The position numbers and the translations under genes were made by a program. A stretch of 64,000 bases of DNA, taken from assembly GCA_963836235.1 (NCBI GenBank), contig CAWIIP010000002.1:1344001-1408000 (forward strand). The letters are read 5' to 3'. This document shows positions 1-64,000 of the stretch, piece by piece. This DNA comes from an uncultured Pseudomonadota bacterium (lineage in GTDB: Bacteria > Oederibacteriota > Muellerivitia > Muellerivitales > Muellerivitaceae). The notes under the pieces are model-generated. The model searched no databases and was not told the DNA's origin. It saw only the letters and a list, made by a program, of their open reading frames with translations. The stretch's first letter is position 1. Every line of letters begins with the position of its first letter.

Positions 1-377
1 CCGGAGGAATTAGGGGAATTCGAAGGCGGTGGAGGGGCGCTTCCCAATTGGGCCCGGAGAGCCTGGTCGAAACTTACGAGCTGGGGGTTTTGGGGGTTCA
101 AGGCTAGGGATTTATCGTAGGAAGCCAAAGCATCCGGCTTTTGTCCCATCGCGTATTGGCAGTTGCCGAGGCCCTGATAGGCCGCCGCGTTGTTGGGATC
201 GATCTGAATGGCCGCCTTGTAATAGGAAATCGCCTTGTTGTAGTCCTTCGTGATATAGATCTGGTTGGCATAGCTTAGATATTGGCCGGAAGTGGCTTGG
301 GCATGGACCCGTTGAACAGACAGGGAGGATGAAAAAAGAATAAAAAATAAAATCGTTTTTTAAAACCCACGCTTCAT
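1..377 (-). pseudogene. Secreted TPR-repeat protein, 5' part, with an in-frame TAA at codon 6; runs off the window start
   Basis: GGAGG RBS then ATG AAG CGT GGG TTT TAA AAA ACG ATT. The same frame continues as a signal peptide (KTILFFILFSSSLSVQRVHAQ) and TPR motifs (YNKAISYYKAAIQIDPNNAAAYQGLGNCQYAMGQKPDALASYDKSLALNP). Not in the ORF track. Confidence 0.7.
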
Positions 378-529
378 ACAAGCCTCCATAAATCCAATGG
401 ATAGAATGCCTAAAAGAAATACCATCTCTCGCAAGGCAGTATATCGATTTGCAATAAAACGACAACTCTTGTGCTGAAAGGCTCTTTAAGGAACGGACAA
501 AGTGATAAAGCTTTGTTTTAAAGCCTTTT

Positions 530-1189
530 TCACCGTCGCAAATAGAGGGTCAGGTCCAAATGGTGGTAATGGTCTATCAGGTGGACATGGGGCACTCCCA
601 GTTTCCGTCCCAAAGCCACCAATTGCTTGGGGTCCGCCGTGAACCGGTTGGTTTCCTGGATTCCTGCCTCCGCGTTTAACACGTTGAAGGCAACGGCCTT
701 ACGGGTTTGCCGCAGGACATTGGATAGGATGGCTTTCATATACTTCCAATTATCCCGAACCCTCACATTGAAAACCCCCGATAAGAAGGCGTAATCAAAG
801 GACCCAGGCCTAAAAGGTCGGCCGATCAAAACCCGGTCCTCAAAATGGGCTTCCGGATAAAGCTTGCGGGCCTCCGCAATGACATTCGGGAATAAATCGA
901 CACCCGTGTATTCGGTTTTTATTTTATTCTTTTTTAAATAATCCCAAAAAGCCCCTAACCCGCAGCCCACATCGAGGATTTTCGCGCCGTTCAGTTTTCC
1001 TACTCCCGCCAGGGCTTCAAACCGCACCCTCTGGCTATGGGCGCTATTCCATCCCACCCTTTTTTCCGGGGCCTGGTGTCCGTCCAACTGGTCCCGGTAA
1101 TAACGCTCAAGGGCGGAAAGATCGTTCCGGGAGAAACCCGGAAAGTCTTTCAAGTAAAAATGAAGGGATGGGGATCCGGGCTTTTTCAT
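530..1189 (-). CDS. Class I SAM-dependent methyltransferase
   Basis: ILDVGCGLG motif I, YTGVD, FDYAFLSGVFN. Confidence 0.85.
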   Translation of the reverse strand: MKKPGSPSLHFYLKDFPGFSRNDLSALERYYRDQLDGHQAPEKRVGWNSAHSQRVRFEALAGVGKLNGAKILDVGCGLGAFWDYLKKNKIKTEYTGVDLFPNVIAEARKLYPEAHFEDRVLIGRPFRPGSFDYAFLSGVFNVRVRDNWKYMKAILSNVLRQTRKAVAFNVLNAEAGIQETNRFTADPKQLVALGRKLGVPHVHLIDHYHHLDLTLYLRR

Positions 1190-1210
1190 GAGGCTGCCAT
1201 TCTAACGCCT

Positions 1211-2044
1211 TCAGCTTTTGAGTCCCTGGTAAAACTCAAGGGTCTTTTGGGCCGCTTCCACCAGGACCGCTGGCGGGCGGGTGAAAGGATGAGAGGCGTT
1301 GAACTTGTGGTTGGCCCCGGCCAGGATGGCCAACTGGGCTTGGGGATGCACCGCCGCCAAGCTTTCCGATTCTTCCGGAAGCACGCTGGTATCTTCCGAA
1401 CCATGGACTAGAAGCACTGGTACTTTTAGGTGATACAGATAGGTCGGAACGTCCCCTTCCTTTCCCCACTTCTCCACGTCCTCCAGAAAATGGGTGGAAT
1501 ACTTCAATAACTGTCCGGTTCGGGAGCTTTCAACGGGCGAGAAACCCTGTTTTCGCCAGGCTTGTTTGACGTCGTAGAGGTAGCGGTTCACCCGAGCGAT
1601 GGAGGCCCAGGTGGCGATGCCCCGAACCGAGGGATGATGAGCGGCGGCCAAAAAACAAACGGCCCCGCCCCGGGAATGGCCCCAAAGAAGAACTTCCTTT
1701 TGCGCGGGCAGGTCGGGTTCCATCTTTCCGGCGGTCACGCAGTCAACCACCGAGCGGAGGTCTTCCACCTGTTGGGTGATGGAGTCCTTTTCGAAGGCTT
1801 CCAGGTCCTCGAATGGCCCGTCGGTTTGGGGCCCCATGCCCGAGCCTGAAAAATTGAATCGGACCGCCGGGAATCCCGCTTCCGCTAGAAAACCAGCGAG
1901 CCATGGAAAAAAGGCCCAATCCTTAAAGCCCAAAAAACCGTGGATCATGATCACCGGCGGACCTTGGATTTTTTCAGGGACTGTCAAAGTCCCCCAAATT
2001 TCCAGTTTTTGGGCGCTCTCAAGGCAAAAATCAATGGTCCGCAA
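1211..2044 (-). CDS. Alpha/beta hydrolase
   Basis: HGFLGFKDW, nucleophile GHSRGG, HGSED, GANHKF. Confidence 0.85.
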   Translation of the reverse strand: MRTIDFCLESAQKLEIWGTLTVPEKIQGPPVIMIHGFLGFKDWAFFPWLAGFLAEAGFPAVRFNFSGSGMGPQTDGPFEDLEAFEKDSITQQVEDLRSVVDCVTAGKMEPDLPAQKEVLLWGHSRGGAVCFLAAAHHPSVRGIATWASIARVNRYLYDVKQAWRKQGFSPVESSRTGQLLKYSTHFLEDVEKWGKEGDVPTYLYHLKVPVLLVHGSEDTSVLPEESESLAAVHPQAQLAILAGANHKFNASHPFTRPPAVLVEAAQKTLEFYQGLKS

Positions 2045-2052
2045 AGGAATCT

Positions 2053-2469
2053 CTATTTCTTTTTCAGCAGGTCCCTAATTTCCGTCAGAAGCTCTTCTTC
2101 TTTTGTCGGAGGGGGCGGAGCGGCAGGGGCGGCCTCCGCTTTGCGATGCATGCTATTGATGGCTTTCACCATAAGGAATACCGCGAAGGCAACGATGGTG
2201 AAATCCACTAGGGACTGCATGAAGTTGCCGATGTTGATGGTCACTTCTTGGGCCGCCTTACCCGCCAAATCAATCGCCGGAGCCTTCAGATGGATCTTAA
2301 TGTCGGTGAAATTGATTCCACCGATTAAATATCCCAAAGGCGGCATCAAAACATCCGATACGATGGACGAAACCACTTTCCCGAAGGCCCCCCCGATGAT
2401 GATACCGACCGCCAGGTCAACCATATTTCCCTTCACGGCGAATTCCTTAAACTCTTGCATCATGCCCAT
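2053..2469 (-). CDS. mscL: Large-conductance mechanosensitive channel
   Basis: [30 protein letters not shown] and C-terminal LLTEIRDLL. Confidence 0.97.
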
Positions 2470-2499
2470 GACGAACTCCTTTCGAAAGAATCTTTTGTC

Positions 2500-3396
2500 T
2501 TACAAAAGCGAATAGGCGAATCCCAATCCCAGGGTTTCCTTGATTTGAATCCCGTTATAAACCCTGGAGTCGTAACGGAAATCATCTTCCATGTTTAAGC
2601 TGATGATCTTGTTCAGCTTGAAACTCAACAGATTGTCCCATTCCGCCACCGTCAGGCTCAAAGAGCCTCCCGGCCAGAAGGTATCCAACTTGGAATCCAA
2701 ATTGCTGTCGGTAAAAAGCTTGATGTTCAGCTCCGAAACCCAATCCAGTCCCAATTGGGTCAGCTCGCTGGAAGCGAGGCCCGTGCCGGCGTTCACTGAG
2801 TAGGGGATTTCAAACTGGCTGGCCACGGTTTCCTTCACTCCCAAACCGGCCCGGGTATAGAAAAAGGTCGCGGGAGCGTATTTCAAGCCCGCGCTCTCGG
2901 TGAAATAACCGGGGTCCAGGAAGTTCGATATCTCGACCGATGGGGTGGACGAATAGTTGTAACCGGGTCCAAACTGGCTCTGGGCGGAAAAGGAAAGGTA
3001 AGGATTCAATTCCTTCCAGATCTTCCAGGAATAAAGGCTTTCCAAATCAATCGTGTCCGCCGAAATTTGGGTTCCTTGGTTGGCCAAATAGGTCAGCCCG
3101 TATTGAAGCTTGAGGGTGTTGAGCCAGTTGATTCCCGGAGTGTCATTTTCAAACCGGGCGTTTAACCCTGCCTGCCAGGAAATCATGTCGGTTCCTCCCT
3201 GGGCCCAGTTGTTGAAGGAAGCCTGGTTCAGGTTCACGCTGGCGATCACCTGCTTCTTCCAGGTATCGGTGGGCGTGGCCACGGGGCTGGGAGTTAACCC
3301 CGGCGTCGCGGAATCGTCCGCTGTCTTGGCTTCGTCGGCCCAGGCAAAAGACCCGAGTAAAAGCAGCCCTATCAGGGCGAAAAATTGAACTTTCAT
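2500..3396 (-). CDS. DUF3078-like outer-membrane beta-barrel protein
   Basis: Signal peptide from ATG 3396 (GGAGAGG RBS); NLNQASFNNWAQGG; FLDPGYFTESAG; C-terminal QIKETLGLGFAY. Confidence 0.75.
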   Translation of the reverse strand: MKVQFFALIGLLLLGSFAWADEAKTADDSATPGLTPSPVATPTDTWKKQVIASVNLNQASFNNWAQGGTDMISWQAGLNARFENDTPGINWLNTLKLQYGLTYLANQGTQISADTIDLESLYSWKIWKELNPYLSFSAQSQFGPGYNYSSTPSVEISNFLDPGYFTESAGLKYAPATFFYTRAGLGVKETVASQFEIPYSVNAGTGLASSELTQLGLDWVSELNIKLFTDSNLDSKLDTFWPGGSLSLTVAEWDNLLSFKLNKIISLNMEDDFRYDSRVYNGIQIKETLGLGFAYSLL

Positions 3397-3488
3397 TTCC
3401 TCTCCTTGAATCAAAAGTGTTTTCCCCGAAAACGGGAAGGGACATAGTAGTGTCAAAGCCTATCGGCTCAAAGAATATTTTTTAATGA

Positions 3489-5627
3489 TTACTGGGAAGT
3501 AAGTTGTTTTAAGGCCGTCCCGGCATCAGTCGTCGGCAATTGGCACTGGAAATTCCTACAGACGTAAACCGTCGGCTGGCCTTTTTGGCTGGGACGCCCC
3601 TGGGTCCAGGGAACAAGAGAACCGAGGGCGTTTCCCAGGCTGTCTTGGGCGAAGACCATGACCTTGTTGGGCAGGTAGGTTTTCCATAGGAGTTGGATCA
3701 TCTTTTGGGAATCCTCCCGAGGTCCCACCACGAAGATTTCCGCCGGGCCGTAGAAGTCGAATTGGAAAGCCTGCAGCATCTTGCTGAAGTTGGACGCCCC
3801 CCGGGCCAAGAGGCCGGAGAAGGCCTTTAGGATGGCGTCGGCGCGGTCCCGGTATTCCTTTTGCCCAGTGAATTCCGCCAGGCGGTAATCGTTCAGGGCC
3901 GCCACCGAGTTGCCCGAGGGGATGACCCCGTCATAGGCTTCCTTGGTGCGGGTCAAAAGCCGGTGGGCGTCCCTCTGGTCGTTTCCCGTAAAGAAGTATC
4001 CTCCCGCTTGATCGTCCCAAAACAACCTCACCATATCCTTTTCCAATTCGATGGCTTTCTTTAAATAAGCGGGATTGAAGGTGCTTTCATACAAATTTAA
4101 CTGGGCTTCCTGAAAGAAAGCGTAATCGTCGATGTAGCCTTGGACGCTGGAAGGTCCCAGCCGGTAGGAAGCCAAGAGACGCCCGTCCATAAAGAGATTG
4201 CGGCTGATGAAATCCGAAGCTTTCTCGGCGGCCTCCAAATATTGTGGGTCCCCCAAAACCTGATAACCATAAGCCAGGGAGGAGATCATAAGGCTGTTCC
4301 AGGCGGTTAAAATTTTATCATCCAAGTGGGGCCGGATTCGCTTTGAGCGTTCCGCCAAGACCTTCTCCCGAGTGGCTTCCCACCACTTCTCGTCCTTCCC
4401 CAGGGCCTTCAAGGATTTCGGTAGGCTTCCTTTTAAGTGAAGAATATTATGCCTCTCGAAATTGCCCCCTTCCGTCACCCCATAGAGCTTGCAAAAATCA
4501 ACGCCGTCATTCTCGCCCAATATTTTTTTCAGTTCAGCCGGGGTCCAAACGTAAAACTTCCCTTCCACCCCCTCGCTGTCGGCGTCCTCGGCGCTGTAAA
4601 AACCGCCTTCCTTGTCCGTCATGTCCCGGAAAAGGTAGGTGAAAATCTCCCGGGCGATCCGCGCGTATTCCTCTTGGCCCGTCACCTGGTAGGCCTCCAG
4701 GTAGGCCCGGGACAGGAGGGCGTTATCGTAGAGCATCTTCTCGAAATGCGGCACCAACCATTCGTCGTCGGTGGAATAGCGGGAAAAACCCCCGCCCACC
4801 TGGTCGTAGATACCGCCCTGGCCCATCTTGTCCAAGGTCAGTTCCACCATGGGCAAGAGGCTCTTATTTCCTGTTTTCTGGTAAACCCGCAGGAGGAACT
4901 GCAGGGCCATCGAAGGAGGAAATTTGGGCGCGCCCCGAAAACCGCCTTCGCGGGAATCGAACCCTTGTTCCAGATTTTGCAGGGCTTCTTTTAAAACCAC
5001 TTCCGTCAGCGGCCCACCCGAGGTGTCTTTATTAGGGTTATTCAGCATCTCCGCCAGTTGCTTTCCCGCCTTTTCCACCTGGTCGGGCTGGGTTTTCCAG
5101 ACCCGGGCGATATCCTCGAGAACCACAGGGAATCCGGGCCTTCCGTAACGGGCGTCAGGCGCGAAATAGGTGCCGCCGTAAAAGGGTTTCAACTCGGGAG
5201 TCAAAAAGACGTTCAGGGGCCAGCCGCCCTGGCCGGTCAGGGCCATGACCGCATTCATGTAGATCTGGTCCACGTCGGGCCGCTCCTCCCGGTCCACCTT
5301 GATGCAGACGAAATTGGCGTTCATGATTTTAGCGATGGCCTCGTTTTCAAAGCTCTCGTGCTCCATCACGTGGCACCAGTGGCAGGTGGAATAGCCGATG
5401 GAAAGGAAGATGGGCTTGTTTTCTTTCTTGGATTTCTCGAAAGCTTCCTCGCCCCAGGGGTACCAATCCACCGGGTTATGGGCATGTTGGAGGAGGTAAG
5501 GGCTTTTCTCGTGGATCAGCCGGTTGGTGTATTCAAAAGAACCGGCGTTATTTTTGGAATCCATCCACCACCCCGTGCCTAGAATTAGAAGTAGGAAAGT
5601 TAATAAGAAGAGAGACTTGTGCTTCAT
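3489..5627 (-). CDS. Thioredoxin-domain protein, YyaL/SSP411 family
   Basis: [49 protein letters not shown]. Confidence 0.95.
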
Positions 5628-5725
5628 GAGCCGTCAGCTTGCCGGAAAAACGATTTCGAATCAATGGGGAATAGGAGAAGAAAACAAGCGTGCCTTTTTG
5701 CCGAATAGAGGTATCTTAATGGCCT

Positions 5726-6055
5726 ATGGATTTACTTAATTCCGATAAAGTCCTTATTTCACATTTTCTGGATAAGGGTTGTTTTGACCGGGGATTCCAC
5801 GCCCTGGAAAGGGCCGCGGAACGCGGCATTTCCCTTGATGTTGTGATTGAAGTACTGCACCAGTGGGATGTGCTGGAGCATGAATATGATCGAAGGCCTT
5901 TTCCAACCGTTCTGATCATGGGATGGAACGGTCCACAGCCGATTCATGTCGTGGTGGCCGTGGATGAGGACAGGGACTGGGTCTACATTGTTACCGTATA
6001 TGAGCCGGATTTGGACCACTTCGAACCGGGCTTCCGGGTGAGGAAAAAGCCCTGA
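5726..6055 (+). CDS. DUF4258-like protein
   Basis: HALERAAERGIS...PIHVVV...IVTVYEPD...RVRK pattern. Confidence 0.7.
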   Translation: MDLLNSDKVLISHFLDKGCFDRGFHALERAAERGISLDVVIEVLHQWDVLEHEYDRRPFPTVLIMGWNGPQPIHVVVAVDEDRDWVYIVTVYEPDLDHFEPGFRVRKKP

Positions 6056-6089
6056 AAACAAACGGTATCGGAAAAATTTCTTCCCTTTT

Positions 6090-6440
6090 TTAGTCTGCCA
6101 CCACGTTGGTATCAGCCAACTTATCGTGCCAGGTTTGGGCTTGGGAGTCCCAGAGCATCCAGAGGAAGCCCAGGAAGAAGACCGCGAAAGAAAGCACTTT
6201 GCTGATCGCCCGGATAAAGGCCTTTTGGGCGTCCAAGGGCGACCCGGAAACCGTCACCACACGAAGGCCCATGATCTTTTTCCCCACCGTGTATCCGCCC
6301 CACTGGGAAACCAGGAAGGTTTCATAGGCCACCAGCACCAGCATGAATCCGGGGTGCAATAGAAAGAAGCCCAAGGCCCCAAAAACAACAAAATCGATCA
6401 GCTCAGCCAGGAACCTTTGGGAAAAAGTGGCTTTTTTCAT
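6090..6440 (-). CDS. RDD family membrane protein
   Basis: RFLAELID, TVGKKIMGLRVV, QTWHDKLADT. Confidence 0.9.
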   Translation of the reverse strand: MKKATFSQRFLAELIDFVVFGALGFFLLHPGFMLVLVAYETFLVSQWGGYTVGKKIMGLRVVTVSGSPLDAQKAFIRAISKVLSFAVFFLGFLWMLWDSQAQTWHDKLADTNVVAD

Positions 6441-6991
6441 TTTGTGCTCCTAGATATTTGCCGCAGGGCTTCATATAAAACAATCCCCACCGAAGTAGAG
6501 AGATTGAGGCTTCGGATCGAATCGTCTTTCTGCGGAATACGATACAACTTTTCCTTATACACTTCGTAGAACTTTTTGGGCAGCCCCGCGGTTTCTTTTC
6601 CAAAAATCAGATAGGCGTCTTTAGGAAAGGCGGCGTCCCATAAGGTTTTGGTTCCCTTCGTCGAGAAGAAGAAAAGTGAAACCCTGGGCGGCCCGCTTTT
6701 CATTGAACCACTCTTGGAAATGGAAGCGGGCCATGCCCCACCTTCCTTATGATCGGAGTTTAAATTGGATAGGTGGGGCGATAGGCTTTCCAGGAATTTT
6801 TCCCAGCTGTCATGCCGGTGGAGCTTGACCTTTTCCCAATAATCCAGGCCCGCCCTCTGGACCTGTTGGTTGTCCAGGTGGAACCCCAACCGGCCTACCA
6901 GGTGCAGTTCGGCCCCCGCGCCCAGGCAGGTCCGCCCGATGTTGCCGGTATTCCAGGGTATCTCAGGTTCGATCAGAACGACATGAAACAT
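6437..6991 (-). CDS. trmL: tRNA (cytidine/uridine-34-2'-O)-methyltransferase, with an internal ~30-aa insertion
   Basis: VVLIEPEIPWNTGNIGRTC, RAGLDYW, IFGKETAGLP, RSLNLSTSVGIVLYEALRQ. Confidence 0.92.
   Translation of the reverse strand: MFHVVLIEPEIPWNTGNIGRTCLGAGAELHLVGRLGFHLDNQQVQRAGLDYWEKVKLHRHDSWEKFLESLSPHLSNLNSDHKEGGAWPASISKSGSMKSGPPRVSLFFFSTKGTKTLWDAAFPKDAYLIFGKETAGLPKKFYEVYKEKLYRIPQKDDSIRSLNLSTSVGIVLYEALRQISRSTK
6686..6779. repeat. Double-hairpin palindromic element inserted in frame in trmL
   Basis: GGCCCGCTTTTCATT/AATGGAAGCGGGCC and GCCCCACCTTCC/GGATAGGTGGGGC; coincides with the non-TrmL peptide. Confidence 0.65.
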
Positions 6992-7056
6992 AAAACTCCT
7001 CAGCGAATGGTAGTTAGTCCTTGGCCGTTAGCTTATCGCCAAAAGCTATCGGCTGT

Positions 7057-7647
7057 TTATTGTGGCGGGCCATAGGCCGCGTAAAAGGTGTCGCGGGCGT
7101 GGATCTTGTGGCCCGTGGCCGGGTCCGTGGCGACGGTTTCATTGTGGTCATTCCCGAAAAAGCTGAACGTGCGCCGGTGGAGGCGGGGCGGTTTGCGGCC
7201 CTCGGAGGCGTCGATATAAGTCACGACCATGTCGTGAAAACTCTCTACCACCCCCGTGTGGGTGAAAACATCCTTATCGTCGATGTGCCCGTCATGGTTG
7301 ATGTCGTAGGTCTTGTTGAAGATCAGGATATCCCCCGGCTGGATGTCAGCGGCGCGGGCCCGGCGGGTTTTCTGCTGGGTCAGGTAATAATTCAGGTCAT
7401 AGACCAGGTTGTGGTGGTACCGACGGCGGTTCAAGAAGGCATTCATTGAGGGGGAATGGTAGCAGGCCAACACAAAATGGGAGCAGTCGATTTTCCAGTT
7501 GGAGCGGCTGTGGAGGTATTCCTCCGCGTTGTGGATAGCCTCATCCGGGCTGGCCGCTTGGCCCTTTTCCCCCAGCTCATACCGCCCCGGCGCACACCCG
7601 GCAAAAAAACCAGCCACAATTAAAAAAATAAAAATACTATGAATCAT
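7057..7647 (-). CDS. NlpC/P60- or CHAP-like lipoprotein
   Basis: Lipobox FAGC; DCSHFV catalytic Cys; PGDILIF; HTGVV. Confidence 0.75.
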   Translation of the reverse strand: MIHSIFIFLIVAGFFAGCAPGRYELGEKGQAASPDEAIHNAEEYLHSRSNWKIDCSHFVLACYHSPSMNAFLNRRRYHHNLVYDLNYYLTQQKTRRARAADIQPGDILIFNKTYDINHDGHIDDKDVFTHTGVVESFHDMVVTYIDASEGRKPPRLHRRTFSFFGNDHNETVATDPATGHKIHARDTFYAAYGPPQ

Positions 7648-10214
7648 TTCTTGAATGAACCCCGGTTGCCCTTGGCGATCAGGGCCTGGATGTTAGTGAA
7701 GGCCACGGTCAGGGGCAGGTTGGCCGCAGCCGCCAGGTAGCGCGTGTTCCACTCGGGGCCGAACCTTTCCTTCTCCTTGCGGATATCGGGCAGTTTGGAG
7801 AAATGGGCGTAAGGGGTGAGGATCTCGGCGACCTTGTCCTTGAAAGGCGCCAGGGGGCTCCCCTCCACGTCCAGAGGCGGCGCCGTGCCCAGGTTGAACC
7901 ACTTGAAGCCCTTACCGCTGGCCCAGTCGAAGAGTTCCAATAAAAGATAATCCTCCAGGGCCGCCGGAGCCTCGTGGGAGGACCGCAACAGGTCCACCCC
8001 GATTTCCTCTCCCGAACCACCCTGCATCAGGTTGGCGAAGGCTTCGATTTTTCCTTCCTTGCGCACAATGGCCAGGGGGAAATAGCCCAGATACCTTTCC
8101 TGGAAAAACCCGGCGGAAAATCCCTTCTCGCGGGTTTTGTTCTTGCTCAGCCAGTCCTCGGAAACCTTCTTCAATTCGGGCAGGAGCGGGCCCCAGGATT
8201 TTTCGGGATGAATCTCGAAGGTGTAGTCTTCCTGGTCTTTGAACCGCTGGTAGATGTTTTTTAAGTCCGCCGAGGTTAGGTTTTCCAGGTGAAATCCCTT
8301 CAGCGCCACCCGGGCCTCCTCCCCCGCCTTCATCACCGTCAAACCCATGTCCAGGTAAAGCTGGAAATGCTGCTGGTCCACCAGGTAAAAAAGGGCCCAG
8401 GCGTTTTTGCGGTGGCACATATCCTTGAAACGGATAGCCAGGTCTTCCCTTTCCTTTTCCTCGCCCACCGGGTCGCCCAGCGCGACCCAGCACCTGCCCT
8501 CGATGGCATACATGAGGAAAGCGTCCTCTTTCTTGTTGAAAAGCAAGGCCTTATCCCCCGCCAGAGCCAGGGCCGCCGAGGCCCGCCGTGATTTTTGGAT
8601 GACTTCCAGGGCCCGCCCCAATTCGGCCCCGCCCGGGGTTTCGGTTTCCGGCTGGCTGGGCGACAGGAGATTCAGGATGGAAAAGACCAGCAAAGTGAGG
8701 GTGGCGCCCAAGGTCGAGCGGAGAAACCGGGCCGCGTCTTCCACAATGTCGAAAGTGGTCCAAAGGTCGGAGGAGTAATCCTCATAGCGGTAGTTAAAGA
8801 CCCCCGTCCAAATGGAGCCCAACAGGACGAACAAAACCGCGGTCACCCAGAGGGGCGGATAACGCTGTTGGAAGACGGAATTTCTCCGCGGAAAATACCG
8901 CCCGAAGGGCAAAAGCATGCCGATTACCACCAGGAGGGTGACGGCTTCCTGATAGTCGAAACCCTTGAAGAGGCACCCCAATAGGCCAAACCCCAAAAAG
9001 ATGAGGGTGAAGACATAAGCCGATTGCAGGCGCTGTTGCAGCCCCCGAGCCAGGACCAGCAATCCCGCCGCGACCAACCCCACCAGGAAGTGCGAACTTT
9101 CGATGAAACCCAAAGGCATGAATTCGTTGAGCCAGGTCATCCTCCGGCTGACTTCCGGCATGGCGTTGGAAAAAAGAAGCAGGCTGCCGCTGGCGAAAAT
9201 CAAATAAGAAAAGAAATGGGGCGCGAAGTCGGGCGCGAATCGGTCCAGGATTTGGAGGGCCCGCTTGAAACCTTCCTTGTTCCGGTTGATCTCGTAAAGG
9301 GCGAAGGACGCCATTCCCAGGACGAAGGGGATTAGGTAATAAACCATCCGGAAGGCCAGCATGGCCCCCAGCACGTCGGAAGCCGGCAGGATCGGCGAAA
9401 GCAGTAGCACGACCACCGTCTCTAAGACGCCCAGCCCGCCCGGAACCTGGCTGAGGAACCCAACCATCTGGGCGAGGAGGTAAATGGCAAGAAAAGACGG
9501 AAAGGAAAGGGAATTTTGGGGAAGCAAAAGATAAAGCGCCCCGCCCGAACAGGTCCAATCCAGGCATCCCGCCGCCATCTGGAACAAAGCCAGGCCTACC
9601 GAAGGCGTGGGGAATTGCCACCGGACGATCTTGATGGTTTTCTTGACGAAGACCGCGCTCAGGAGATAGGCCGTGACCACCAGGATGCAAAACAATCCAA
9701 TCGATGCCACCGAGTTGAAGGGCACATGGACCGAAGCTGGAAGCTCGGGGGGTTGGAGGAAGAAAAATATCCCGCCCATGGTGAGGTAACCCACCCAGAA
9801 GGACATACCGCAGATGACCAGCACGTTGGCGGATTCGCCCGCCGTCAGCCCCCAGGCGGAGTAAAGCCGGTAACGGATGCCGCCGCCGGTCAGGAGCGCC
9901 GCCCCGATATTGTGGCTGAAGCTGTAAGCGATGAAGGACGTGAAAGCGATCTTGTAATAGGGAAGGGATTTTTTAATGTGCCTTACCCCGAGCACATCGT
10001 AAAAACCCAGGGCCATGTAACTAAGCAGGGTCATCCCGAAAGCCATGAAAAAATGGCTGAGGGGAATCTGTTTTAGATAGAGAAGGACATCATCGTAGTG
10101 GCTGGCCCGGATTTCCCGGCGCAGCACCCACAAGGCGGCATAGAACAACACCAGCACCGCCAGGATGCTGGCGGTCTGCATAACTTTTTTCCGCGTTTGT
10201 TCAACCTGCTCCAC
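7644..10214 (-). CDS. mprF: Bifunctional lysylphosphatidylglycerol flippase/synthetase
   Basis: Multi-TM N-terminus with GGGIRYRLYS and VPGGLGVLE; C-terminal WVALGDPVG, EKGFS, WFNLGTAP. Confidence 0.9.
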   Translation of the reverse strand: MEQVEQTRKKVMQTASILAVLVLFYAALWVLRREIRASHYDDVLLYLKQIPLSHFFMAFGMTLLSYMALGFYDVLGVRHIKKSLPYYKIAFTSFIAYSFSHNIGAALLTGGGIRYRLYSAWGLTAGESANVLVICGMSFWVGYLTMGGIFFFLQPPELPASVHVPFNSVASIGLFCILVVTAYLLSAVFVKKTIKIVRWQFPTPSVGLALFQMAAGCLDWTCSGGALYLLLPQNSLSFPSFLAIYLLAQMVGFLSQVPGGLGVLETVVVLLLSPILPASDVLGAMLAFRMVYYLIPFVLGMASFALYEINRNKEGFKRALQILDRFAPDFAPHFFSYLIFASGSLLLFSNAMPEVSRRMTWLNEFMPLGFIESSHFLVGLVAAGLLVLARGLQQRLQSAYVFTLIFLGFGLLGCLFKGFDYQEAVTLLVVIGMLLPFGRYFPRRNSVFQQRYPPLWVTAVLFVLLGSIWTGVFNYRYEDYSSDLWTTFDIVEDAARFLRSTLGATLTLLVFSILNLLSPSQPETETPGGAELGRALEVIQKSRRASAALALAGDKALLFNKKEDAFLMYAIEGRCWVALGDPVGEEKEREDLAIRFKDMCHRKNAWALFYLVDQQHFQLYLDMGLTVMKAGEEARVALKGFHLENLTSADLKNIYQRFKDQEDYTFEIHPEKSWGPLLPELKKVSEDWLSKNKTREKGFSAGFFQERYLGYFPLAIVRKEGKIEAFANLMQGGSGEEIGVDLLRSSHEAPAALEDYLLLELFDWASGKGFKWFNLGTAPPLDVEGSPLAPFKDKVAEILTPYAHFSKLPDIRKEKERFGPEWNTRYLAAAANLPLTVAFTNIQALIAKGNRGSFKK

Positions 10215-10270
10215 AGAATTTCCTTAATGACTTAGCTAATAGCCATCAGCTGCCAGCTAATGGCCGATTT

Positions 10271-10918
10271 TCAAGGCGCTAATCTTTCCCTCTTCCAAGC
10301 CGCTTTTCCTTTTCGCCGGTAAACCAGCCGGTCATGCAGGCGGTTGGGCCTTCCCTTCCAAAACTCGATGCTTTCCGGTGTCACCCGGTACCCTCCCCAA
10401 TGGGCTGGCCGGGGAATCAATTGGCCTTCATATTTCTTTTCAAGGGCTTTCATCTTTTTTTCCAAGAGTTCGCGGTTTCCAATGGCCCGGCTTTGGTCCG
10501 AGGCCCAGGCGCCCAACTGGCTTCCCCGGGGCCGGGTTTGAAAATACTCATCCGATTCCCAATCGGGTACCTTCTTGACCGGCCCGTCAATGCGGATTTG
10601 GCGGCTCAATTGCGGCCAGAAAAACAAAAGGCTGGCTACCGGCCTCGCGGCCAAGTCCCTGCCCTTATGGCTTTGGTAATTGGTGTAAAAGATGAAACCA
10701 TGGAGGTCATAACCCTTTAAAAGCACGGTCCTTATCGAGGGTTTTCCAGCGGAGGATACGGTGGCCAAGGCCATGGCGTTGGCGTCCAGGGCCTTTACCT
10801 TGAGGGCTTCCTGGAACCACTTCTCGAAAAGAAGATAAGGATTGGCGGGTGCGCCCATCTCAAGGAGCCCGCGGTTTCGGTATTCACGGCGCAGGTGGGC
10901 GATGGACTGGCTTTTCAT
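10271..10918 (-). CDS. pdxH: Pyridoxamine 5'-phosphate oxidase
   Basis: RTVLLKG, FYTNYQSHKG, RPRGSQLGAWAS, EFWKGRPNRLHDR. Confidence 0.96.
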   Translation of the reverse strand: MKSQSIAHLRREYRNRGLLEMGAPANPYLLFEKWFQEALKVKALDANAMALATVSSAGKPSIRTVLLKGYDLHGFIFYTNYQSHKGRDLAARPVASLLFFWPQLSRQIRIDGPVKKVPDWESDEYFQTRPRGSQLGAWASDQSRAIGNRELLEKKMKALEKKYEGQLIPRPAHWGGYRVTPESIEFWKGRPNRLHDRLVYRRKGKAAWKRERLAP

Positions 10919-11016
10919 GCTCTTAATTTCTCATAAATACAGTTGAATTTAAATATATTCGGCTAACGAGTCCTGCTTGTGGTGAATATGTTATATCTTC
11001 TACAATACGACTCCTT

Positions 11017-11058
11017 TTGATAGGGAGATTATCGCTGTTTTACAATTCATAGCCGCCC
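11017..11058 (+). promoter_or_regulatory. Probable native tRNA-Ser promoter
   Basis: TTGATA-N18-TACAAT followed by GC-rich AGCCGCCC; a second TACAAT at 11001; lies upstream of the tRNA 5' fragment. Confidence 0.5.
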
Positions 11059-11082
11059 TTTTGCGGCAAATAGGTCTTCGAT

Positions 11083-11125
11083 CCGGAGAGATGGCAGAGT
11101 GGTCGAATGCGTCTGACTCGAAATC
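11083..11125 (+). repeat. attL: 5' half of tRNA-Ser(CGA)
   Basis: 43-bp direct repeat of 30989-31031 with one mismatch; ends 2 nt after the anticodon loop. Confidence 0.95.
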
Positions 11126-11250
11126 TTTCCAGATGATTTTTTTGTTTTTGAAGTCGTAAGTCGTAAAAATTTATTGTCCCCATCAGCATTAAATTGGCCT
11201 TTGCCTGTAATGGTTTTAACACCAAAACGGGCCGAGGCCTTTTTTTTGAA

Positions 11251-11331
11251 TTACCGGACAATACCGGTTAGTGGCCGTCAAAACCGGTAAAAACCGAATT
11301 CGAATGACACGTATATGACACCAAATGACAT
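11251..11331 (+). promoter_or_regulatory. Candidate Xis (10-bp phased ACCGG) and integrase arm-type (ATGACAC) sites
   Basis: Five CCGG-like units at 10-bp period; ATGACAC at 11304 and 11315, ATGACAT at 11325. Confidence 0.6.
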
Positions 11332-11436
11332 AGGAAGGGTCACCAGATTTTGAGCCAAAGAAAGCCTAATGATCTTTTTAATTATTATCTGACTCTAAAA
11401 TAAGCCATTTCCTCCTTCGCGAAATTTTGACAAAGC

Positions 11437-11450
11437 GTGAGATAAGTCAC
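11437..11450. promoter_or_regulatory. Crp/Fnr-family box
   Basis: GTGAGATAAGTCAC, centred ~61 bp upstream of ATG 11505. Confidence 0.7.
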
Positions 11451-11504
11451 ATCGATAAATCGCTAATTGAAGCATTCTAAAACTACAAAAGTTTAGGAGT
11501 TTAA

Positions 11505-12575
11505 ATGGGTCAAATTTCCAAGCGAATTCCCCTCGCCGTCTCGGCCTTAATAACCCTTTTTCTCGCCGTTTGGGGCGGGCTGTTGCGGTTGCAATGGCAT
11601 CTCCCAATACCCGAGGCCAATTGGATCTCTTTTCATGGCCCCTTAATGGTGAGCGGATTCTTTGGGACGATCATCGGACTTGCGCGGGCAAGCGTTCTTA
11701 AATCCAAAGTTGGTCTGTTAGTCCCTCTGGCGACCGCTCTAGGTGCCTGGACCCTTCTTTTAGGTGGCCCGGAAAACTGGGGAGCCCTTTTGTTCCTCGC
11801 CGCCAGCCTGGGTTATCTTTTGGTTTCTATCGCTTTTTTCTGGAAACAACCGGCTTATGCCGCCGCCTTGGCGCTAGCGGGTGGATGTGGATGGGCTTGG
11901 GCCAATTTCTTTTGGTGGCATGGGGAACCTATTCCCCACGTGATGAACGGTTGGCAAATTCTATTTGTCCTGACCATCGCTTCTGAAAGATTGGAAGCCG
12001 TCCATTGGAAATCAACGATTGGTCGGACACTGGCCCTTATGACGGCCTCTGGTTTACTGATGGCCGGTGTGGGCTTGCAACCCTTTCAGCCACCCCTAGG
12101 GGTCCGAATGGTTGCGGCGGGGTTCCTTCTTCTGGCCACGTGTTTATTGGTTTTCGACAGAGGGTGGAACAGCGAAAAAACAGAAGGTTGGAAAGGCTTC
12201 ACCAAGGCTTGCCTGATCTCGGCCTATGCCTGGCTTCTTGTAGGTGGATTAGTCGGGTTTATAACCGCCCCGGTGGATTCGGGTTTCGCTTACGACGCCT
12301 TCCTGCATTGCATTTTCCTGGGGTTGGTATTTTCCATGGTCTTCAGCCATGCCCCTCTTCTATTGCCCCGTGTCTTGAGAACACCAGTTCCTTTCCATTC
12401 GTTCTTTTATGCCCACTGGCTACTTTTACAGATTTCCCTCGTGGCAAGGGTAGGTGGTGACGCATTTGAATCCACCCCTTGGCGCCGATGGGGTGCGTTG
12501 CTAAACGCCTTGGCTCTTTTACTGTTTATCCTCAATACCGCGATTGCCGTGTACCGGGGCAAACGTTCAAATTAA
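11505..12575 (+). CDS. Polytopic membrane protein, NnrS-like (NO-response context)
   Basis: ~12 hydrophobic segments; His motifs HGPLMVSGFFGT and LHCIFLGLVFSMVFSHAP. Confidence 0.55.
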   Translation: MGQISKRIPLAVSALITLFLAVWGGLLRLQWHLPIPEANWISFHGPLMVSGFFGTIIGLARASVLKSKVGLLVPLATALGAWTLLLGGPENWGALLFLAASLGYLLVSIAFFWKQPAYAAALALAGGCGWAWANFFWWHGEPIPHVMNGWQILFVLTIASERLEAVHWKSTIGRTLALMTASGLLMAGVGLQPFQPPLGVRMVAAGFLLLATCLLVFDRGWNSEKTEGWKGFTKACLISAYAWLLVGGLVGFITAPVDSGFAYDAFLHCIFLGLVFSMVFSHAPLLLPRVLRTPVPFHSFFYAHWLLLQISLVARVGGDAFESTPWRRWGALLNALALLLFILNTAIAVYRGKRSN

Positions 12576-12991
12576 GCCTGATTTGACTTTAAATATTTTT
12601 GAAGGACCACAGCGTTGTTGTGATCGGCATCCTTGGCGGCAAATAAAAGTGTCAATGTGCCTCTCTTGGCAGCCTCGAAAAGGGGTTTGAGCGCCTCCCG
12701 CTGGGCAGCCAGTTCCCGGCCATACCTTTTTTGGAATTCCTTCCATTTCTTAGGATCATGATTGAACCATTTCCTTAACCTTGCGCTAGGAGTGACGTCC
12801 CTGGTCCAACCCGACAATCCAGCTTTTTTCTTTTTTATTCCCCTGGGCCAAAGCCGGTCCACTAAATAGCGTTTTCCATCTTTGATTTGAGGCTTCAAAT
12901 AAATCCGTTTGATTTGAATCATGTCCGAATTCCCTACTTGATTGATTCCATTCAAAATTCGTCCAGCGGGTAACTTTATTTGGCCCGTCAC
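12572..12991 (-). CDS. DUF488/YeaO family protein (start may be ATG 12922)
   Basis: IKRIY, RYLVDRLWPRGIKK, PSARLRKWFNHDP, HNNAVVL. Confidence 0.88.
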   Translation of the reverse strand: MTGQIKLPAGRILNGINQVGNSDMIQIKRIYLKPQIKDGKRYLVDRLWPRGIKKKKAGLSGWTRDVTPSARLRKWFNHDPKKWKEFQKRYGRELAAQREALKPLFEAAKRGTLTLLFAAKDADHNNAVVLQKYLKSNQA

Positions 12992-13653
12992 GCTTTGGCC
13001 GGTATAGATGCTTTAGGGGATTGCTGGATACCATAAAGATGACCGCAAGAAGGGCACCGGATGGCCTTCATTTCGGAAGGAATATGCAGACTGTAAACTC
13101 CGGAGCAGGCCGGACAGACGGCCTTTAATCCAATAGGCCTGGCTGTTGAATCGTCGAAAAAAGCGAACCCCGTGGAGGGATCAAAGAATGATCCTTCTTC
13201 TGTCGGAGTCAGCGGTTTTAATAAGGCCTCGGGCAAGACGGGCCCAGCAGCTTTTGGTTTTTCGTAAGTTTCGGCAAACTTCGTGACGTAATCGCACCAG
13301 GCATTGGTAATGTAATAAGCTACATAATGCCCAAGGTTGGGGATCAAAACAGGGACGCGTTTCAAATCCTCGCAATGCTCAAAAACCCAAATATCTTTCT
13401 CTTTAGCAAGGGTGGTAGCCCAAGGGAACCAGTTCTTGGCTTGCGAGGAAACTTCCTCATCCTTACTGAGGACGAAAAACAAGGCGTCCGACTCTAGAAT
13501 TTCCCTTTGGATTCTATCCTTTGAGGCAGGCCCTCCCACGAGGTCCTTATAGGTTACCCAAACCGTTTTAACCGCCACCGCACGGAATACCTTGGAGAAA
13601 AACACTTCAAAGCGCTCATCCATAGAACCATGAACAATGAGTATTTGACGCAT
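12988..13653 (-). CDS. TIR-like domain plus C-terminal zinc ribbon
   Basis: ILIVHG..D, IQREILESDALFFVLSK; CPAC...CPSC. Confidence 0.5.
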   Translation of the reverse strand: MRQILIVHGSMDERFEVFFSKVFRAVAVKTVWVTYKDLVGGPASKDRIQREILESDALFFVLSKDEEVSSQAKNWFPWATTLAKEKDIWVFEHCEDLKRVPVLIPNLGHYVAYYITNAWCDYVTKFAETYEKPKAAGPVLPEALLKPLTPTEEGSFFDPSTGFAFFDDSTARPIGLKAVCPACSGVYSLHIPSEMKAIRCPSCGHLYGIQQSPKASIPAKA

Positions 13654-13677
13654 GACCCTACCTTTCTTGGTTAAGGC

Positions 13678-14025
13678 TTAAGACCGAATCATTGTGAGAA
13701 TCATTTTGAACCGCTTCAACGCCTTAAGGGCGTGCGGCTGTTTCGCTGGCATCAGAATTATCTCGCCGGAATGCAGGTGATAAGGCTTGCCCGCAATGCT
13801 TATTTCCACCTCGCCTTCCAATGCCTGTACGAGCGCGTCGAATGGGGCTGTGTGTTCACTCAACCCTTGTCCCTCATCGAATGCAAAAATCGTTACGGTT
13901 CCAGTCGTTTTCTTGACAATTTCCCGGCTGACAACGGAACCTTCCTGGTAGTTCACTAACTCGGCGGCCTTCGCGACTTCAGCGCCTGGAAGGCCTTTTG
14001 TTTTAGGCGGGATTTCCGGTTGCAT
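13678..14025 (-). CDS. Cupin domain protein
   Basis: FAFDEGQGLSEHTAPFDA...PHAL; start ATG 14025 with AAGGAAGG RBS. Confidence 0.9.
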   Translation of the reverse strand: MQPEIPPKTKGLPGAEVAKAAELVNYQEGSVVSREIVKKTTGTVTIFAFDEGQGLSEHTAPFDALVQALEGEVEISIAGKPYHLHSGEIILMPAKQPHALKALKRFKMILTMIRS

Positions 14026-14035
14026 GATGCCTTCC

Positions 14036-14494
14036 TTAATTTTTAAACGCGGGAATTTTGGGCCAATCATGGATGTTGAATTGAATTTCAGTCTCCACCC
14101 ACTCTTTTTCTGCCTGTGTGAATTGGTCCTCGATTTCCTTGAACAACTTATCTTCCTCGAAATAAATGTGTTGGATGAGTTTTTCAGCGAACAATTTTAA
14201 CGATTTCAAATTTCTCGTTTTTAACAGTTGGTTTAACTCCTTATGCTCCCGCCGGGACCGGGCCAATAATGGATCATCAGAACCCTTATGGAAAGCGAGT
14301 TGATCTAACATCTTCTCTTCCACACCGATATGCGCTTCCAAGTCCGACTTGAAGAATCTTTCAGCTTTTCGCTTCAATTCCTCCAGTTCCTTCTTCGAAG
14401 GTTTTTTTTCCAACATCCTTTGAAGCGTTTTGGCCGTCATCAATCCGAAATGGTGGGCATGGGTTATAGGCCACAGGAATTTTTCACGTTTCAT
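14036..14494 (-). CDS. Hemerythrin/HHE domain protein
   Basis: AHH, HIGVEE, EH, HIYFEEDKLF. Confidence 0.85.
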   Translation of the reverse strand: MKREKFLWPITHAHHFGLMTAKTLQRMLEKKPSKKELEELKRKAERFFKSDLEAHIGVEEKMLDQLAFHKGSDDPLLARSRREHKELNQLLKTRNLKSLKLFAEKLIQHIYFEEDKLFKEIEDQFTQAEKEWVETEIQFNIHDWPKIPAFKN

Positions 14495-14544
14495 GTCTTC
14501 CTCCTTGATTTAGTTTTTCAGTATTCTCGTTTATCTTCAAAATT

Positions 14545-15291
14545 TCAATCCAACCAGCCGTTATGAATGGACTTCTGGAAAAGAACATTGTTTTCCTTGT
14601 GGACGTGTTGATGCAAATCGTCCTCCAAATCCTTCAATCCTAAGTAAAGTGCTTTGTAAGACCGGCAGGCGTCGGCAGGAGCGGTGAGATCGTTTGTGAT
14701 CTTATGGATCTCAATCCATTCCTCTCCCGTCATGCCGTGTTCCCACATCAGGATTTTTAAAGGATGATTCTCCAAAGGCCCCCCTTCGAAAGGATTGGGA
14801 ATACCTTCTTTTTTGCCGTTTGCCTCTTCCAGGGCCTTCAGATAGGGGAAAACTTGCTCTTCTTCCTTCGCCATGTGTCCTTCCATCTCCTCGGACATTT
14901 CATTGATGATCTCCTCCAATCGGCAAAGTTCGGAATGGTTGCCGCCATGAACTCCCTCGACCTTTTGCGAAAGAGCCTTTAGGCGGCTTAGTTGGGTTCG
15001 TGTAAAAGCATGATGCTTTCCCAGGATATGGTCGATCAATTCGGCCATAGTTTGGGTCTTCCAATCGGGTAATACCTCCTCCTGATTCGATTCGGCCTCA
15101 AGCCTCTCTAAATCCGAAACAACCTTCTCTACCGGAACGCCCACTAACGAACAGGCCTCCCTCAATGACCGGGCTCCCCCACAGCAGTAATCGATTTTCA
15201 AACCCTCAAAAAGTGGTATAGTCCTCGGAAATTCGGAAGCGATATCCCCCACCGTTTTGTCGGCCTCGAATTTTTTGGTTTCTGTTTTCAT
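14545..15291 (-). CDS. ric: Iron-sulfur cluster repair di-iron protein (Ric/YtfE/DnrN/ScdA)
   Basis: IDYCCGG, HH, VHG, HMAKEE, EH, HVHKENNVLF. Confidence 0.95.
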   Translation of the reverse strand: MKTETKKFEADKTVGDIASEFPRTIPLFEGLKIDYCCGGARSLREACSLVGVPVEKVVSDLERLEAESNQEEVLPDWKTQTMAELIDHILGKHHAFTRTQLSRLKALSQKVEGVHGGNHSELCRLEEIINEMSEEMEGHMAKEEEQVFPYLKALEEANGKKEGIPNPFEGGPLENHPLKILMWEHGMTGEEWIEIHKITNDLTAPADACRSYKALYLGLKDLEDDLHQHVHKENNVLFQKSIHNGWLD

Positions 15292-15351
15292 TTTGAATCT
15301 CCTTGTGTCCTTCTTACGGTTTCAATTTAAGCCCCAAGGGTTCTTGACGCC

Positions 15352-15365
15352 GTGACTCAAGTCAC
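15352..15365. promoter_or_regulatory. Crp/Fnr-family box between divergent ric and the regulator
   Basis: GTGACTCAAGTCAC. Confidence 0.8.
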
Positions 15366-15415
15366 TAAAAGACCCTATTCTTGAGGAAACCCTTCTCCAA
15401 CGATATGATGGGCAA

Positions 15416-16084
15416 ATGGATAAGATTGCTTCCTTGAAAAAAACGGAAATGTTTGGCTCTCTCGGGCCGGATGAACTGGGCGTTATTGCTGGTGTTTGTG
15501 TGGAAAAGAGGCTGAAAAAAGGGGAGGTTCTCTTCATATCCGGGGATAAGGCCAGAGGCCTTTATGTCATCGCCAAGGGTTCCTTAAGGGCCTATCGGGA
15601 TAACACTGAAGGGCGGGAGCAAATCATCCACTTGGAAAAGGCCGGAACCACCATCGCCGAAGTACCTACCTTTGATGATGAACCTTATCCCTCTTCAGTC
15701 CGTGCCGAGGAAGAAAGCGAAGTGCTTTTCATCTCCAGGGAGGATGTCAAAAGGCTTTGCTTGAGACACCCCGCTATCGCCCTTTCCGCCTTGAAGCTGA
15801 TGGCTTCCCGTCTTCGTAAAACAGCGGCCCTTGTTGAATCCCTTTCCCTAAAGGAAGTCGATCAACGTTTAGCAGCCTTTTTGTTGCAGGAATTCAGGGA
15901 TAAAAAATTAAAAAAACTAAAATTGCCGCCCATTTCCGTCATTGCCGCGCGGCTGGGGTCGGTTCGGGAAGTCGTTTCAAGGGCTTTAGCCAAGCTTGAA
16001 AAGGGAGGGTTCATTTCGATTGATAAACAACGAAACGCAAGCCTAACCAATGTTAAAGGTTTGGAAGTTTTTTTAAAAAAATAA
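15416..16084 (+). CDS. Crp/Fnr family regulator (HcpR/DNR-like)
   Basis: cNMP-type domain; HTH IAARLGSVREVVSRAL; no FNR Cys cluster. Confidence 0.92.
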   Translation: MDKIASLKKTEMFGSLGPDELGVIAGVCVEKRLKKGEVLFISGDKARGLYVIAKGSLRAYRDNTEGREQIIHLEKAGTTIAEVPTFDDEPYPSSVRAEEESEVLFISREDVKRLCLRHPAIALSALKLMASRLRKTAALVESLSLKEVDQRLAAFLLQEFRDKKLKKLKLPPISVIAARLGSVREVVSRALAKLEKGGFISIDKQRNASLTNVKGLEVFLKK

Positions 16085-16101
16085 AATGGGAAGACTCCAA
16101 T

Positions 16102-16587
16102 TTATTTATCGGTTGGTTTTTCGGTCAAGCGGTGGGGGACATGAGTCTCGGCAGGTTTGTAAGGAAGTAACTTTTTCGTCTCACGGTCTTTTTCTTCCTC
16201 AGTCAGGGTTTTTTCCACTCTGGGGAAAAAAACATCCTCCTCAAAACGGATATGGGCGGTAAGAGTATCGGCAAAGAGTTGAAGATCTTTTTGGGTCACT
16301 GACGTTGATAAGGCTCGGATGGTTTGATGGTCTTGCAATATTTTTTTAATGTCCGAATCATCCGATCCTACATGATTTTCAAAAACCTTTAGGAGTTCTT
16401 CCTCTTCCCCGCGAAAATGCGGTTCTAAATCTCTAGCAAAAAGGCCCGAGATTTCTTGGCTCAAGACAACTAGGGTATTTTTTTCACCTTCGTTCAGCTT
16501 GGAAAGGCGGTCTCGGATATTCCGGGCCGCCACCAGCGCCCCATGGTGTCCTTGGGTCAACGGCCAAAGAAATTTTTCACGTTTCAA
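16102..16587 (-). CDS. Hemerythrin/HHE domain protein
   Basis: GHH, HFRGEEE, DH, HIRFEEDVFFP; paralog of 14036-14494. Confidence 0.85.
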   Translation of the reverse strand: MKREKFLWPLTQGHHGALVAARNIRDRLSKLNEGEKNTLVVLSQEISGLFARDLEPHFRGEEEELLKVFENHVGSDDSDIKKILQDHQTIRALSTSVTQKDLQLFADTLTAHIRFEEDVFFPRVEKTLTEEEKDRETKKLLPYKPAETHVPHRLTEKPTDK

Positions 16588-16621
16588 GATTCAGGACCCT
16601 TTTTCCCCTAACGTTTCTTCG

Positions 16622-18883
16622 TCATTCCGGATTGGCGTCCGGTTTTCTCAAATAAAACATCGATCTAACCGTGAAGTAGAGAAGAGGCAAAACTCCGCCA
16701 ACGACGAAAGTTAGGTCGCCTGCCATCCTGGCCCAAGTAAGTTTTTGGACGATGGGTTGGCTCCAGAAATCCACGCTTCGGGCAAACCAGTAGCCTCGCG
16801 TGTAACTCTGGACCATCTCCAAAATCCCCACCGGGAAAATATCCAGTAATAGCATCATCATCAGGCCGATTTGCAGGGACCAAAAGGAGATTTTTAATAA
16901 ACGGTTGGACCAGTGCTCAGGCTTGACCAGGAACCGCAGGACGAACACTAAGGCAGCGATGGCCAGGTTGCCGTAAACCCCCATCAAGGCCGCATGGGCG
17001 TGATTTGGCGTTAAGTAGGTGGCGTGTTCGTAGTAGCTGACAATAGGCAGGTTGATAAGGAAACCAAATATTCCGGCTCCTACGAAGTTCCAAAAGCCGA
17101 CCGCAATCAGGAACATAATCGCCCAGTAATGGGCGAAAAATCCGTCCGATTCCTTCGTGCCTGCCTCCCCTCTCCTGAGCTTGGCGAAGTCATAAGCCTC
17201 AAGGGTCAAGAGCAATAAAGGAACCACTTCCATGGCCGAGAAGAAGGCTCCCAAGGCCAGATTGATGGCTGGTTGGGCAGTCCAGTAATAATGATGGCCC
17301 GTACCGATGAGTCCCGATCCCAAATAAAGGATTATATCCAAGTAAACCACCCGGACAGCGGTTTTGGTTGTCACTAAACCAAGGATAACGAAGAAGTACG
17401 CCACTACGATGGTAGTGAATAGTTCAAAGAAATTTTCCACCCACAAATGAACCACCCACCAACGCCAAAAATCGGCGATAGCGAAATTAGTTCTCGGGGT
17501 GTAAAGCAAACCCGCCGAGAACATCAAGGGAATAGCCAGGATGCCGTAAACGAGAAGGTAAGGCAAACTGCCCCAATCCTGCCCCTTAAGCCTTCCCCAA
17601 ACCGTTCGAAGCACCAACACTGCCCAAATACCCATGCCAGCGGTCAAAAGGATTTGCCAGAAGCGACCCAGTTCCAAATATTCCCAACCTTGATGCCCGA
17701 ACCAGAACCAATACTGTCCAAGCTTGGCCTTGATGCCCAAATATTCACCAACGATGGAACCAACCGCCACCAATACCACCGCGCCAAAGAGGACGTTCAC
17801 CCAGAAGGCTTGGTATTTAGGTTCTCTTTGGCCAATGAAGGGAGCGATGAATAATCCAGCCGCCAGCCAAGCAGTGGCGATCCAAAATATGGAAAGCTGT
17901 AAATGCCAGGTGCGGGTGATAGTGGTGGGCAGGATATCCCGGATATCTAATCCATAAAATCCCGTGGCTTCTACGAAATAGTGAGCCGTGAACACACCCA
18001 TGAGGGTTTGGAAAGAAAAAAGCAACGCCACAATGAGGAAATATTTATAAGTCGCCACCTGGCTGGGAGTGATTTTGAAATCTTTTAACGGAATGCTTTT
18101 CTTTATCGCGGGCTCATCCCCACCCCACCCTAAGTAATCGAAACGGCCAAAAAACAACAGGACCAAAGCGCATCCCCCCAACAAAGAGATCAATGAAAGG
18201 ACACTCCAAAGGAATACGGCTCTGGTAGGCCGGTTCCCGACAGCATCCTCAGGCGGCCAATTGTTGGTGTAACTGTAATTTTTTCCGGGTCTTTGGGTCG
18301 ATGCCGTCCAAGCGGTCCAGGCGAAGAAATCGGTGAGTTTTTGGACTTCATCCGTGGTTTTGATGTAATTTTTTGGAAGGCTGTGGTCTTCCCCACTGTT
18401 CATGAAAACATCAACGTAATGGGTAACCAGGGGAGGCCATGCTTGAGCCTGTTCTTGAGTAAGGGTTAAAGTCTGTGTGTTTTCATCGTATCGGTTGGTT
18501 TTCGCGTCCGAAATCACCATCTGACCGATTTTCGCTTTTTCACTTTCCGAAAGATTTCCATAAGGCTGTTTGAATTCCTCTTCGGCCTTCTCGTCGCGCT
18601 GAATCCAGGCCGAGCGGTGCATGTAGTCGTCCGTAAAATCGGGCCCACGATAGGCACCATGACCAAAGATAGAACCGTAATCCATAAGGCCGTATTGCTG
18701 GAAAACGGCTTGGCCTGTCAAGATATCCTCTCCGGTGAAAAGGACTTTTCCAGAAGCCTCAACCACCTTGGCGGGTATAGGAGGAGCGTTTTCGTAAACT
18801 TTTTTCCCCATGAACATCAAAACTGAAAATCCAATAATGACAACCAATACCGCCGCATGCCGCCAAGCTTTGGAAATTTCCAC
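16622..18883 (-). CDS. norB: Quinol-dependent nitric oxide reductase (qNOR)
   Basis: GSIFGHGAYRGPDFT, RTWHLQ, WWVVHLWVENFFE, GTGHH, HAHAALMGVYG; single 753-aa subunit. Confidence 0.96.
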   Translation of the reverse strand: MEISKAWRHAAVLVVIIGFSVLMFMGKKVYENAPPIPAKVVEASGKVLFTGEDILTGQAVFQQYGLMDYGSIFGHGAYRGPDFTDDYMHRSAWIQRDEKAEEEFKQPYGNLSESEKAKIGQMVISDAKTNRYDENTQTLTLTQEQAQAWPPLVTHYVDVFMNSGEDHSLPKNYIKTTDEVQKLTDFFAWTAWTASTQRPGKNYSYTNNWPPEDAVGNRPTRAVFLWSVLSLISLLGGCALVLLFFGRFDYLGWGGDEPAIKKSIPLKDFKITPSQVATYKYFLIVALLFSFQTLMGVFTAHYFVEATGFYGLDIRDILPTTITRTWHLQLSIFWIATAWLAAGLFIAPFIGQREPKYQAFWVNVLFGAVVLVAVGSIVGEYLGIKAKLGQYWFWFGHQGWEYLELGRFWQILLTAGMGIWAVLVLRTVWGRLKGQDWGSLPYLLVYGILAIPLMFSAGLLYTPRTNFAIADFWRWWVVHLWVENFFELFTTIVVAYFFVILGLVTTKTAVRVVYLDIILYLGSGLIGTGHHYYWTAQPAINLALGAFFSAMEVVPLLLLTLEAYDFAKLRRGEAGTKESDGFFAHYWAIMFLIAVGFWNFVGAGIFGFLINLPIVSYYEHATYLTPNHAHAALMGVYGNLAIAALVFVLRFLVKPEHWSNRLLKISFWSLQIGLMMMLLLDIFPVGILEMVQSYTRGYWFARSVDFWSQPIVQKLTWARMAGDLTFVVGGVLPLLYFTVRSMFYLRKPDANPE

Positions 18884-18947
18884 CAGCCGCCTCCCGCCAA
18901 GATATTAAAATTCGTATTCTTTTTAAGACATAATTCTCAACAATACT

Positions 18948-18961
18948 GTGACTTAAGTCAC
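18948..18961. promoter_or_regulatory. Crp/Fnr-family box upstream of norB
   Basis: Perfect palindrome GTGACTTAAGTCAC, ~71 bp from the start. Confidence 0.82.
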
Positions 18962-19123
18962 CTTTAAATCCTATTGAAACCAATAATTAACTCAAAGGCT
19001 TTCAAAAATCCGCCGGGTTGATAAAGTTATGACGCCATACCTAGAGACGATCCAAGGTAATTAAGCCAAACGGAGTTTGTGAGGGCCCCTTTTAGACCCA
19101 ATCGGCTGATTTCTAGGTATAAT

Positions 19124-19156
19124 TTATCGGCAGTTTAACGGCAGTTCATCGGCGGA
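19124..19156 (+). repeat. Three 11-bp direct repeats upstream of the first Fic gene
   Basis: TTATCGGCAGT TTAACGGCAGT TCATCGGCGGA immediately after TATAAT (19118). Confidence 0.75.
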
Positions 19157-19163
19157 GGAAATT

Positions 19164-20258
19164 GTGGCTTATAAACCTTTATTCCAGGTAACGCCCCCCA
19201 TGCTGAAGCTCATCGGAAAAATGGAGGTGGCGCGGGAGGTTGTGGAAAGCCTGGAAATGCCCATCGACCTAGAAAACGAATTCCGACAGGAAGCCTCGGC
19301 GAGGATGACCCACTACTCCACGAAGATCGAGGGGAACCGCCTCACCCTGAAACAAACGAAGGAATTGCTGGCGGGCCAAACGGTTATTGCCCGTGAGATC
19401 GACAAGCGCGAGGCGATGAACTATTACGATTGCCTCGACCTGGTCCACCGGCATTCCAAGACCAAAAAACCGGTGACGGAAGCCCTAATCAAAGAGATCC
19501 ATTCGGTTGTCCAGAAAGGGATCGTGAAAGGGAAACTCCGGGGGGAATACCGGGAGGCCCAAAACGCCATATTTGATTCGGTGACCAGGAAACCGGTCTA
19601 TTTTCCACCTGATTCCAAAGAGGTTCCCCCCCTCATGAAGGCTTTCGTTGGCTGGCTCAACCACGACCTGGAAACCCACCCAATCCTCAAGGCGGGCATA
19701 GCCCATTACCAATTCGTCACAGTCCACCCTTTCATGGATGGCAACGGACGGACCGCTAGGGCGGTTGCCACCCTCCTCCTTTACCGGGAGGGATACAGCT
19801 TGAAGCGGTTCTATTCTCTGGAGGAATATTACGCCGAAGATTTAAAGGGCTATTACAACACGCTCCACCAATGCCAAGGAGTCCATTACCACAATAATCC
19901 CAACCCGGACATCAGCCCGTGGCTGGAATACTTCCTCAATGGTGCTGCCATTGTGTTCGAGCGCGTCAAGGAAAAGGCCCTGGCCGCATCTAAAAAACAG
20001 CCGTCCCCCCAAAGCAAACAGGATATTGAACGCATGCAGAAGATCGGGCCAAGGGAAAGGCGTGTGCTCGTTTACTTCGGAAAGAATTTACAGCTTCGGA
20101 CGAAAAACCTTTGTTCCCTTTTCAACATCAAGGAACGTGCCGCCAGGGATTTGCTGACCAAGTGGATAGAAATGGGATTAATTGAAAAACAGGGTTCGGG
20201 AAAGCGGGATGCCTATTACGTTTTATCGGCGGAATATCGGCGTCTTATCGGCAGTTAA
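19164..20258 (+). CDS. Fic family protein with C-terminal wHTH
   Basis: HPFMDGNGRTAR; inhibitory-type STKIEGN. Confidence 0.93.
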   Translation: MAYKPLFQVTPPMLKLIGKMEVAREVVESLEMPIDLENEFRQEASARMTHYSTKIEGNRLTLKQTKELLAGQTVIAREIDKREAMNYYDCLDLVHRHSKTKKPVTEALIKEIHSVVQKGIVKGKLRGEYREAQNAIFDSVTRKPVYFPPDSKEVPPLMKAFVGWLNHDLETHPILKAGIAHYQFVTVHPFMDGNGRTARAVATLLLYREGYSLKRFYSLEEYYAEDLKGYYNTLHQCQGVHYHNNPNPDISPWLEYFLNGAAIVFERVKEKALAASKKQPSPQSKQDIERMQKIGPRERRVLVYFGKNLQLRTKNLCSLFNIKERAARDLLTKWIEMGLIEKQGSGKRDAYYVLSAEYRRLIGS

Positions 20259-20405
20259 AGAATTAACAATTTTAGAGAAGAAAGCCTTCCCCTTGGCCTC
20301 TCTTAGCCGCTTATTATTAAATCAAAAGGAGAGGGGATTTCCCGACCCTATTGGACGAGCCGGAAAATCCCTTGAGAAATTAAAAGATATCAAATCCAGA
20401 AAAAC

Positions 20406-21131
20406 TTAAAACCGGTACCAACTGGAAACCATGACACGGTGGTCAATGGCATCGGAACCTGAACCGGTTCCCACAGCGCCGGTGACGTAATGGGTGTCAA
20501 ACCGGTCATATTCCACCCCGGCACGGATATTGGCATTGAAATCGTGCATCAAATTGGCGAACATAACGCTGTCGTCATTATAAAGTTTGCTCGCTGTTGC
20601 CCCGCCTCCAGTTAAACCACCTATGTTGTCCGAAAAGACTTCCCCATAACCCACCGTCAAATAAGTTCCCAAATTTTTTGGTAGATGAAATTGCACCTGG
20701 CCGTTATAGCTTTTTATGTCCACCAAAGTGAAATTACCGGCTCCATTAAAGCCACCAACCCCCGAATCCAGGTTGATGCCGTTTGTAGTCGTGGAGAGCG
20801 CGGGAAGACCGCCGCTATACAAAAACATTTCATCCCCATCGCCTTTTCCAACCGTCCACTCGCCCGTCAGGACGAGGCTAGGACCATCCCCGGTATCGCT
20901 TGGAATAACCGGAATAAGGGCATCCAGGGCCATTGCCTGGCCTTCGGCGCTTTGATTTAAATTCACATTGGTACCAACCGTGCCGTAAGTATAGTTCCGC
21001 AAAGTGCCAGACAAGCCCAGGCTAAAAGGCATCGAATTGACGGCCCCAGTCGGTAGGGCAAAGCGGCCCTTCCAATCCCCGAAGATAAACCTGAGACCAC
21101 CGTCAAAGTTTGGAACTTCAGAAGCATCCTG
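20406..21131 (-). pseudogene. 5'-truncated outer-membrane porin-like gene
   Basis: Beta-strand pattern ending in WYRF; the frame stays open upstream to a TAA near 21140 with no signal peptide. Confidence 0.65.
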
Positions 21132-21653
21132 TTGAATTTAGAGGTGAAAGCAGAAGTAGCGAACAAGGAAAAAAGTTGGAATGCGATGAGAGACGAAATA
21201 AAGATTGCGTGTTTTAGTGAACGCTGGGATTAACTGCCAATGTGGGCGCATTACGCCGATAATCACCAAGGCTTTTGCATTGAATACGATCTTTCTAACG
21301 AATCCGAAGGAAGAACAGCGCCCCTGTTCCCGGTTATTTACAGTGAATCAATGGTTCCCTTGGACATTACCAACGAATTATTGAATCTGCCGGGTAATAG
21401 TGGACACTTGGCGATCAAAGCTGCCATTTTCAAAAATTAAGATTGGAGTTATGAGCGCGAATGGAGATTCGTTTTTTACCGGTTTATTGATCCCCTCGAT
21501 ATAAAGGGCTATCCCATAAAGGCGGTTTACTTGGGGACTAAAATCAACGACGAACACAAAATGCAATTAATAGAGCTGTCCAAAAAGGGAGAGTTTAAGA
21601 TTTTTCAAATGAAGATTTTGGCCAATGAATTCAAAAGAGAAAAAATAAACTAA
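21129..21653 (+). pseudogene. DUF2971 pseudogene (3' part)
   Basis: Diverged copy of 27233-27760 with in-frame TAA at 21231 and 21438; 5' half missing. Confidence 0.9.
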
Positions 21654-21678
21654 ACCATTAAACCGTTTACACCTCTAA

Positions 21679-21738
21679 GGGGGGAAAGCCTTCCCCCTGG
21701 CCTCGGCTTCCTTCGGTGATCCTCGGCACACCCTCTTA
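21679..21738 (+). repeat. Structured intergenic repeat, module A
   Basis: GGGGGAAAGCCTTCCCCCTGGCCTCGGC..CCTTCGGTGATCCTCGGCACACCC; also at 26609, partial at 20281. Confidence 0.8.
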
Positions 21739-21860
21739 GGCGTAATAATCTTGAAACTTATTGGAATGCCGATACGTCCTAATTGGCTTTGCACAAAACC
21801 CTTAATCATTGAGGGGTTTGTGTGATTTGATCAATTCATAATGAACAAGGATGAAAGATT

Positions 21861-22601
21861 ATGCGTAGCGACATGAGCAAAGTTATTGTGGAACGTCCAA
21901 GGCGGGGCGGAGGACGTGATCGGAAAAGGCGGCCAGCCAGAGAATTCGACGATATGCCCTCCAAACAGTCCATGAAACGGGGGCATACCGACCTCAAGGA
22001 CCTCAACGAGAATTTGGCGCCCCTCAAACGGTATCTCCATAAAAACGTTGGACGTCCCTGGGATAAGGTCTTCAGTGAAATTTGCGAGAACATTCGCGTG
22101 GATAATACAGTTCAAAAGCACGTCCGAAATCATGTTTTTGATTACGTCCACTTGCATGTAATCGTGGAAGGTAAAGCAGTTTACACCCGGCGTATCTGGG
22201 GAGTTTATGAACTATGGTATGGCGACTTCTATGTCTGTCCCAAGTCAGGGCTGCTCAAGGATTATCGTCGTCGATATAAACCTCGCTGGCGGAGCGTGAG
22301 ATCGCTGGAAGAAGGCCTAAAAGGAATTTCCTCAGAAAAATCCAGGACGGTCGTGGAGGGAACCGAGGTATTCAAGCTGTACCGAAATCCCGACACAGGG
22401 GAGTTTAACCTTCGGAATCCGGCCCGAACGGTTCACGCCAAGATCGACTTCAACGAAACCCTTCTCCATTGTGGGCTCAAACCTCTTGATTCATTTTTCA
22501 AGGAATTCTCCAAATCCGTTCCAATGAATCATCCCTATTGGGTTACCTATAGCCGCTTGTATCACGAGCATAAAGCAAAGCTTGCCAACCTTAAAACTTG
22601 A
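21861..22601 (+). CDS. Conserved hypothetical basic protein
   Basis: 246-aa ORF; MSKVIVERPR...ENLAPLKRYLHKNVGRPWDKVFSEIC resembles a recurrent uncharacterised family. Confidence 0.7.
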   Translation: MRSDMSKVIVERPRRGGGRDRKRRPAREFDDMPSKQSMKRGHTDLKDLNENLAPLKRYLHKNVGRPWDKVFSEICENIRVDNTVQKHVRNHVFDYVHLHVIVEGKAVYTRRIWGVYELWYGDFYVCPKSGLLKDYRRRYKPRWRSVRSLEEGLKGISSEKSRTVVEGTEVFKLYRNPDTGEFNLRNPARTVHAKIDFNETLLHCGLKPLDSFFKEFSKSVPMNHPYWVTYSRLYHEHKAKLANLKT

Positions 22602-22790
22602 TCCTGCCCAACGGATTGGTTTATCGGCAGTTAGCGGAATTAGAGTTGTTTCGGGTTTATTTAATGGTATCAGGAAAAGTTTTCGTGATCCTATTAATGA
22701 ATACTCTTCCAACACAAACAATTTGTTCAGGTGCCTGAACAAAACGTAAATGCCTAAACCCGTTTTTGATCCATGAGGAAGTCCTCGAAA

Positions 22791-22929
22791 TACTCACTGT
22801 TGAGTAAAAATACTCAATGACTGAGTAATCGGGGGATCCGCATTAAAGGATGTTTTTGTGGCCGTCCCAAAGCCAGCGGGTCTCTTGAATTAGGTAATAT
22901 CGAATTAATTAGGTAATGAATTAGGTAAT
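22791..22929. promoter_or_regulatory. Operator-like cluster upstream of the second Fic gene
   Basis: TACTCA-N4-TGAGTA and TACTCA-N5-TGAGTA; AATTAGGTAAT at 22888, 22907 and 22919. Confidence 0.65.
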
Positions 22930-22985
22930 GTGTTAAACTTTGCCCCTGGCCATCCCGGCTATAACCAAAACTTTTAGGAAACCCC

Positions 22986-24035
22986 ATGCTGACATTAAGC
23001 CGTTTTTCATCCAAAACCTTTTCTATCCCAACCATGACTTCATGGTACTTGTCCGATTTGGGCGAGGCAAAGGGGCGGCAGGAGCTTTTCACCAAACAAT
23101 CACCCCAAAAGTTAAAGGCCCTTCGTGAACATGCCATCATCGAAAGCGCGGTTTCTTCCAATCGCATCGAGGGCGTCCAGATCGACCAAAAGCGGGTTGC
23201 GACCGTTGTATTCGGGAAGTCCCACTTGAAAGACAGGGACGAGGAGGAAGTCCGGGGCTATCGGCAGGCGTTGAAGTGGATACACGAAGAGGGGAAGGAT
23301 ATCCCTGTTTCTGAAAAGACGATTTTAACCCTCCATCGCATGACTCGTGGCCAAATTTGGGACGCGGGGAAATACAAGGAAAAGGACGGGGATATCATCG
23401 AGAAATCCCCCGATGGCCGCCATCGGGTAAGGTTCAAGACGGTTTCGGCCAAGAAAACACCTACCGAGATGAAGGAACTTATTCAACTCAACGACGAATG
23501 TTTCAAGGAGAAGTGGGTTCAACCCCTCATCGCCACAGCCCTATTCAACCTGGACTTCCTGTGTGTTCACCCTTTTCGGGATGGCAATGGCCGTGTTTCC
23601 CGTCTTCTTTTTCTTCTCCAATGCCATCGGTTGGGGTATGAAGTGGGAAGGTTCATCAGCTTGGAACGGCTTATTGAGGAAAACAAAGAGCGGTACTACG
23701 AAACCTTGGAGCAAAGTTCTCAAGGGTGGCATGAGGGAAAACAAGATCCTTGGCCCTTCGTTAATTACTTGCTTTTCATTCTCAAAGCCGCCTACCAGGA
23801 ATTTGAAAGCAGGTTGGAGGCAACTTCCGGGTCAAAGGGTGATAAGACCGAATTGGTATTATCCGCCATGACCCGATATTCCGGCCCTTTCCGGGTATCA
23901 GAGTTACAGAAGGATTGCCCAGGGGTCGGGGTGGACATGATCCGAAAGGTATTGAAGGATTTAAAAGCTCAGGGCCGGGTGGATTGTTTAAGCCGTGGAA
24001 AAAACGCCCAATGGAAACGCACCAAGAAATGGTGA
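22986..24035 (+). CDS. Fic family protein
   Basis: HPFRDGNGRVSR; SSNRIEG; C-terminal wHTH. Confidence 0.93.
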   Translation: MLTLSRFSSKTFSIPTMTSWYLSDLGEAKGRQELFTKQSPQKLKALREHAIIESAVSSNRIEGVQIDQKRVATVVFGKSHLKDRDEEEVRGYRQALKWIHEEGKDIPVSEKTILTLHRMTRGQIWDAGKYKEKDGDIIEKSPDGRHRVRFKTVSAKKTPTEMKELIQLNDECFKEKWVQPLIATALFNLDFLCVHPFRDGNGRVSRLLFLLQCHRLGYEVGRFISLERLIEENKERYYETLEQSSQGWHEGKQDPWPFVNYLLFILKAAYQEFESRLEATSGSKGDKTELVLSAMTRYSGPFRVSELQKDCPGVGVDMIRKVLKDLKAQGRVDCLSRGKNAQWKRTKKW

Positions 24036-24050
24036 GGGGTTAAAGAACCC

Positions 24051-24431
24051 ATGCACATCAACCGAAACGCGGTGGTCCTTAAGGCCAAACAACCTTTTGT
24101 GGATTGGATCAACACGACCCCCAGGGAACCAGGGGATGAATTGCCACGCTTTACCCTGGAACAGTTCAACCAGGAATGTATGGTCCTGTTGATCCCTGAA
24201 TTCGATTCCATCCAGGAAGCCAGGGAGCAGGTTCGCCAGTTGAAGATGGACTTGTTTGAAGAGTCGTTGGAAGACTGGTATACGGACGAGGAAGATTGGC
24301 CCCAAAACCGCACCGAGAAAATGTTCGATGAGTGGTTTAGCCTGGAAATCCATTCCGAAGTGATTGATACCGTGGATGGACCCATTGAGAAAGAAGACTT
24401 AGGGAATGAATCGTTTCCGGCCTTGGAATAA
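24051..24431 (+). CDS. Small acidic hypothetical protein
   Basis: 126-aa D/E-rich ORF directly after Fic; INRNAVVLKAKQPFVDWIN...WP..RT..MFDEWF. Confidence 0.75.
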   Translation: MHINRNAVVLKAKQPFVDWINTTPREPGDELPRFTLEQFNQECMVLLIPEFDSIQEAREQVRQLKMDLFEESLEDWYTDEEDWPQNRTEKMFDEWFSLEIHSEVIDTVDGPIEKEDLGNESFPALE

Positions 24432-24432
24432 A

Positions 24433-24467
24433 ACCCCTTCTCCTGGGGCTTTGCCCCAAACCCCTTA
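24433..24467 (+). repeat. Structured intergenic repeat, module B
   Basis: CCCCTTCTCCTGGGGCTTTGCCCCAAACCCCTT; near-identical copy at ~26662-26694. Confidence 0.75.
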
Positions 24468-24586
24468 AAACCCCATGGAAGAAATGGCTGAAACTTGTGC
24501 ATTGCTCAATTAAAATTAGATCATTAATTTTCCTCAAGGAGAAAAAATGACCCCTGATCTCTCTTCAATCGTATTACACCCCAAAG

Positions 24587-24790
24587 GAAATCTTTCCGGA
24601 TAGATTTTTTATTTTTGAAAACGTAAGCCGTAAAAATTCATTGTCCCCATCAGCATTAAATTGGCCTTTGCCTGTAATGGTTTTAACACCAAAACGGGCC
24701 GAGGCCTTTTTTTTGAATTACCGGTCAGTACCGGTTAGAAACGGTCAAACCCGGTAAAACCCGACTTCAAATGACACGTATATGACACGG
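24587..24790 (+). repeat. Second, internal copy of the element's left-end arm
   Basis: ~200-bp diverged copy of 11120-11321, starting at GAAATCTTTCC and including the phased CCGG units and two ATGACAC. Confidence 0.92.
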
Positions 24791-24866
24791 GGTAAGAAGT
24801 GGACTTGAATGGAAATCCCACCCTCAGAACACATTGCAAGTTCAAAGACTGGTTTAGAAAACAATT

Positions 24867-25274
24867 TTAACGAATTTTAAGTCTGGCTTTATTAGCGAGG
24901 AGATTTGCGAAGTTCACTTGTTGTTGGCGTTCCGTTTTAGGCGGCCAACCGGCAATATTTATATGCCTGTTGGCAGGCGATGGTTCTAAGACTAAATTAG
25001 TGCTGGTTACCTCTTCCGCAGAAATATCGCCTCGGGCTTTTAGATTTGCTTTCTTCTTCGGCGCAAATCTAGCCGTTTGAACAATGTCCCACACTCCAGA
25101 TTCAGATAAACCATCGATACCAAAAACAGACGTTTTGTTATCAATAGGAGAAGGCATAAAAACTGCGTAATTTATTTTTTCCGGGATCTTTGAATAATGT
25201 TCCGTATTGAAAATGTATCTTGTTAGTTCTTTCATCGGCGGAAGGGATGGCGGGGTTTCTTGAGATGCTTCCAT
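24867..25274 (-). CDS. Hypothetical protein, candidate ADP-ribosyltransferase-fold toxin
   Basis: LTRYIF...FMPS..NKTSVF...RHINIAGWP; last gene of an AT-rich operon. Confidence 0.5.
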   Translation of the reverse strand: MEASQETPPSLPPMKELTRYIFNTEHYSKIPEKINYAVFMPSPIDNKTSVFGIDGLSESGVWDIVQTARFAPKKKANLKARGDISAEEVTSTNLVLEPSPANRHINIAGWPPKTERQQQVNFANLLANKARLKIR

Positions 25275-25279
25275 TTTGA

Positions 25280-25771
25280 TTAGACTAAACTAAAGTTCTT
25301 ATTTAGTTTTTCTACAATTATTTTCGGTAAACGAGTTAGATCATTGGCGGGCCTTTTACCGAAATTATTTTCTGGCCCATCAATTTCCGAAAAGATTAGA
25401 AAATCATTATCAAAAGCAAGAACTAATCTTTTATCGCCCTTTACCCATTCAAAACCTATATTGCCTGAAGGTTCTGGCACTACTCGGGGAATAATAATAT
25501 TGGCATTAAGTAAGGATGCCAATTTTTCCGCACGTTCCTTTTCCAGTTTTGTTATAGGTATTGCGCCATAGCCATCCCAATCTTTTTCATTACAGTTTTC
25601 CATTATTTCCATTAGTTTTCCATCAATGATTTCTTTTGTTAATCCAAAAACTGATTTCGATTCTTCTTCTTGTTTAACTTCGTCGTAAGAAGAAGAATCA
25701 TTACTTCCATTGGAGAAAGAAAGAAACTGGGGGTAAGTATGAAAAGTTCTAATTGTGTTGGTATTGCTCAT
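25280..25771 (-). CDS. Hypothetical protein (candidate antitoxin)
   Basis: DWDGYGAIPI, PEPSGNIGFEW; ATGA overlap with the upstream gene. Confidence 0.6.
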   Translation of the reverse strand: MSNTNTIRTFHTYPQFLSFSNGSNDSSSYDEVKQEEESKSVFGLTKEIIDGKLMEIMENCNEKDWDGYGAIPITKLEKERAEKLASLLNANIIIPRVVPEPSGNIGFEWVKGDKRLVLAFDNDFLIFSEIDGPENNFGKRPANDLTRLPKIIVEKLNKNFSLV

Positions 25772-26493
25772 TTAAAAAGCTCTCCTGTTTTTTCTGTTAA
25801 AGATTCAAAAAATACATCATCAGCATATTTGTTTAATAAATCCAGGTTATCCCATATTTTATCATCTGACTCTGTAGTTAATTTAAAAACATCTATATCG
25901 AAAATAAAGGTTGATTCGGGTTTTTCATCTGTTTTTGGGATGGTCGATAAACCTAAATTTGCTTTAAACCCATTCCTATCAAGAGAATACCGAAACATAA
26001 AATTTTCAAGAACGCCCAATTTCTCTGAGTTTACTTGAGGTAGGTTCAAAAAATAATCGTTTAGAGTGAAAACGGTTTCGGGGATGGTAATTTTGTTTAT
26101 GTATTTTGTTGCGACACGAAAAATCGAAGGCTTAAATGCTTCAGAATATAGATTCCAAAAAGAGTGTGATTCATTTTTTAAAATATCCCACTTTTCATAA
26201 AAGTTCAACAAACTGAAAGTAAATCCATTAGTGCGATATTGAACAGCCCTACTTTCATCTTTTGATTTTGCAATAAAACCATTTTTAAGTTCAGATGTTT
26301 CTGCTTTTAGTTGTTTGCCTATCGGCCCAAATTTTATTTGATGTTGGCTCAGGATATTCTTTTGAGGAAAATCAGACTTTATTTTATCAAATAAGGATTC
26401 GAGCGCTTCGAAAGTTACGTTGCTATTTTGCGCTATTTGGATATCGACCAGGGATTCTATTATAGGCGGTTTGGAAAAATGCCTGTATTTCAT
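25768..26493 (-). CDS. TIGR04255-like protein
   Basis: PPIIESLVDIQ, Y..W, RVATKYINKI, FIFDID, FFESLTE. Confidence 0.8.
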   Translation of the reverse strand: MKYRHFSKPPIIESLVDIQIAQNSNVTFEALESLFDKIKSDFPQKNILSQHQIKFGPIGKQLKAETSELKNGFIAKSKDESRAVQYRTNGFTFSLLNFYEKWDILKNESHSFWNLYSEAFKPSIFRVATKYINKITIPETVFTLNDYFLNLPQVNSEKLGVLENFMFRYSLDRNGFKANLGLSTIPKTDEKPESTFIFDIDVFKLTTESDDKIWDNLDLLNKYADDVFFESLTEKTGELFK

Positions 26494-26608
26494 GCTAAAG
26501 GTATACCAGAAAAGATGCCTGAAAAAAATGTTCGTTTTTCAATAACCAAACTTAATGGGTGCTTGCCAGAATAAAGGTTTTCAAACTATGACTTTCGTGT
26601 AATCCTTT

Positions 26609-26694
26609 TGGGGGGAAGCCTTCCCCCTGGCCTCGGCTACCTTCGGTGATCCTCGGCACACCCCCTTCGCCTGGGGCTTTGCCCCAAGCCCCTT
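26609..26694 (+). repeat. Structured intergenic repeat, modules A and B fused
   Basis: Matches 21679-21735 followed by 24433-24467. Confidence 0.8.
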
Positions 26695-26842
26695 TCATCA
26701 TCATCTTCTTGAGGTATGCATGGATAGAAGGGCATATACTTTTTAAAAAGTATTTGCGTTTTTATCCGCTATTAAAAATGACTGCCAAAATCAAAAAACA
26801 CAAGCCCCTTAAAAAATAAGGGGTTTGTGAAATTGGACATTT

Positions 26843-27760
26843 ATGAATTGGAAAATCGAGTTTTGTAATGTTTTGTTTTTCCAAAACAAAGACCCTGAAA
26901 ATTTCGACAAAGCCAATCGATTAAAGTTTTCTAAACTTCCAAAATCTCTTTTTAGGTTCAGAGCTTGGAAAGACTACAGCTTAAAAGAAATTAGCGAAAA
27001 CAAAATTTGGCTTTCGAACCCAAGAACATTTAACGATCCTTATGATTGCTCTGTCTCAGCAGATTATAAAAAGGTCGTCCTTTCGCTGTTTCGAAAATTG
27101 CCACAAACAACAAATATTTCGGATAAAACTTGGAAGGAAGTAGAGGAGAGCGATGACCCAGTCCTGTATCTTTCCCGTTACCTTGCTCAGAGGGTTGTCC
27201 CCCCCGATTTGCAATATGTTGAAAACGCAAGACTGTTGAATTTAGAAGTAAAATCAGCAGTAGCAAACAAGGAAAAAAGCTGGAACGCGATGAAAGACGA
27301 AACAAAAGTTGCGTGCTTTAGCCAGCGGTGGGATTCATTACCAATGTGGGCGCATTACGCCGATCAACACCAGGGGTTTTGTATTGAATATGATCTTTCC
27401 AATGAATCCGAAGGACGAACTGCTCCCCTTTTTCCAGTCATTTACTCTAAAGCACTAGTGCCCTTGGACATCACCAACGAATTAATGAATCTGCCAGGCA
27501 ATAGTGGCCATTTGGCAATCAAAGCCGCCATTTACAAAAATATGGATTGGAGTTATGAACGCGAGTGGCGGCTTGTTTTTTACACAGGAGATGATCAGAA
27601 AATCGAAATAAAAGGATATCCCATCAAGGCAATTTACTTGGGCACCAAAATCAACGATGAACACAAGAGGCAGTTAATAGAGCTGTCCAAAAAGGTTAAA
27701 TTTAAGATTTTTCAAATGAGGGTTTCGGCCAATAAATTCAAAAAAGAAAAAATCGACTGA
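26843..27760 (+). CDS. DUF2971 domain protein
   Basis: LFRFR, FNDPYD, ACFS, MWAHYAD.HQGFCIEY, WSYEREWR. Confidence 0.88.
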   Translation: MNWKIEFCNVLFFQNKDPENFDKANRLKFSKLPKSLFRFRAWKDYSLKEISENKIWLSNPRTFNDPYDCSVSADYKKVVLSLFRKLPQTTNISDKTWKEVEESDDPVLYLSRYLAQRVVPPDLQYVENARLLNLEVKSAVANKEKSWNAMKDETKVACFSQRWDSLPMWAHYADQHQGFCIEYDLSNESEGRTAPLFPVIYSKALVPLDITNELMNLPGNSGHLAIKAAIYKNMDWSYEREWRLVFYTGDDQKIEIKGYPIKAIYLGTKINDEHKRQLIELSKKVKFKIFQMRVSANKFKKEKID

Positions 27761-27764
27761 AGAT

Positions 27765-28352
27765 TTGAAAGCCATTAGCGAGTTCTACAATCTGGCCTAT
27801 CCCAAGTTCATCGACTTCATCAACAAGTGCCGGGAAGCCCAGGTGAACCTCTTTTTGGCCCACCAGTCCATGGGGGATTTGAGGGGCGTTTCGGAGGAAT
27901 TTCTGGAACAGGTGATGAACACTGCCAGCAACAAGATCATTTTGCGGGTGAACGACCCGGACACGGCGGAGGGCTTCGCCCGGCAATTCGGAACCGAACG
28001 CGACCAGGACTACCGGGTGGAGAGTTTTGGGAAGGATGGACAGATGATGGGTTATTCCAAGCCCCCGGTTGAGAAGTTCCGTTTCCACCCCAACCGCATC
28101 AAGGAATTGAAGGTCGGCCAAGCCATCGTCAAGGTCGTGGGTGAATCGGGGGTCAAGGTCTTCCAAACTGCCTTGCGGCCGGCGGATAACCCATGGGATG
28201 GCTTTAACACCCAAAACGGCGTGGCCCACCGGACCCGCCGTGATGCAATCAATGAAAGCTCCCTCCCCGAGCTGGTAGGCGAAAACAATGGCGGCCCGGA
28301 GCCAGGCCCCAAAAACCCTGGAAGCCCCATGGGGGATGAAGATGCGGCCTGA
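27765..28352 (+). pseudogene. C-terminal fragment of a type IV coupling protein (TraD/VirD4-like)
   Basis: Begins at the Walker B position (SEF); CREAQVNLFLAHQSMGDL, NTASNKIILRVNDPDTAE; no Walker A or TM segments. Confidence 0.8.
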
Positions 28353-29205
28353 GAGCGCCCTCGAACCGAGGGACCTGGACATCCTGGCTTACATCCATTC
28401 CAACAAATTCATCACCACCCGGCTCTTTCACCGGAAGTTCCATCCGGCCCAATGCTATACGACCGCCTGTGTCCACCTTAGGAGCCTGGTCAGCCGGGGA
28501 TGGCTCCTCAAAACCCAAAACCTCCCGAACGACGACACCTTTCATTACCTGTCCCGCCCCGCCCTGAAGAACCTTTCGGATCTTGCCCGAATCCTTACCT
28601 CCAAGGAAATCCGCTCCCCCCATATCAATCCCTTTGAGAGGGAGCACGACAAGCGGGTTATTCAAATGCGCGTCCATTGGGAGATGGACAAGGCTTTGGA
28701 GGGGTTGGTTTGGCTGTCCGACTACGAGATGCGGTGCGGCCTCAAGATGTCCTGGAAGAAGGCCTTGGAGGAAGGGCGAGGGTGGGACTTGGCCGGGACC
28801 AAGCTTCAAAGGCTGAACCGCCGGACCCCGGACGGGTACTTTGAGGCCGCCTTGGAAGGCAGGCCCCAAGCCTTCGTCTTGGAGTACGAGCACTCCCCCT
28901 ACAACCGGGACCAGATGACGGCTTTGGTCCTGAACCTCAACAAGGACTTCCCGGAGGCCTGCCGGTTGATCGTCAGCCAAAACAAGACCCAGGCCGTAAG
29001 GCTGGTGCAGGGGCTTTCCACCTTCCTGAAACACGACCTCCGGAACCGGAACCTTTGGGCTTTTTCCTTTTTCGAAAAGGCGGCGAACCTGCCCTTTAGG
29101 CGGGTGCCTTGGGTGAACCTGGAATGGGAATACCTTCCCTTCGTGAAGGACCCCATCCTGAAGACGGCCCCAGCGGAGGAAAAGACAAAGGAGGTGGCGT
29201 CATGA
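28288..29205 (+). CDS. Replication-relaxation (Replic_Relax) family relaxase; start may be 28336
   Basis: RDLDILAYI N-terminal wHTH, EHD, RTPDGYF...LEYEHS PD-(D/E)xK-like core; follows the coupling-protein remnant. Confidence 0.75.
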   Translation: MAARSQAPKTLEAPWGMKMRPESALEPRDLDILAYIHSNKFITTRLFHRKFHPAQCYTTACVHLRSLVSRGWLLKTQNLPNDDTFHYLSRPALKNLSDLARILTSKEIRSPHINPFEREHDKRVIQMRVHWEMDKALEGLVWLSDYEMRCGLKMSWKKALEEGRGWDLAGTKLQRLNRRTPDGYFEAALEGRPQAFVLEYEHSPYNRDQMTALVLNLNKDFPEACRLIVSQNKTQAVRLVQGLSTFLKHDLRNRNLWAFSFFEKAANLPFRRVPWVNLEWEYLPFVKDPILKTAPAEEKTKEVAS

Positions 29206-29587
29206 ACTGTAAGCGGACCCATAAACAGCTTATGGCGAAAATCCACGGAAACGCCCGCGAAAACCAGGGGTTCGCCTGTCTTGCGACGCCAGACCCCACT
29301 CCCCCTGGATCAAGTTCAGATCGCAGGAAAGCGGTAGTGGGGTCTGGCCTCTTAGACAGACTCACCCCTAAAAGCGCGGGCGCGAAGGATGAAGAAGAAT
29401 TAAAGAATTTAAGGATTAAGACGAAAGACAAAGTCAAAGGCAACGGCAAAACCAACACCGTGGAAAACCCCCCGAACAACCTGTTGGTAATGAAACAGGT
29501 TATGGACGCGGGGTTTTCCACACCTTTCCCCGAAGGTGGCCCCTTTGGGGCCTGTTATTTTTTAAACCTTATAAGCGGAGGTAAACC

Positions 29588-29845
29588 TTGGTAGATCGTA
29601 GGAAGAATGTAGAACGGCGGAATTATTTAATGTCGGATAAGGATATCGCTGAATGGGCCGGGGTTTCTCCCAATACGGTCCGTTACTGGCGGCAAACGGG
29701 TGTCTTGCCTTTCGAGAAGGTCGGCAAATACCCTAGGGTTTGGTATTCCGTGCTCCTTCAAATTTTTCAAAAAGCCAGTCCACATTTAGCGGGTGCCGCT
29801 GATACAATACCTCTTGCTGATGGGGACATTAGGAGGCAGTCATGA
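29588..29845 (+). CDS. HTH excisionase-like protein
   Basis: KDIAEWAGVSPNTVRYW...LPFEKVG; GGAGG RBS; ATGA overlap with the integrase. Confidence 0.8.
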   Translation: MVDRRKNVERRNYLMSDKDIAEWAGVSPNTVRYWRQTGVLPFEKVGKYPRVWYSVLLQIFQKASPHLAGAADTIPLADGDIRRQS

Positions 29846-30942
29846 GTAAACCTAATGTCTATGGATTGCCCCAACATCTCCGCAAGGACGACAAGGGGTA
29901 TTTTTTGGATTATTTCATCCGGGAAGGAGGATTGCGGAAGCGCAAAAGGGTCCGGTTGGGCCAGATTCCGGCGGTCCAAGCTAAAAGGGTTCTAGCCCAA
30001 AAAATGCAGGCTATCGTTGAGCAAAAGTATTTTGACAGCGACAAGCCCCAAACCACCTTCCTGGAAGCGGCGGATTCCTTCCTGGCCTATTCCAAGGCCC
30101 GGAAAAAAACTTTTAGGAACGACGCCCAGATAGTGGAAAGGCTGAAAGTCTACTTTGGAACCCGGCCCTTGGAGAGCTTAACGGTGGACTTGGTGGACGC
30201 CTACCTGATTCAAAGGCGGCAACAAGGAAGCCAAGTTAAGCCGGGCAAGACCTTAAAGAACGCGACCCTCAACCGGGACGTTGCCTGCCTGAAAACCATC
30301 GTGAGCCGGGCGGTTTTGAACAGGCAGTTGGACCGTGACCCGATTGTGGGGCTTCAACGCTTTAAGGAACAATCCAGGGACAGGACTTTGACCCCCGAGG
30401 AGTACCAGGCTTTGCTGGCCTGCTGCCCTCCCCACTTGCATAGGATCGTGGAACTGGCTTATTGGACCGCGATGAGGCGGGGGGAAATCTTGGGTTTACG
30501 TTGGGATCAGGTGGATTTTAAAAACGGGGTCATCACCCTGGAAGCCACCGACACCAAAACCCAGGAAAAGCGGGAAATACCGTTGAACGAAAGGCTAGTT
30601 GCCCTATTTCAACGGATACCCAGGACTCTTGGAAGCCCTTACGTGTTTTTCTACCAAGGAAAGCGTGTAAAAGACCCCAGGAATGGTTTTGCGACCGCGT
30701 GCCGGAAAGCGGGAATCGAGAATTTCAGGTTCCACGATCTGAGGCATTGCGCGGTGACGAACTTCCGCAAGGCCGGGGTCAGCGATACGGTAATCATGTC
30801 CATATCGGGCCATAAGACCTACGCGGTCTTTAAGCGTTATGACCGGGTGGATCGTGAGGACCGGAAAGCCGCTTTGAACCGGGTAGCCGGTTTGAATGAC
30901 ACGGTTATGACACGGACCACGAAACAGGAAGTCCAAGCTTAA
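29842..30942 (+). CDS. Tyrosine integrase
   Basis: TAMRRGEILGLRW, TKT, FHDLRH, SGHKT, RY. Confidence 0.96.
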   Translation: MSKPNVYGLPQHLRKDDKGYFLDYFIREGGLRKRKRVRLGQIPAVQAKRVLAQKMQAIVEQKYFDSDKPQTTFLEAADSFLAYSKARKKTFRNDAQIVERLKVYFGTRPLESLTVDLVDAYLIQRRQQGSQVKPGKTLKNATLNRDVACLKTIVSRAVLNRQLDRDPIVGLQRFKEQSRDRTLTPEEYQALLACCPPHLHRIVELAYWTAMRRGEILGLRWDQVDFKNGVITLEATDTKTQEKREIPLNERLVALFQRIPRTLGSPYVFFYQGKRVKDPRNGFATACRKAGIENFRFHDLRHCAVTNFRKAGVSDTVIMSISGHKTYAVFKRYDRVDREDRKAALNRVAGLNDTVMTRTTKQEVQA

Positions 30943-30990
30943 AGAGAAAAGTTGTAATCCCCTTTTCAACAAAGGGGTTTGGCATGACCC

Positions 30991-31080
30991 GGAGAGGTGG
31001 CAGAGTGGTCGAATGCGTCTGACTCGAAATCAGATTTACGAGCAATCGTAACGGGGGTTCGAATCCCTCTCTCTCCGCCA
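30991..31080 (+). tRNA. tRNA-Ser(CGA), contains attR
   Basis: Acceptor stem GGAGAGG/TCTCTCC, anticodon arm TCTGA-CTCGAAA-TCAGA, long variable arm, TTCGAAT loop, encoded CCA. Confidence 0.97.
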
Positions 31081-32583
31081 TATTTTATTTTCCGCCTCTA
31101 ACCGCGACTTTTTCCTTATGCCAGTAGGGATTTGCGAGTTCGAGAGCGCAATAAGGCTAAATGGACTTTCGAACTCTATTGTTAGGGTTCTGTGTTTCCA
31201 ATGCGCTTTGGCCCATATCAGTCTCAAGAACTTTTGGCGTTCAAAACCTTCCAACTTCAGAAATATCTCCTTCGCATTCGATGCCACTTCCAACAATCGC
31301 ACTCCCGATTCAAGGTAGTTCTGGTTCGCGTTCCCAAGGCGTTTAATATCCCCGGCGATCCTTTGCTGTCTTTCCCGCAACTCCTTTGTCTTCCTTTCAT
31401 ATTGGAACACGTCTATGTGCCCACTTAGCCTGTCCTCGTAAACCGTGTCGATCTTGGTCTGCACTTCCTTAAACTCCCCATTTAAACGGTCTAAGGCTAC
31501 ATTGTGGAACTCCTTCTCGTCCTGATGGGATTCCAGAAGGGCTTTTGTCATTGTCTTCAACTGTTCCGGCTTGATGTATAGCTGTTCCAGTTCCTTTGCG
31601 ATCATCTGGGTTAAATCTTCCTGCTTTACATAGGGCTCGTAGCAATAACCCCTTGAGTTCGTGCAATGATAATAAATGTATCTGCCCTTCTTCTTCGCCT
31701 CTGCCACAATCGCACAACCGCAATGACCGCATTTAATAATCCCACTTGAATAGGGGAACCTATACCTGGCTTGGGCCTTATTGATTCTCCTCCCATCCAG
31801 AATTTTCTGAACCCGTTCCCATATCTCAAATGGAACAAGGCCTTCATGCGTCCCCTTAAAGGTCTTCCCCGCATAGTCGAAGTCACCGGTATATATTCGG
31901 TTACGAAGCATTTTGTGAATTGATGCAGTAAGCAGCGATTTCCCACTCTTTCGGAAAACCAACCCAGAATCGTTGAACTTCTTGGCAATCATCTTTACCG
32001 AATAATACCCTTCGGCAAATTCTCGGAATAGCTTGGTAACTAACGGCCCCATTACCGGGTCTATCTCAATTATTTTCTTCCCGTTCGGTCCCATAACGTT
32101 CCGGTACCCAAGCGGTGCATTGCTCGGCCAAAGTCCCTCGGAAGCCTTTTGATGCAGACCCTTTCGGGCTTCTTCGCTCAAATTCTCAATGTAATGCTTC
32201 GCCATCACAACCTTGATTCCGTGGATCAACTTGTCGTTCGAACGTGAATCGGGAGAGATCAGGGTGTTTTCTTTTACCAAATGGATATCAAGGCCTAGTT
32301 CGTCAAGCGTGACCCAATCCTTCAAGTTCCTATACAAACGATCTGTCTTCTCAACCAACAATGTTCGGCAAGATTGGTTTTCCCGTAAATAGGCCAGCAT
32401 CTGTTCAAAGGAATATCGACCGGAACGCTTAGCTGTTTCTGTATCTTCAAATTCTCTAATGATCTTGAAATGTTTGCTTTTGGCGAATTCGCGGAGGAGT
32501 TTGTATTGGGAGGGGATGCTGAAGCCTTCGTCTGCTTGCTCTTTGCTTGAAACACGAACGTACAAAACACAATCCATCGACAA
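31036..32583 (-). CDS. Large serine recombinase; C-terminus overlaps the tRNA antisense
   Basis: YVRVSSKEQ, DRLYRN, recombinase domain, CGHCG..C..C zinc ribbon, coiled coil; tail WRRERDSNPR is the antisense tRNA. Confidence 0.93.
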   Translation of the reverse strand: MSMDCVLYVRVSSKEQADEGFSIPSQYKLLREFAKSKHFKIIREFEDTETAKRSGRYSFEQMLAYLRENQSCRTLLVEKTDRLYRNLKDWVTLDELGLDIHLVKENTLISPDSRSNDKLIHGIKVVMAKHYIENLSEEARKGLHQKASEGLWPSNAPLGYRNVMGPNGKKIIEIDPVMGPLVTKLFREFAEGYYSVKMIAKKFNDSGLVFRKSGKSLLTASIHKMLRNRIYTGDFDYAGKTFKGTHEGLVPFEIWERVQKILDGRRINKAQARYRFPYSSGIIKCGHCGCAIVAEAKKKGRYIYYHCTNSRGYCYEPYVKQEDLTQMIAKELEQLYIKPEQLKTMTKALLESHQDEKEFHNVALDRLNGEFKEVQTKIDTVYEDRLSGHIDVFQYERKTKELRERQQRIAGDIKRLGNANQNYLESGVRLLEVASNAKEIFLKLEGFERQKFLRLIWAKAHWKHRTLTIEFESPFSLIALSNSQIPTGIRKKSRLEAENKIWRRERDSNPRYDCS

Positions 32584-32617
32584 ACCGGTGGTCTTCTTAC
32601 CTGAGTCCGAAATTTTC

Positions 32618-32746
32618 CTAGTCAGTTACGCCGAGAAAAATATCCTTTTCGGCGTTTTTGAAAAACCCTCGGTAAGTTTTAGCTTTCTTCGAATTGGCGT
32701 GGCGGCGCAGAGCCTGGAGAGCCTTGGAATAAGAGGCCCTTCCCAA
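32618..32746 (-). pseudogene. 5' fragment of an AlkD-like DNA alkylation repair gene
   Basis: LRRHANSKKAKTYRGFFK...DIFLGVT then stop, just upstream of the recombinase. Confidence 0.55.
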
Positions 32747-32754
32747 TATCGCTG

Positions 32755-33423
32755 TCAGCGCTGGACCTTTATGTTGATCATGCCGTTCTTCAAGGAGCCG
32801 TACAGCCTCACCCACATTCCCATGTACATCTCCTGCCCGCGGGCCGCGGAAATGTCGCCCAGGTCCAGGATGTCCGTCCACCCGAAGGATTTTAAGATTT
32901 CTGTCACCTGCGCCTTGGCCCCAGCGTCGTTGCCGGACAGGAACAGGGTATGGTCGCCGCCATGGAGCATCTGGGGGTTGACCATGAGGGGTGCCGCCAG
33001 GGTGTTGAAGCATTTCACCACCTTGAGATTGGGAAAGGCCGCTTGGATGTTTCCCGCCACCGACCGGGCCTCGCTGGCCAGCGCGTGGGGTGCGCCCTTG
33101 CTGAAGTCCAGTTCGTTGGCCGTGTCGATGAGCACCTTGGGGCCCGCCTTGCCGGCTTCCGCCAACTGAAGGGCCTCCACCGAGGCTTGCCCGTGGGTGG
33201 CGTTGATGAGCAGTTCGCCCTGGGCCGCCGCTTCCTTAAAGGTAACGACCTTGGCCTTGCCTTTAACGGCTGCCAGCCATTCTTTCAGGCTGACCGCCAT
33301 GTTTTTTTTCTCTTCCAGCTTCTGGGGGTCGCGGGTGCCCAGGAAAACCTCGTGCCCCAGTTCCGCCAGCTTAGTTCCCAAAGTTTGCGCCACCACTCCC
33401 GACCCGATGATGCCGATTTTCAT
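32755..33423 (-). CDS. NADPH-dependent F420 reductase-like oxidoreductase
   Basis: MKIGIIGSGVVA, LIDTAN, VVKCFNT, DLGDISAAR; AAGGAGG RBS. Confidence 0.88.
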   Translation of the reverse strand: MKIGIIGSGVVAQTLGTKLAELGHEVFLGTRDPQKLEEKKNMAVSLKEWLAAVKGKAKVVTFKEAAAQGELLINATHGQASVEALQLAEAGKAGPKVLIDTANELDFSKGAPHALASEARSVAGNIQAAFPNLKVVKCFNTLAAPLMVNPQMLHGGDHTLFLSGNDAGAKAQVTEILKSFGWTDILDLGDISAARGQEMYMGMWVRLYGSLKNGMINIKVQR

Positions 33424-33734
33424 GCCAACCCTCCTTAAATAAAAAGATATTGCGGAGGTTGGTATAGTGCCGATTTCCATAACTTATTCTTTATGGAGAA
33501 TCGGAACATAACGCCTCCTAACATTTGTCGATGAATGACTCGGCAAGTCTACCCTCATCTCCTTATTAAAATCGAGCGGGACTCGATAAAGATTATGAGG
33601 GTTATGCAGTTTTCTCTTTTAAGGCCGAAGGCCCATTTTCATGGATAAACTGTATAGGGAGTGCTCTTTGGGAAATTCAAGACGCGGGTGAAATTAAATC
33701 CAGGGAAATCTTGGGCGGAAAAAGAAGCTTTGCT

Positions 33735-34073
33735 CTATTTGCCCCCAGGATTGAGGAAGGGGGTGAAGTCGATATCATACGCGTAGGGGTAATTTCGGGG
33801 CGGCAGTTCCGGTTCGGTGCTGAAAACATGGACATTACCCGTGGGGACGAATCCGATTTGCGCGCCCTTGGCCCGAACCATATCGATGGCGTCATCGGGG
33901 GAAGAAGCCCAGACTTTCATCGCCATGAAAGCCCGTCCGGGACGGCAGGTATAGCCTTGGGCCAGTTCCCCCGCGACCCCCTCAACGATGGCCGAGAAAT
34001 GGCGGTAAGGGGTCTTGAGCCTTCCCCTGCGCAGCTCGACTTTCCAATCCGGATTTTTGGGATGCTTTTTCAA
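33735..34073 (-). CDS. Hypothetical protein
   Basis: 112-aa ORF with host-like codon usage. Confidence 0.55.
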   Translation of the reverse strand: MKKHPKNPDWKVELRRGRLKTPYRHFSAIVEGVAGELAQGYTCRPGRAFMAMKVWASSPDDAIDMVRAKGAQIGFVPTGNVHVFSTEPELPPRNYPYAYDIDFTPFLNPGGK

Positions 34074-34192
34074 TTTGCCCCTTTACTCCAACCCCCTTAT
34101 TTTCGGTGGAATCCGATGGGATTCCAAGTTGGAAATGGCGTTAAGCTTTTTTTCCTTTGTTTCCCCGGCGAGGCCCCTTACGGCTTTAAGGA

Positions 34193-35068
34193 TCATCCTT
34201 TAAGAACTTGGAGAACGGTCTTTTTCAAGGCCTCCGCCGCGCTGGAGAGCGGGGCTTTTTTGCGCCAAGCCAGGGACAGGGTCCGGGCCGCTTTGGGGTG
34301 GGATATCCCCGCGTAGGCCACGCCGGGAAACTTCGCCACCATTTGTGGCACAAGGCTGATCCCCAACCCCGCCGACACTAAGGCTTGCACAGTCTCGATA
34401 CCCCCGCTCTCGAAGACCACCTTCGGTTCCAAGCCCGCCTTCCGGTAAAAATCCAGCGTGATCTGGCGGAAACCATGGCCCGCTTTCATCAAAATGAAGG
34501 GTTCTCCCGCCACTTGTCTGAGGGTCAAAGACCCTTTCCCGGCCAAGGGGTGCTTGGCGGGTAGGGCCAGAAGCAGTTCCTCGGTCAAGATGGTTTGGTG
34601 GGCAAGCCTGGGGGTTAAGCCCGCCTCGTCCATGATGGCCAGTTCCACCTCACCCTGTTCCAGGTCCTTGGCCAGGTCAGGTGAGGATTCTTCCTTCAAT
34701 TGAACCTGGATTTTAGGGTAGGCCTTTCGAAAGGCTGTCAGGATGGGTGGAAGTAAATGGGCGCCGGTAGTCGGCATGCATCCCAGGCTGACCTTGCCCA
34801 TCGACAAGCCCGACAAGGCCTTCGCGTCCTCCCGGGCCGATTCCATCTGCTCCAGGATGGCCTTGGCCCGGGGCAAAAAGGTTTCGCCTCTCGCCGTCAG
34901 CCTGCCGCCTTTGCGGGTGCGTTCGAAAAGCGGCCCGCCCAGTTCGTCCTCCAGTTTGGCGATCTGGATGCTGAGGGAAGGCTGGGACACGTTGCAGGCC
35001 TTGGCGGCCTGGGTGAACCGGCCCGCCTGCGCCACGGCCAGGAAATAGTGAAGCTGATGTGTTTCCAT
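34193..35068 (-). CDS. LysR family regulator, divergent from leuCD
   Basis: FTQAAKACNVSQPSLSIQIAKLEDELG; VSAGLGISLVP. Confidence 0.95.
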   Translation of the reverse strand: METHQLHYFLAVAQAGRFTQAAKACNVSQPSLSIQIAKLEDELGGPLFERTRKGGRLTARGETFLPRAKAILEQMESAREDAKALSGLSMGKVSLGCMPTTGAHLLPPILTAFRKAYPKIQVQLKEESSPDLAKDLEQGEVELAIMDEAGLTPRLAHQTILTEELLLALPAKHPLAGKGSLTLRQVAGEPFILMKAGHGFRQITLDFYRKAGLEPKVVFESGGIETVQALVSAGLGISLVPQMVAKFPGVAYAGISHPKAARTLSLAWRKKAPLSSAAEALKKTVLQVLKG

Positions 35069-35081
35069 AGTTATTAACTAT
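35067..35081. promoter_or_regulatory. LysR T-N11-A box
   Basis: ATAG-TTATTAA-CTAT overlapping the LysR start codon. Confidence 0.7.
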
Positions 35082-35163
35082 TTATATCATAGTAACTATA
35101 TCTTTTACAAATAATAGAATCCGGTCTATCTTTGCGGTATTACTCCAAGCAAGCGAGGTTGAT

Positions 35164-36570
35164 ATGGCAACAGGAACACTCTACAACAAAGTCTGGGACG
35201 CCCACGTGGTGGAAAAACTTCCCACGGGTCAGTACCAGCTTTTCATCGGTCTGCACCTCATCCACGAGGTCACCAGCCCCCAGGCTTTCGACATGATCGC
35301 CGAGAAGGGCCTGAAGGTGGCCTATCCGGAACGCACCTTCGCCACGGTGGATCATATTGTTCCCACCAAGAGCCAAGCCCGGCCCTTCGTCGATGCCGAA
35401 GCCGAGCAGATGATGGGAGCTATCGAGAAGAACGTGAAGAAATTCGGCGTTCCTTTTTTTGATTTCAACTCCGGGAACCAGGGCATCGTGCATATCATCG
35501 GCCCGGAGATGGGACTCACCCAACCGGGGATGACCATCGCCTGCGGGGATTCCCACACCTCCACCCACGGTGCCTTCGGCACGCTGGCCTTCGGTATCGG
35601 AACGACCCAGGTCAGGGACGTTCTCGCCACCCAATGCCTGGCCATGGACGCCCTCAAGGTGCGCCGGGTGAACGTGAACGGCAAGCTAAAGCCCGGCGTC
35701 ACCGCCAAGGATGTGACCCTCTATATCATCCAGAAGTTGGGAGTGAAGGGCGGCATCGGCTACGCCTACGAGTACGGCGGGGAGGTTTTCGACGCCATGA
35801 CCATGGAAGAGCGAATGACAGTTTGCAACATGGCCATCGAGGGCGGCGCTCGGGTGGGTTACGTCAATCCGGACCAAACGACTTTTGATTACTTGAAGGG
35901 CCGCAAGTACGCGCCCGCCGCCGACAAGTGGGATAAGGCGGTGGCCTATTGGAAGTCCGTGGCCTCGGACAAGGATGCGGTGTTCGACGACGTCGTCAAT
36001 TTTAACGTCGACGATATCGAACCCATCGTCACCTGGGGCATCACGCCCGACCAGTCCGTGGGCGTGAACGACAAACTGCCCGAAGTCGGCAGATTCTCCG
36101 CTGACGAAGTGAAGACCGTGGAGTTGGCCTACAAACACATGGACTTGAAGCCAGGGTCGCCCATCAAGGGCACACCCATCAATGTGGCCTTCATCGGAAG
36201 CTGCACCAACGGCCGCATCTCGGACCTTCGGGAAGCGGCGAAAGTCGCCAAGGGCCGCAAGGTTTCGAAGACCGTGCGGGCCTTCGTGGTGCCCGGCTCC
36301 CAGCAAGTGAAGGCCCAGGCGGAGAAGGAAGGGCTGGATAAGATATTCACCGAGGCCGGCTTCGAGTGGCGGGCCGCTGGCTGTTCGATGTGCCTGGCCA
36401 TGAACCCGGACAAATTGCAGGGAAAGGAAATTTCCGCTTCCTCGTCCAACCGCAATTTCATCGGACGCCAGGGGAGCAAGGATGGGCGCACCATGCTGAT
36501 GAGCCCCGCCATGGTGGTGGCCGCCGCCGTTACCGGTGCCGTCACGGATGTCCGGGAAATGATGAAGTAA
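35164..36570 (+). CDS. leuC: 3-isopropylmalate dehydratase large subunit
   Basis: [39 protein letters not shown]. Confidence 0.96.
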
Positions 36571-36576
36571 AAGCTT

Positions 36577-36692
36577 GGCCGCGAATCAACGCAAATTGTC
36601 GCTGTTATAAAAAGGGCCGGGGGGGAAATCATTGTTTCAAACCATAGACGTATTTGTTTTTTAATCAGCGAAAATTCGTGCAAATTTGCGGC
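36577..36692. repeat. REP-like long inverted repeat between leuC and leuD
   Basis: GCCGCGAAT...TCGCTG / CAGCGA...ATTTGCGGC. Confidence 0.6.
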
Positions 36693-36705
36693 TCAGGAGG
36701 TTGTG

Positions 36706-37308
36706 ATGAGCAAGATCAATCAAGTAGAGGGCAAAGCCATACCCGTCGAGGGCAATGACATCGACACGGACCGGATCATCCCGGCCCGCTATCTGAAGGA
36801 AATCACCTTCACCAATATGGGTAAGTACCCCTTCTATGACGAGCGTTTCGACGCCGAAGGCAAACCCACGGGCCATCCCTTCGACCTGCCCCAGTTCGCG
36901 GGCGCCCATATCCTTTTCGTGAACCAAAACTTTGGCTGTGGTTCCTCGAGGGAACATGCCCCCCAATCCCTGATGCGCTGGGGCATCCTGGCCATCATCG
37001 GGGAATCCTTCGCGGAGATCTTCGCGGGCAACTGCACCATGCTGGGCATCCCCACCGCCACCGTCAGCCAGGGGGAAATGCAAAAACTACAGGCCCTGGT
37101 GAAGGCCAAACCCGAAACCAAGTTCACTTTGGATTTGGACAAAAAGGTTTTACTCAGCGAGGGCAAGGAACATCTGAAGTTTGATATCCACGAGAGCAAG
37201 CGTAATGCGCTCGTCAACGGGACCTGGGACTCGACCTCGATTCTCTTGGGCAACGCTGCCAAAACCGCAGAGGTGGCGAAGAAACTACCTTACGTCGCAG
37301 GCTTTTAA
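36706..37308 (+). CDS. leuD: 3-isopropylmalate dehydratase small subunit
   Basis: DIDTDRIIPARYL, NFGCGSSREHAP, SFAEIF. Confidence 0.96.
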   Translation: MSKINQVEGKAIPVEGNDIDTDRIIPARYLKEITFTNMGKYPFYDERFDAEGKPTGHPFDLPQFAGAHILFVNQNFGCGSSREHAPQSLMRWGILAIIGESFAEIFAGNCTMLGIPTATVSQGEMQKLQALVKAKPETKFTLDLDKKVLLSEGKEHLKFDIHESKRNALVNGTWDSTSILLGNAAKTAEVAKKLPYVAGF

Positions 37309-37329
37309 GCCCTAAACAGGAGGGGAGTC

Positions 37330-37899
37330 ATGAATCTCTTTACGGAAACCTGTGTTGTTATTTTCATCTCTTTCAGCGCCTATATGTTTTGGGCGGCCTT
37401 AGGGGTGAAAAAGGCAGTGAAGCGCCAATCCCGCTCGGGCCGGGCCGTCCATGTGGCCATGCTCGTGACTTCCTTTTTCGCGGCCTTCGCTCCTTTTAAT
37501 TCATGGGGCTTCCTGGGTTTTCCCTTACTCCCGGAATCTCTTTTTTCCGGTTTCCTGGGTGTTGCGGTTTGCGCGATAGGAATGGCTTTCTGCTTTTGGG
37601 CCCGCCGGACTCTGGGAAGCAATTGGAGCGGTACGGTAACCTTGAAGAAAGACCACGAACTCATCCAAAAGGGCCCCTATGGATTGTCGCGACACCCCAT
37701 GTACACCGGTATCCTCACCGGCCTTCTGGGCGCAGCTATCACAGTCGGCCAATTGGGAAACTTTTTGGGCGTGGCGCTTTTAACCTTCGCGATGATCCGA
37801 AAGATGGGGATGGAGGAAAGCTATCAGCTGTCTCATTTCGGTGGCGGCTACGAGGTTTATTCCCGGAAGATCAAACGGCTCATCCCTTACATTTATTGA
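37330..37899 (+). CDS. Isoprenylcysteine carboxyl methyltransferase family protein
   Basis: LGSNWS, HELIQKGPYGLSRHPMYTG, EE..L..FG..Y..Y. Confidence 0.88.
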   Translation: MNLFTETCVVIFISFSAYMFWAALGVKKAVKRQSRSGRAVHVAMLVTSFFAAFAPFNSWGFLGFPLLPESLFSGFLGVAVCAIGMAFCFWARRTLGSNWSGTVTLKKDHELIQKGPYGLSRHPMYTGILTGLLGAAITVGQLGNFLGVALLTFAMIRKMGMEESYQLSHFGGGYEVYSRKIKRLIPYIY

Positions 37900-38885
37900 G
37901 CCGGTTTCATAATCCGCAAGACCGGCCCCTTGTTGACCTTCAGGAGCGGAAAATAAACGAAATGGGTAGAGGGATCCACCTCGACCGTGTGGGCGTTTCG
38001 GCCCACGGGAAAGTCGCCGATCTTTTCGACCTTTCGGTTACGCACTTGGAATAGGGAAACCACGCCTGATTCGGACGCAACGTAAAGGTATCCCAGTTGG
38101 GGGTCAAAGGTTAGCACATCCGGGTCTTTGCCCACGTCCGACACCCCGACTTCCTGGAAATTATTCAAATCCATGGCTATTAGTTTCGCGTCCCCGGCGC
38201 ATCCTATAAAAGCCAGGTGGGAATTGGAATCCACATAAAGTCCATGGGGATGCTTGCCGGCGCGAAGGGGATAGCGGTTCACGACCTTACGAAAACGGGG
38301 GTCCACCGCGATGAGTTCGTTCTTGGTCTGCCCGTTCACTAAAACCAGGTGGCTGTTGGAGTCGTAACAAACATTACCCACTTCCCCGCCCATGGGCAGG
38401 GAAGCGACCCGGTTATTCTTCACCACATTGATGACCGTGACTTCGCCTCCCATTTCATCCGAAACATAAAGCTCATGGGTGTCAGGCACATAGGCCATGC
38501 CGTCGGGGAAATGGCCGGCGGGAATCCGGGCCAGTTCGCGCAGGCGCTGGGTATCGATCACCGCCACTTGGTGAAGGCGGGTGACGCTGGCGTAAAGATG
38601 GTGCAGTTCGGAAACATAAAGGAGCCCCGTCACACCCGGATAGCCCGCCAATGTGGCTTCCACCTTTCCGCTTTTCGTGTTGTAGACGATGATTTGTCCC
38701 GCCCCCATATGGGCGATGAAGAGCGTACCGGTATCAGGGTCAAAGGCCTGGTAGTCGAACCGGGAAGTGCCGCCGGTCAGGGGGACGTCCTCTTGGAGCT
38801 CGAGGAAAGACGGGGGATCAGCCAAGAGGGGGCAAAAACAAAAAAGACCCGCCAGAAAAAAGCTCAGACTTTTAAAGTGGGACAT
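37893..38885 (-). CDS. YncE/YVTN beta-propeller protein
   Basis: Signal peptide from ATG 38885; RFDY; repeated LYV/VID blades. Confidence 0.8.
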   Translation of the reverse strand: MSHFKSLSFFLAGLFCFCPLLADPPSFLELQEDVPLTGGTSRFDYQAFDPDTGTLFIAHMGAGQIIVYNTKSGKVEATLAGYPGVTGLLYVSELHHLYASVTRLHQVAVIDTQRLRELARIPAGHFPDGMAYVPDTHELYVSDEMGGEVTVINVVKNNRVASLPMGGEVGNVCYDSNSHLVLVNGQTKNELIAVDPRFRKVVNRYPLRAGKHPHGLYVDSNSHLAFIGCAGDAKLIAMDLNNFQEVGVSDVGKDPDVLTFDPQLGYLYVASESGVVSLFQVRNRKVEKIGDFPVGRNAHTVEVDPSTHFVYFPLLKVNKGPVLRIMKPAQ

Positions 38886-38926
38886 AGTGACGGTTATTTT
38901 ACCAAGCGGAGCTGACAAGGGACCTA

Positions 38927-39409
38927 CTAATCTTGGCTGTCGATAAGGCGGGTGATAATTTTCCACTCCGCCTCGGTGACGGGCTGCACCGACAGACGGG
39001 AATACTTGAATAAAGCCATGTTCTTGAGACCCGGGACCTTTTTAAGGAAATCCAGGGAGAGGATCTGTTTACAGGCTTTCACGTATTTCACGTCCACCAT
39101 GTACCAGGAGGGCTTTTTCGGGTCGCTCTTGGGGTCGTAATGGATGTCCTTGGAATCGAAGGCCGTGTGGTCCGGATAGCCTTCTTTCACGATTTCCCCC
39201 ACCCCCGCGATGCCGCTAGGCTTGCCCCCGGAATAGTAGAAGAACATGCCGTCGCCCTTCTTCATCTTGTCCCGCATAAAATTGCGGGCGGTGTAGTTGC
39301 GCACCCCGTCCCAGAAGGTGACCTTGTCCTTCTTCCATTGCTCCACCGGATAGACATCCGGCTCGGCCTTCATCAGCCAATGCCTGTATTCTTTATCCCA
39401 TACACCCAT
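38927..39409 (-). CDS. EVE domain protein
   Basis: WLMKAEP, WDGVRNYTARNFM, RLSVQPV. Confidence 0.93.
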   Translation of the reverse strand: MGVWDKEYRHWLMKAEPDVYPVEQWKKDKVTFWDGVRNYTARNFMRDKMKKGDGMFFYYSGGKPSGIAGVGEIVKEGYPDHTAFDSKDIHYDPKSDPKKPSWYMVDVKYVKACKQILSLDFLKKVPGLKNMALFKYSRLSVQPVTEAEWKIITRLIDSQD

Positions 39410-39440
39410 TTTTCACCGCCTCAAAACGCTGTTTCGCCGG

Positions 39441-39755
39441 TCAGCTTTCGATCTTTTCCGTCTGCCGCCACCGCTCGAAGCCGCCGATGACGCTGTAGAC
39501 TTCCCGGAAACCCTGATCCAGCAGGTAGGCCGCCGCGCCCTGGCTGGTGTGCCCGTGGTAGCAATAAACCACAATAGGTTTGGCCTTGTCGGTCTTGGTG
39601 ACGAACTCTTCAATATTGGCGTCGTTTAAAGGAAGAGCTCCCGGCACATGGGCGGCCTCGTAGGAAGCGGGGTCCCGCACATCTACGAAAAAGGCCTTAC
39701 CTTCTTCCAGCATTTTGCTGGCTTCTTCCACCGCTATTTCCTTGAATTCATCCAT
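39441..39755 (-). CDS. glpE: Thiosulfate sulfurtransferase (rhodanese)
   Basis: VDVRDP, CYHGHTS, GGFERW. Confidence 0.88.
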   Translation of the reverse strand: MDEFKEIAVEEASKMLEEGKAFFVDVRDPASYEAAHVPGALPLNDANIEEFVTKTDKAKPIVVYCYHGHTSQGAAAYLLDQGFREVYSVIGGFERWRQTEKIES

Positions 39756-40530
39756 TTTTCGAGGGCCTCCAAAGCTTTCCTAGCTTAACGTATTTCACGG
39801 CTTCATGATAAGAGGAAAGTCCGCAGACTTGCAGTCCCCGCCAACCGTCCAGGATTCCCAAGCGCAGAAGGTACATCTTGATGAAGGTCCAGCCGGGCAT
39901 GAAGGCCAGATAGGCCCACCAGAGTTTCTTTTTCTTTTCGGAAGCGTTGAGGAGGAAAAGATCCGAGTAGCGCTCCATTTTTTCCAGGTACTGGGCGATG
40001 GAATCATAGGTGTAATGGTTCATCGGTTCATCCAGTTCGAGCGTGAGACCCTTCACTTCCAAGCCTTCATGCACCGGCCGGTTCGTGAACTTCCCTCTTC
40101 CCCGGCGAATCAACCGCAACTGGGCGTCCGGCCACCAGCCGCAATGCCTGATCCATTGGCCAAGGAAATAAGCCCGCCGCTTGATGAAATAGCCGTCCAT
40201 CTCTTTCGGGGTTTTACCGATTTTTTCCTCGATCTCCCGACAAAGTTCGGAGGTTAATTCCTCGTCCGCGTCGAGGGACAAAATCCAATCGCCCTTCACT
40301 TTGCCGAAAGCCCAATTTTTCTGATCCGAATATCCTTTCCAGAATCGAATAAGAACTTTCGCACCCAACTTACGGGCCAAGCTTACGGTTTTATCCTTGC
40401 TCCGGGCATCCACGACGAGGACTTCGAACTTTCCGAAAGCCTTGGAGGAGAATCGAAGACTTTTCAGGCATCGCTCAATATTGCGTTCCTCGTTCAATGT
40501 GATGATGACGACCGAGAGTTTAATCGGCAT
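39748..40530 (-). CDS. Glycosyltransferase family 2 (LPS-type)
   Basis: IITLNEERNI, WILSLDADE, VHE. Confidence 0.9.
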   Translation of the reverse strand: MPIKLSVVIITLNEERNIERCLKSLRFSSKAFGKFEVLVVDARSKDKTVSLARKLGAKVLIRFWKGYSDQKNWAFGKVKGDWILSLDADEELTSELCREIEEKIGKTPKEMDGYFIKRRAYFLGQWIRHCGWWPDAQLRLIRRGRGKFTNRPVHEGLEVKGLTLELDEPMNHYTYDSIAQYLEKMERYSDLFLLNASEKKKKLWWAYLAFMPGWTFIKMYLLRLGILDGWRGLQVCGLSSYHEAVKYVKLGKLWRPSKNG

Positions 40531-41833
40531 CGAATTTTCCCGTCAGTTTTCGGTATCGGTGGTAAACCCCGCTGGTTTTCTTCCAAAGATCAAGAATAGA
40601 AGTATTGGGAAACATATGGACCCTTCGGATTTCCATCAGATCCTCGCCAAAGCGGGTGAAACGCCCCTTGACGGCGATCCCGAAGCTATATCCTGCCTCC
40701 TTCGTCATCTTCTTGATCTCCTCGTTGAAGAGGCCGTAAGGATAGGCGAAGGAAATGACGGGTTTACCCAAAAGCTTCTCAATAGATTTTTTGGAGCCCT
40801 CTATTTCTTTGCGGGCCTCTTCCGGCTTCAAAAGAGTAAGGCGGGCATGGTTCAGCGAATGGGCCCCGAATTCCACTAGGCCGCTTTGGGACATCTCTTG
40901 AATCTGCTTTTCCTTAAGAAGTGCCGCTTCCGGCTCGCCTTGGGGAATATCCCAAAAATTGTTCCGGTGCTTCCGATTACCCAGGATGTAAACCACCGCT
41001 TTCATTTGGTATTGGCGAAGCAGTGGGAGCAGCTGGCTATAACTGTCCTCGTAACCATCGTCAAAGGTGAGCAGGACGGGCTTTGGCGGCACCCGGCGCG
41101 TCATGAGTCCCTCGAAAGTAATGGGCTCAAAGCCCCGAACCTTGAGGAACTGGAAATGTTTCTCCAAATTCTTTCGGGTAATGTAGATATTGTATTTGGA
41201 GGAGGCGGGAGCCTTTTCCGCCACCCGGTGGTACATCAAAACGGGGATTTCATGCGAAGCGCCCAGGTTCTTTTCCAGTATCACCCGCCGGTAAAATTCA
41301 TCCGTCGCGGGATAGATTCTTTTCATGTCGTACTCGGAACGAACCAACTGAAGGCCGGTCTTGGCCGTCCGGTCCCTTTTTGTCCGGCTCTTCAAAAGTT
41401 GGAGGATATCCTTCGCCGTTTGGTCCCAGTCGAAAACTTCTTTCTCCCAACAATCCCCAAAATTGGTTTTTTTGGCCTTCTCGATATTCTCGGGAAGGAG
41501 GGGTCCCACATATACGCGTTCCCCGATGGCTACCACGGGACGCTGGAGAGCCATGGCCTCCAATGCCACCCGGCCAGCGCCGATGACCAAATCCCCCTTC
41601 TCGTAGAAAGATTTCAGGTCTTTTTGGTGGCCCTCAAAATGGACCGTCGGGAGGCGTTTTTCCAACTGCCGGTGTTCATCCGTAACCGGCCCCCCCACGA
41701 CCTGGAACCGGACATGGGGGATGGTTTGGGCGACGGCCGGGGCCACCGCCCGCAAAAAGGTCAGCAAGACCTCGTTCTTCGGCCCCGAAAGCCGGCCCAC
41801 GATGAGGACGGTAGGATTAGATCTCGACGCCAT
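40520..41833 (-). CDS. GT4 C-terminal domain fused to a polysaccharide deacetylase
   Basis: VGRLSGPK, GAGRVALEAM; LMYH, TFDDGY, HSLNH, FAYPYG; probable ATG 41833. Confidence 0.82.
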   Translation of the reverse strand: MASRSNPTVLIVGRLSGPKNEVLLTFLRAVAPAVAQTIPHVRFQVVGGPVTDEHRQLEKRLPTVHFEGHQKDLKSFYEKGDLVIGAGRVALEAMALQRPVVAIGERVYVGPLLPENIEKAKKTNFGDCWEKEVFDWDQTAKDILQLLKSRTKRDRTAKTGLQLVRSEYDMKRIYPATDEFYRRVILEKNLGASHEIPVLMYHRVAEKAPASSKYNIYITRKNLEKHFQFLKVRGFEPITFEGLMTRRVPPKPVLLTFDDGYEDSYSQLLPLLRQYQMKAVVYILGNRKHRNNFWDIPQGEPEAALLKEKQIQEMSQSGLVEFGAHSLNHARLTLLKPEEARKEIEGSKKSIEKLLGKPVISFAYPYGLFNEEIKKMTKEAGYSFGIAVKGRFTRFGEDLMEIRRVHMFPNTSILDLWKKTSGVYHRYRKLTGKFDAD

Positions 41834-42293
41834 TACGGATGACCACCAGTTGATCCGGTTGGAAAACCGAAGTTTCATTCAGCATTTGTTCGCGGATATT
41901 CTCGCAAACCGTGATGACGCGGGGGCCGTACACGTTATGGTGGCGGTTGGACAGGTGAAGGTGTTGGCGCCCATGCAGGGTGGACAAATAAGCGGTTTGG
42001 GTGAAACGGCAGGCCCAATGGCAAACCCAGCTGGCAGCCCGGGAATGGGCGTGGACGATGTCTATTTTCTCCCGGCGGATGATTTGAATAAGCTTCTTTA
42101 TATTGAGGAACCGTTGGAAAAATCCCCGGTCGTAAATGGGAACCTGGAGCACACGGGCCTGGGTAGGCTGGCTGAAGCTTCCGGCGGCAATGAAGACGCT
42201 ATGTCCCGCCTCGGTTTGCCTCTGGATCAAGGCGGCAGTGGAAGTTTCCGACCCGGCCACGAAGTCCCCACTTAAGACATGCAAGATATTCAC
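41817..42293 (-). CDS. GT4 N-terminal domain (stand-alone)
   Basis: MNILHVLS...AGSE, DIVHAHSRAASW, STLHG, IRNGV. Confidence 0.8.
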   Translation of the reverse strand: MNILHVLSGDFVAGSETSTAALIQRQTEAGHSVFIAAGSFSQPTQARVLQVPIYDRGFFQRFLNIKKLIQIIRREKIDIVHAHSRAASWVCHWACRFTQTAYLSTLHGRQHLHLSNRHHNVYGPRVITVCENIREQMLNETSVFQPDQLVVIRNGVEI

Positions 42294-42489
42294 TACGAAT
42301 TTTCCTTACCTAAATTTAACTTCATCGTTCCCTGACCGTCCTGCGCTTTCAACAAAATTGTCTTCTACGTGCTATTCATGCCTACAAAAAACCCCCAAAA
42401 GAGGCCCTCATCCCTTTGATCTGCGCTCTGGGGATGGCACTTCTCTTGCTCTTCTATTCCCCTTAAGTGTTGTTGGAAAGGAAAGGTCC

Positions 42490-43152
42490 ATGGAAGTCAC
42501 CCGCATTCTCGTACAAATCAAAGCTGAAGAATACTTTAAAAAAAAGGACCCCTTAGGATGGTTTGAGGCCGTTTACGCTGAGGCAAACGGGGATGAATTG
42601 GCCATTCCTTGGGCCCATCTGGCGGCCAATCCTCATCTGGTCGAATGGCTGGAAAGAAATCCGCAGTCACCGGGGAAAAAAGCTCTCGTCGTGGGCTGTG
42701 GCTTGGGGGATGACGCCGAGGAACTTTCTCGCCGAGGCCTTTCCGTGACCGCCTTCGATATTTCTCCCACCGCCATCGCCTGGTGTAAAAGGCGCTTTCC
42801 TCTTTCCAAGGTCCGGTACGAGATTTTGGATCTTTACCAAGCACCCCCCGGCTGGACCCGTTACTTTGATTTCGTTTTCGAGGCCTATACCCTCCAGTCG
42901 CTCCAGTCCCCCTTGAGGGAGGAGGCCATTGGCTGTCTGGCCCGTTTTATCAACCCTCAAGGAAAACTTTTGGTGATTTGCCGGGGCAAGGAGCCTAACG
43001 AGTTACCCGAAGGGCCGCCCTGGCCCCTGACCAAAAATGACTTGGCTTATTTTCTTCAGGCGGATTTAAAGTGCGTTTCGTTTGAGGATTTCATGGATGA
43101 GGAAGACCCGCCTGTCCGGCGTTTCCGGGCTTTATACCGTTTATCATCTTAG
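42490..43152 (+). CDS. SAM methyltransferase (TPMT-like)
   Basis: WFEAVY..A, VVGCGLGDDAE, AFDISPTAI, GPPWPL; start taken at ATG 42490. Confidence 0.85.
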   Translation: MEVTRILVQIKAEEYFKKKDPLGWFEAVYAEANGDELAIPWAHLAANPHLVEWLERNPQSPGKKALVVGCGLGDDAEELSRRGLSVTAFDISPTAIAWCKRRFPLSKVRYEILDLYQAPPGWTRYFDFVFEAYTLQSLQSPLREEAIGCLARFINPQGKLLVICRGKEPNELPEGPPWPLTKNDLAYFLQADLKCVSFEDFMDEEDPPVRRFRALYRLSS

Positions 43153-43228
43153 AAAACATGAGGCGTTGGCCTGATTTTAGTTGATCCATGATCATAAATT
43201 CTTTAGACAAGTTTGAAATATAGAATCT

Positions 43229-43654
43229 TTGCGTTATGGTAATCTCATGGTCTTTATTGTTTTAGTCATGTCCCTGATGGTTGGTTTTGTTTCCGCTGCC
43301 ATCGCCCTTTACGGCCGCTACCGAACATTGCCGTCTTTTTTAACCGGTCCAAACATCTGCCGCTTGGAGGCGGGCGGCTGCCAGGTGCTTTTCCGCACTC
43401 CCAACGCCGCCCTCCTCGGCGTACCCAACTCGGCCCTCGGCGTTCTTTACTACCCACTGTTGGGCGCGGGCCTTTTTTTCCATTGGCCCCGGGAAATTCT
43501 TTTCGGGGCCGCGACCTTCGCGTTTTTAATGACCTTGTGGCTGGCTTGGGTTCTCATCCGGGACAAACTGGAATGCCGGGTCTGCTGGACGGGCCATCTC
43601 TGCAACAGCCTCATTTGGCTGATGCTTCTAGGCCGCCTAATGGATGGCGTTTAA
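43229..43654 (+). CDS. Vitamin K epoxide reductase (VKOR) family protein
   Basis: CRLEAGGC loop, GVPNS..G, CRVC redox motif. Confidence 0.85.
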   Translation: MRYGNLMVFIVLVMSLMVGFVSAAIALYGRYRTLPSFLTGPNICRLEAGGCQVLFRTPNAALLGVPNSALGVLYYPLLGAGLFFHWPREILFGAATFAFLMTLWLAWVLIRDKLECRVCWTGHLCNSLIWLMLLGRLMDGV

Positions 43655-43703
43655 AACCCTGAACCCTTGAATAAAAACCGAGAATCCAGGGAAAGAAACC
43701 GGG

Positions 43704-44132
43704 TTATAACACCAGCTTGAGTAATTCTTTTCCCAACTTTCTTTTGGGGGGATCCGGGGGTGGCAAAACCGGTTGCTTCATGCTTTCCCGGATGGCGGTC
43801 AAGCTGTCGGGGTAATGGTCCATGATGTTCTGAAATTCCAGGAGCTCAAAGGCGTAGTAAATCTCCGTATTCATTCCGGTCAGGAGAAATTGCCCTCCCA
43901 GGTCATGAATGCGTTTATAGGCGATCAGAAACAGGCTCCAACCACTGCTGCTCACGTAGCTCGTCTCGGTCAAGTCGAAGAGGACTCTTTTTCCCCGGCA
44001 GGAGGCGAAAATAGAATCCAGGTTTTTTTCGACTTGGTTCAAGGTGCTGATATTGATGTCCCCCTTGATCCGAAGGGTGATGAAATCCGGATACTGGTTG
44101 TTGTAGACGATATCGGCTGAAAACTTTCGCAT
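43704..44132 (-). CDS. STAS-domain anti-sigma antagonist
   Basis: IKGDIN, FDLTETSYVSSSG; start ATG 44132. Confidence 0.85.
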   Translation of the reverse strand: MRKFSADIVYNNQYPDFITLRIKGDINISTLNQVEKNLDSIFASCRGKRVLFDLTETSYVSSSGWSLFLIAYKRIHDLGGQFLLTGMNTEIYYAFELLEFQNIMDHYPDSLTAIRESMKQPVLPPPDPPKRKLGKELLKLVL

Positions 44133-44369
44133 AAGTCCCCCTTGGCTTGGGCTCCGTGGAAACTTTAAAATTTCCACTCGGACCCTTTGATGAGGGCACA
44201 TTGTGGTCGGGAAGGGGAATTTGGTCTTATACCTTTGGTATATTTTCGAGGAAATATTTTCGCGCCCGAAAAACGTTATCCATTCGAGCTTGAAACAGGC
44301 AAAGAGGAGATGTTTCAAATCAAATAGGGATGGCTCGGTTCAAAAGGGATCGAGCGCGAAAGACTTGGT

Positions 44370-45344
44370 TTAGCTTGCGGCCCCGGAGGTTGAAGCGGGC
44401 CATAGTTCTTCGGGATGGTCCCTTAGGTTCTTCAGCAGGTAACGGCGGCGCTGCTTCATTTTTCCACTTTCCTGGTTTTCCGTTGAGGCTTCCACGAGAA
44501 TCTCTGCGTCCACCCTCTCGACCTTGTCGTAGATCCCCTGCCAGCGCTTCTTTACCGTGATGAGGGATATTCCAAGGGCTTGCGCGATTTCCTCGTCCGT
44601 CTCGCCTAAAAGGGCTCTTCGGAGGATTTCCTGTTCCGGGGGCTGGAAGTTAAATCGGGGCGACCCCAAAAGGGCGATGGCCGCGGCGGCGGTTCCGGGT
44701 TTTTTGCGGGCCGCCTCGGCGGTCACTCCCATCAAATAAGGATGGCTCTTTTGCATGGTCGAAGGGAGATACTTGGTGCCGAGGAATTCCTTATAGTCGC
44801 GATAGGTATCGCAACCCAGGTTGGTGATGATGTCCCTTTCCTCGACCTCGTAGACTTCCTCGGCGAATTCCTTGACCCGGTAACCGCTCACCAGGGTCAA
44901 GAAAGCCTGGGTGCAGAACTGGCGGATCTTGATGAAGTTTTCCAGGTTGTACCTTTGGAAATCCCAGCCGTAATGCAACGCCACCACGTTGAGACCGGAA
45001 CCGGTCTGGGCCTTGGGAACTTCTTCTTTTTTGAGAAAGGGCCGGATGCCTCTTTTCCATTTCTCGAGGACACGCAAATGAAGAAATGGCGGGAGGGTGC
45101 TTTTGGCTTCCTCCATGAAACGGTCGGTGGCGAAAAGGCTGATCCCAAAGCCGACATGCCGTTTGTCCGCCGGCTGGTCCCGGTCTTCGATGACCTGTGA
45201 GATGCAGCATCCTTCCTCAATCAGGGTTTTCCAGAGGGAAAGGACGTCCTTCTTGAGGGCTTCTTCATAATGAAAGCGGTCACGAATAAAGGGATAACAG
45301 GCTTCCAAGTCGCTGAGTTCGGTTAAGCGGTAATTCAGGTACAT
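44370..45344 (-). CDS. Unknown N-terminal domain plus LuxR-type HTH
   Basis: EQEILRRALLGETDEEIAQALGISLITVKKRW. Confidence 0.7.
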   Translation of the reverse strand: MYLNYRLTELSDLEACYPFIRDRFHYEEALKKDVLSLWKTLIEEGCCISQVIEDRDQPADKRHVGFGISLFATDRFMEEAKSTLPPFLHLRVLEKWKRGIRPFLKKEEVPKAQTGSGLNVVALHYGWDFQRYNLENFIKIRQFCTQAFLTLVSGYRVKEFAEEVYEVEERDIITNLGCDTYRDYKEFLGTKYLPSTMQKSHPYLMGVTAEAARKKPGTAAAAIALLGSPRFNFQPPEQEILRRALLGETDEEIAQALGISLITVKKRWQGIYDKVERVDAEILVEASTENQESGKMKQRRRYLLKNLRDHPEELWPASTSGAAS

Positions 45345-45490
45345 TTTATCCTCGTTCCATGCCGTCAAGCTCGGAATAGGGATGATTTTATCCAGAGGGC
45401 TACCCGAATTTCAAGCGAGGTTCTTGTCCTAACCAAGACAAAAGACGGGCTAAAAAATTTTTGGGATTGGCTCGCAAAACTTCAGGCAAA

Positions 45491-45527
45491 ATAAAAAGCC
45501 CCGGCCAAAAGGCCGGGGCTTTTTTAT
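45491..45527. terminator. Rho-independent terminator after the degP-like gene
   Basis: AAAAAGCCCCGGCC-AAAA-GGCCGGGGCTTTTT. Confidence 0.9.
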
Positions 45528-45565
45528 CCTAGTTCAAAATGAAAAACCCATCATTAAAATCGTTC

Positions 45566-47116
45566 TTACTCGTCTCCCGTTTGCAGGATAGTGAAGGAGG
45601 TTCCACCGTCGCGCCAAAGATAAATGCGCACACCAGCCTTGAGGTCGCTCTTTTTCAAGACAACCGCCAGTTGGTTGGCCGAATAAATGGCGGTGTCGCC
45701 CACCTTCAAAATAATATCGCCCGGTTGTAACCCAGCCTGGGCCGCGGGGCTTTGTTGGATGACATTGGTCACGACCGGCCCTTTAGGGGCCCCCTTCGGG
45801 AGCTGGCTTTGAATGTCGGGCGTTTGGTCTTGGTAGGCCAATCCCAGGCTGTCGCTTTGTCCCAGGGTACCGCCGCCATTTTCATCGTTACCCTCGGAAG
45901 GAGAATTCGGCTTCATGGCGGCCTCATCCAATTTTTGAAGGGTAACCGGCAGGGTGCTTTGGGTTCCGTTTCTGAGAATGGTCACGTTCACCGTATCGCC
46001 CGGTTGACGGGTGTAAAGCTTGGCGACCAAATCTCCCTCGTCCGTGACTTTTTCGGCGTCGATTTCCAGCACGATATCCCCCGCCTTCAGTCCGGCCTTT
46101 TCCGCCGCGCTTCCCGGATTGACGCCGGCCAGTAACGCTCCTTCGGTCGTGGCGAGCCCGAAGCTTTCGGCCATCTTGGGGGTGAGGCCCTGCACAATGG
46201 CGCCCAAGCCCGCGCGCACGACTTTCCCTTCGTTCACCAGGTCCTCAGCGGCCTTGCGCGCGATGTTGGCGGGAATGGCGAACCCGATCCCAACCGACCC
46301 CCCCGACTGGGTATAGATGGCCACATTGATGCCGATCACCCGGCCCTCGATATCGCAAAGCGGTCCACCCGAATTGCCGGGGTTGATGGAAGCGTCGGTT
46401 TGGATATAACTTTCATATCCTCCAGCCTGGTTGATCTCCGTGTCTCCAATATGGCTGCGGCCCTTAGCGGAAACGACCCCGGTTGTCACCGTATGATCCA
46501 GGGCAAAAGGATTGCCGATGGCGATAGCCCATTGGCCCACTTTGATGGCATCCGAATCGCCCAAAAACGCGATGGGGAATGTTTTTTTTCCGTCGGTGAT
46601 CTTGATGACCGCGATATCCACTTTTTCATCCTTGCCCACAATCTTTGCCGGATAGGTGGTGCCGTCTTCCATGGTGACGGTGACTTTTTCCGCTTTCGCC
46701 ACCACATGAGCGTTGGTCACGATGTATCCATCGGAGGTTACGATGAACCCCGACCCCAAAGCGCCTTGCTTTCGTTTGAATTGCGGGTGCTGCTGGCCGC
46801 CTCGCGGACCGTTAAACCAGAAATTGAAAAAATCATTCATGTTGCCGAGATCGTTGAGGCCCCGAAGGTCCTCGGTCCATTCCGAACTGATATTGACCAC
46901 TGCCGGACTGACCTTGGCGGCGACATCAATGAAGGCGTTTTGAAGGGCGACGGCCGCGCTATTAGCCGCAGTGGCGGGAGGGGCTTCGGTGGGCAGTTTC
47001 AATGTGGCCGCTTCGGCCAAGGCCGGCGCGAGGCCGGAAAACAAGAGAGCGGCCAAGGCCAAAGACCGGGCGGCTAACAACCATCCTTTACGAATTTTAT
47101 TTTTGATGTGTTTCAT
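45566..47116 (-). CDS. degP: Do/DegP/DegQ periplasmic serine protease with two PDZ domains
   Basis: TNAHVV, DIAVIK, INPGNSGGPL. Confidence 0.9.
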   Translation of the reverse strand: MKHIKNKIRKGWLLAARSLALAALLFSGLAPALAEAATLKLPTEAPPATAANSAAVALQNAFIDVAAKVSPAVVNISSEWTEDLRGLNDLGNMNDFFNFWFNGPRGGQQHPQFKRKQGALGSGFIVTSDGYIVTNAHVVAKAEKVTVTMEDGTTYPAKIVGKDEKVDIAVIKITDGKKTFPIAFLGDSDAIKVGQWAIAIGNPFALDHTVTTGVVSAKGRSHIGDTEINQAGGYESYIQTDASINPGNSGGPLCDIEGRVIGINVAIYTQSGGSVGIGFAIPANIARKAAEDLVNEGKVVRAGLGAIVQGLTPKMAESFGLATTEGALLAGVNPGSAAEKAGLKAGDIVLEIDAEKVTDEGDLVAKLYTRQPGDTVNVTILRNGTQSTLPVTLQKLDEAAMKPNSPSEGNDENGGGTLGQSDSLGLAYQDQTPDIQSQLPKGAPKGPVVTNVIQQSPAAQAGLQPGDIILKVGDTAIYSANQLAVVLKKSDLKAGVRIYLWRDGGTSFTILQTGDE

Positions 47117-47148
47117 TTTCGTTCCCCTAAATTAATATTAATAAAGAC

Positions 47149-47466
47149 TCAAACCTCATGCTGTCCATGATGGTTTGGCAAATGCATTTTCCTGCCCTTC
47201 AACATCTGGTCGATTTCCGGATGCTGGTGCGACAAGGTTATGACGATCTTCACGCCCGATAAGTTCACCCCGCAGGTTTTGACGAGGTAGTTAATGCATT
47301 CGAGCCGTTCGATGTCGTTTTGCGAATAGAGCCTGGTTTTCCGGATAGTGCGGCAGGGGGAGATAAGTCCCAACCGCTCATACTGCCGGATGGTCTGCTC
47401 GTGCAGGCTCAAAAGCTGGGCCACGACACTGATGGTATAAACCGGGTGGGTCGGATGCACTTCCAT
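47149..47466 (-). CDS. hspR: MerR-family heat-shock repressor, HspR-like
   Basis: PVYTISVVAQLLSLHEQTIRQYERLGL...RLYS...GVNLSGV. Confidence 0.8.
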   Translation of the reverse strand: MEVHPTHPVYTISVVAQLLSLHEQTIRQYERLGLISPCRTIRKTRLYSQNDIERLECINYLVKTCGVNLSGVKIVITLSHQHPEIDQMLKGRKMHLPNHHGQHEV

Positions 47467-47541
47467 TTTTTTCCTTACTTGCCGTCGGACGGCCGCCGAC
47501 CGCCGGGTTTAGGCGGTGAACGGCCGGAACGGTTCTCGCTT

Positions 47542-48393
47542 TTAAGCGACGTGATCCTTCAACAACTCGGCTTCTTTCGAGCCACGGATTTTCTTCATGG
47601 CCCTTTCCTCAATCTGGCGCACCCTCTCCTTGGAAATCCGCAGGCGCTTGCCGATCTCATCCAAGGTTTGGCCGCCACGGCCGTCCAGGCCGTAACGCCA
47701 GGTAAGGATTTTACCATCCCTTTGGTCCAGCGCCTTCAGGGCCAGTTGAAGTTTTTCCGTCAGGTCCTTGTCCATCATATCCTTCTCGAACTTTTCCGTG
47801 TCTTTGGGATTGCTCAAGAAATCCACGATGGGCTTTTCACTGTCCCCCACGCGGGTAGTATCCAGGCTTAGGTAGCCATAGGAGAATTGCTGAACCTCGT
47901 TCAGGGTCTCTCGGCTGATATCAGCCTTTTTCATCACTTCCTCGTCGCTGACCGGACCCCCGGCTTTAAGCTGAAGGGCCTGAACCTGTTTGTTGATCTT
48001 GCGGATCTTTTTGGTTTGGCTCTGAGGAATCCGCACCATGGCGCCTTTATCCAAGATAGCGGCCAGAATGGACTGGCGAATCCACCAAACGGCATAGGAG
48101 ACAAACCGGACTCCCCGTTCCGGGTCAAAGGTCCGGGCGGCTTTCATCAGCCCCAGGTTCCCTTCGTTGATCAAGTCGAGGAACGACAGTCCCCGGTTGC
48201 GGTAGCCCTTGGCGATGGAAACCACGAATCGCAGGTTGGATTCCACCAGGCGGTTCAAAGCTCCTTCCTCGCCCTTTTGGACGAGGCGGCTGAGGGTCTT
48301 CTCTTCCGGGGGAGTTAAAAGGGGAATACGGGCGATTTCTTTTAGGTACGTCCCCACTGATTTTTCTTCACTGAAGAATGGCATCTTTTCCAT
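47542..48393 (-). CDS. Sigma-70 family alternative sigma factor
   Basis: YLKEI, NLRFVVSIAK, DLINEGNLGL, YAVWWIRQ, ISKERVRQIE; no region 1.1. Confidence 0.93.
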   Translation of the reverse strand: MEKMPFFSEEKSVGTYLKEIARIPLLTPPEEKTLSRLVQKGEEGALNRLVESNLRFVVSIAKGYRNRGLSFLDLINEGNLGLMKAARTFDPERGVRFVSYAVWWIRQSILAAILDKGAMVRIPQSQTKKIRKINKQVQALQLKAGGPVSDEEVMKKADISRETLNEVQQFSYGYLSLDTTRVGDSEKPIVDFLSNPKDTEKFEKDMMDKDLTEKLQLALKALDQRDGKILTWRYGLDGRGGQTLDEIGKRLRISKERVRQIEERAMKKIRGSKEAELLKDHVA

Positions 48394-48468
48394 GACGGTC
48401 TCCTTTGTTGACCTTTAGAAACTATTATCCTAAATTCCTATATAATCTTTATTTAATAAAACAGATTA

Positions 48469-48489
48469 TATGAGTCGATATATGTCAAG
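48469..48489. promoter_or_regulatory. HAIR-like HspR operator
   Basis: TATGAGT-N7-TGTCAAG versus consensus CTTGAGT-N7-ACTCAAG. Confidence 0.55.
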
Positions 48490-48579
48490 TAAAACCAAAA
48501 AGTTACTAATAACCTGATTTTAATAAAAGTGGGCTTTTTATTGGGGTTTAGGGCTATTTTTTAGATAAAGGAAATGGGC

Positions 48580-49650
48580 TTAAGGTGTCTTGGAATGCTT
48601 GACGGCCCCTTCAATAGCCTCTTCGGACTTCAGAAAGGCTCTCATGGTCGGCAGGTAAAGCATCGTCGAAACCGCCATCGGCAGGAGGAAGAAAACCAAA
48701 CGGAATAAAAGGGCCGCCACCAGCGTCGGCTCAAAGCCCACCCCTAATAATTTAAAGGTTCCCGCTAGGGCAACCTCGCTGATCCCTAAGCCCGCCGGAA
48801 CCGGGTTGATGGTGGAGGTCAAAAACATCACCGTAAAACCCAACATGAGCAGCCCCGGCGGCATGGAAACCCCCACCGCCCGGAAACAAAAGAAAAGGGT
48901 CATGGCGGTGAAGAACCAATCCATGGATACCCAGAAAAAAACCCCTAAAAGCCGGACCATGTCGCGGTGGAGGAATTGGATGGTTTTTTCCAGGTTATCG
49001 CGGATCTCCACCAGCCTTTGATGGCTCGTGTTTTTCTTCAGGAAAGTACGCCCCAGCCAATCCCCTAATTGAATCATTACTTTCAAGAACCACTTTCGAA
49101 GCATTCCATGAAAGAAAAGAAGAAGCATTCCCGCCACCAGGGCGATCAACCCCAGCATGAAGAGCAGGACCAGGACTTCCCGGGAACCGCCCACGAATTC
49201 CGGGTGTTCCCTCAAGAAAATGAGGCCCCCAAAGGAAACGCAAACCAGGACCAGGTTAAAGACCATGTTTTGGGCGAAAGAGATGGGAACCGTAACGGAA
49301 TAAGGGATTTTTTCATGTTTCAAAAGAAAGGCCCGGATGGCAATGCCGGCCCATCCTCCCGAGGAAACAATGAAATTGATCGTATAGGAGATAAACATAA
49401 TGGAGAAAAACCGGGTGAAAGGAACCCGGTGGGGAGTCATTTGAAAAAGGCCCCTGAAGGAAAGGGCGAAGGACAGGTAGGCCGTGGCCGTGCATAGAAG
49501 GGCGAATAATAATTGGAGGAACTGAATTTGGTGGACCGACTCCAAAAGCTTGGGGATATCGGTGAAAAAGGCCATGACCAACGCGAGAACCATGAACCCC
49601 ACGATAAAAAGCGAGAGGATCACCAGGATTTTACGGTTAGGCTGGCTCAT
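48580..49650 (-). CDS. LPG-synthase TM / flippase-like membrane protein
   Basis: Multi-TM; PVPAGLGISE; LLFRLVFFLLP. Confidence 0.85.
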   Translation of the reverse strand: MSQPNRKILVILSLFIVGFMVLALVMAFFTDIPKLLESVHQIQFLQLLFALLCTATAYLSFALSFRGLFQMTPHRVPFTRFFSIMFISYTINFIVSSGGWAGIAIRAFLLKHEKIPYSVTVPISFAQNMVFNLVLVCVSFGGLIFLREHPEFVGGSREVLVLLFMLGLIALVAGMLLLFFHGMLRKWFLKVMIQLGDWLGRTFLKKNTSHQRLVEIRDNLEKTIQFLHRDMVRLLGVFFWVSMDWFFTAMTLFFCFRAVGVSMPPGLLMLGFTVMFLTSTINPVPAGLGISEVALAGTFKLLGVGFEPTLVAALLFRLVFFLLPMAVSTMLYLPTMRAFLKSEEAIEGAVKHSKTP

Positions 49651-49672
49651 TCAAAAATCCTTAAAATCGGAT

Positions 49673-49776
49673 TTTTGAGTTCGAAGTTCTAAGTTTTGAG
49701 TTTTGAGTCCCGGTTAATTTGAATTAAAGGTTCAAATTTCCCTAACTTAAAACTTAAAACTCAAAACTTAAAACTC
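49673..49776. repeat. Inverted arrays of 7-bp tandem repeats
   Basis: (TTTTGAG)n ... (AACTTAA/AACTCAA)n. Confidence 0.75.
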
Positions 49777-49796
49777 TTTTCTGTACAATATCGCCC

Positions 49797-51068
49797 ATGT
49801 TCCAAAAACGAATCTTGTTTCTCGTCGCGGCGGCCCTGCTTTTGGCCGTGGGTTGCGCGCCCACGCGTAAGCTGGTCCAGGAATCCCCCAGCCTTCCAGC
49901 TCCGGCCCCCTCCCCCACTCCTACGGCGGCTCCGGAAGCGGTTGAAACCTCCAACCAGCCCCTGACTTTGGCTTTCACTGGGGACATTATGATGGGTGAC
50001 TCGGCGGCCTACAAACTGAAAACCGAGGGCCCGGACTCTTTCTTTACTTACACCGCCCCGCTCTTGAAGCAGGCCGATCTTGCCATGGGAAACCTGGAAG
50101 GCCCCTTGGGAACGGGCGGCGACAAGTTCCCCCACAAAAAATATAACTTCCTGGTGGACCCTTCCTGCGCCATCGGCCTGGCTCACGCCGGCTTCAAGCT
50201 TCTCACCCTAGCTAACAACCATACCATGGACTTCGGCGTGCCGGCCCTGCAATCCACTTTTGAAGCTTTGGACGCCCAGGGACTCAAGCATTGCGGCGCG
50301 GGCATGAACGAAGGTGAGGCCCGCGAGCCCGCCTGGTTCGAGATAAAGGGCCACAAGATCGCTGTATTGGCTTACTCCCTGACCGAGCCCACCGAATATT
50401 GGGCCACCGACACCCGGGCAGGCTGCGCCGCGGCCTCCGGCCCCGACATGCGGGAAGATATCGCCCGGGCCCGTAAGGAAGGCGCCGACCTAGTGGTGGT
50501 CTGCTGCCACTGGGGCCAGGAAAAACATACCCGCCTTCGTGGCTACCAGCCTACTTTAGCCCACCTCGCCATCGATGCCGGGGCGGACGCGGTCGTCTGC
50601 CACCACCCCCATATCTGGCAGACCTTGGAAACCTACCACGGAAAACCCATTGCCTATGCCATCGGCAATTTTTGCTTCGGCACGCTGACCTCCATCAGCC
50701 AAAGCGGAATCTTATACCTGACCTTTGGAGAAAAAGGGACTTGGCTCGGCGGAAGAATCCTGCCCTTGAACGTGCTCAACTACCAGGTGCGTTTCGCGGC
50801 CAGGCCCATGGATAAAAAAAACGCGCAGAAGTTCTTCGCTTATCTTCACAAGTTTTCAAAAAGCGCCGATTTAAAAATGGAAGGCACGGAAATCGAATGG
50901 AAAGCGCCGCCGGAAACAAGCCAAGAACCCCTGGAGGCCCTGAAAGAGCCCGCTCCCTTGCCAACGGCACAATCAATGGCGACGCCCGCTTTAAAAGTTA
51001 TTCCCACCGATACTCCCGACCCCTCGGGAAATAAGGAAGGCTCCGTCCCTGGCGCGGGAAAGCCTTAA
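49797..51068 (+). CDS. CapA/PGA_cap metallophosphatase-like lipoprotein
   Basis: Lipobox AVGC; GDIM, GNLE, LANNHTMDFG, HWG, HHPH. Confidence 0.9.
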   Translation: MFQKRILFLVAAALLLAVGCAPTRKLVQESPSLPAPAPSPTPTAAPEAVETSNQPLTLAFTGDIMMGDSAAYKLKTEGPDSFFTYTAPLLKQADLAMGNLEGPLGTGGDKFPHKKYNFLVDPSCAIGLAHAGFKLLTLANNHTMDFGVPALQSTFEALDAQGLKHCGAGMNEGEAREPAWFEIKGHKIAVLAYSLTEPTEYWATDTRAGCAAASGPDMREDIARARKEGADLVVVCCHWGQEKHTRLRGYQPTLAHLAIDAGADAVVCHHPHIWQTLETYHGKPIAYAIGNFCFGTLTSISQSGILYLTFGEKGTWLGGRILPLNVLNYQVRFAARPMDKKNAQKFFAYLHKFSKSADLKMEGTEIEWKAPPETSQEPLEALKEPAPLPTAQSMATPALKVIPTDTPDPSGNKEGSVPGAGKP

Positions 51069-51188
51069 TAAATCAACTCTCCCCCGCCAATTCCTTAAAA
51101 CAAACTTCGGAACCTAAATTTAAATTTTGAAGAGGGCCCCGAGAGGGACAGGTTTGTTCAAATGGCAAAGACCTTTTGTGACCGGCCC

Positions 51189-53435
51189 TTAGTAAGCCTC
51201 AATATCATCGATTCGGACATTGCCAACCGTGAAGGTCGTTCCGCCAAAGGAGTAACAGCCGACGGCCACATAATTAATATTGGTCACGTCATAACCGGAT
51301 GAAGTCATGAGCGACGCGGGATAATCCACTTGGGTCCAAGCGCCCGGCGTCAGGTAAGCCTGGCCGCTGGTGACGAGGCTGGTGCTGGGGCTTTCCACGT
51401 AGATTTGGCCGATGGGATTTCCATCCATCACGCCCACGTCGAGCCATATTTGGGCGCGGATGCCGCCGCCCGTCACGTTGAGGGGAGTGGCGAAATTTTG
51501 AGAGATTTCGGATTCCTGGGCGTTCGCCGTAAAGGGACTGCTTAAGTTGAGGTAATAAAGCGAGCTCGCGGTGGGAACCCCGCCCGGCTGGATAGTGATG
51601 GTACTCGCGACCTCCCCGGAAATATTCGACAATTGCCAGCCGTCGGTCGTGTCGTCATCGAAATTCCAAACCTGAATGGGGGTCAGCGTCGCCGTCGGCG
51701 TGCTCGTTGATGTGTCCGTGGGGGTATCGGTGGGAGTTAAGGTCGCCGTGTCACTGGGGGTTCCGGTGGCCGTAGGCGTGTCGCTGGCTGTGAAGGTGGA
51801 AGTCGCCGTGGCGCTATTGGTGGGAGTAAAAGAAGGGGTGGCCGTAACGGTACCGGTGGTCGTGAAGGACGGCGTGCTGGTAGCGGTTGAGGTTGAGGTC
51901 GCCGTCGAAGTACCGGTAACGGTAAAGGAAGACGTGGTTGTAACAGTGCCGGTGGCCGTGAAGGACGACGTGCTGGTGGCTGTCGAGATTGAGGTCGCGG
52001 TTGAAGTGCCGGTTACGGTAAAGGAAGGCGTGCTAGTCACCGTACCGGTGGCCGTGGATGTTGGAGTCCCCGTGGCCGTAACGGAAGGTGTATTGGTTTG
52101 AGTGCTAGTAACCGTGGAAGTCGCCGTAGGCGCGGTCGTATTGGTGGAAGTGGGAGACGGTGTAGTCGTAACGGTACCAGTAGCGGTAAAAGTGGGACTA
52201 TTGGTAGGTGATCCGGTGGCCGTAACGGAAGGTGTATTAGTTAAGGTGCCGGTAACCGTGAAAGTCGCCGTGGGCACGGCCGTATTGGCCGAGGTGGGTG
52301 ACGGTGTATCTGTAATGGTACCAGTGGCGGTTAAGGTGGAGGTCGCCGTGGCGCTATCGGTTACCGTTAATGACGGTGTATTGGTGACCGTGCCAGTGGG
52401 GGTTAAGGTGGCCGTTGAGGTGGGCGGTAAAGACGTGGCGGTGGACGTCGGAGGCACGGGGGTCAAGGTCGCCGTCGAGGTAGAAGTCGCCGTGGGACTT
52501 AAGGTCGGGGTGAAGGCCACAGTGGAGAAAGTCGTGGGGGTTGGCAGGGCCGTTGGGCAATTGCCCGTCAGGTCTTCCGTCGTTTGTTCGTAGGCGAAAT
52601 AAGGCAGCGTCGTGTTGACCCTGTACCTAAACGAGGGCCCCGATTGGCTTGAACCAGGGTTGATGATTTGGACCCAGGCATGCCCCCCTGTGCCGAATGC
52701 CACGCAATAGACGTCTCCCGCCTGGAGCAAAGTCACCGAAGCCCCAGCGGCCTGTTTGGCAACGCCCGAGGAAGCGACGTAACCGGCTGTGGGCGCCGCC
52801 GCGAAATCCACCAAGTTGCCGTTGCCCATATAGGCGACACTGTCCGCGCCGATGGTATTCATCTGGAATCCGCCCGCCCCCACCGGCTGAAAGATCACGT
52901 CATACCCCGTAGTCGGCCCGCCGGAAGGCACTAAGGCGTCTGTTTCAAAAGCGAAATAAGATCCGTTCGCGTACAAGGCCGTATTGATGTCGTAGCAGTT
53001 CCTCGCCACCGAACCCATTTCCACCACGATCAGACTGGCGGGCTGGGAAGTGACGTCCATATCCACCGCGCCCAGGGCCAGGGGATTGTGGTTCGAGGAG
53101 TCGTTGATCTGGAAGGCCATGAGCCGCGAGGGCCCTTCCTGCACATTGATGGAAAAATCCACCGTTCCCGAATCCGCCGAGGTGCTGAAGGGCCCCACCG
53201 TTCCCCCCTCCGCCGCCATGCCAGACCCAGTGACTTCGTAATAGACCTCGTTGCTGGCGACCCCTAAAAGGGACGCCTTGAGCGAGCCGGTCACGGGCAT
53301 GGAAATGGACATGGCAATCCCCTTCAGGGGCATCACGGGTGCCGTGGCCGGTTTGTTGCAGCCCGCCAAAGCGAAAAGCCCCAGGAGAGCGGCCCCAGTC
53401 CCGTAGCGCCAGAGAGGGTTAGAGTTTGATTTCAT
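51189..53435 (-). CDS. Lipoprotein with a ~290-aa Thr/Ser/Pro stalk and C-terminal CBM-like domain
   Basis: Lipobox LAGC; TATGT/TPS repeats; [11 protein letters not shown]...VRIDDI. Confidence 0.8.
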
Positions 53436-54555
53436 AATTCGCCCCGAAAGTCCATCGGTTATAGAAAATATCCACCCGGCTTCCCACCTCGCCGCCCGCC
53501 CCCAACCAGTCGATATAGTCGTAAGAAGCCGACAGTTTTAAAACTGATTGGCTGTCCAACTTGAACTTATACGAAGGTTCGGCCCCGAAGAGGAAACCTC
53601 CCCCGTCGTAATAAGCAATGTCCCCCGTGCTATTGGGATTGTAGCCGTTAGCCATCACGTATTTGGCCCGGCCCGCCAAGGTGAAGTCGCCAAAAGACCA
53701 GGCGGGATTGAAATAGAATCGGGGCGCCAGGGAATCATGGGCCTCGGTGGTCCAAGCCCCGTTCACCGGTCTTTGAACCGGCAGGAATTCCTGCACTCCC
53801 GCCTCAAAGGAAAAGGCCGAGGGATTCACCCAGGTATAGGAAAGGTTGAAATTGGGCCCCATCCACAAAAGATCCTGGCCGTTTTGGTAGGTGGGGAAGA
53901 ACACAAAGGCCGAGGCCCGGATAGCCTCGCTTTGGCCCGAGGGATAGGGCGTCACCCGGTTCAGCGAAAAGAAGGCCGAATCCCCTAGTTTCAAGTCCTG
54001 GGCGGGAAGCCCCAACCCGTAATCGGGGTTGAAGGCCCCGGAATACATGTAACCCAGCGCCGCGCCATACTGGGCGCCGCCCGCCGGCAAGGAGATGCCG
54101 TAAAGTGCGCTCATCCCAAAACCCCTTCCCCGGTAACGGTCGTCGACGAATTCGGTGGGGATATTGGACGGCGTCGTTTCCGTTTCCCAAGCCTGATTCC
54201 CCGTGGGTAGGTTGAACCCCAGGCTCAATATGGAGGGAAGGGAAAAATTCTGGAAGCCGAACTCGCCCCCCACCACTGTGTCCGAGACTCCGGTCAGGTT
54301 GAGGGTCTGGGTTCCGGCGGTGGAGTCGGTGTAATTCCCGCTGGCGAATTCCGACTGGGCGTAGAGGTTCAGTTCTTTCGTGGGGTTGATGGAAAAGGTC
54401 ATGGGCACCAGGATTTCCCGCCCGTTAAAAGGCAGGCTGGTGTCCGCGTTCCAGCTTTGATATTGGGCGCCCAAATCCAATTGCCCCGCGCCAAAGCCGC
54501 AAGAGGCGGCGCTCAAGAACAAAAGGGCAAGGGTGATAAAGTGAAGGGTCTTCAT
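53419..54555 (-). CDS. Outer-membrane beta-barrel protein
   Basis: Signal peptide, amphipathic strands, C-terminal [11 protein letters not shown]. Confidence 0.7.
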
Positions 54556-55463
54556 GGAACCGTCTCCCCCGCTCCGACATGAAGCTGGATGTTCAGGGTT
54601 TGTTGAGCCGAACTCAGGTTGTTATTGCTGTTGATGAGGATTCCCTGCTGGAAGTTGTTGTTCAAATCTCCCAAGGCGGGGTTCGAGAGGGGGTTGGTTT
54701 CGGGATTGACCGGGGACGGATTGTTGCCGCCGGTCCCAGGGCTATTGTTTCCCGTTCCGTTCGAATTGGGAGCGGGGTTATTGGAACCTTGGCTACCCGA
54801 ACCTGTTCCATTGTTGTTCTGTCCGTTGCCATTAGGGGTTGTTCCCTTTTTAGTATTGGGGACTTGACCACCCGTGCCTTGGCCGTTGGGGCTTGTGGTG
54901 GGTACATGGGTGAAGTGCGCCTTTTGACCCGCCGCGAAGGTAACCTCTTTGGGCCCAAACCGGGTGAAGACCGAACCCTCCACGACATTCAGGAACAAAG
55001 AATGCGTTTTAGGAATATATTCCATCGCGAATTGGGTCCCCCGGACACCGCAAACTACCCCGCCTGCGTCGACTTCAAAGGAGGAACTGGAGGAAGTCAG
55101 CTTCTTGACCTTGGCCAAGATGTGGCCGACCAAAAGTTTGAATTCTAAAATCTTATCTTCCGGGGAGGGTTTCTGGAGTTTGGAGAGCGTGACCGCCGAT
55201 TTGGCGCTGATTTTCAACTGGGAACCGTCGAACATCACCAGCGTCGCCGAGGATTCCTTGCCCGTAATGACCCGCTCGCCTTCCTGAATTTTAGAATCCT
55301 GGTGAGCTTTCCTTTCGTTGGCTCCATCCGAACCCAAAACGGTGACTTTCCCTTCGACTGAAGCGAAATAAGCCTGAGTCGTTTGGGAATCAACGGCGGA
55401 CCAGGAAGGTCCAGACAAACAGGCCCCCAACAGAACGAATAAGATGGTTTTCTGAAGCCGCAT
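54552..55463 (-). CDS. Secreted FecR-domain protein with a Gly/Asn-rich tail
   Basis: VITGKESSATL.MFDGS, CGVRGTQF, VVEGSV. Confidence 0.82.
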   Translation of the reverse strand: MRLQKTILFVLLGACLSGPSWSAVDSQTTQAYFASVEGKVTVLGSDGANERKAHQDSKIQEGERVITGKESSATLVMFDGSQLKISAKSAVTLSKLQKPSPEDKILEFKLLVGHILAKVKKLTSSSSSFEVDAGGVVCGVRGTQFAMEYIPKTHSLFLNVVEGSVFTRFGPKEVTFAAGQKAHFTHVPTTSPNGQGTGGQVPNTKKGTTPNGNGQNNNGTGSGSQGSNNPAPNSNGTGNNSPGTGGNNPSPVNPETNPLSNPALGDLNNNFQQGILINSNNNLSSAQQTLNIQLHVGAGETVP

Positions 55464-55624
55464 GAACCGTCGCTTTCAATGGAAAGGAAAGATGTGGAAT
55501 TGGAGTAAATTCTACCGGAATCCTGAGCCCATATTCCAAAAAAAACCTTCAAATTGGGCCTTAATATGGTCATTTCCGGAGATGTTGGGCCGGGACTATT
55601 TCACACACACCATGAAACAACTGT

Positions 55625-55745
55625 TGTCATGGCGAGGAGGCTCTTTCTGAGCCGACGTGGCCATCCATAGGTTTTAGTAAATGCAGTTTTTGGACTGTTT
55701 TGGGTTGCCGTGTCGCCCGAAAATCACGGGCTCCTCGCAACGACT
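55625..55745. repeat. REP-like palindromic element
   Basis: GTCATGGCGAGGAG...GACGTGGCCATCC / GGGTTGCCGTGTC...CTCCTCGCAACGAC. Confidence 0.7.
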
Positions 55746-55763
55746 AATCTAAAATCAAAAACT

Positions 55764-56435
55764 CTAGGCCCTCTCCAAACAGGCCATCAACTCCTGGAAG
55801 TCCGGCAGGATGGTTTCCGCTCCGGCTTCCCGGAGAGACTTTGCTTCATCCTCCTGGGCGATACCGATAAATTTCCAACCCAAGGCATTGGCCGCCCGGA
55901 CATCCCAAATCCAATCGCCAACGTAAACAATCTTGTCGAACTCGGGGGCTTTGTAAAAGGTCTTGGCCTTGTGGAGGCTTGATTTCAAAATCTTCTCGCG
56001 AGTATCACCATCGTCCGATGATCCCAAGGGAACTTGACCGATCTCGAATCCAGCGCTGTTTAGCTTAAACCGTGCCGAGAATCCCCAATTGCCCGTTCCC
56101 ACCGCGATTTTCCAATCGGCATGATTCAAAAGATTGTCCCAAAGCGGTTTCGCCCCCGCGTGGGCTTCAAAAGGTTCCCTTTCATATTCTACTTCCAGCC
56201 ACTTCACCATGCTTTCCTTGAAGCGCGTCGCCTCATCTTCCGAAGCATTTCTTCCATTCTGTTTTTGGGCGATCTCATTGAGGATTCCGGAATCAGTAGA
56301 TTGGACATATCCCGACCAACTGTCCTGAATCATCAGGCCAAAAATTTCTGAAACGGCCCGAACATAAGCCTGATCGTTTCTTTTGGGATGGTATTTGACG
56401 AGGGTTCCGTCAATATCGAAAACAACCAAATTCAT
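55764..56435 (-). CDS. HAD superfamily hydrolase
   Basis: FDIDGTL, TGN, YVGDWIWD. Confidence 0.92.
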   Translation of the reverse strand: MNLVVFDIDGTLVKYHPKRNDQAYVRAVSEIFGLMIQDSWSGYVQSTDSGILNEIAQKQNGRNASEDEATRFKESMVKWLEVEYEREPFEAHAGAKPLWDNLLNHADWKIAVGTGNWGFSARFKLNSAGFEIGQVPLGSSDDGDTREKILKSSLHKAKTFYKAPEFDKIVYVGDWIWDVRAANALGWKFIGIAQEDEAKSLREAGAETILPDFQELMACLERA

Positions 56436-56477
56436 TCGTCTGCTCCAATGGTGGGGCGCGACCTAACTATTCCTTCT

Positions 56478-59400
56478 TCAATTTTTGGGGGTGGCTTTCT
56501 TCCGGGTTTCCCGATGAAGAGGCTTTGATTCCTTTTCCTCGGATGTCCCTCTTTTGTCAAACCGGGACAACACCAGATAAACGCAAGGAACCACGTACAA
56601 GGTCAGTAACGTGGAAACCAGGACGCCGCCGATAACTGCGACGGCCATGGGTGTCCGGCTTTCGGCGCCGGGGCCCAGCGACAGGGCCGCCGGAACGGCG
56701 CCCGCGATGGTGGCCACGGAAGTCATCAAAATGGGCCGCAGGCGGATGGGGCAGGCTTCCAAAAGAGCGTTAAGAACAGAGCCCTTTCCTTTGGCCTTCG
56801 CCCGCACTTGGTTAGTGAAATCCACCAGCAGGATGGAGTTCTTCTTCACGATCCCCATGAGCAAAATCAAGCCGATGACGCTGTAGATATTGATGGACCG
56901 GTGGGCGGCAAGCAGGGCGATCAGCGCGCCGGAAACGGAAAAAGGCAGGGCCATGAGCACCGAAAGTGGGTCGATGAAGCTGTTGAACTGGCTGGCCAAT
57001 ACCATATAGGCCACCAGAATGCCGAGCAGCATCACCCAGCCGAGGCTCTGGAGGGACTCGGCGAAGGTTTGGGAACTTCCGGTCAGGGTGACGTGGTATT
57101 CGGGCGGCAGAATCCGTTTGGCGGCCTCCTGGGCCGCTTGCAAGGCCTTCTGCTGGGATTCGCCCGCTTTGACATTGGCGTAAACCGTAATCGACCTTTC
57201 CCGGTTGCTTCGCCAGATGGATACCATGCCCGTCTGCTCTTCCATGGTGACCAGCTGGGACAAAGAAACCAGTTCACCCCGGTTGTTCCTCACGAAAAGG
57301 CCTTTCACTTTCGCTTGCGGGGCCTCCGAATTATCCTCCAATTTCAGGCGGATATCGTAGCGGTGCCCCCCCTTTTCATAAGTGCCGACCAGGAGCCCCC
57401 CGATCATGGCCTCCACAGTTTGGGAAATGCTGGCGATGCTCACCCCGTAATCCGAGGCCTTTTTCCGGTCCGGAACCACGTGAAGTTCGGGCTGGCCCAA
57501 GGCGTAGTTGGTGTCCAGATCGGTGACATAGCCGCTCTGGTCGAGCTCCTCCACGATCTGTTTCGTGTAGTTCGCCAGCTGGTCCCACTCCGGCCCCTGA
57601 ACCGTGAATTCCACCGGGAACCCGCGGGAGGCGGTGAAGGCCTTAGTGGAAAGGTCCTGAATAACCACGCGAACGTCGGGAATTTTTTTCAGTTCTTTCC
57701 GGCAGACCCCCATGAATTCCTGCTGGGTAAGTTCCCGGCCTGCTTCCGGGTCCTTCCCCCTTTCTCCCGGGTCTTTCATCGTGACCAGCACCGAACCGCC
57801 ATTCGAGTCGCCGGGGGAACCTCCCCCCACTTGCAGGACGTAACGGTCGATCTCGGGCCGGGAGGCTAGGAACTTTTCGACCAGGCTGAATTTCAGGTCC
57901 GAATAGGAAAGGGCCGATCCATCCGGGGTCTTGAGTCGGATATTGAACCGGCTCTGGTCCTCAGGCGGGATGAATTCCTTATTAAGCGCCAGGTAGGCCG
58001 AACAGCTGAGGCCGAAAACCAAAAGGGACGCCAGGATCACCTTGCCCCTGTGCGCCAGGGCCCGGGCCAGGGTCAGGGCGTAAAGGCGGGCCGTCACCTC
58101 AAAAAGCCATTCCATCAGCCGGCCCAGCCGGGTATGGCGGGGGCTGATATCCACGAACTGCGAACAGCGCATGGGGGTCAGGGTGAGGGCTTCTAGGAGC
58201 GAAAGAAGGACCGCCACCGTGATGGTGACCCCGAACTGGAAAAAGAATTTCCCGATGACGCCGCTCATGAAGGCCACCGGCAGGAAGATCGCCACGATGG
58301 AAAGGGTGGCGGCAATGGCGGCGAAGGTAATTTCACGGGAACCGTCCAGGGCGGCCTTGAAGCGGCTCTTCCCCTTTTCCTGGTGGCGGATGATATTTTC
58401 CAAAACCATGATGGCGTCGTCCACGACGATCCCGATGGAAAGGCTCAGGCCCAGCAGGGTGAAGGTGTTCAGGGTGAACCCGGCGAAATAAAGGACGATG
58501 AAACTTCCGACCACCGAGGTCGGGATCGCCAGGATGACGTTCAAGGTGGAGGACCAGCTCCCGAGGAACATCCAGCAGACCAACGCGGTCAGGAGGGCCG
58601 AGAGCAGAAGGGTGAAGTTCAGTTCCTTGACGGCCCTTTCGATATAGAGGGTGCTGTCGAAATTGACCGCCAGATTCATCCCTTCGGGCAGGCCCTTTTG
58701 GATTTCCACCACCTTGGCCCGCACCGCCTTGGCCACCGCCACCGCGTTGGACCCGCGCTGTTTGAGGATGTTCAGCGCCACGCAAGGCACCCCCATAGCC
58801 CGGCTGAGGCTCAGGGCGTCGGCCGTGCCCTCTTCCACCCGCGCGACCTGCTTGAGGTGGATGGGGATGTAGTTCGGCTGGCCCCCGCGCTGGTTGATCA
58901 GCAGATCGCCGAACTCGTCGATGGTTTTGGCCTCGCCCATGGTCCGCACGTTGAGCTGTCTTTTTCCGTCCTCCAGCTGGCCCGAGGGGGACTCCATATG
59001 CTCGTTTTGGATGGTATTGATGACGTCGTTGACCGTGAGGTTGTAGCGGTTGAGCGCCTTGCCATCCACCCAAACCCGCAAGTTGGGGTCCCGGTAGCCG
59101 CCCAGGGTGATATCCCCCACGCCCGCCACCATGGAAAACTGGTCCTTCAGCCGGTCGTTCACGAAGGCCATGAGGTCCTTGGGGGCATATTGGGCGCTGG
59201 AGAGGGTCAGCGACAGGATGGGCTGGTCCTCAGGGTTGGACTTGCGGATAGTCGGTGAGGTGATTTCCTTGGGAAGCTTCTGCAGGACCGAATCGACCTT
59301 GGCCTGGACGTCCTGGATGGCGAGGTCGATATTGCGGTCAAGCTCGAACTCGATGGTGATGGTCCCCTCGCTGTCCTCCGATTCGGAAGTGACGTTGCGG

Positions 59401-59630
59401 ATGCTTTGGATGCCCATCACCGCGTCCTCGACGATGTCCACGATGGAGGTTTCAATCACCTCCGGGGCCGCCCCCTCCAGGCGGATGTTGACGGAAACAA
59501 CGGGATAATCCACGTCCGGAAGCTGGCTGATCCCCATGCGCATAAAGCAGATGCCGCCGAAAACGATCAGTCCGGCCATGAGCATCCAAGCGAATACGGG
59601 CCGCTTAATGGAGAGTTCGGATAAAGTCAT
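56478..59630 (-). CDS. RND efflux permease (AcrB/MdtB-like)
   Basis: SIKRPVFA, IVVDDAI..LEN, GIVKKNSILLVDF, RLRPILMT. Confidence 0.96.
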   Translation of the reverse strand: MTLSELSIKRPVFAWMLMAGLIVFGGICFMRMGISQLPDVDYPVVSVNIRLEGAAPEVIETSIVDIVEDAVMGIQSIRNVTSESEDSEGTITIEFELDRNIDLAIQDVQAKVDSVLQKLPKEITSPTIRKSNPEDQPILSLTLSSAQYAPKDLMAFVNDRLKDQFSMVAGVGDITLGGYRDPNLRVWVDGKALNRYNLTVNDVINTIQNEHMESPSGQLEDGKRQLNVRTMGEAKTIDEFGDLLINQRGGQPNYIPIHLKQVARVEEGTADALSLSRAMGVPCVALNILKQRGSNAVAVAKAVRAKVVEIQKGLPEGMNLAVNFDSTLYIERAVKELNFTLLLSALLTALVCWMFLGSWSSTLNVILAIPTSVVGSFIVLYFAGFTLNTFTLLGLSLSIGIVVDDAIMVLENIIRHQEKGKSRFKAALDGSREITFAAIAATLSIVAIFLPVAFMSGVIGKFFFQFGVTITVAVLLSLLEALTLTPMRCSQFVDISPRHTRLGRLMEWLFEVTARLYALTLARALAHRGKVILASLLVFGLSCSAYLALNKEFIPPEDQSRFNIRLKTPDGSALSYSDLKFSLVEKFLASRPEIDRYVLQVGGGSPGDSNGGSVLVTMKDPGERGKDPEAGRELTQQEFMGVCRKELKKIPDVRVVIQDLSTKAFTASRGFPVEFTVQGPEWDQLANYTKQIVEELDQSGYVTDLDTNYALGQPELHVVPDRKKASDYGVSIASISQTVEAMIGGLLVGTYEKGGHRYDIRLKLEDNSEAPQAKVKGLFVRNNRGELVSLSQLVTMEEQTGMVSIWRSNRERSITVYANVKAGESQQKALQAAQEAAKRILPPEYHVTLTGSSQTFAESLQSLGWVMLLGILVAYMVLASQFNSFIDPLSVLMALPFSVSGALIALLAAHRSINIYSVIGLILLMGIVKKNSILLVDFTNQVRAKAKGKGSVLNALLEACPIRLRPILMTSVATIAGAVPAALSLGPGAESRTPMAVAVIGGVLVSTLLTLYVVPCVYLVLSRFDKRGTSEEKESKPLHRETRKKATPKN

Positions 59631-59725
59631 TATGGTTCCGAGATGTTGAGGTTTTAGATAGGGCAGTTTATAGGTATTTTAGCGGGAGAAAGTGTTAATT
59701 TTGAAAAGGCGGCGTTTTGGGCGAT

Positions 59726-59887
59726 CTAATCTAGAATTCCAGAATCCGTGGATTGGACATATCCCGACCAACTGTCCTGGATCGTCAGTCCGAAAACCTC
59801 ATGGACAGACCGAACATAAGCCTGATCGTTTCGTTTTGGGTGGTATTTGACGAGAGTGCCGTCGATGTCGAAAACAACCAAGTTTAT
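59726..59887 (-). pseudogene. 5' fragment of the HAD gene (diverged copy)
   Basis: 53 codons matching 56435-56277, ATG replaced by ATA, then TAG. Confidence 0.9.
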
Positions 59888-59970
59888 CAACGGCTCCCCA
59901 TTCCGTATTATTTGCGAACCATCAAGTTCCAAGTAATTTGGTAAATAGTCATAGTCACTGAAGCAGGAGA

Positions 59971-60423
59971 TTAATTGCTGAATTTCCAAAACTTAGCTAT
60001 TAAAAAAACGACAATAAAACTTAGAAAAGCCATCGGCGGAATGTATAAAACTACCAACGAATAGGTTGAGTTAATTTGAAACAAGGTGATCAAAATGAAG
60101 AGTTCGACTAAACCGACTAAAACAAAAGTTCCTAATCTTGCAACACCAAGCAATCTTTCATTCAAGTTATTCCTAAAAGAGACCAGTAACAACTGATAAT
60201 GAACCCAAGCAAAAAAATAAATAACCAAGAAGATCATTCCACAAGCTGGTAGGGTAACAAAAACAATATGGAATGAATCACCGAAACCATTTTTATAGCC
60301 TTCAACCAAAAACAACTCCAAAAGATAGAGCAAAGCCCCAATCCCAATGATTTGAGTTAAAGGAGTAATTATTTTGAATTTTTCCAAACTTAACACCTCC
60401 CTATATTGGACTCGAACCCTCAT
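59971..60423 (-). CDS. AT-rich four-TM hypothetical protein
   Basis: Four hydrophobic segments; start uncertain. Confidence 0.55.
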   Translation of the reverse strand: MRVRVQYREVLSLEKFKIITPLTQIIGIGALLYLLELFLVEGYKNGFGDSFHIVFVTLPACGMIFLVIYFFAWVHYQLLLVSFRNNLNERLLGVARLGTFVLVGLVELFILITLFQINSTYSLVVLYIPPMAFLSFIVVFLIAKFWKFSN

Positions 60424-60443
60424 ATCATAACTTTTGAACCACC

Positions 60444-60594
60444 CTTTAAACCCCAGGTATTCCCTCTTTGCCCTCGGGGATGGTGATGGAAGAACCCCCA
60501 AAGGCCTTGCCCACGGGCTCAGCCTCGCCGCCCAAATGCTGTTTCAAGAAAGCCTCGGTCACCGCCATGAAGGCTAGGTTGTTTTGGGGCCGGG
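60444..60594 (-). repeat. Diverged duplicate of the S9 peptidase 3' end
   Basis: 151-bp copy of 61485-61635 with 11 mismatches. Confidence 0.95.
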
Positions 60595-60627
60595 TACCGA
60601 AAATCCTTTTTCGAATCTTGAGATTGG

Positions 60628-60987
60628 TTATGTGTCCGGCAGATAACCGGCCATGCCCATGACGGCCAACAAACCATGCTCCACGGCGGCCATTTCATCG
60701 GTCGTAAGGGCCGCGAGAGGGCCTTCCCCAAAACGGCGGCGGTCCAAGGTCATGGGTTTTTCGACGATCACTTGGCTTTCCTTCAACAGCCTGTCACGGA
60801 CCGGGACGGTTATGCGTAAGTGTTGAACACCCGGGCGGATTTGGGAGGTCAGCGGGAGGACAATGAGGGTTTCCGAATTTTCCTGGTTGAGCGAATCGTC
60901 CTGGAGTATGAGGACCGGACGGGTTTTGCCTACTTCCCCGCTTTGGGACTGACTTAGCCGGGCCACCCATATTTCTCCCCGCCTCAT
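60628..60987 (-). CDS. PemK/MazF family toxin
   Basis: MRRGEIWVA...GEVGKTRPVLILQ...VLPLTS. Confidence 0.92.
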   Translation of the reverse strand: MRRGEIWVARLSQSQSGEVGKTRPVLILQDDSLNQENSETLIVLPLTSQIRPGVQHLRITVPVRDRLLKESQVIVEKPMTLDRRRFGEGPLAALTTDEMAAVEHGLLAVMGMAGYLPDT

Positions 60988-61295
60988 TTCCACCACCGAT
61001 CATCCTTACCTTCGGGCGAAGACCCATAGGGTGCCGGACTTTCACCCAGCTCAAGCGCTTCATTCTCGGCGGGCAGGAATTCCTCGGCCATGGCTAGGTC
61101 TTCTTGCCGGGCTTCCGGTGTTAGGCTTTTCATTTCCTTGACCATTGCCTGGATTACCCGGTCCTTTTTACGCTGTTTCAAGTAGGCTTGGAGCACCTGG
61201 CGAACCAAATCCGAACGGGATATCTTTTCCATTTGGATTTCTTGTTCCAGGAGCTTTTCCAATTTTTCATCAAGCCGGATGGTAACGGAGTTCAT
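60984..61295 (-). CDS. RHH/CopG antitoxin
   Basis: VTIRLD...SRSDLVRQVL; ATGA overlap with the toxin. Confidence 0.88.
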   Translation of the reverse strand: MNSVTIRLDEKLEKLLEQEIQMEKISRSDLVRQVLQAYLKQRKKDRVIQAMVKEMKSLTPEARQEDLAMAEEFLPAENEALELGESPAPYGSSPEGKDDRWWK

Positions 61296-61314
61296 GGCTT
61301 ACACCTCAAATACA

Positions 61315-61353
61315 ATTTGTAATACATATGATAAACATAATTGTATTACAAAT
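61315..61353. promoter_or_regulatory. TA operator inverted repeat
   Basis: ATTTGTAATACA-N15-TGTATTACAAAT, perfect 12-bp arms. Confidence 0.75.
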
Positions 61354-61486
61354 CAATTAACTTGATAAGGTGATATCGCACCCGTTTTTACAAAATTTTT
61401 GTAAAAAGGCCCGTTACTAGATATCTAAAAAGACAGATGTTTTTGAGAAATCGTGGCGGGGGTCAAAATGGATATTTTTGCAGTCT

Positions 61487-63403
61487 TTAAACCCCTGGTA
61501 TCCCCTCTTTGCCCTCAGGGATGGTGATGGAAGAACCCTCAAAGGCCTTGCCCACGGGCTCGGCCTCGCCGCCCAAATGCTGTTTCAAAAAGGCCTCCGT
61601 GACCGCCATGAAGGCTAGGTTGTTCTGGGGCCTGGCGAAGCCATGGCCTTCGTCCGGATAAAGCACATAGGTCACGGGGATTCCCTTGTCCTTCATGGCC
61701 TTCACAATCTGGTCCGATTCGGCCTGTTTGACCCGGGGGTCGTTGGCCCCCTGGGCGATCAGGAGGGGTTTCTTGATCTTCTCCACGTGGCTCAAGGGGG
61801 ACCGGTCTTCCAACAGTTTCTTTCCCTCAGACGTCCTGGGGTCGCCCATGCGGGTATAGAAAAGCTGGAGGCCGGATGTCCAATAGGGGGGAATGGACGA
61901 AAGCAAGGTGTTCAGGTTGCTCGGGCCCACAATATCCACGCCGCAGGCGAAGAGGTCCGGCGTGAAGGTTAGCCCAGCCAACGTGGCATAGCCCCCGTAG
62001 GAGCCGCCCATGATGGCGATTTTCTTAGGGTCGGCGATTTTTTCCCGAATGGCCCATTCCACCGCGTCGATCAGGTCCTCATGCATCTTGCGGCCCCATT
62101 CCAGGTTACCCGCGTTCACGAATTTTTTCCCGAAGCCGGTCGATCCCCGGAAATTGACGGACAAGACCGCGTAACCCCGGTCCGCCAAAAGCTGGTGGGT
62201 GGGGTTGAAGCCCCAGGAATCCCGGTGCCAGGGCCCGCCGTGGACATCCAAAACCATGGGCAGGGGTTTGGCGGGTTTCTCCCCCTTCTCCTCCCGCGGC
62301 AGGCTCAGGTAACTCACCAACTTGTAGCCATCTCGAGAGGATAAAACCAATGGGCGCATCTTCGCCAGGGGCTTCCCCACCAGGGCCTTGCGGCTCACCA
62401 TGAGAAGCTTGAGGCTCTTGGCCGGGCGGTCGTATAAAAAAAAGGAACTGGGGCCGTCGTCCTGCCATTCCACCACCACCCATTTCTGGTCGTTCTTGGT
62501 GCGGCTCATGATCTCGAAATCGCCCCTGACCTGCTTTTGAAGGAATTCAAAATCGCCTTTCAGCTTGGGTTCGAGCACCTTCCAGGCCTGGCGCTCGTAA
62601 TAAAAGGCGACCGCTTCCAGTTCCCCGGTCAAGTGGTTCCTCAAAACCCGGCCCACGTCGGACTTGTCGTCCGCGATCACCATTTCCCGGGTGCCTTTCT
62701 CCAGGTTCCAGCGATAAAGCGCCCCCGTATCCCGGCCGGAGCTGTCGGTAAAATAAAGGCTTTTCCCCGACTTGGGAAAGCCCGTCGGCCCCGTGGTCAT
62801 GGTGTCTTCCTCGGCCACCTCGACGAATTTTTTCATCTCGCCGGAAGCCGTCTTTTCAAAATACTGGATGCCCCCGTCGGCCTTGAACTTGGAAGCCAGC
62901 CGCACCTTCAGGTCCATATCGCAGGTGAAGTCCATGTATTCCTGGTCGTTGCGGAAAACCTCGGTAAGCTTTCCCGTTGGCAGGTCCAGCAGGTGGACGT
63001 CATGGAAGCGCTCGTCCCGGTTGTTCAGGCCCACCAGCAGTTTGTCCGGCTGGTCAAAGGACCCACCCATGATTTGGGCGGTCGTTTTGGGAAAAGGCGT
63101 CAGATCCCGGTCTTCCCCGCCCCCTACCGGCACCAGGTGGATGTGCCAGTTCTCGTCCCCGTCCAGGTCCTGGGCGTAACACAAATTCCGACTGTCCACC
63201 GTCCAACCATGGGACCGGATGCCCCGCTTGCGGTCGCGGGTGATGGCCTTGGCCTCACTCAGCTTGTCCACCGGCGCCACCCAGATATTCAGGACGCCTT
63301 CGTCCGGGGCGATATAGCTGATCCATTGCCCGTCGGGGCTGATGTTGACCTGCATCACGTCGGGATTGCCGAACAACAGTTCACGGGGGATAAGGTTTGG
63401 CAC
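61487..63403 (-). CDS. S9 family peptidase
   Basis: HGGPW, GGSYGG, GANDPRV, DEGHGF. Confidence 0.95.
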   Translation of the reverse strand: MPNLIPRELLFGNPDVMQVNISPDGQWISYIAPDEGVLNIWVAPVDKLSEAKAITRDRKRGIRSHGWTVDSRNLCYAQDLDGDENWHIHLVPVGGGEDRDLTPFPKTTAQIMGGSFDQPDKLLVGLNNRDERFHDVHLLDLPTGKLTEVFRNDQEYMDFTCDMDLKVRLASKFKADGGIQYFEKTASGEMKKFVEVAEEDTMTTGPTGFPKSGKSLYFTDSSGRDTGALYRWNLEKGTREMVIADDKSDVGRVLRNHLTGELEAVAFYYERQAWKVLEPKLKGDFEFLQKQVRGDFEIMSRTKNDQKWVVVEWQDDGPSSFFLYDRPAKSLKLLMVSRKALVGKPLAKMRPLVLSSRDGYKLVSYLSLPREEKGEKPAKPLPMVLDVHGGPWHRDSWGFNPTHQLLADRGYAVLSVNFRGSTGFGKKFVNAGNLEWGRKMHEDLIDAVEWAIREKIADPKKIAIMGGSYGGYATLAGLTFTPDLFACGVDIVGPSNLNTLLSSIPPYWTSGLQLFYTRMGDPRTSEGKKLLEDRSPLSHVEKIKKPLLIAQGANDPRVKQAESDQIVKAMKDKGIPVTYVLYPDEGHGFARPQNNLAFMAVTEAFLKQHLGGEAEPVGKAFEGSSITIPEGKEGIPGV

Positions 63404-63501
63404 GGGAGCTCCTTGGGATTAGACTTGGGCGGTCGGATAGGCTCAAATCATACGCAAGCCGTCGCTCAAGAATCAAATTGATTAAGGACTAAAAAAATTC
63501 T

Positions 63502-63605
63502 CACCACGGAGATCATGGAGTACACGAAGTTTTAAAGCAAAGATTTGGTCTTTATTTTTAAAAATCCTTAAGCTTTACTCTGTGATCTCCGTGACTTCTG
63601 TGGTT
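63502..63605. repeat. REP-like inverted repeat
   Basis: ACCACGGAGATCATGGAG / CTCTGTGATCTCCGTGACTTCTGTGGT. Confidence 0.65.
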
Positions 63606-63622
63606 AATTTAAGGAGTTTCCT

Positions 63623-64000
63623 ATGGAACGCAGGGAAGAAAAACTTTTCGGCGCCACTTATTCCAACCGCCAATTGCTCGGCGGATTTTGGAAGCTGGCC
63701 AAACCCTTTTGGTTTTCGGAAGAACGCTGGCCCGCCTTGGGCATCCTTTCACTGGTCGTTGTTTTGACCTTGTTCTCGGTTTTTGTCACGGTCCAGTTCA
63801 ACAGCTGGTATCAAACCACTTGGGACGATCTTCAAAAATTCGACTTAAAAGGCTTTGAAAACCAGATGCTGATGTTCTGCCTGCTCGGGGCTTTGAATGT
63901 CTTGTCGGGGGTTCTGGGGCAGTTTTTCACCCTGCAGCTCCAGAACCGTTGGCGCCTCTGGATGACCCGCCGGTTCCTGGAACATTGGCTTTCGGAGAAA
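63623..64000 (+). CDS. YddA/BacA-like ABC transporter permease, partial (runs off the window end)
   Basis: AAGGAG RBS; MERREEK...FWKLAKPFWFSEERW...FNSWY...LQNRWRLWMTRRFLEHWL (translated by hand). Confidence 0.8.
   Translation, partial: MERREEKLFGATYSNRQLLGGFWKLAKPFWFSEERWPALGILSLVVVLTLFSVFVTVQFNSWYQTTWDDLQKFDLKGFENQMLMFCLLGALNVLSGVLGQFFTLQLQNRWRLWMTRRFLEHWLSEK

Follow-up and report, generated by a model that had tools for sequence, protein, structure and literature searches.

Islands that replace the 5′ part of a tRNA gene have been described before. Islander (Hudson, Lau, Williams 2015, PMC4383910) assigns 159 of its 3919 islands (4%) to a 5′-fragment class, consistent with the view in an initial annotation of our locus that most tRNA-targeting integrases duplicate the 3′ part. 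The class is uncommon, but with Islander and pTN3 already in print this rarity had been overstated as novelty. Such islands carry a tyrosine integrase on board and combine a tRNA with a co-oriented upstream 5′ fragment and an anticodon-centred site, all of which they share with the locus presented here; the sections consulted propose no way in which the rebuilt tRNA would be expressed. In Thermococcales, pTN3-like integrases (Cossu 2017, PMC5495485; Badel 2021, PMC8371274) use the 5′ half as attB, with 41 bp shared, and the reconstituted tRNA, away from the promoter it once had, is reportedly expressed from the integrase promoter. The 5′ half is the shared segment in our locus as well. However, attP of pTN3 lies within int, which is split on integration, whereas here int remains whole, with the core 80 nt downstream of its stop. 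Unlike archaeal pTN3, our element has lambda-like arm repeats, an excisionase candidate and a bacterial host. Integration of ICEKp1 and ICEclc (PMC13023037) likewise links transcription of the tRNA to that of int and shifts a terminator, but in mirror image: in those elements 3′ integration puts int under the tRNA promoter, while here the int promoter would drive the tRNA. Narrow literature searches at strict settings found no bacterial 5′-replacement mechanism, which does not imply absence from print, and Islander-type supplementary tables may already hold similar cases.

The window, the whole 64-kb stretch of DNA that we analysed, contains a single tRNA gene, tRNA-Ser(CGA) at 30991–31080 (ARAGORN). 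A 43-bp repeat with one mismatch (11083–11125 and 30989–31031; E 5e-17 within the window) places a second copy of its 5′ half upstream. The repeat spans tRNA positions 1–41 (ARAGORN numbering) and ends 2 nt beyond the 7-nt anticodon loop, found at 11117 in the stranded copy and at 31023 in the rebuilt one, exactly the duplicated segment first reported. The fragment is terminal, upstream of and co-oriented with the intact tRNA, and the repeat spacing of 19,906 bp (~19.9 kb) is inside the 2–200 kb Islander range. The island itself was correctly recognized, but its limits are better set at 11126–31031 than at 11083–31080; its GC content is 46–48%, against 54% in the flanks. The two ends and their flanks are laid out as follows.

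10271–10918, minus strand: pdxH in the left host flank, divergent from the stranded tRNA half (NCBIfam TIGR00558, above cutoff).
11017–11046, plus strand: candidate host tRNA promoter TTGATA-18-TACAAT upstream of the stranded half, a sigma-70 consensus match only.
11085–11125, plus strand: stranded 5′ half of tRNA-Ser(CGA), A7 allele, host side of attL, from the repeat comparison; the putative crossover core is the anticodon loop, 11117–11123.
11126–11331, plus strand: left (P′) arm of the element, with three arm-type direct repeats TGACAC/T at 11305, 11316 and 11326, homologous to left arms of related elements.
11196–11247, plus strand: intrinsic-terminator-like hairpin followed by 8 T (folding z −5.0, 0/200 shuffles).
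29588–29845, plus strand: HTH_17/MerR-like excisionase candidate, kept before int in relatives.
29800–29808, plus strand: extended −10 site TGATACAAT, candidate promoter for int and, via read-through, the rebuilt tRNA, from family conservation and a separate scan.
29842–30942, plus strand: intact tyrosine integrase of 366 aa (PF00589; Xer and integron models below cutoff).
30897–30913, plus strand: right (P) arm-type direct repeats within the 3′ end of int, 125 nt to the anticodon loop, encoded as the conserved C-terminal DTxMT motif.
30991–31080, plus strand: rebuilt tRNA-Ser(CGA), apparently a 5′ half (G7) from the element joined to the resident 3′ half (U66), from ARAGORN and the repeat comparison.
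31036–32583, minus strand: large serine recombinase of a separate element outside the island, its frame ending antisense inside the tRNA 3′ half.

The integrase residues R212, K239, H298, R301, H324 and Y333, which we take to be the catalytic residues of the tyrosine integrase family, are invariant among 34 aligned relatives. Phage and plasmid collections yielded only distant integrases, at ~26–31% identity among the matches listed. The serine recombinase has left no displaced 3′ tRNA fragment, the best non-self match being 16/24. Its overlap with the tRNA, the hairpin at 11196–11247, the site at 29800 and a second left arm at 24587–24788 had gone unmentioned in the initial annotation.

Relatives of this integrase, the FCPU426 family, were collected as a set of 77 loci, many of which share genomes and are not independent. 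The layout of int followed by a whole tRNA recurs in 16 of 64 related integrase ends (25%; ends not independent) and at seven tRNA types, Phe(GAA), Ser(TGA) and Pro(TGG) among them; tRNA-Arg(TCG) is used in both modes (L001 versus L038). Set against the 4% given for the 5′ class in Islander, this share of non-independent ends and its scatter over the tree show that the FCPU426 family uses an uncommon, previously described arrangement unusually often. A single clade of 5′-type integrases was rejected (p-AU 5.6e-5; at least seven changes) in a test on 31 of the 77 rows, picked after a first tree was seen, with a simple model and a quick, unrooted tree that gives no direction of change. By these sequence comparisons, the 5′ geometry is a recurring option scattered over the family tree. 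The distance from arm to loop is 121–125 in 13 of the 17 loci with 5′ geometry (125 in the window) and 164 in two; in the remaining two, L055 and L058, no arm pair was detected, and L055 may just abut a host promoter. Because the 5′ halves stop at the loop or directly after it, fragments of 3′-type relatives begin at tRNA positions 32–34 and the family spacing from arm to loop is near 100 or 122, the crossover is placed, on sequence evidence, in the 7-nt anticodon loop, as in the anticodon-loop (class A) integrases.

The left arm has a bearing on what the abandoned host promoter can reach. The TTGATA-18-TACAAT site confirms that a promoter-like sequence precedes the stranded copy, although by itself it is no better than chance (1 found versus 1.7 expected from shuffles); a second TACAAT lies at 11001, with TTGTGG 18 nt upstream of it, and promoter-like sites, with scores of 8 and 9, likewise precede the stranded halves of L038 and L042. 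The hairpin and its U8 tract lie 71 nt past the stranded half and ~260 nt ahead of the first cargo gene. A stock terminator scan missed this hairpin, whose stem is long and interrupted, and folding recovered it. Two-sided changes were found at 8 of its 16 pairs in 15 distinct arms (0/500 shuffles), part of which could be DNA symmetry, since the hairpin overlaps a symmetric site where a protein may bind. In the 3′-type relatives L003, L017 and L034 the equivalent hairpin sits immediately 3′ of the rebuilt tRNA. The earlier proposal that the host tRNA promoter reads into the island is weakened by this conserved, covarying element, and most likely the host promoter does not read into the cargo.

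The one mismatch of the repeat falls at tRNA position 7, where, as first noted, the stranded copy has A7 and the rebuilt gene has G7, forming a G-U wobble with U66. This pair is seen once among 35 distinct tRNAs from the window and related loci, the other 34 being Watson-Crick at 7–66, and the other Ser tRNAs of related loci covary (A7-U66 or G7-C66), so that G7-U66 resembles a chimera of two alleles. The comparison suggests, as the initial annotation did, that A7 is likely the native allele. The same geometry could have arisen with G7 native and A7 a later change: a dead stranded copy can drift without constraint, the change from G to A is a transition, position 66 may derive from the serine recombinase element instead of the host, and L038 and L042 show no difference between their stranded and rebuilt halves through the loop, so that allele differences are not the rule. 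Given the pairing at 7–66, we hold this improbable. Other internal repeats within the island might suggest that the 5′ repeat is a local duplication, a rearrangement or an assembly artefact and no mark of integration. The arm repeats, the xis-int pair and the GC shift argue against this reading. L038 and L042 are independent relatives that show this arrangement, with both its ends, at different tRNAs; they largely refute that reading and leave it very improbable indeed. In these two, the only 5′-type relatives whose left arm falls inside the fetched DNA, a stranded 5′ half precedes that arm; the left end is not visible in the fetched DNA of the other 14 of 16. The 77 fetched loci included no empty site, nor any other Ser(CGA) or pdxH locus. 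Replacement of the 5′ half by the island, parting the tRNA from its native promoter, is supported by the repeat and the att anatomy.

How the rebuilt tRNA is expressed invites more competition. It starts 48 nt past the int stop (30942) with, as stated at the outset, no obvious promoter: no sigma-70-like site lies within 120 nt, the best score being 5 versus 10 at the stranded copy. The claim that it depends on element transcription now has a concrete candidate in the extended −10 site, found 39–42 nt upstream of int in 53 of 57 family members versus 11 of 798 background windows; the idea that the tRNA has no promoter is made doubtful by the same site, which points through int into the tRNA, so that the gene is probably not promoterless. 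The site is retained whatever the geometry and lies ~1.2 kb away from the tRNA, and thus did not evolve to serve that gene; from sequence alone, no strong terminator stands between int and the tRNA. A hairpin there (30959–30977) was rejected as a terminator (z −0.67, just 3 T after; not above chance). Alternatively, the right arm might bring a dedicated tRNA promoter that consensus scans miss. Relatives insert into heavily used tRNAs, some 5′-type loci have a promoter-like site ahead of the tRNA, namely L047 (TGn-TAAAAT), L048/L049 (TTGACG-17-TATAGC before tRNA-Phe, by eye) and L056 (TGGACG-17-TAGCAT), and the score has little power, failing to separate native promoters from controls (p 0.21). 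Against this, none of the 17 5′-type loci, window included, reaches 10, the window scores the group minimum of 5 (tied with L025), 5′-type loci do not differ from 3′-type controls (p 0.44) on this low-powered score, and no common motif is evident across the Ser(TGA) loci; we regard a proximal promoter as unlikely, though still to be reckoned with. Ser(CGA) is dispensable in many bacteria, and the rebuilt copy, with its non-standard G-U and an antisense recombinase gene overlapping it, could be almost unexpressed, a loss the host would tolerate through wobble reading of UCG by tRNA-Ser(UGA). However, TCG makes up 39 of 186 Ser codons, versus 6 for TCA, in eight flanking host ORFs, and apart from the wobble pair the rebuilt tRNA is a complete gene that includes CCA. 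Since relatives place Phe(GAA), Ser(TGA) and Pro(TGG) in this arrangement too, the wobble dispensability of the initial annotation is unlikely to be a general rule; for Ser(CGA) here we consider a silent tRNA a poor bet.

The interior of the island appears composite, with a second left arm dividing it into units A and B.

11505–18883: unit A cargo, a nitric-oxide-stress cluster with NorB-type NO reductase, RIC di-iron protein, two hemerythrins, Crp/Fnr regulator, cupin, DUF488 and a membrane protein without family match.
19164–24431: remainder of unit A, with two Fic proteins, a broken DUF2971 copy and palindromic repeats.
24587–24788, plus strand: second left-arm copy, 91% identical, the unit A/unit B junction, starting with GAAATC, the final 6 nt of the att repeat.
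24867–27760: unit B cargo, a TIGR04255-family operon and a DUF2971 gene (profile matches).
27765–29594, plus strand: element backbone, with a C-terminal remnant of a type IV coupling protein (the full protein has 598 aa in L014) and two conserved ORFs without family match.

The broken DUF2971 copy (21129–21654) is 82% identical to that of unit B, and the palindromic repeats are common to unit A, unit B and the related element L031. The second left arm begins exactly at the core (24587), and only 6 nt of the repeat remain at this junction. No int remnant was found in unit A, the window holding one int in all. Among 23 island ORFs scanned in Pfam there was no match to a relaxase or T4SS, and no coupling protein beyond the C-terminal remnant; lacking a complete coupling protein, relaxase and mating-pair genes, the island is not a complete ICE or mobilizable element. 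Nor is it a prophage by gene content, with no virion structural or packaging genes among the island ORFs scanned (Pfam, NCBIfam). In tandem islands (Islander, with 125 tandems, PMC4383910; Tycheposon island growth, bioRxiv 2020.12.28.424599), siblings pile up at one tRNA and older ones decay. Each member of an Islander tandem array, as described there, has its own integrase and tRNA fragment, whereas unit A has no integrase and 6 nt of fragment left. The island thus resembles a decayed tandem, one in which the 5′-type geometry would make loss of the inner unit alone break the tRNA.

We propose a model where a lambda-like integrative element of the FCPU426 tyrosine-integrase family bears the 5′ half of its target tRNA in attP. 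Int would cross over in the anticodon loop, leaving the host 5′ half behind the host promoter at attL and joining the element's 5′ half to the host 3′ half directly downstream of int; the anatomy makes this exchange highly probable. The sole strong terminator of the family lies across the core, in the P′ arm, where transcripts of int would stop in the circular form. Once integrated, it would instead stop the host-promoter transcript at ~190 nt and so insulate the cargo, which the conserved hairpin makes quite likely. The int transcript, starting at the extended −10 site and meeting no strong stop before the core, would continue through the rebuilt tRNA, which would then be released by normal processing. 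Integrase promoters are often weak, so this supply fits poorly for abundant tRNAs such as Phe, and we favor read-through from the int promoter only slightly. Such a layout would make 5′ replacement cheap, which in turn would explain several 3′/5′ switches in the family. The 19.9-kb island would be two sibling elements fused after tandem integration, the first having lost its xis-int-half-tRNA end through a deletion that stopped at the core. If the whole island were excised, the A7 tRNA would again stand behind its native promoter; if just the inner 6.4-kb unit were excised, the tRNA would be without a 5′ half. This history, with its outcomes, we judge likely. The four steps taken together are the explanation we lean toward, with some reserve.

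By itself, this locus is an uncommon yet known arrangement in an uncultured host. The usual reason for 3′ replacement is that the tRNA must retain its promoter. The 3′ end is what ~96% of tRNA islands replace; in the FCPU426 family a quarter of sampled members do the opposite, at several tRNAs and more than once. Paired natural comparisons, such as the two modes at tRNA-Arg(TCG), could test both the solution to the promoter problem and the tie between host and element. It is tempting to speculate, though we doubt it more than we believe it, that a constitutive-looking int promoter and a terminator across the core allow repeated 3′/5′ flips, the 5′ state placing host tRNAs, some likely essential, under element transcription and forming a maintenance device from geometry alone. 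If so, the host would be unable to silence or partly delete the int operon without losing its tRNA supply, and for the composite island described here, losing the inner unit would destroy the tRNA gene altogether.

The arrangement at tRNA-Ser(CGA) is real and was correctly described in the initial annotation, whose statements on the extent of the repeat, on A7 and G7 and on a tRNA lying 48 nt past the integrase gene all hold. Ser(CGA), at 30991-31080, is the sole tRNA within the window and is the rebuilt, G7-bearing copy. A second copy of its first 41 nt and of 2 nt of leader sits at 11083-11125, differing at one position (A7 instead of G7); this upstream copy, the stranded half, lies at a repeat spacing of 19,906 bp and adjoins the divergent host gene pdxH. 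A 48-nt gap separates the rebuilt tRNA from the genes upstream of it, one excisionase-like and the other for a tyrosine integrase that is intact (366 aa). GC content is 46-48% across the island interval against 54% in each flank.

Features of the island and of related integrase loci (window positions unless a locus is named)
11126-24586: unit A, nitric-oxide-stress cargo without an integrase
11196-11247: hairpin followed by eight T (folding z -5.0)
11305, 11316 and 11326: arm-type direct repeats, some 180-200 nt to the right of the stranded half
24587-31031: unit B, backbone, its coupling-protein gene shortened relative to the 598-aa version in locus L014
29800: TGnTAnnnT site before the integrase gene
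30897 and 30908: arm-type direct repeats at the integrase gene 3' end
31036-32583, minus strand: solo large serine recombinase, its frame ending antisense inside the rebuilt tRNA
L038, 2425-2473: stranded 5' half
L042, 5875-5914: stranded 5' half

The integrase has at least 120 relatives, at 59-100% identity among the matches listed. One genome scan with a 34-sequence integrase alignment as query yielded 77 loci (best 80 of 535 stretches); record titles of the closer ones are mostly candidate division FCPU426, and within the window a host ORF at 38930-39409 shares 85% identity with an ORF in an FCPU426 locus, so that the host is probably a member of this division. Individual FCPU426 genomes (e.g. 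the CAWKIF, CAWKAR and PLZG records) can hold at least five family members, at different tRNAs. Geometry was assigned for 64 integrase ends with at least 50% identity, drawn from the same best 80 of 535 stretches: in 30 of them the end faces a displaced 3' tRNA fragment (3'-type), 11 face the 3' end of an opposite-strand tRNA or fragment, 16 have the window's layout of a whole co-oriented tRNA after the integrase gene (5'-type) and 7 were left unclassified, these counts not being independent as several loci come from the same genome or are near copies. The 5'-type targets are Ser(TGA) in seven cases, Phe(GAA) in three, Leu(CAG) in two, and Arg(TCG), Arg(TCT), Pro(TGG) and, doubtfully, Lys(TTT) in one each; neither a Ser(CGA) target nor pdxH occurs in any of the 77 loci (best 80 of 535 stretches). 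The left arm fell within the fetched DNA in only two of the 16, L038 and L042, and both have a stranded 5' half. Where Ser(TGA) is replaced (L014, L016, L025, L031, L033, L042 and L060), Ser(GCT) lies 46-385 nt downstream, so the insertion may separate a cluster of two tRNAs from its promoter. A stranded 5' half of tRNA-Gly GCC in L008 (19231-19267), behind a near-perfect promoter (TTGACT-17-TATAAT), is apparently from a different element.

In relatives, positions 32-34 of the tRNA are where 3' fragments begin; 5' halves stop at or just beyond the anticodon loop. The distance from arm repeat to loop clusters at about 100 or 122 nt, two helical turns apart; it is 125 in the window and 121-125 in 13 of 17 loci of the window's geometry. 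Fragment limits and spacing together place the predicted Int crossover site in the anticodon loop. Orientation is the same in 5'-type loci and in 3'-type loci whose integrase faces the fragment, the sole difference being which half attP carries. When all 77 rows were placed in a quick tree, the 5'-type came out scattered. For 31 rows picked from the 77, 10 of them 5'-type and the group chosen after the first tree, an AU test under LG+G4 rejects a single 5'-type clade (p-AU 5.6e-5, at least seven changes). Just after the integrase gene, 3'-type L013 has an apparent decayed 5' half of its target tRNA (2539-2610; six of seven acceptor pairs), with weaker examples in L036, L039, L035 and L044; such decayed halves in 3'-type right arms are possibly relics of a 5'-to-3' switch. 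Several 3'-type loci with a decayed half also have TTGACA-17-GAAAAT over the arm repeats. Identity between L014 (7941-11065) and the window (27779-30912) is 79-92% for backbone proteins and only 58-65% for excisionase and integrase, which suggests that the integration module may have been exchanged between elements targeting different tRNAs.

That A7 is the host allele, as had been proposed, is supported indirectly by pairing: 7-66 is Watson-Crick in 34 of 35 distinct CCA-ending tRNAs from the related loci and the window, the rebuilt tRNA being the sole G-U, and the remaining Ser tRNAs covary (A7-U66 or G7-C66). This supports G7 having probably been imported from another host. In L038 and L042, stranded and rebuilt halves are identical through the loop. 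The stranded half and first left-arm bases (11085-11130) can form an 8-pair stem including A7, which may be incidental.

The stranded half is preceded by TTGATA-18-TACAAT, by itself within chance, and promoter-like sites also lie upstream of the stranded halves in L038 and L042. The suggestion that the host promoter reads into the island is weakened by the conserved hairpin and eight T at 11196-11247, before the first cargo ORF at 11505. Related left arms share this hairpin (93% of cells pair across 15 distinct arms); both sides change in 8 of 16 pairs, more than in any of 500 shuffles or any slid control, the shuffles ignoring relatedness and the structure deriving from the same 15-arm alignment. 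The likely host-promoter product is a short transcript, some 190 nt long.

No sigma-70-like site was found within 120 nt of the rebuilt tRNA (best score 5). Near-tRNA scores do not separate 5'-type loci from 3'-type controls (p 0.44), nor native promoters from controls (p 0.21). TGnTAnnnT, in contrast to 11 of 798 background windows, starts 37-44 nt before 53 of 57 integrase genes, and the sole hairpin between integrase gene and rebuilt tRNA folds no better than expected by chance. Once the element is excised as a circle, the left-arm terminator would come after the integrase gene, across the core, so that the element would need no terminator before the core; once integrated, the integrase transcript would continue into the rebuilt tRNA. 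Such read-through from the integrase promoter is the best mechanism we can infer.

A second copy of the left arm (24587-24788, 91% identity) opens with GAAATC, the att repeat's last 6 nt. Units A and B each have a copy of a DUF2971 gene, one of them broken, and have in common palindromic repeats (21680-21737, 26610-26694, 24434-24466) that also occur in element L031 (3015-3104, 3614-3686). In the simplest history, two sibling elements would have integrated in tandem, and a later deletion, made by Int acting at a secondary site or through microhomology, would have removed the first sibling's right end as far as the core. If unit B were excised by itself, the tRNA would be left with no 5' half. 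The nitric-oxide-stress cargo (11505-18883) includes a NorB-type reductase, an RIC protein, hemerythrins, a Crp/Fnr regulator and a 356-aa membrane protein with no Pfam or NCBIfam match, which may resemble NnrS. Outside the island, long Thr/Ser/Pro-rich coding repeats occupy the minus strand at 51697-52514.

The serine recombinase on the tRNA 3' side represents a separate, widespread kind of element, since many homologues have tRNA-derived C-termini (47 of 120 by a crude pattern, some matches being chance). We looked for its displaced 3' tRNA fragment and other att site and found neither; a 7-nt T-loop match near 32688 is possibly chance.

In Islander, 5'-fragment islands number 159 of 3919 (PMC4383910), and by sequence the island belongs to this class. 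Use of the 5' half is described as seldom met in bacteria (PMC8371274, citing Williams 2002). The same review states that pTN3-like integrases use it, the tRNA then being expressed from the integrase promoter, as we propose here; in pTN3 the tRNA is rebuilt away from its original promoter (PMC5495485). The island appears to work alike, yet is not a member, its integrase being unsplit. ICEKp1 offers a mirror-image coupling (PMC13023037); the island is neither a complete ICE nor a prophage. Further background is in PMC10111431, PMC3861242, PMC13626063 and bioRxiv 2020.12.28.424599. Narrow literature searches returned no description of this integrase family or of repeated 3'/5' switching.

The island is a further case of a known rare class. 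What it adds lies at the level of the family, where 5' replacement is frequent and recurrent and a promoter and terminator built into the element plausibly solve the expression problem.
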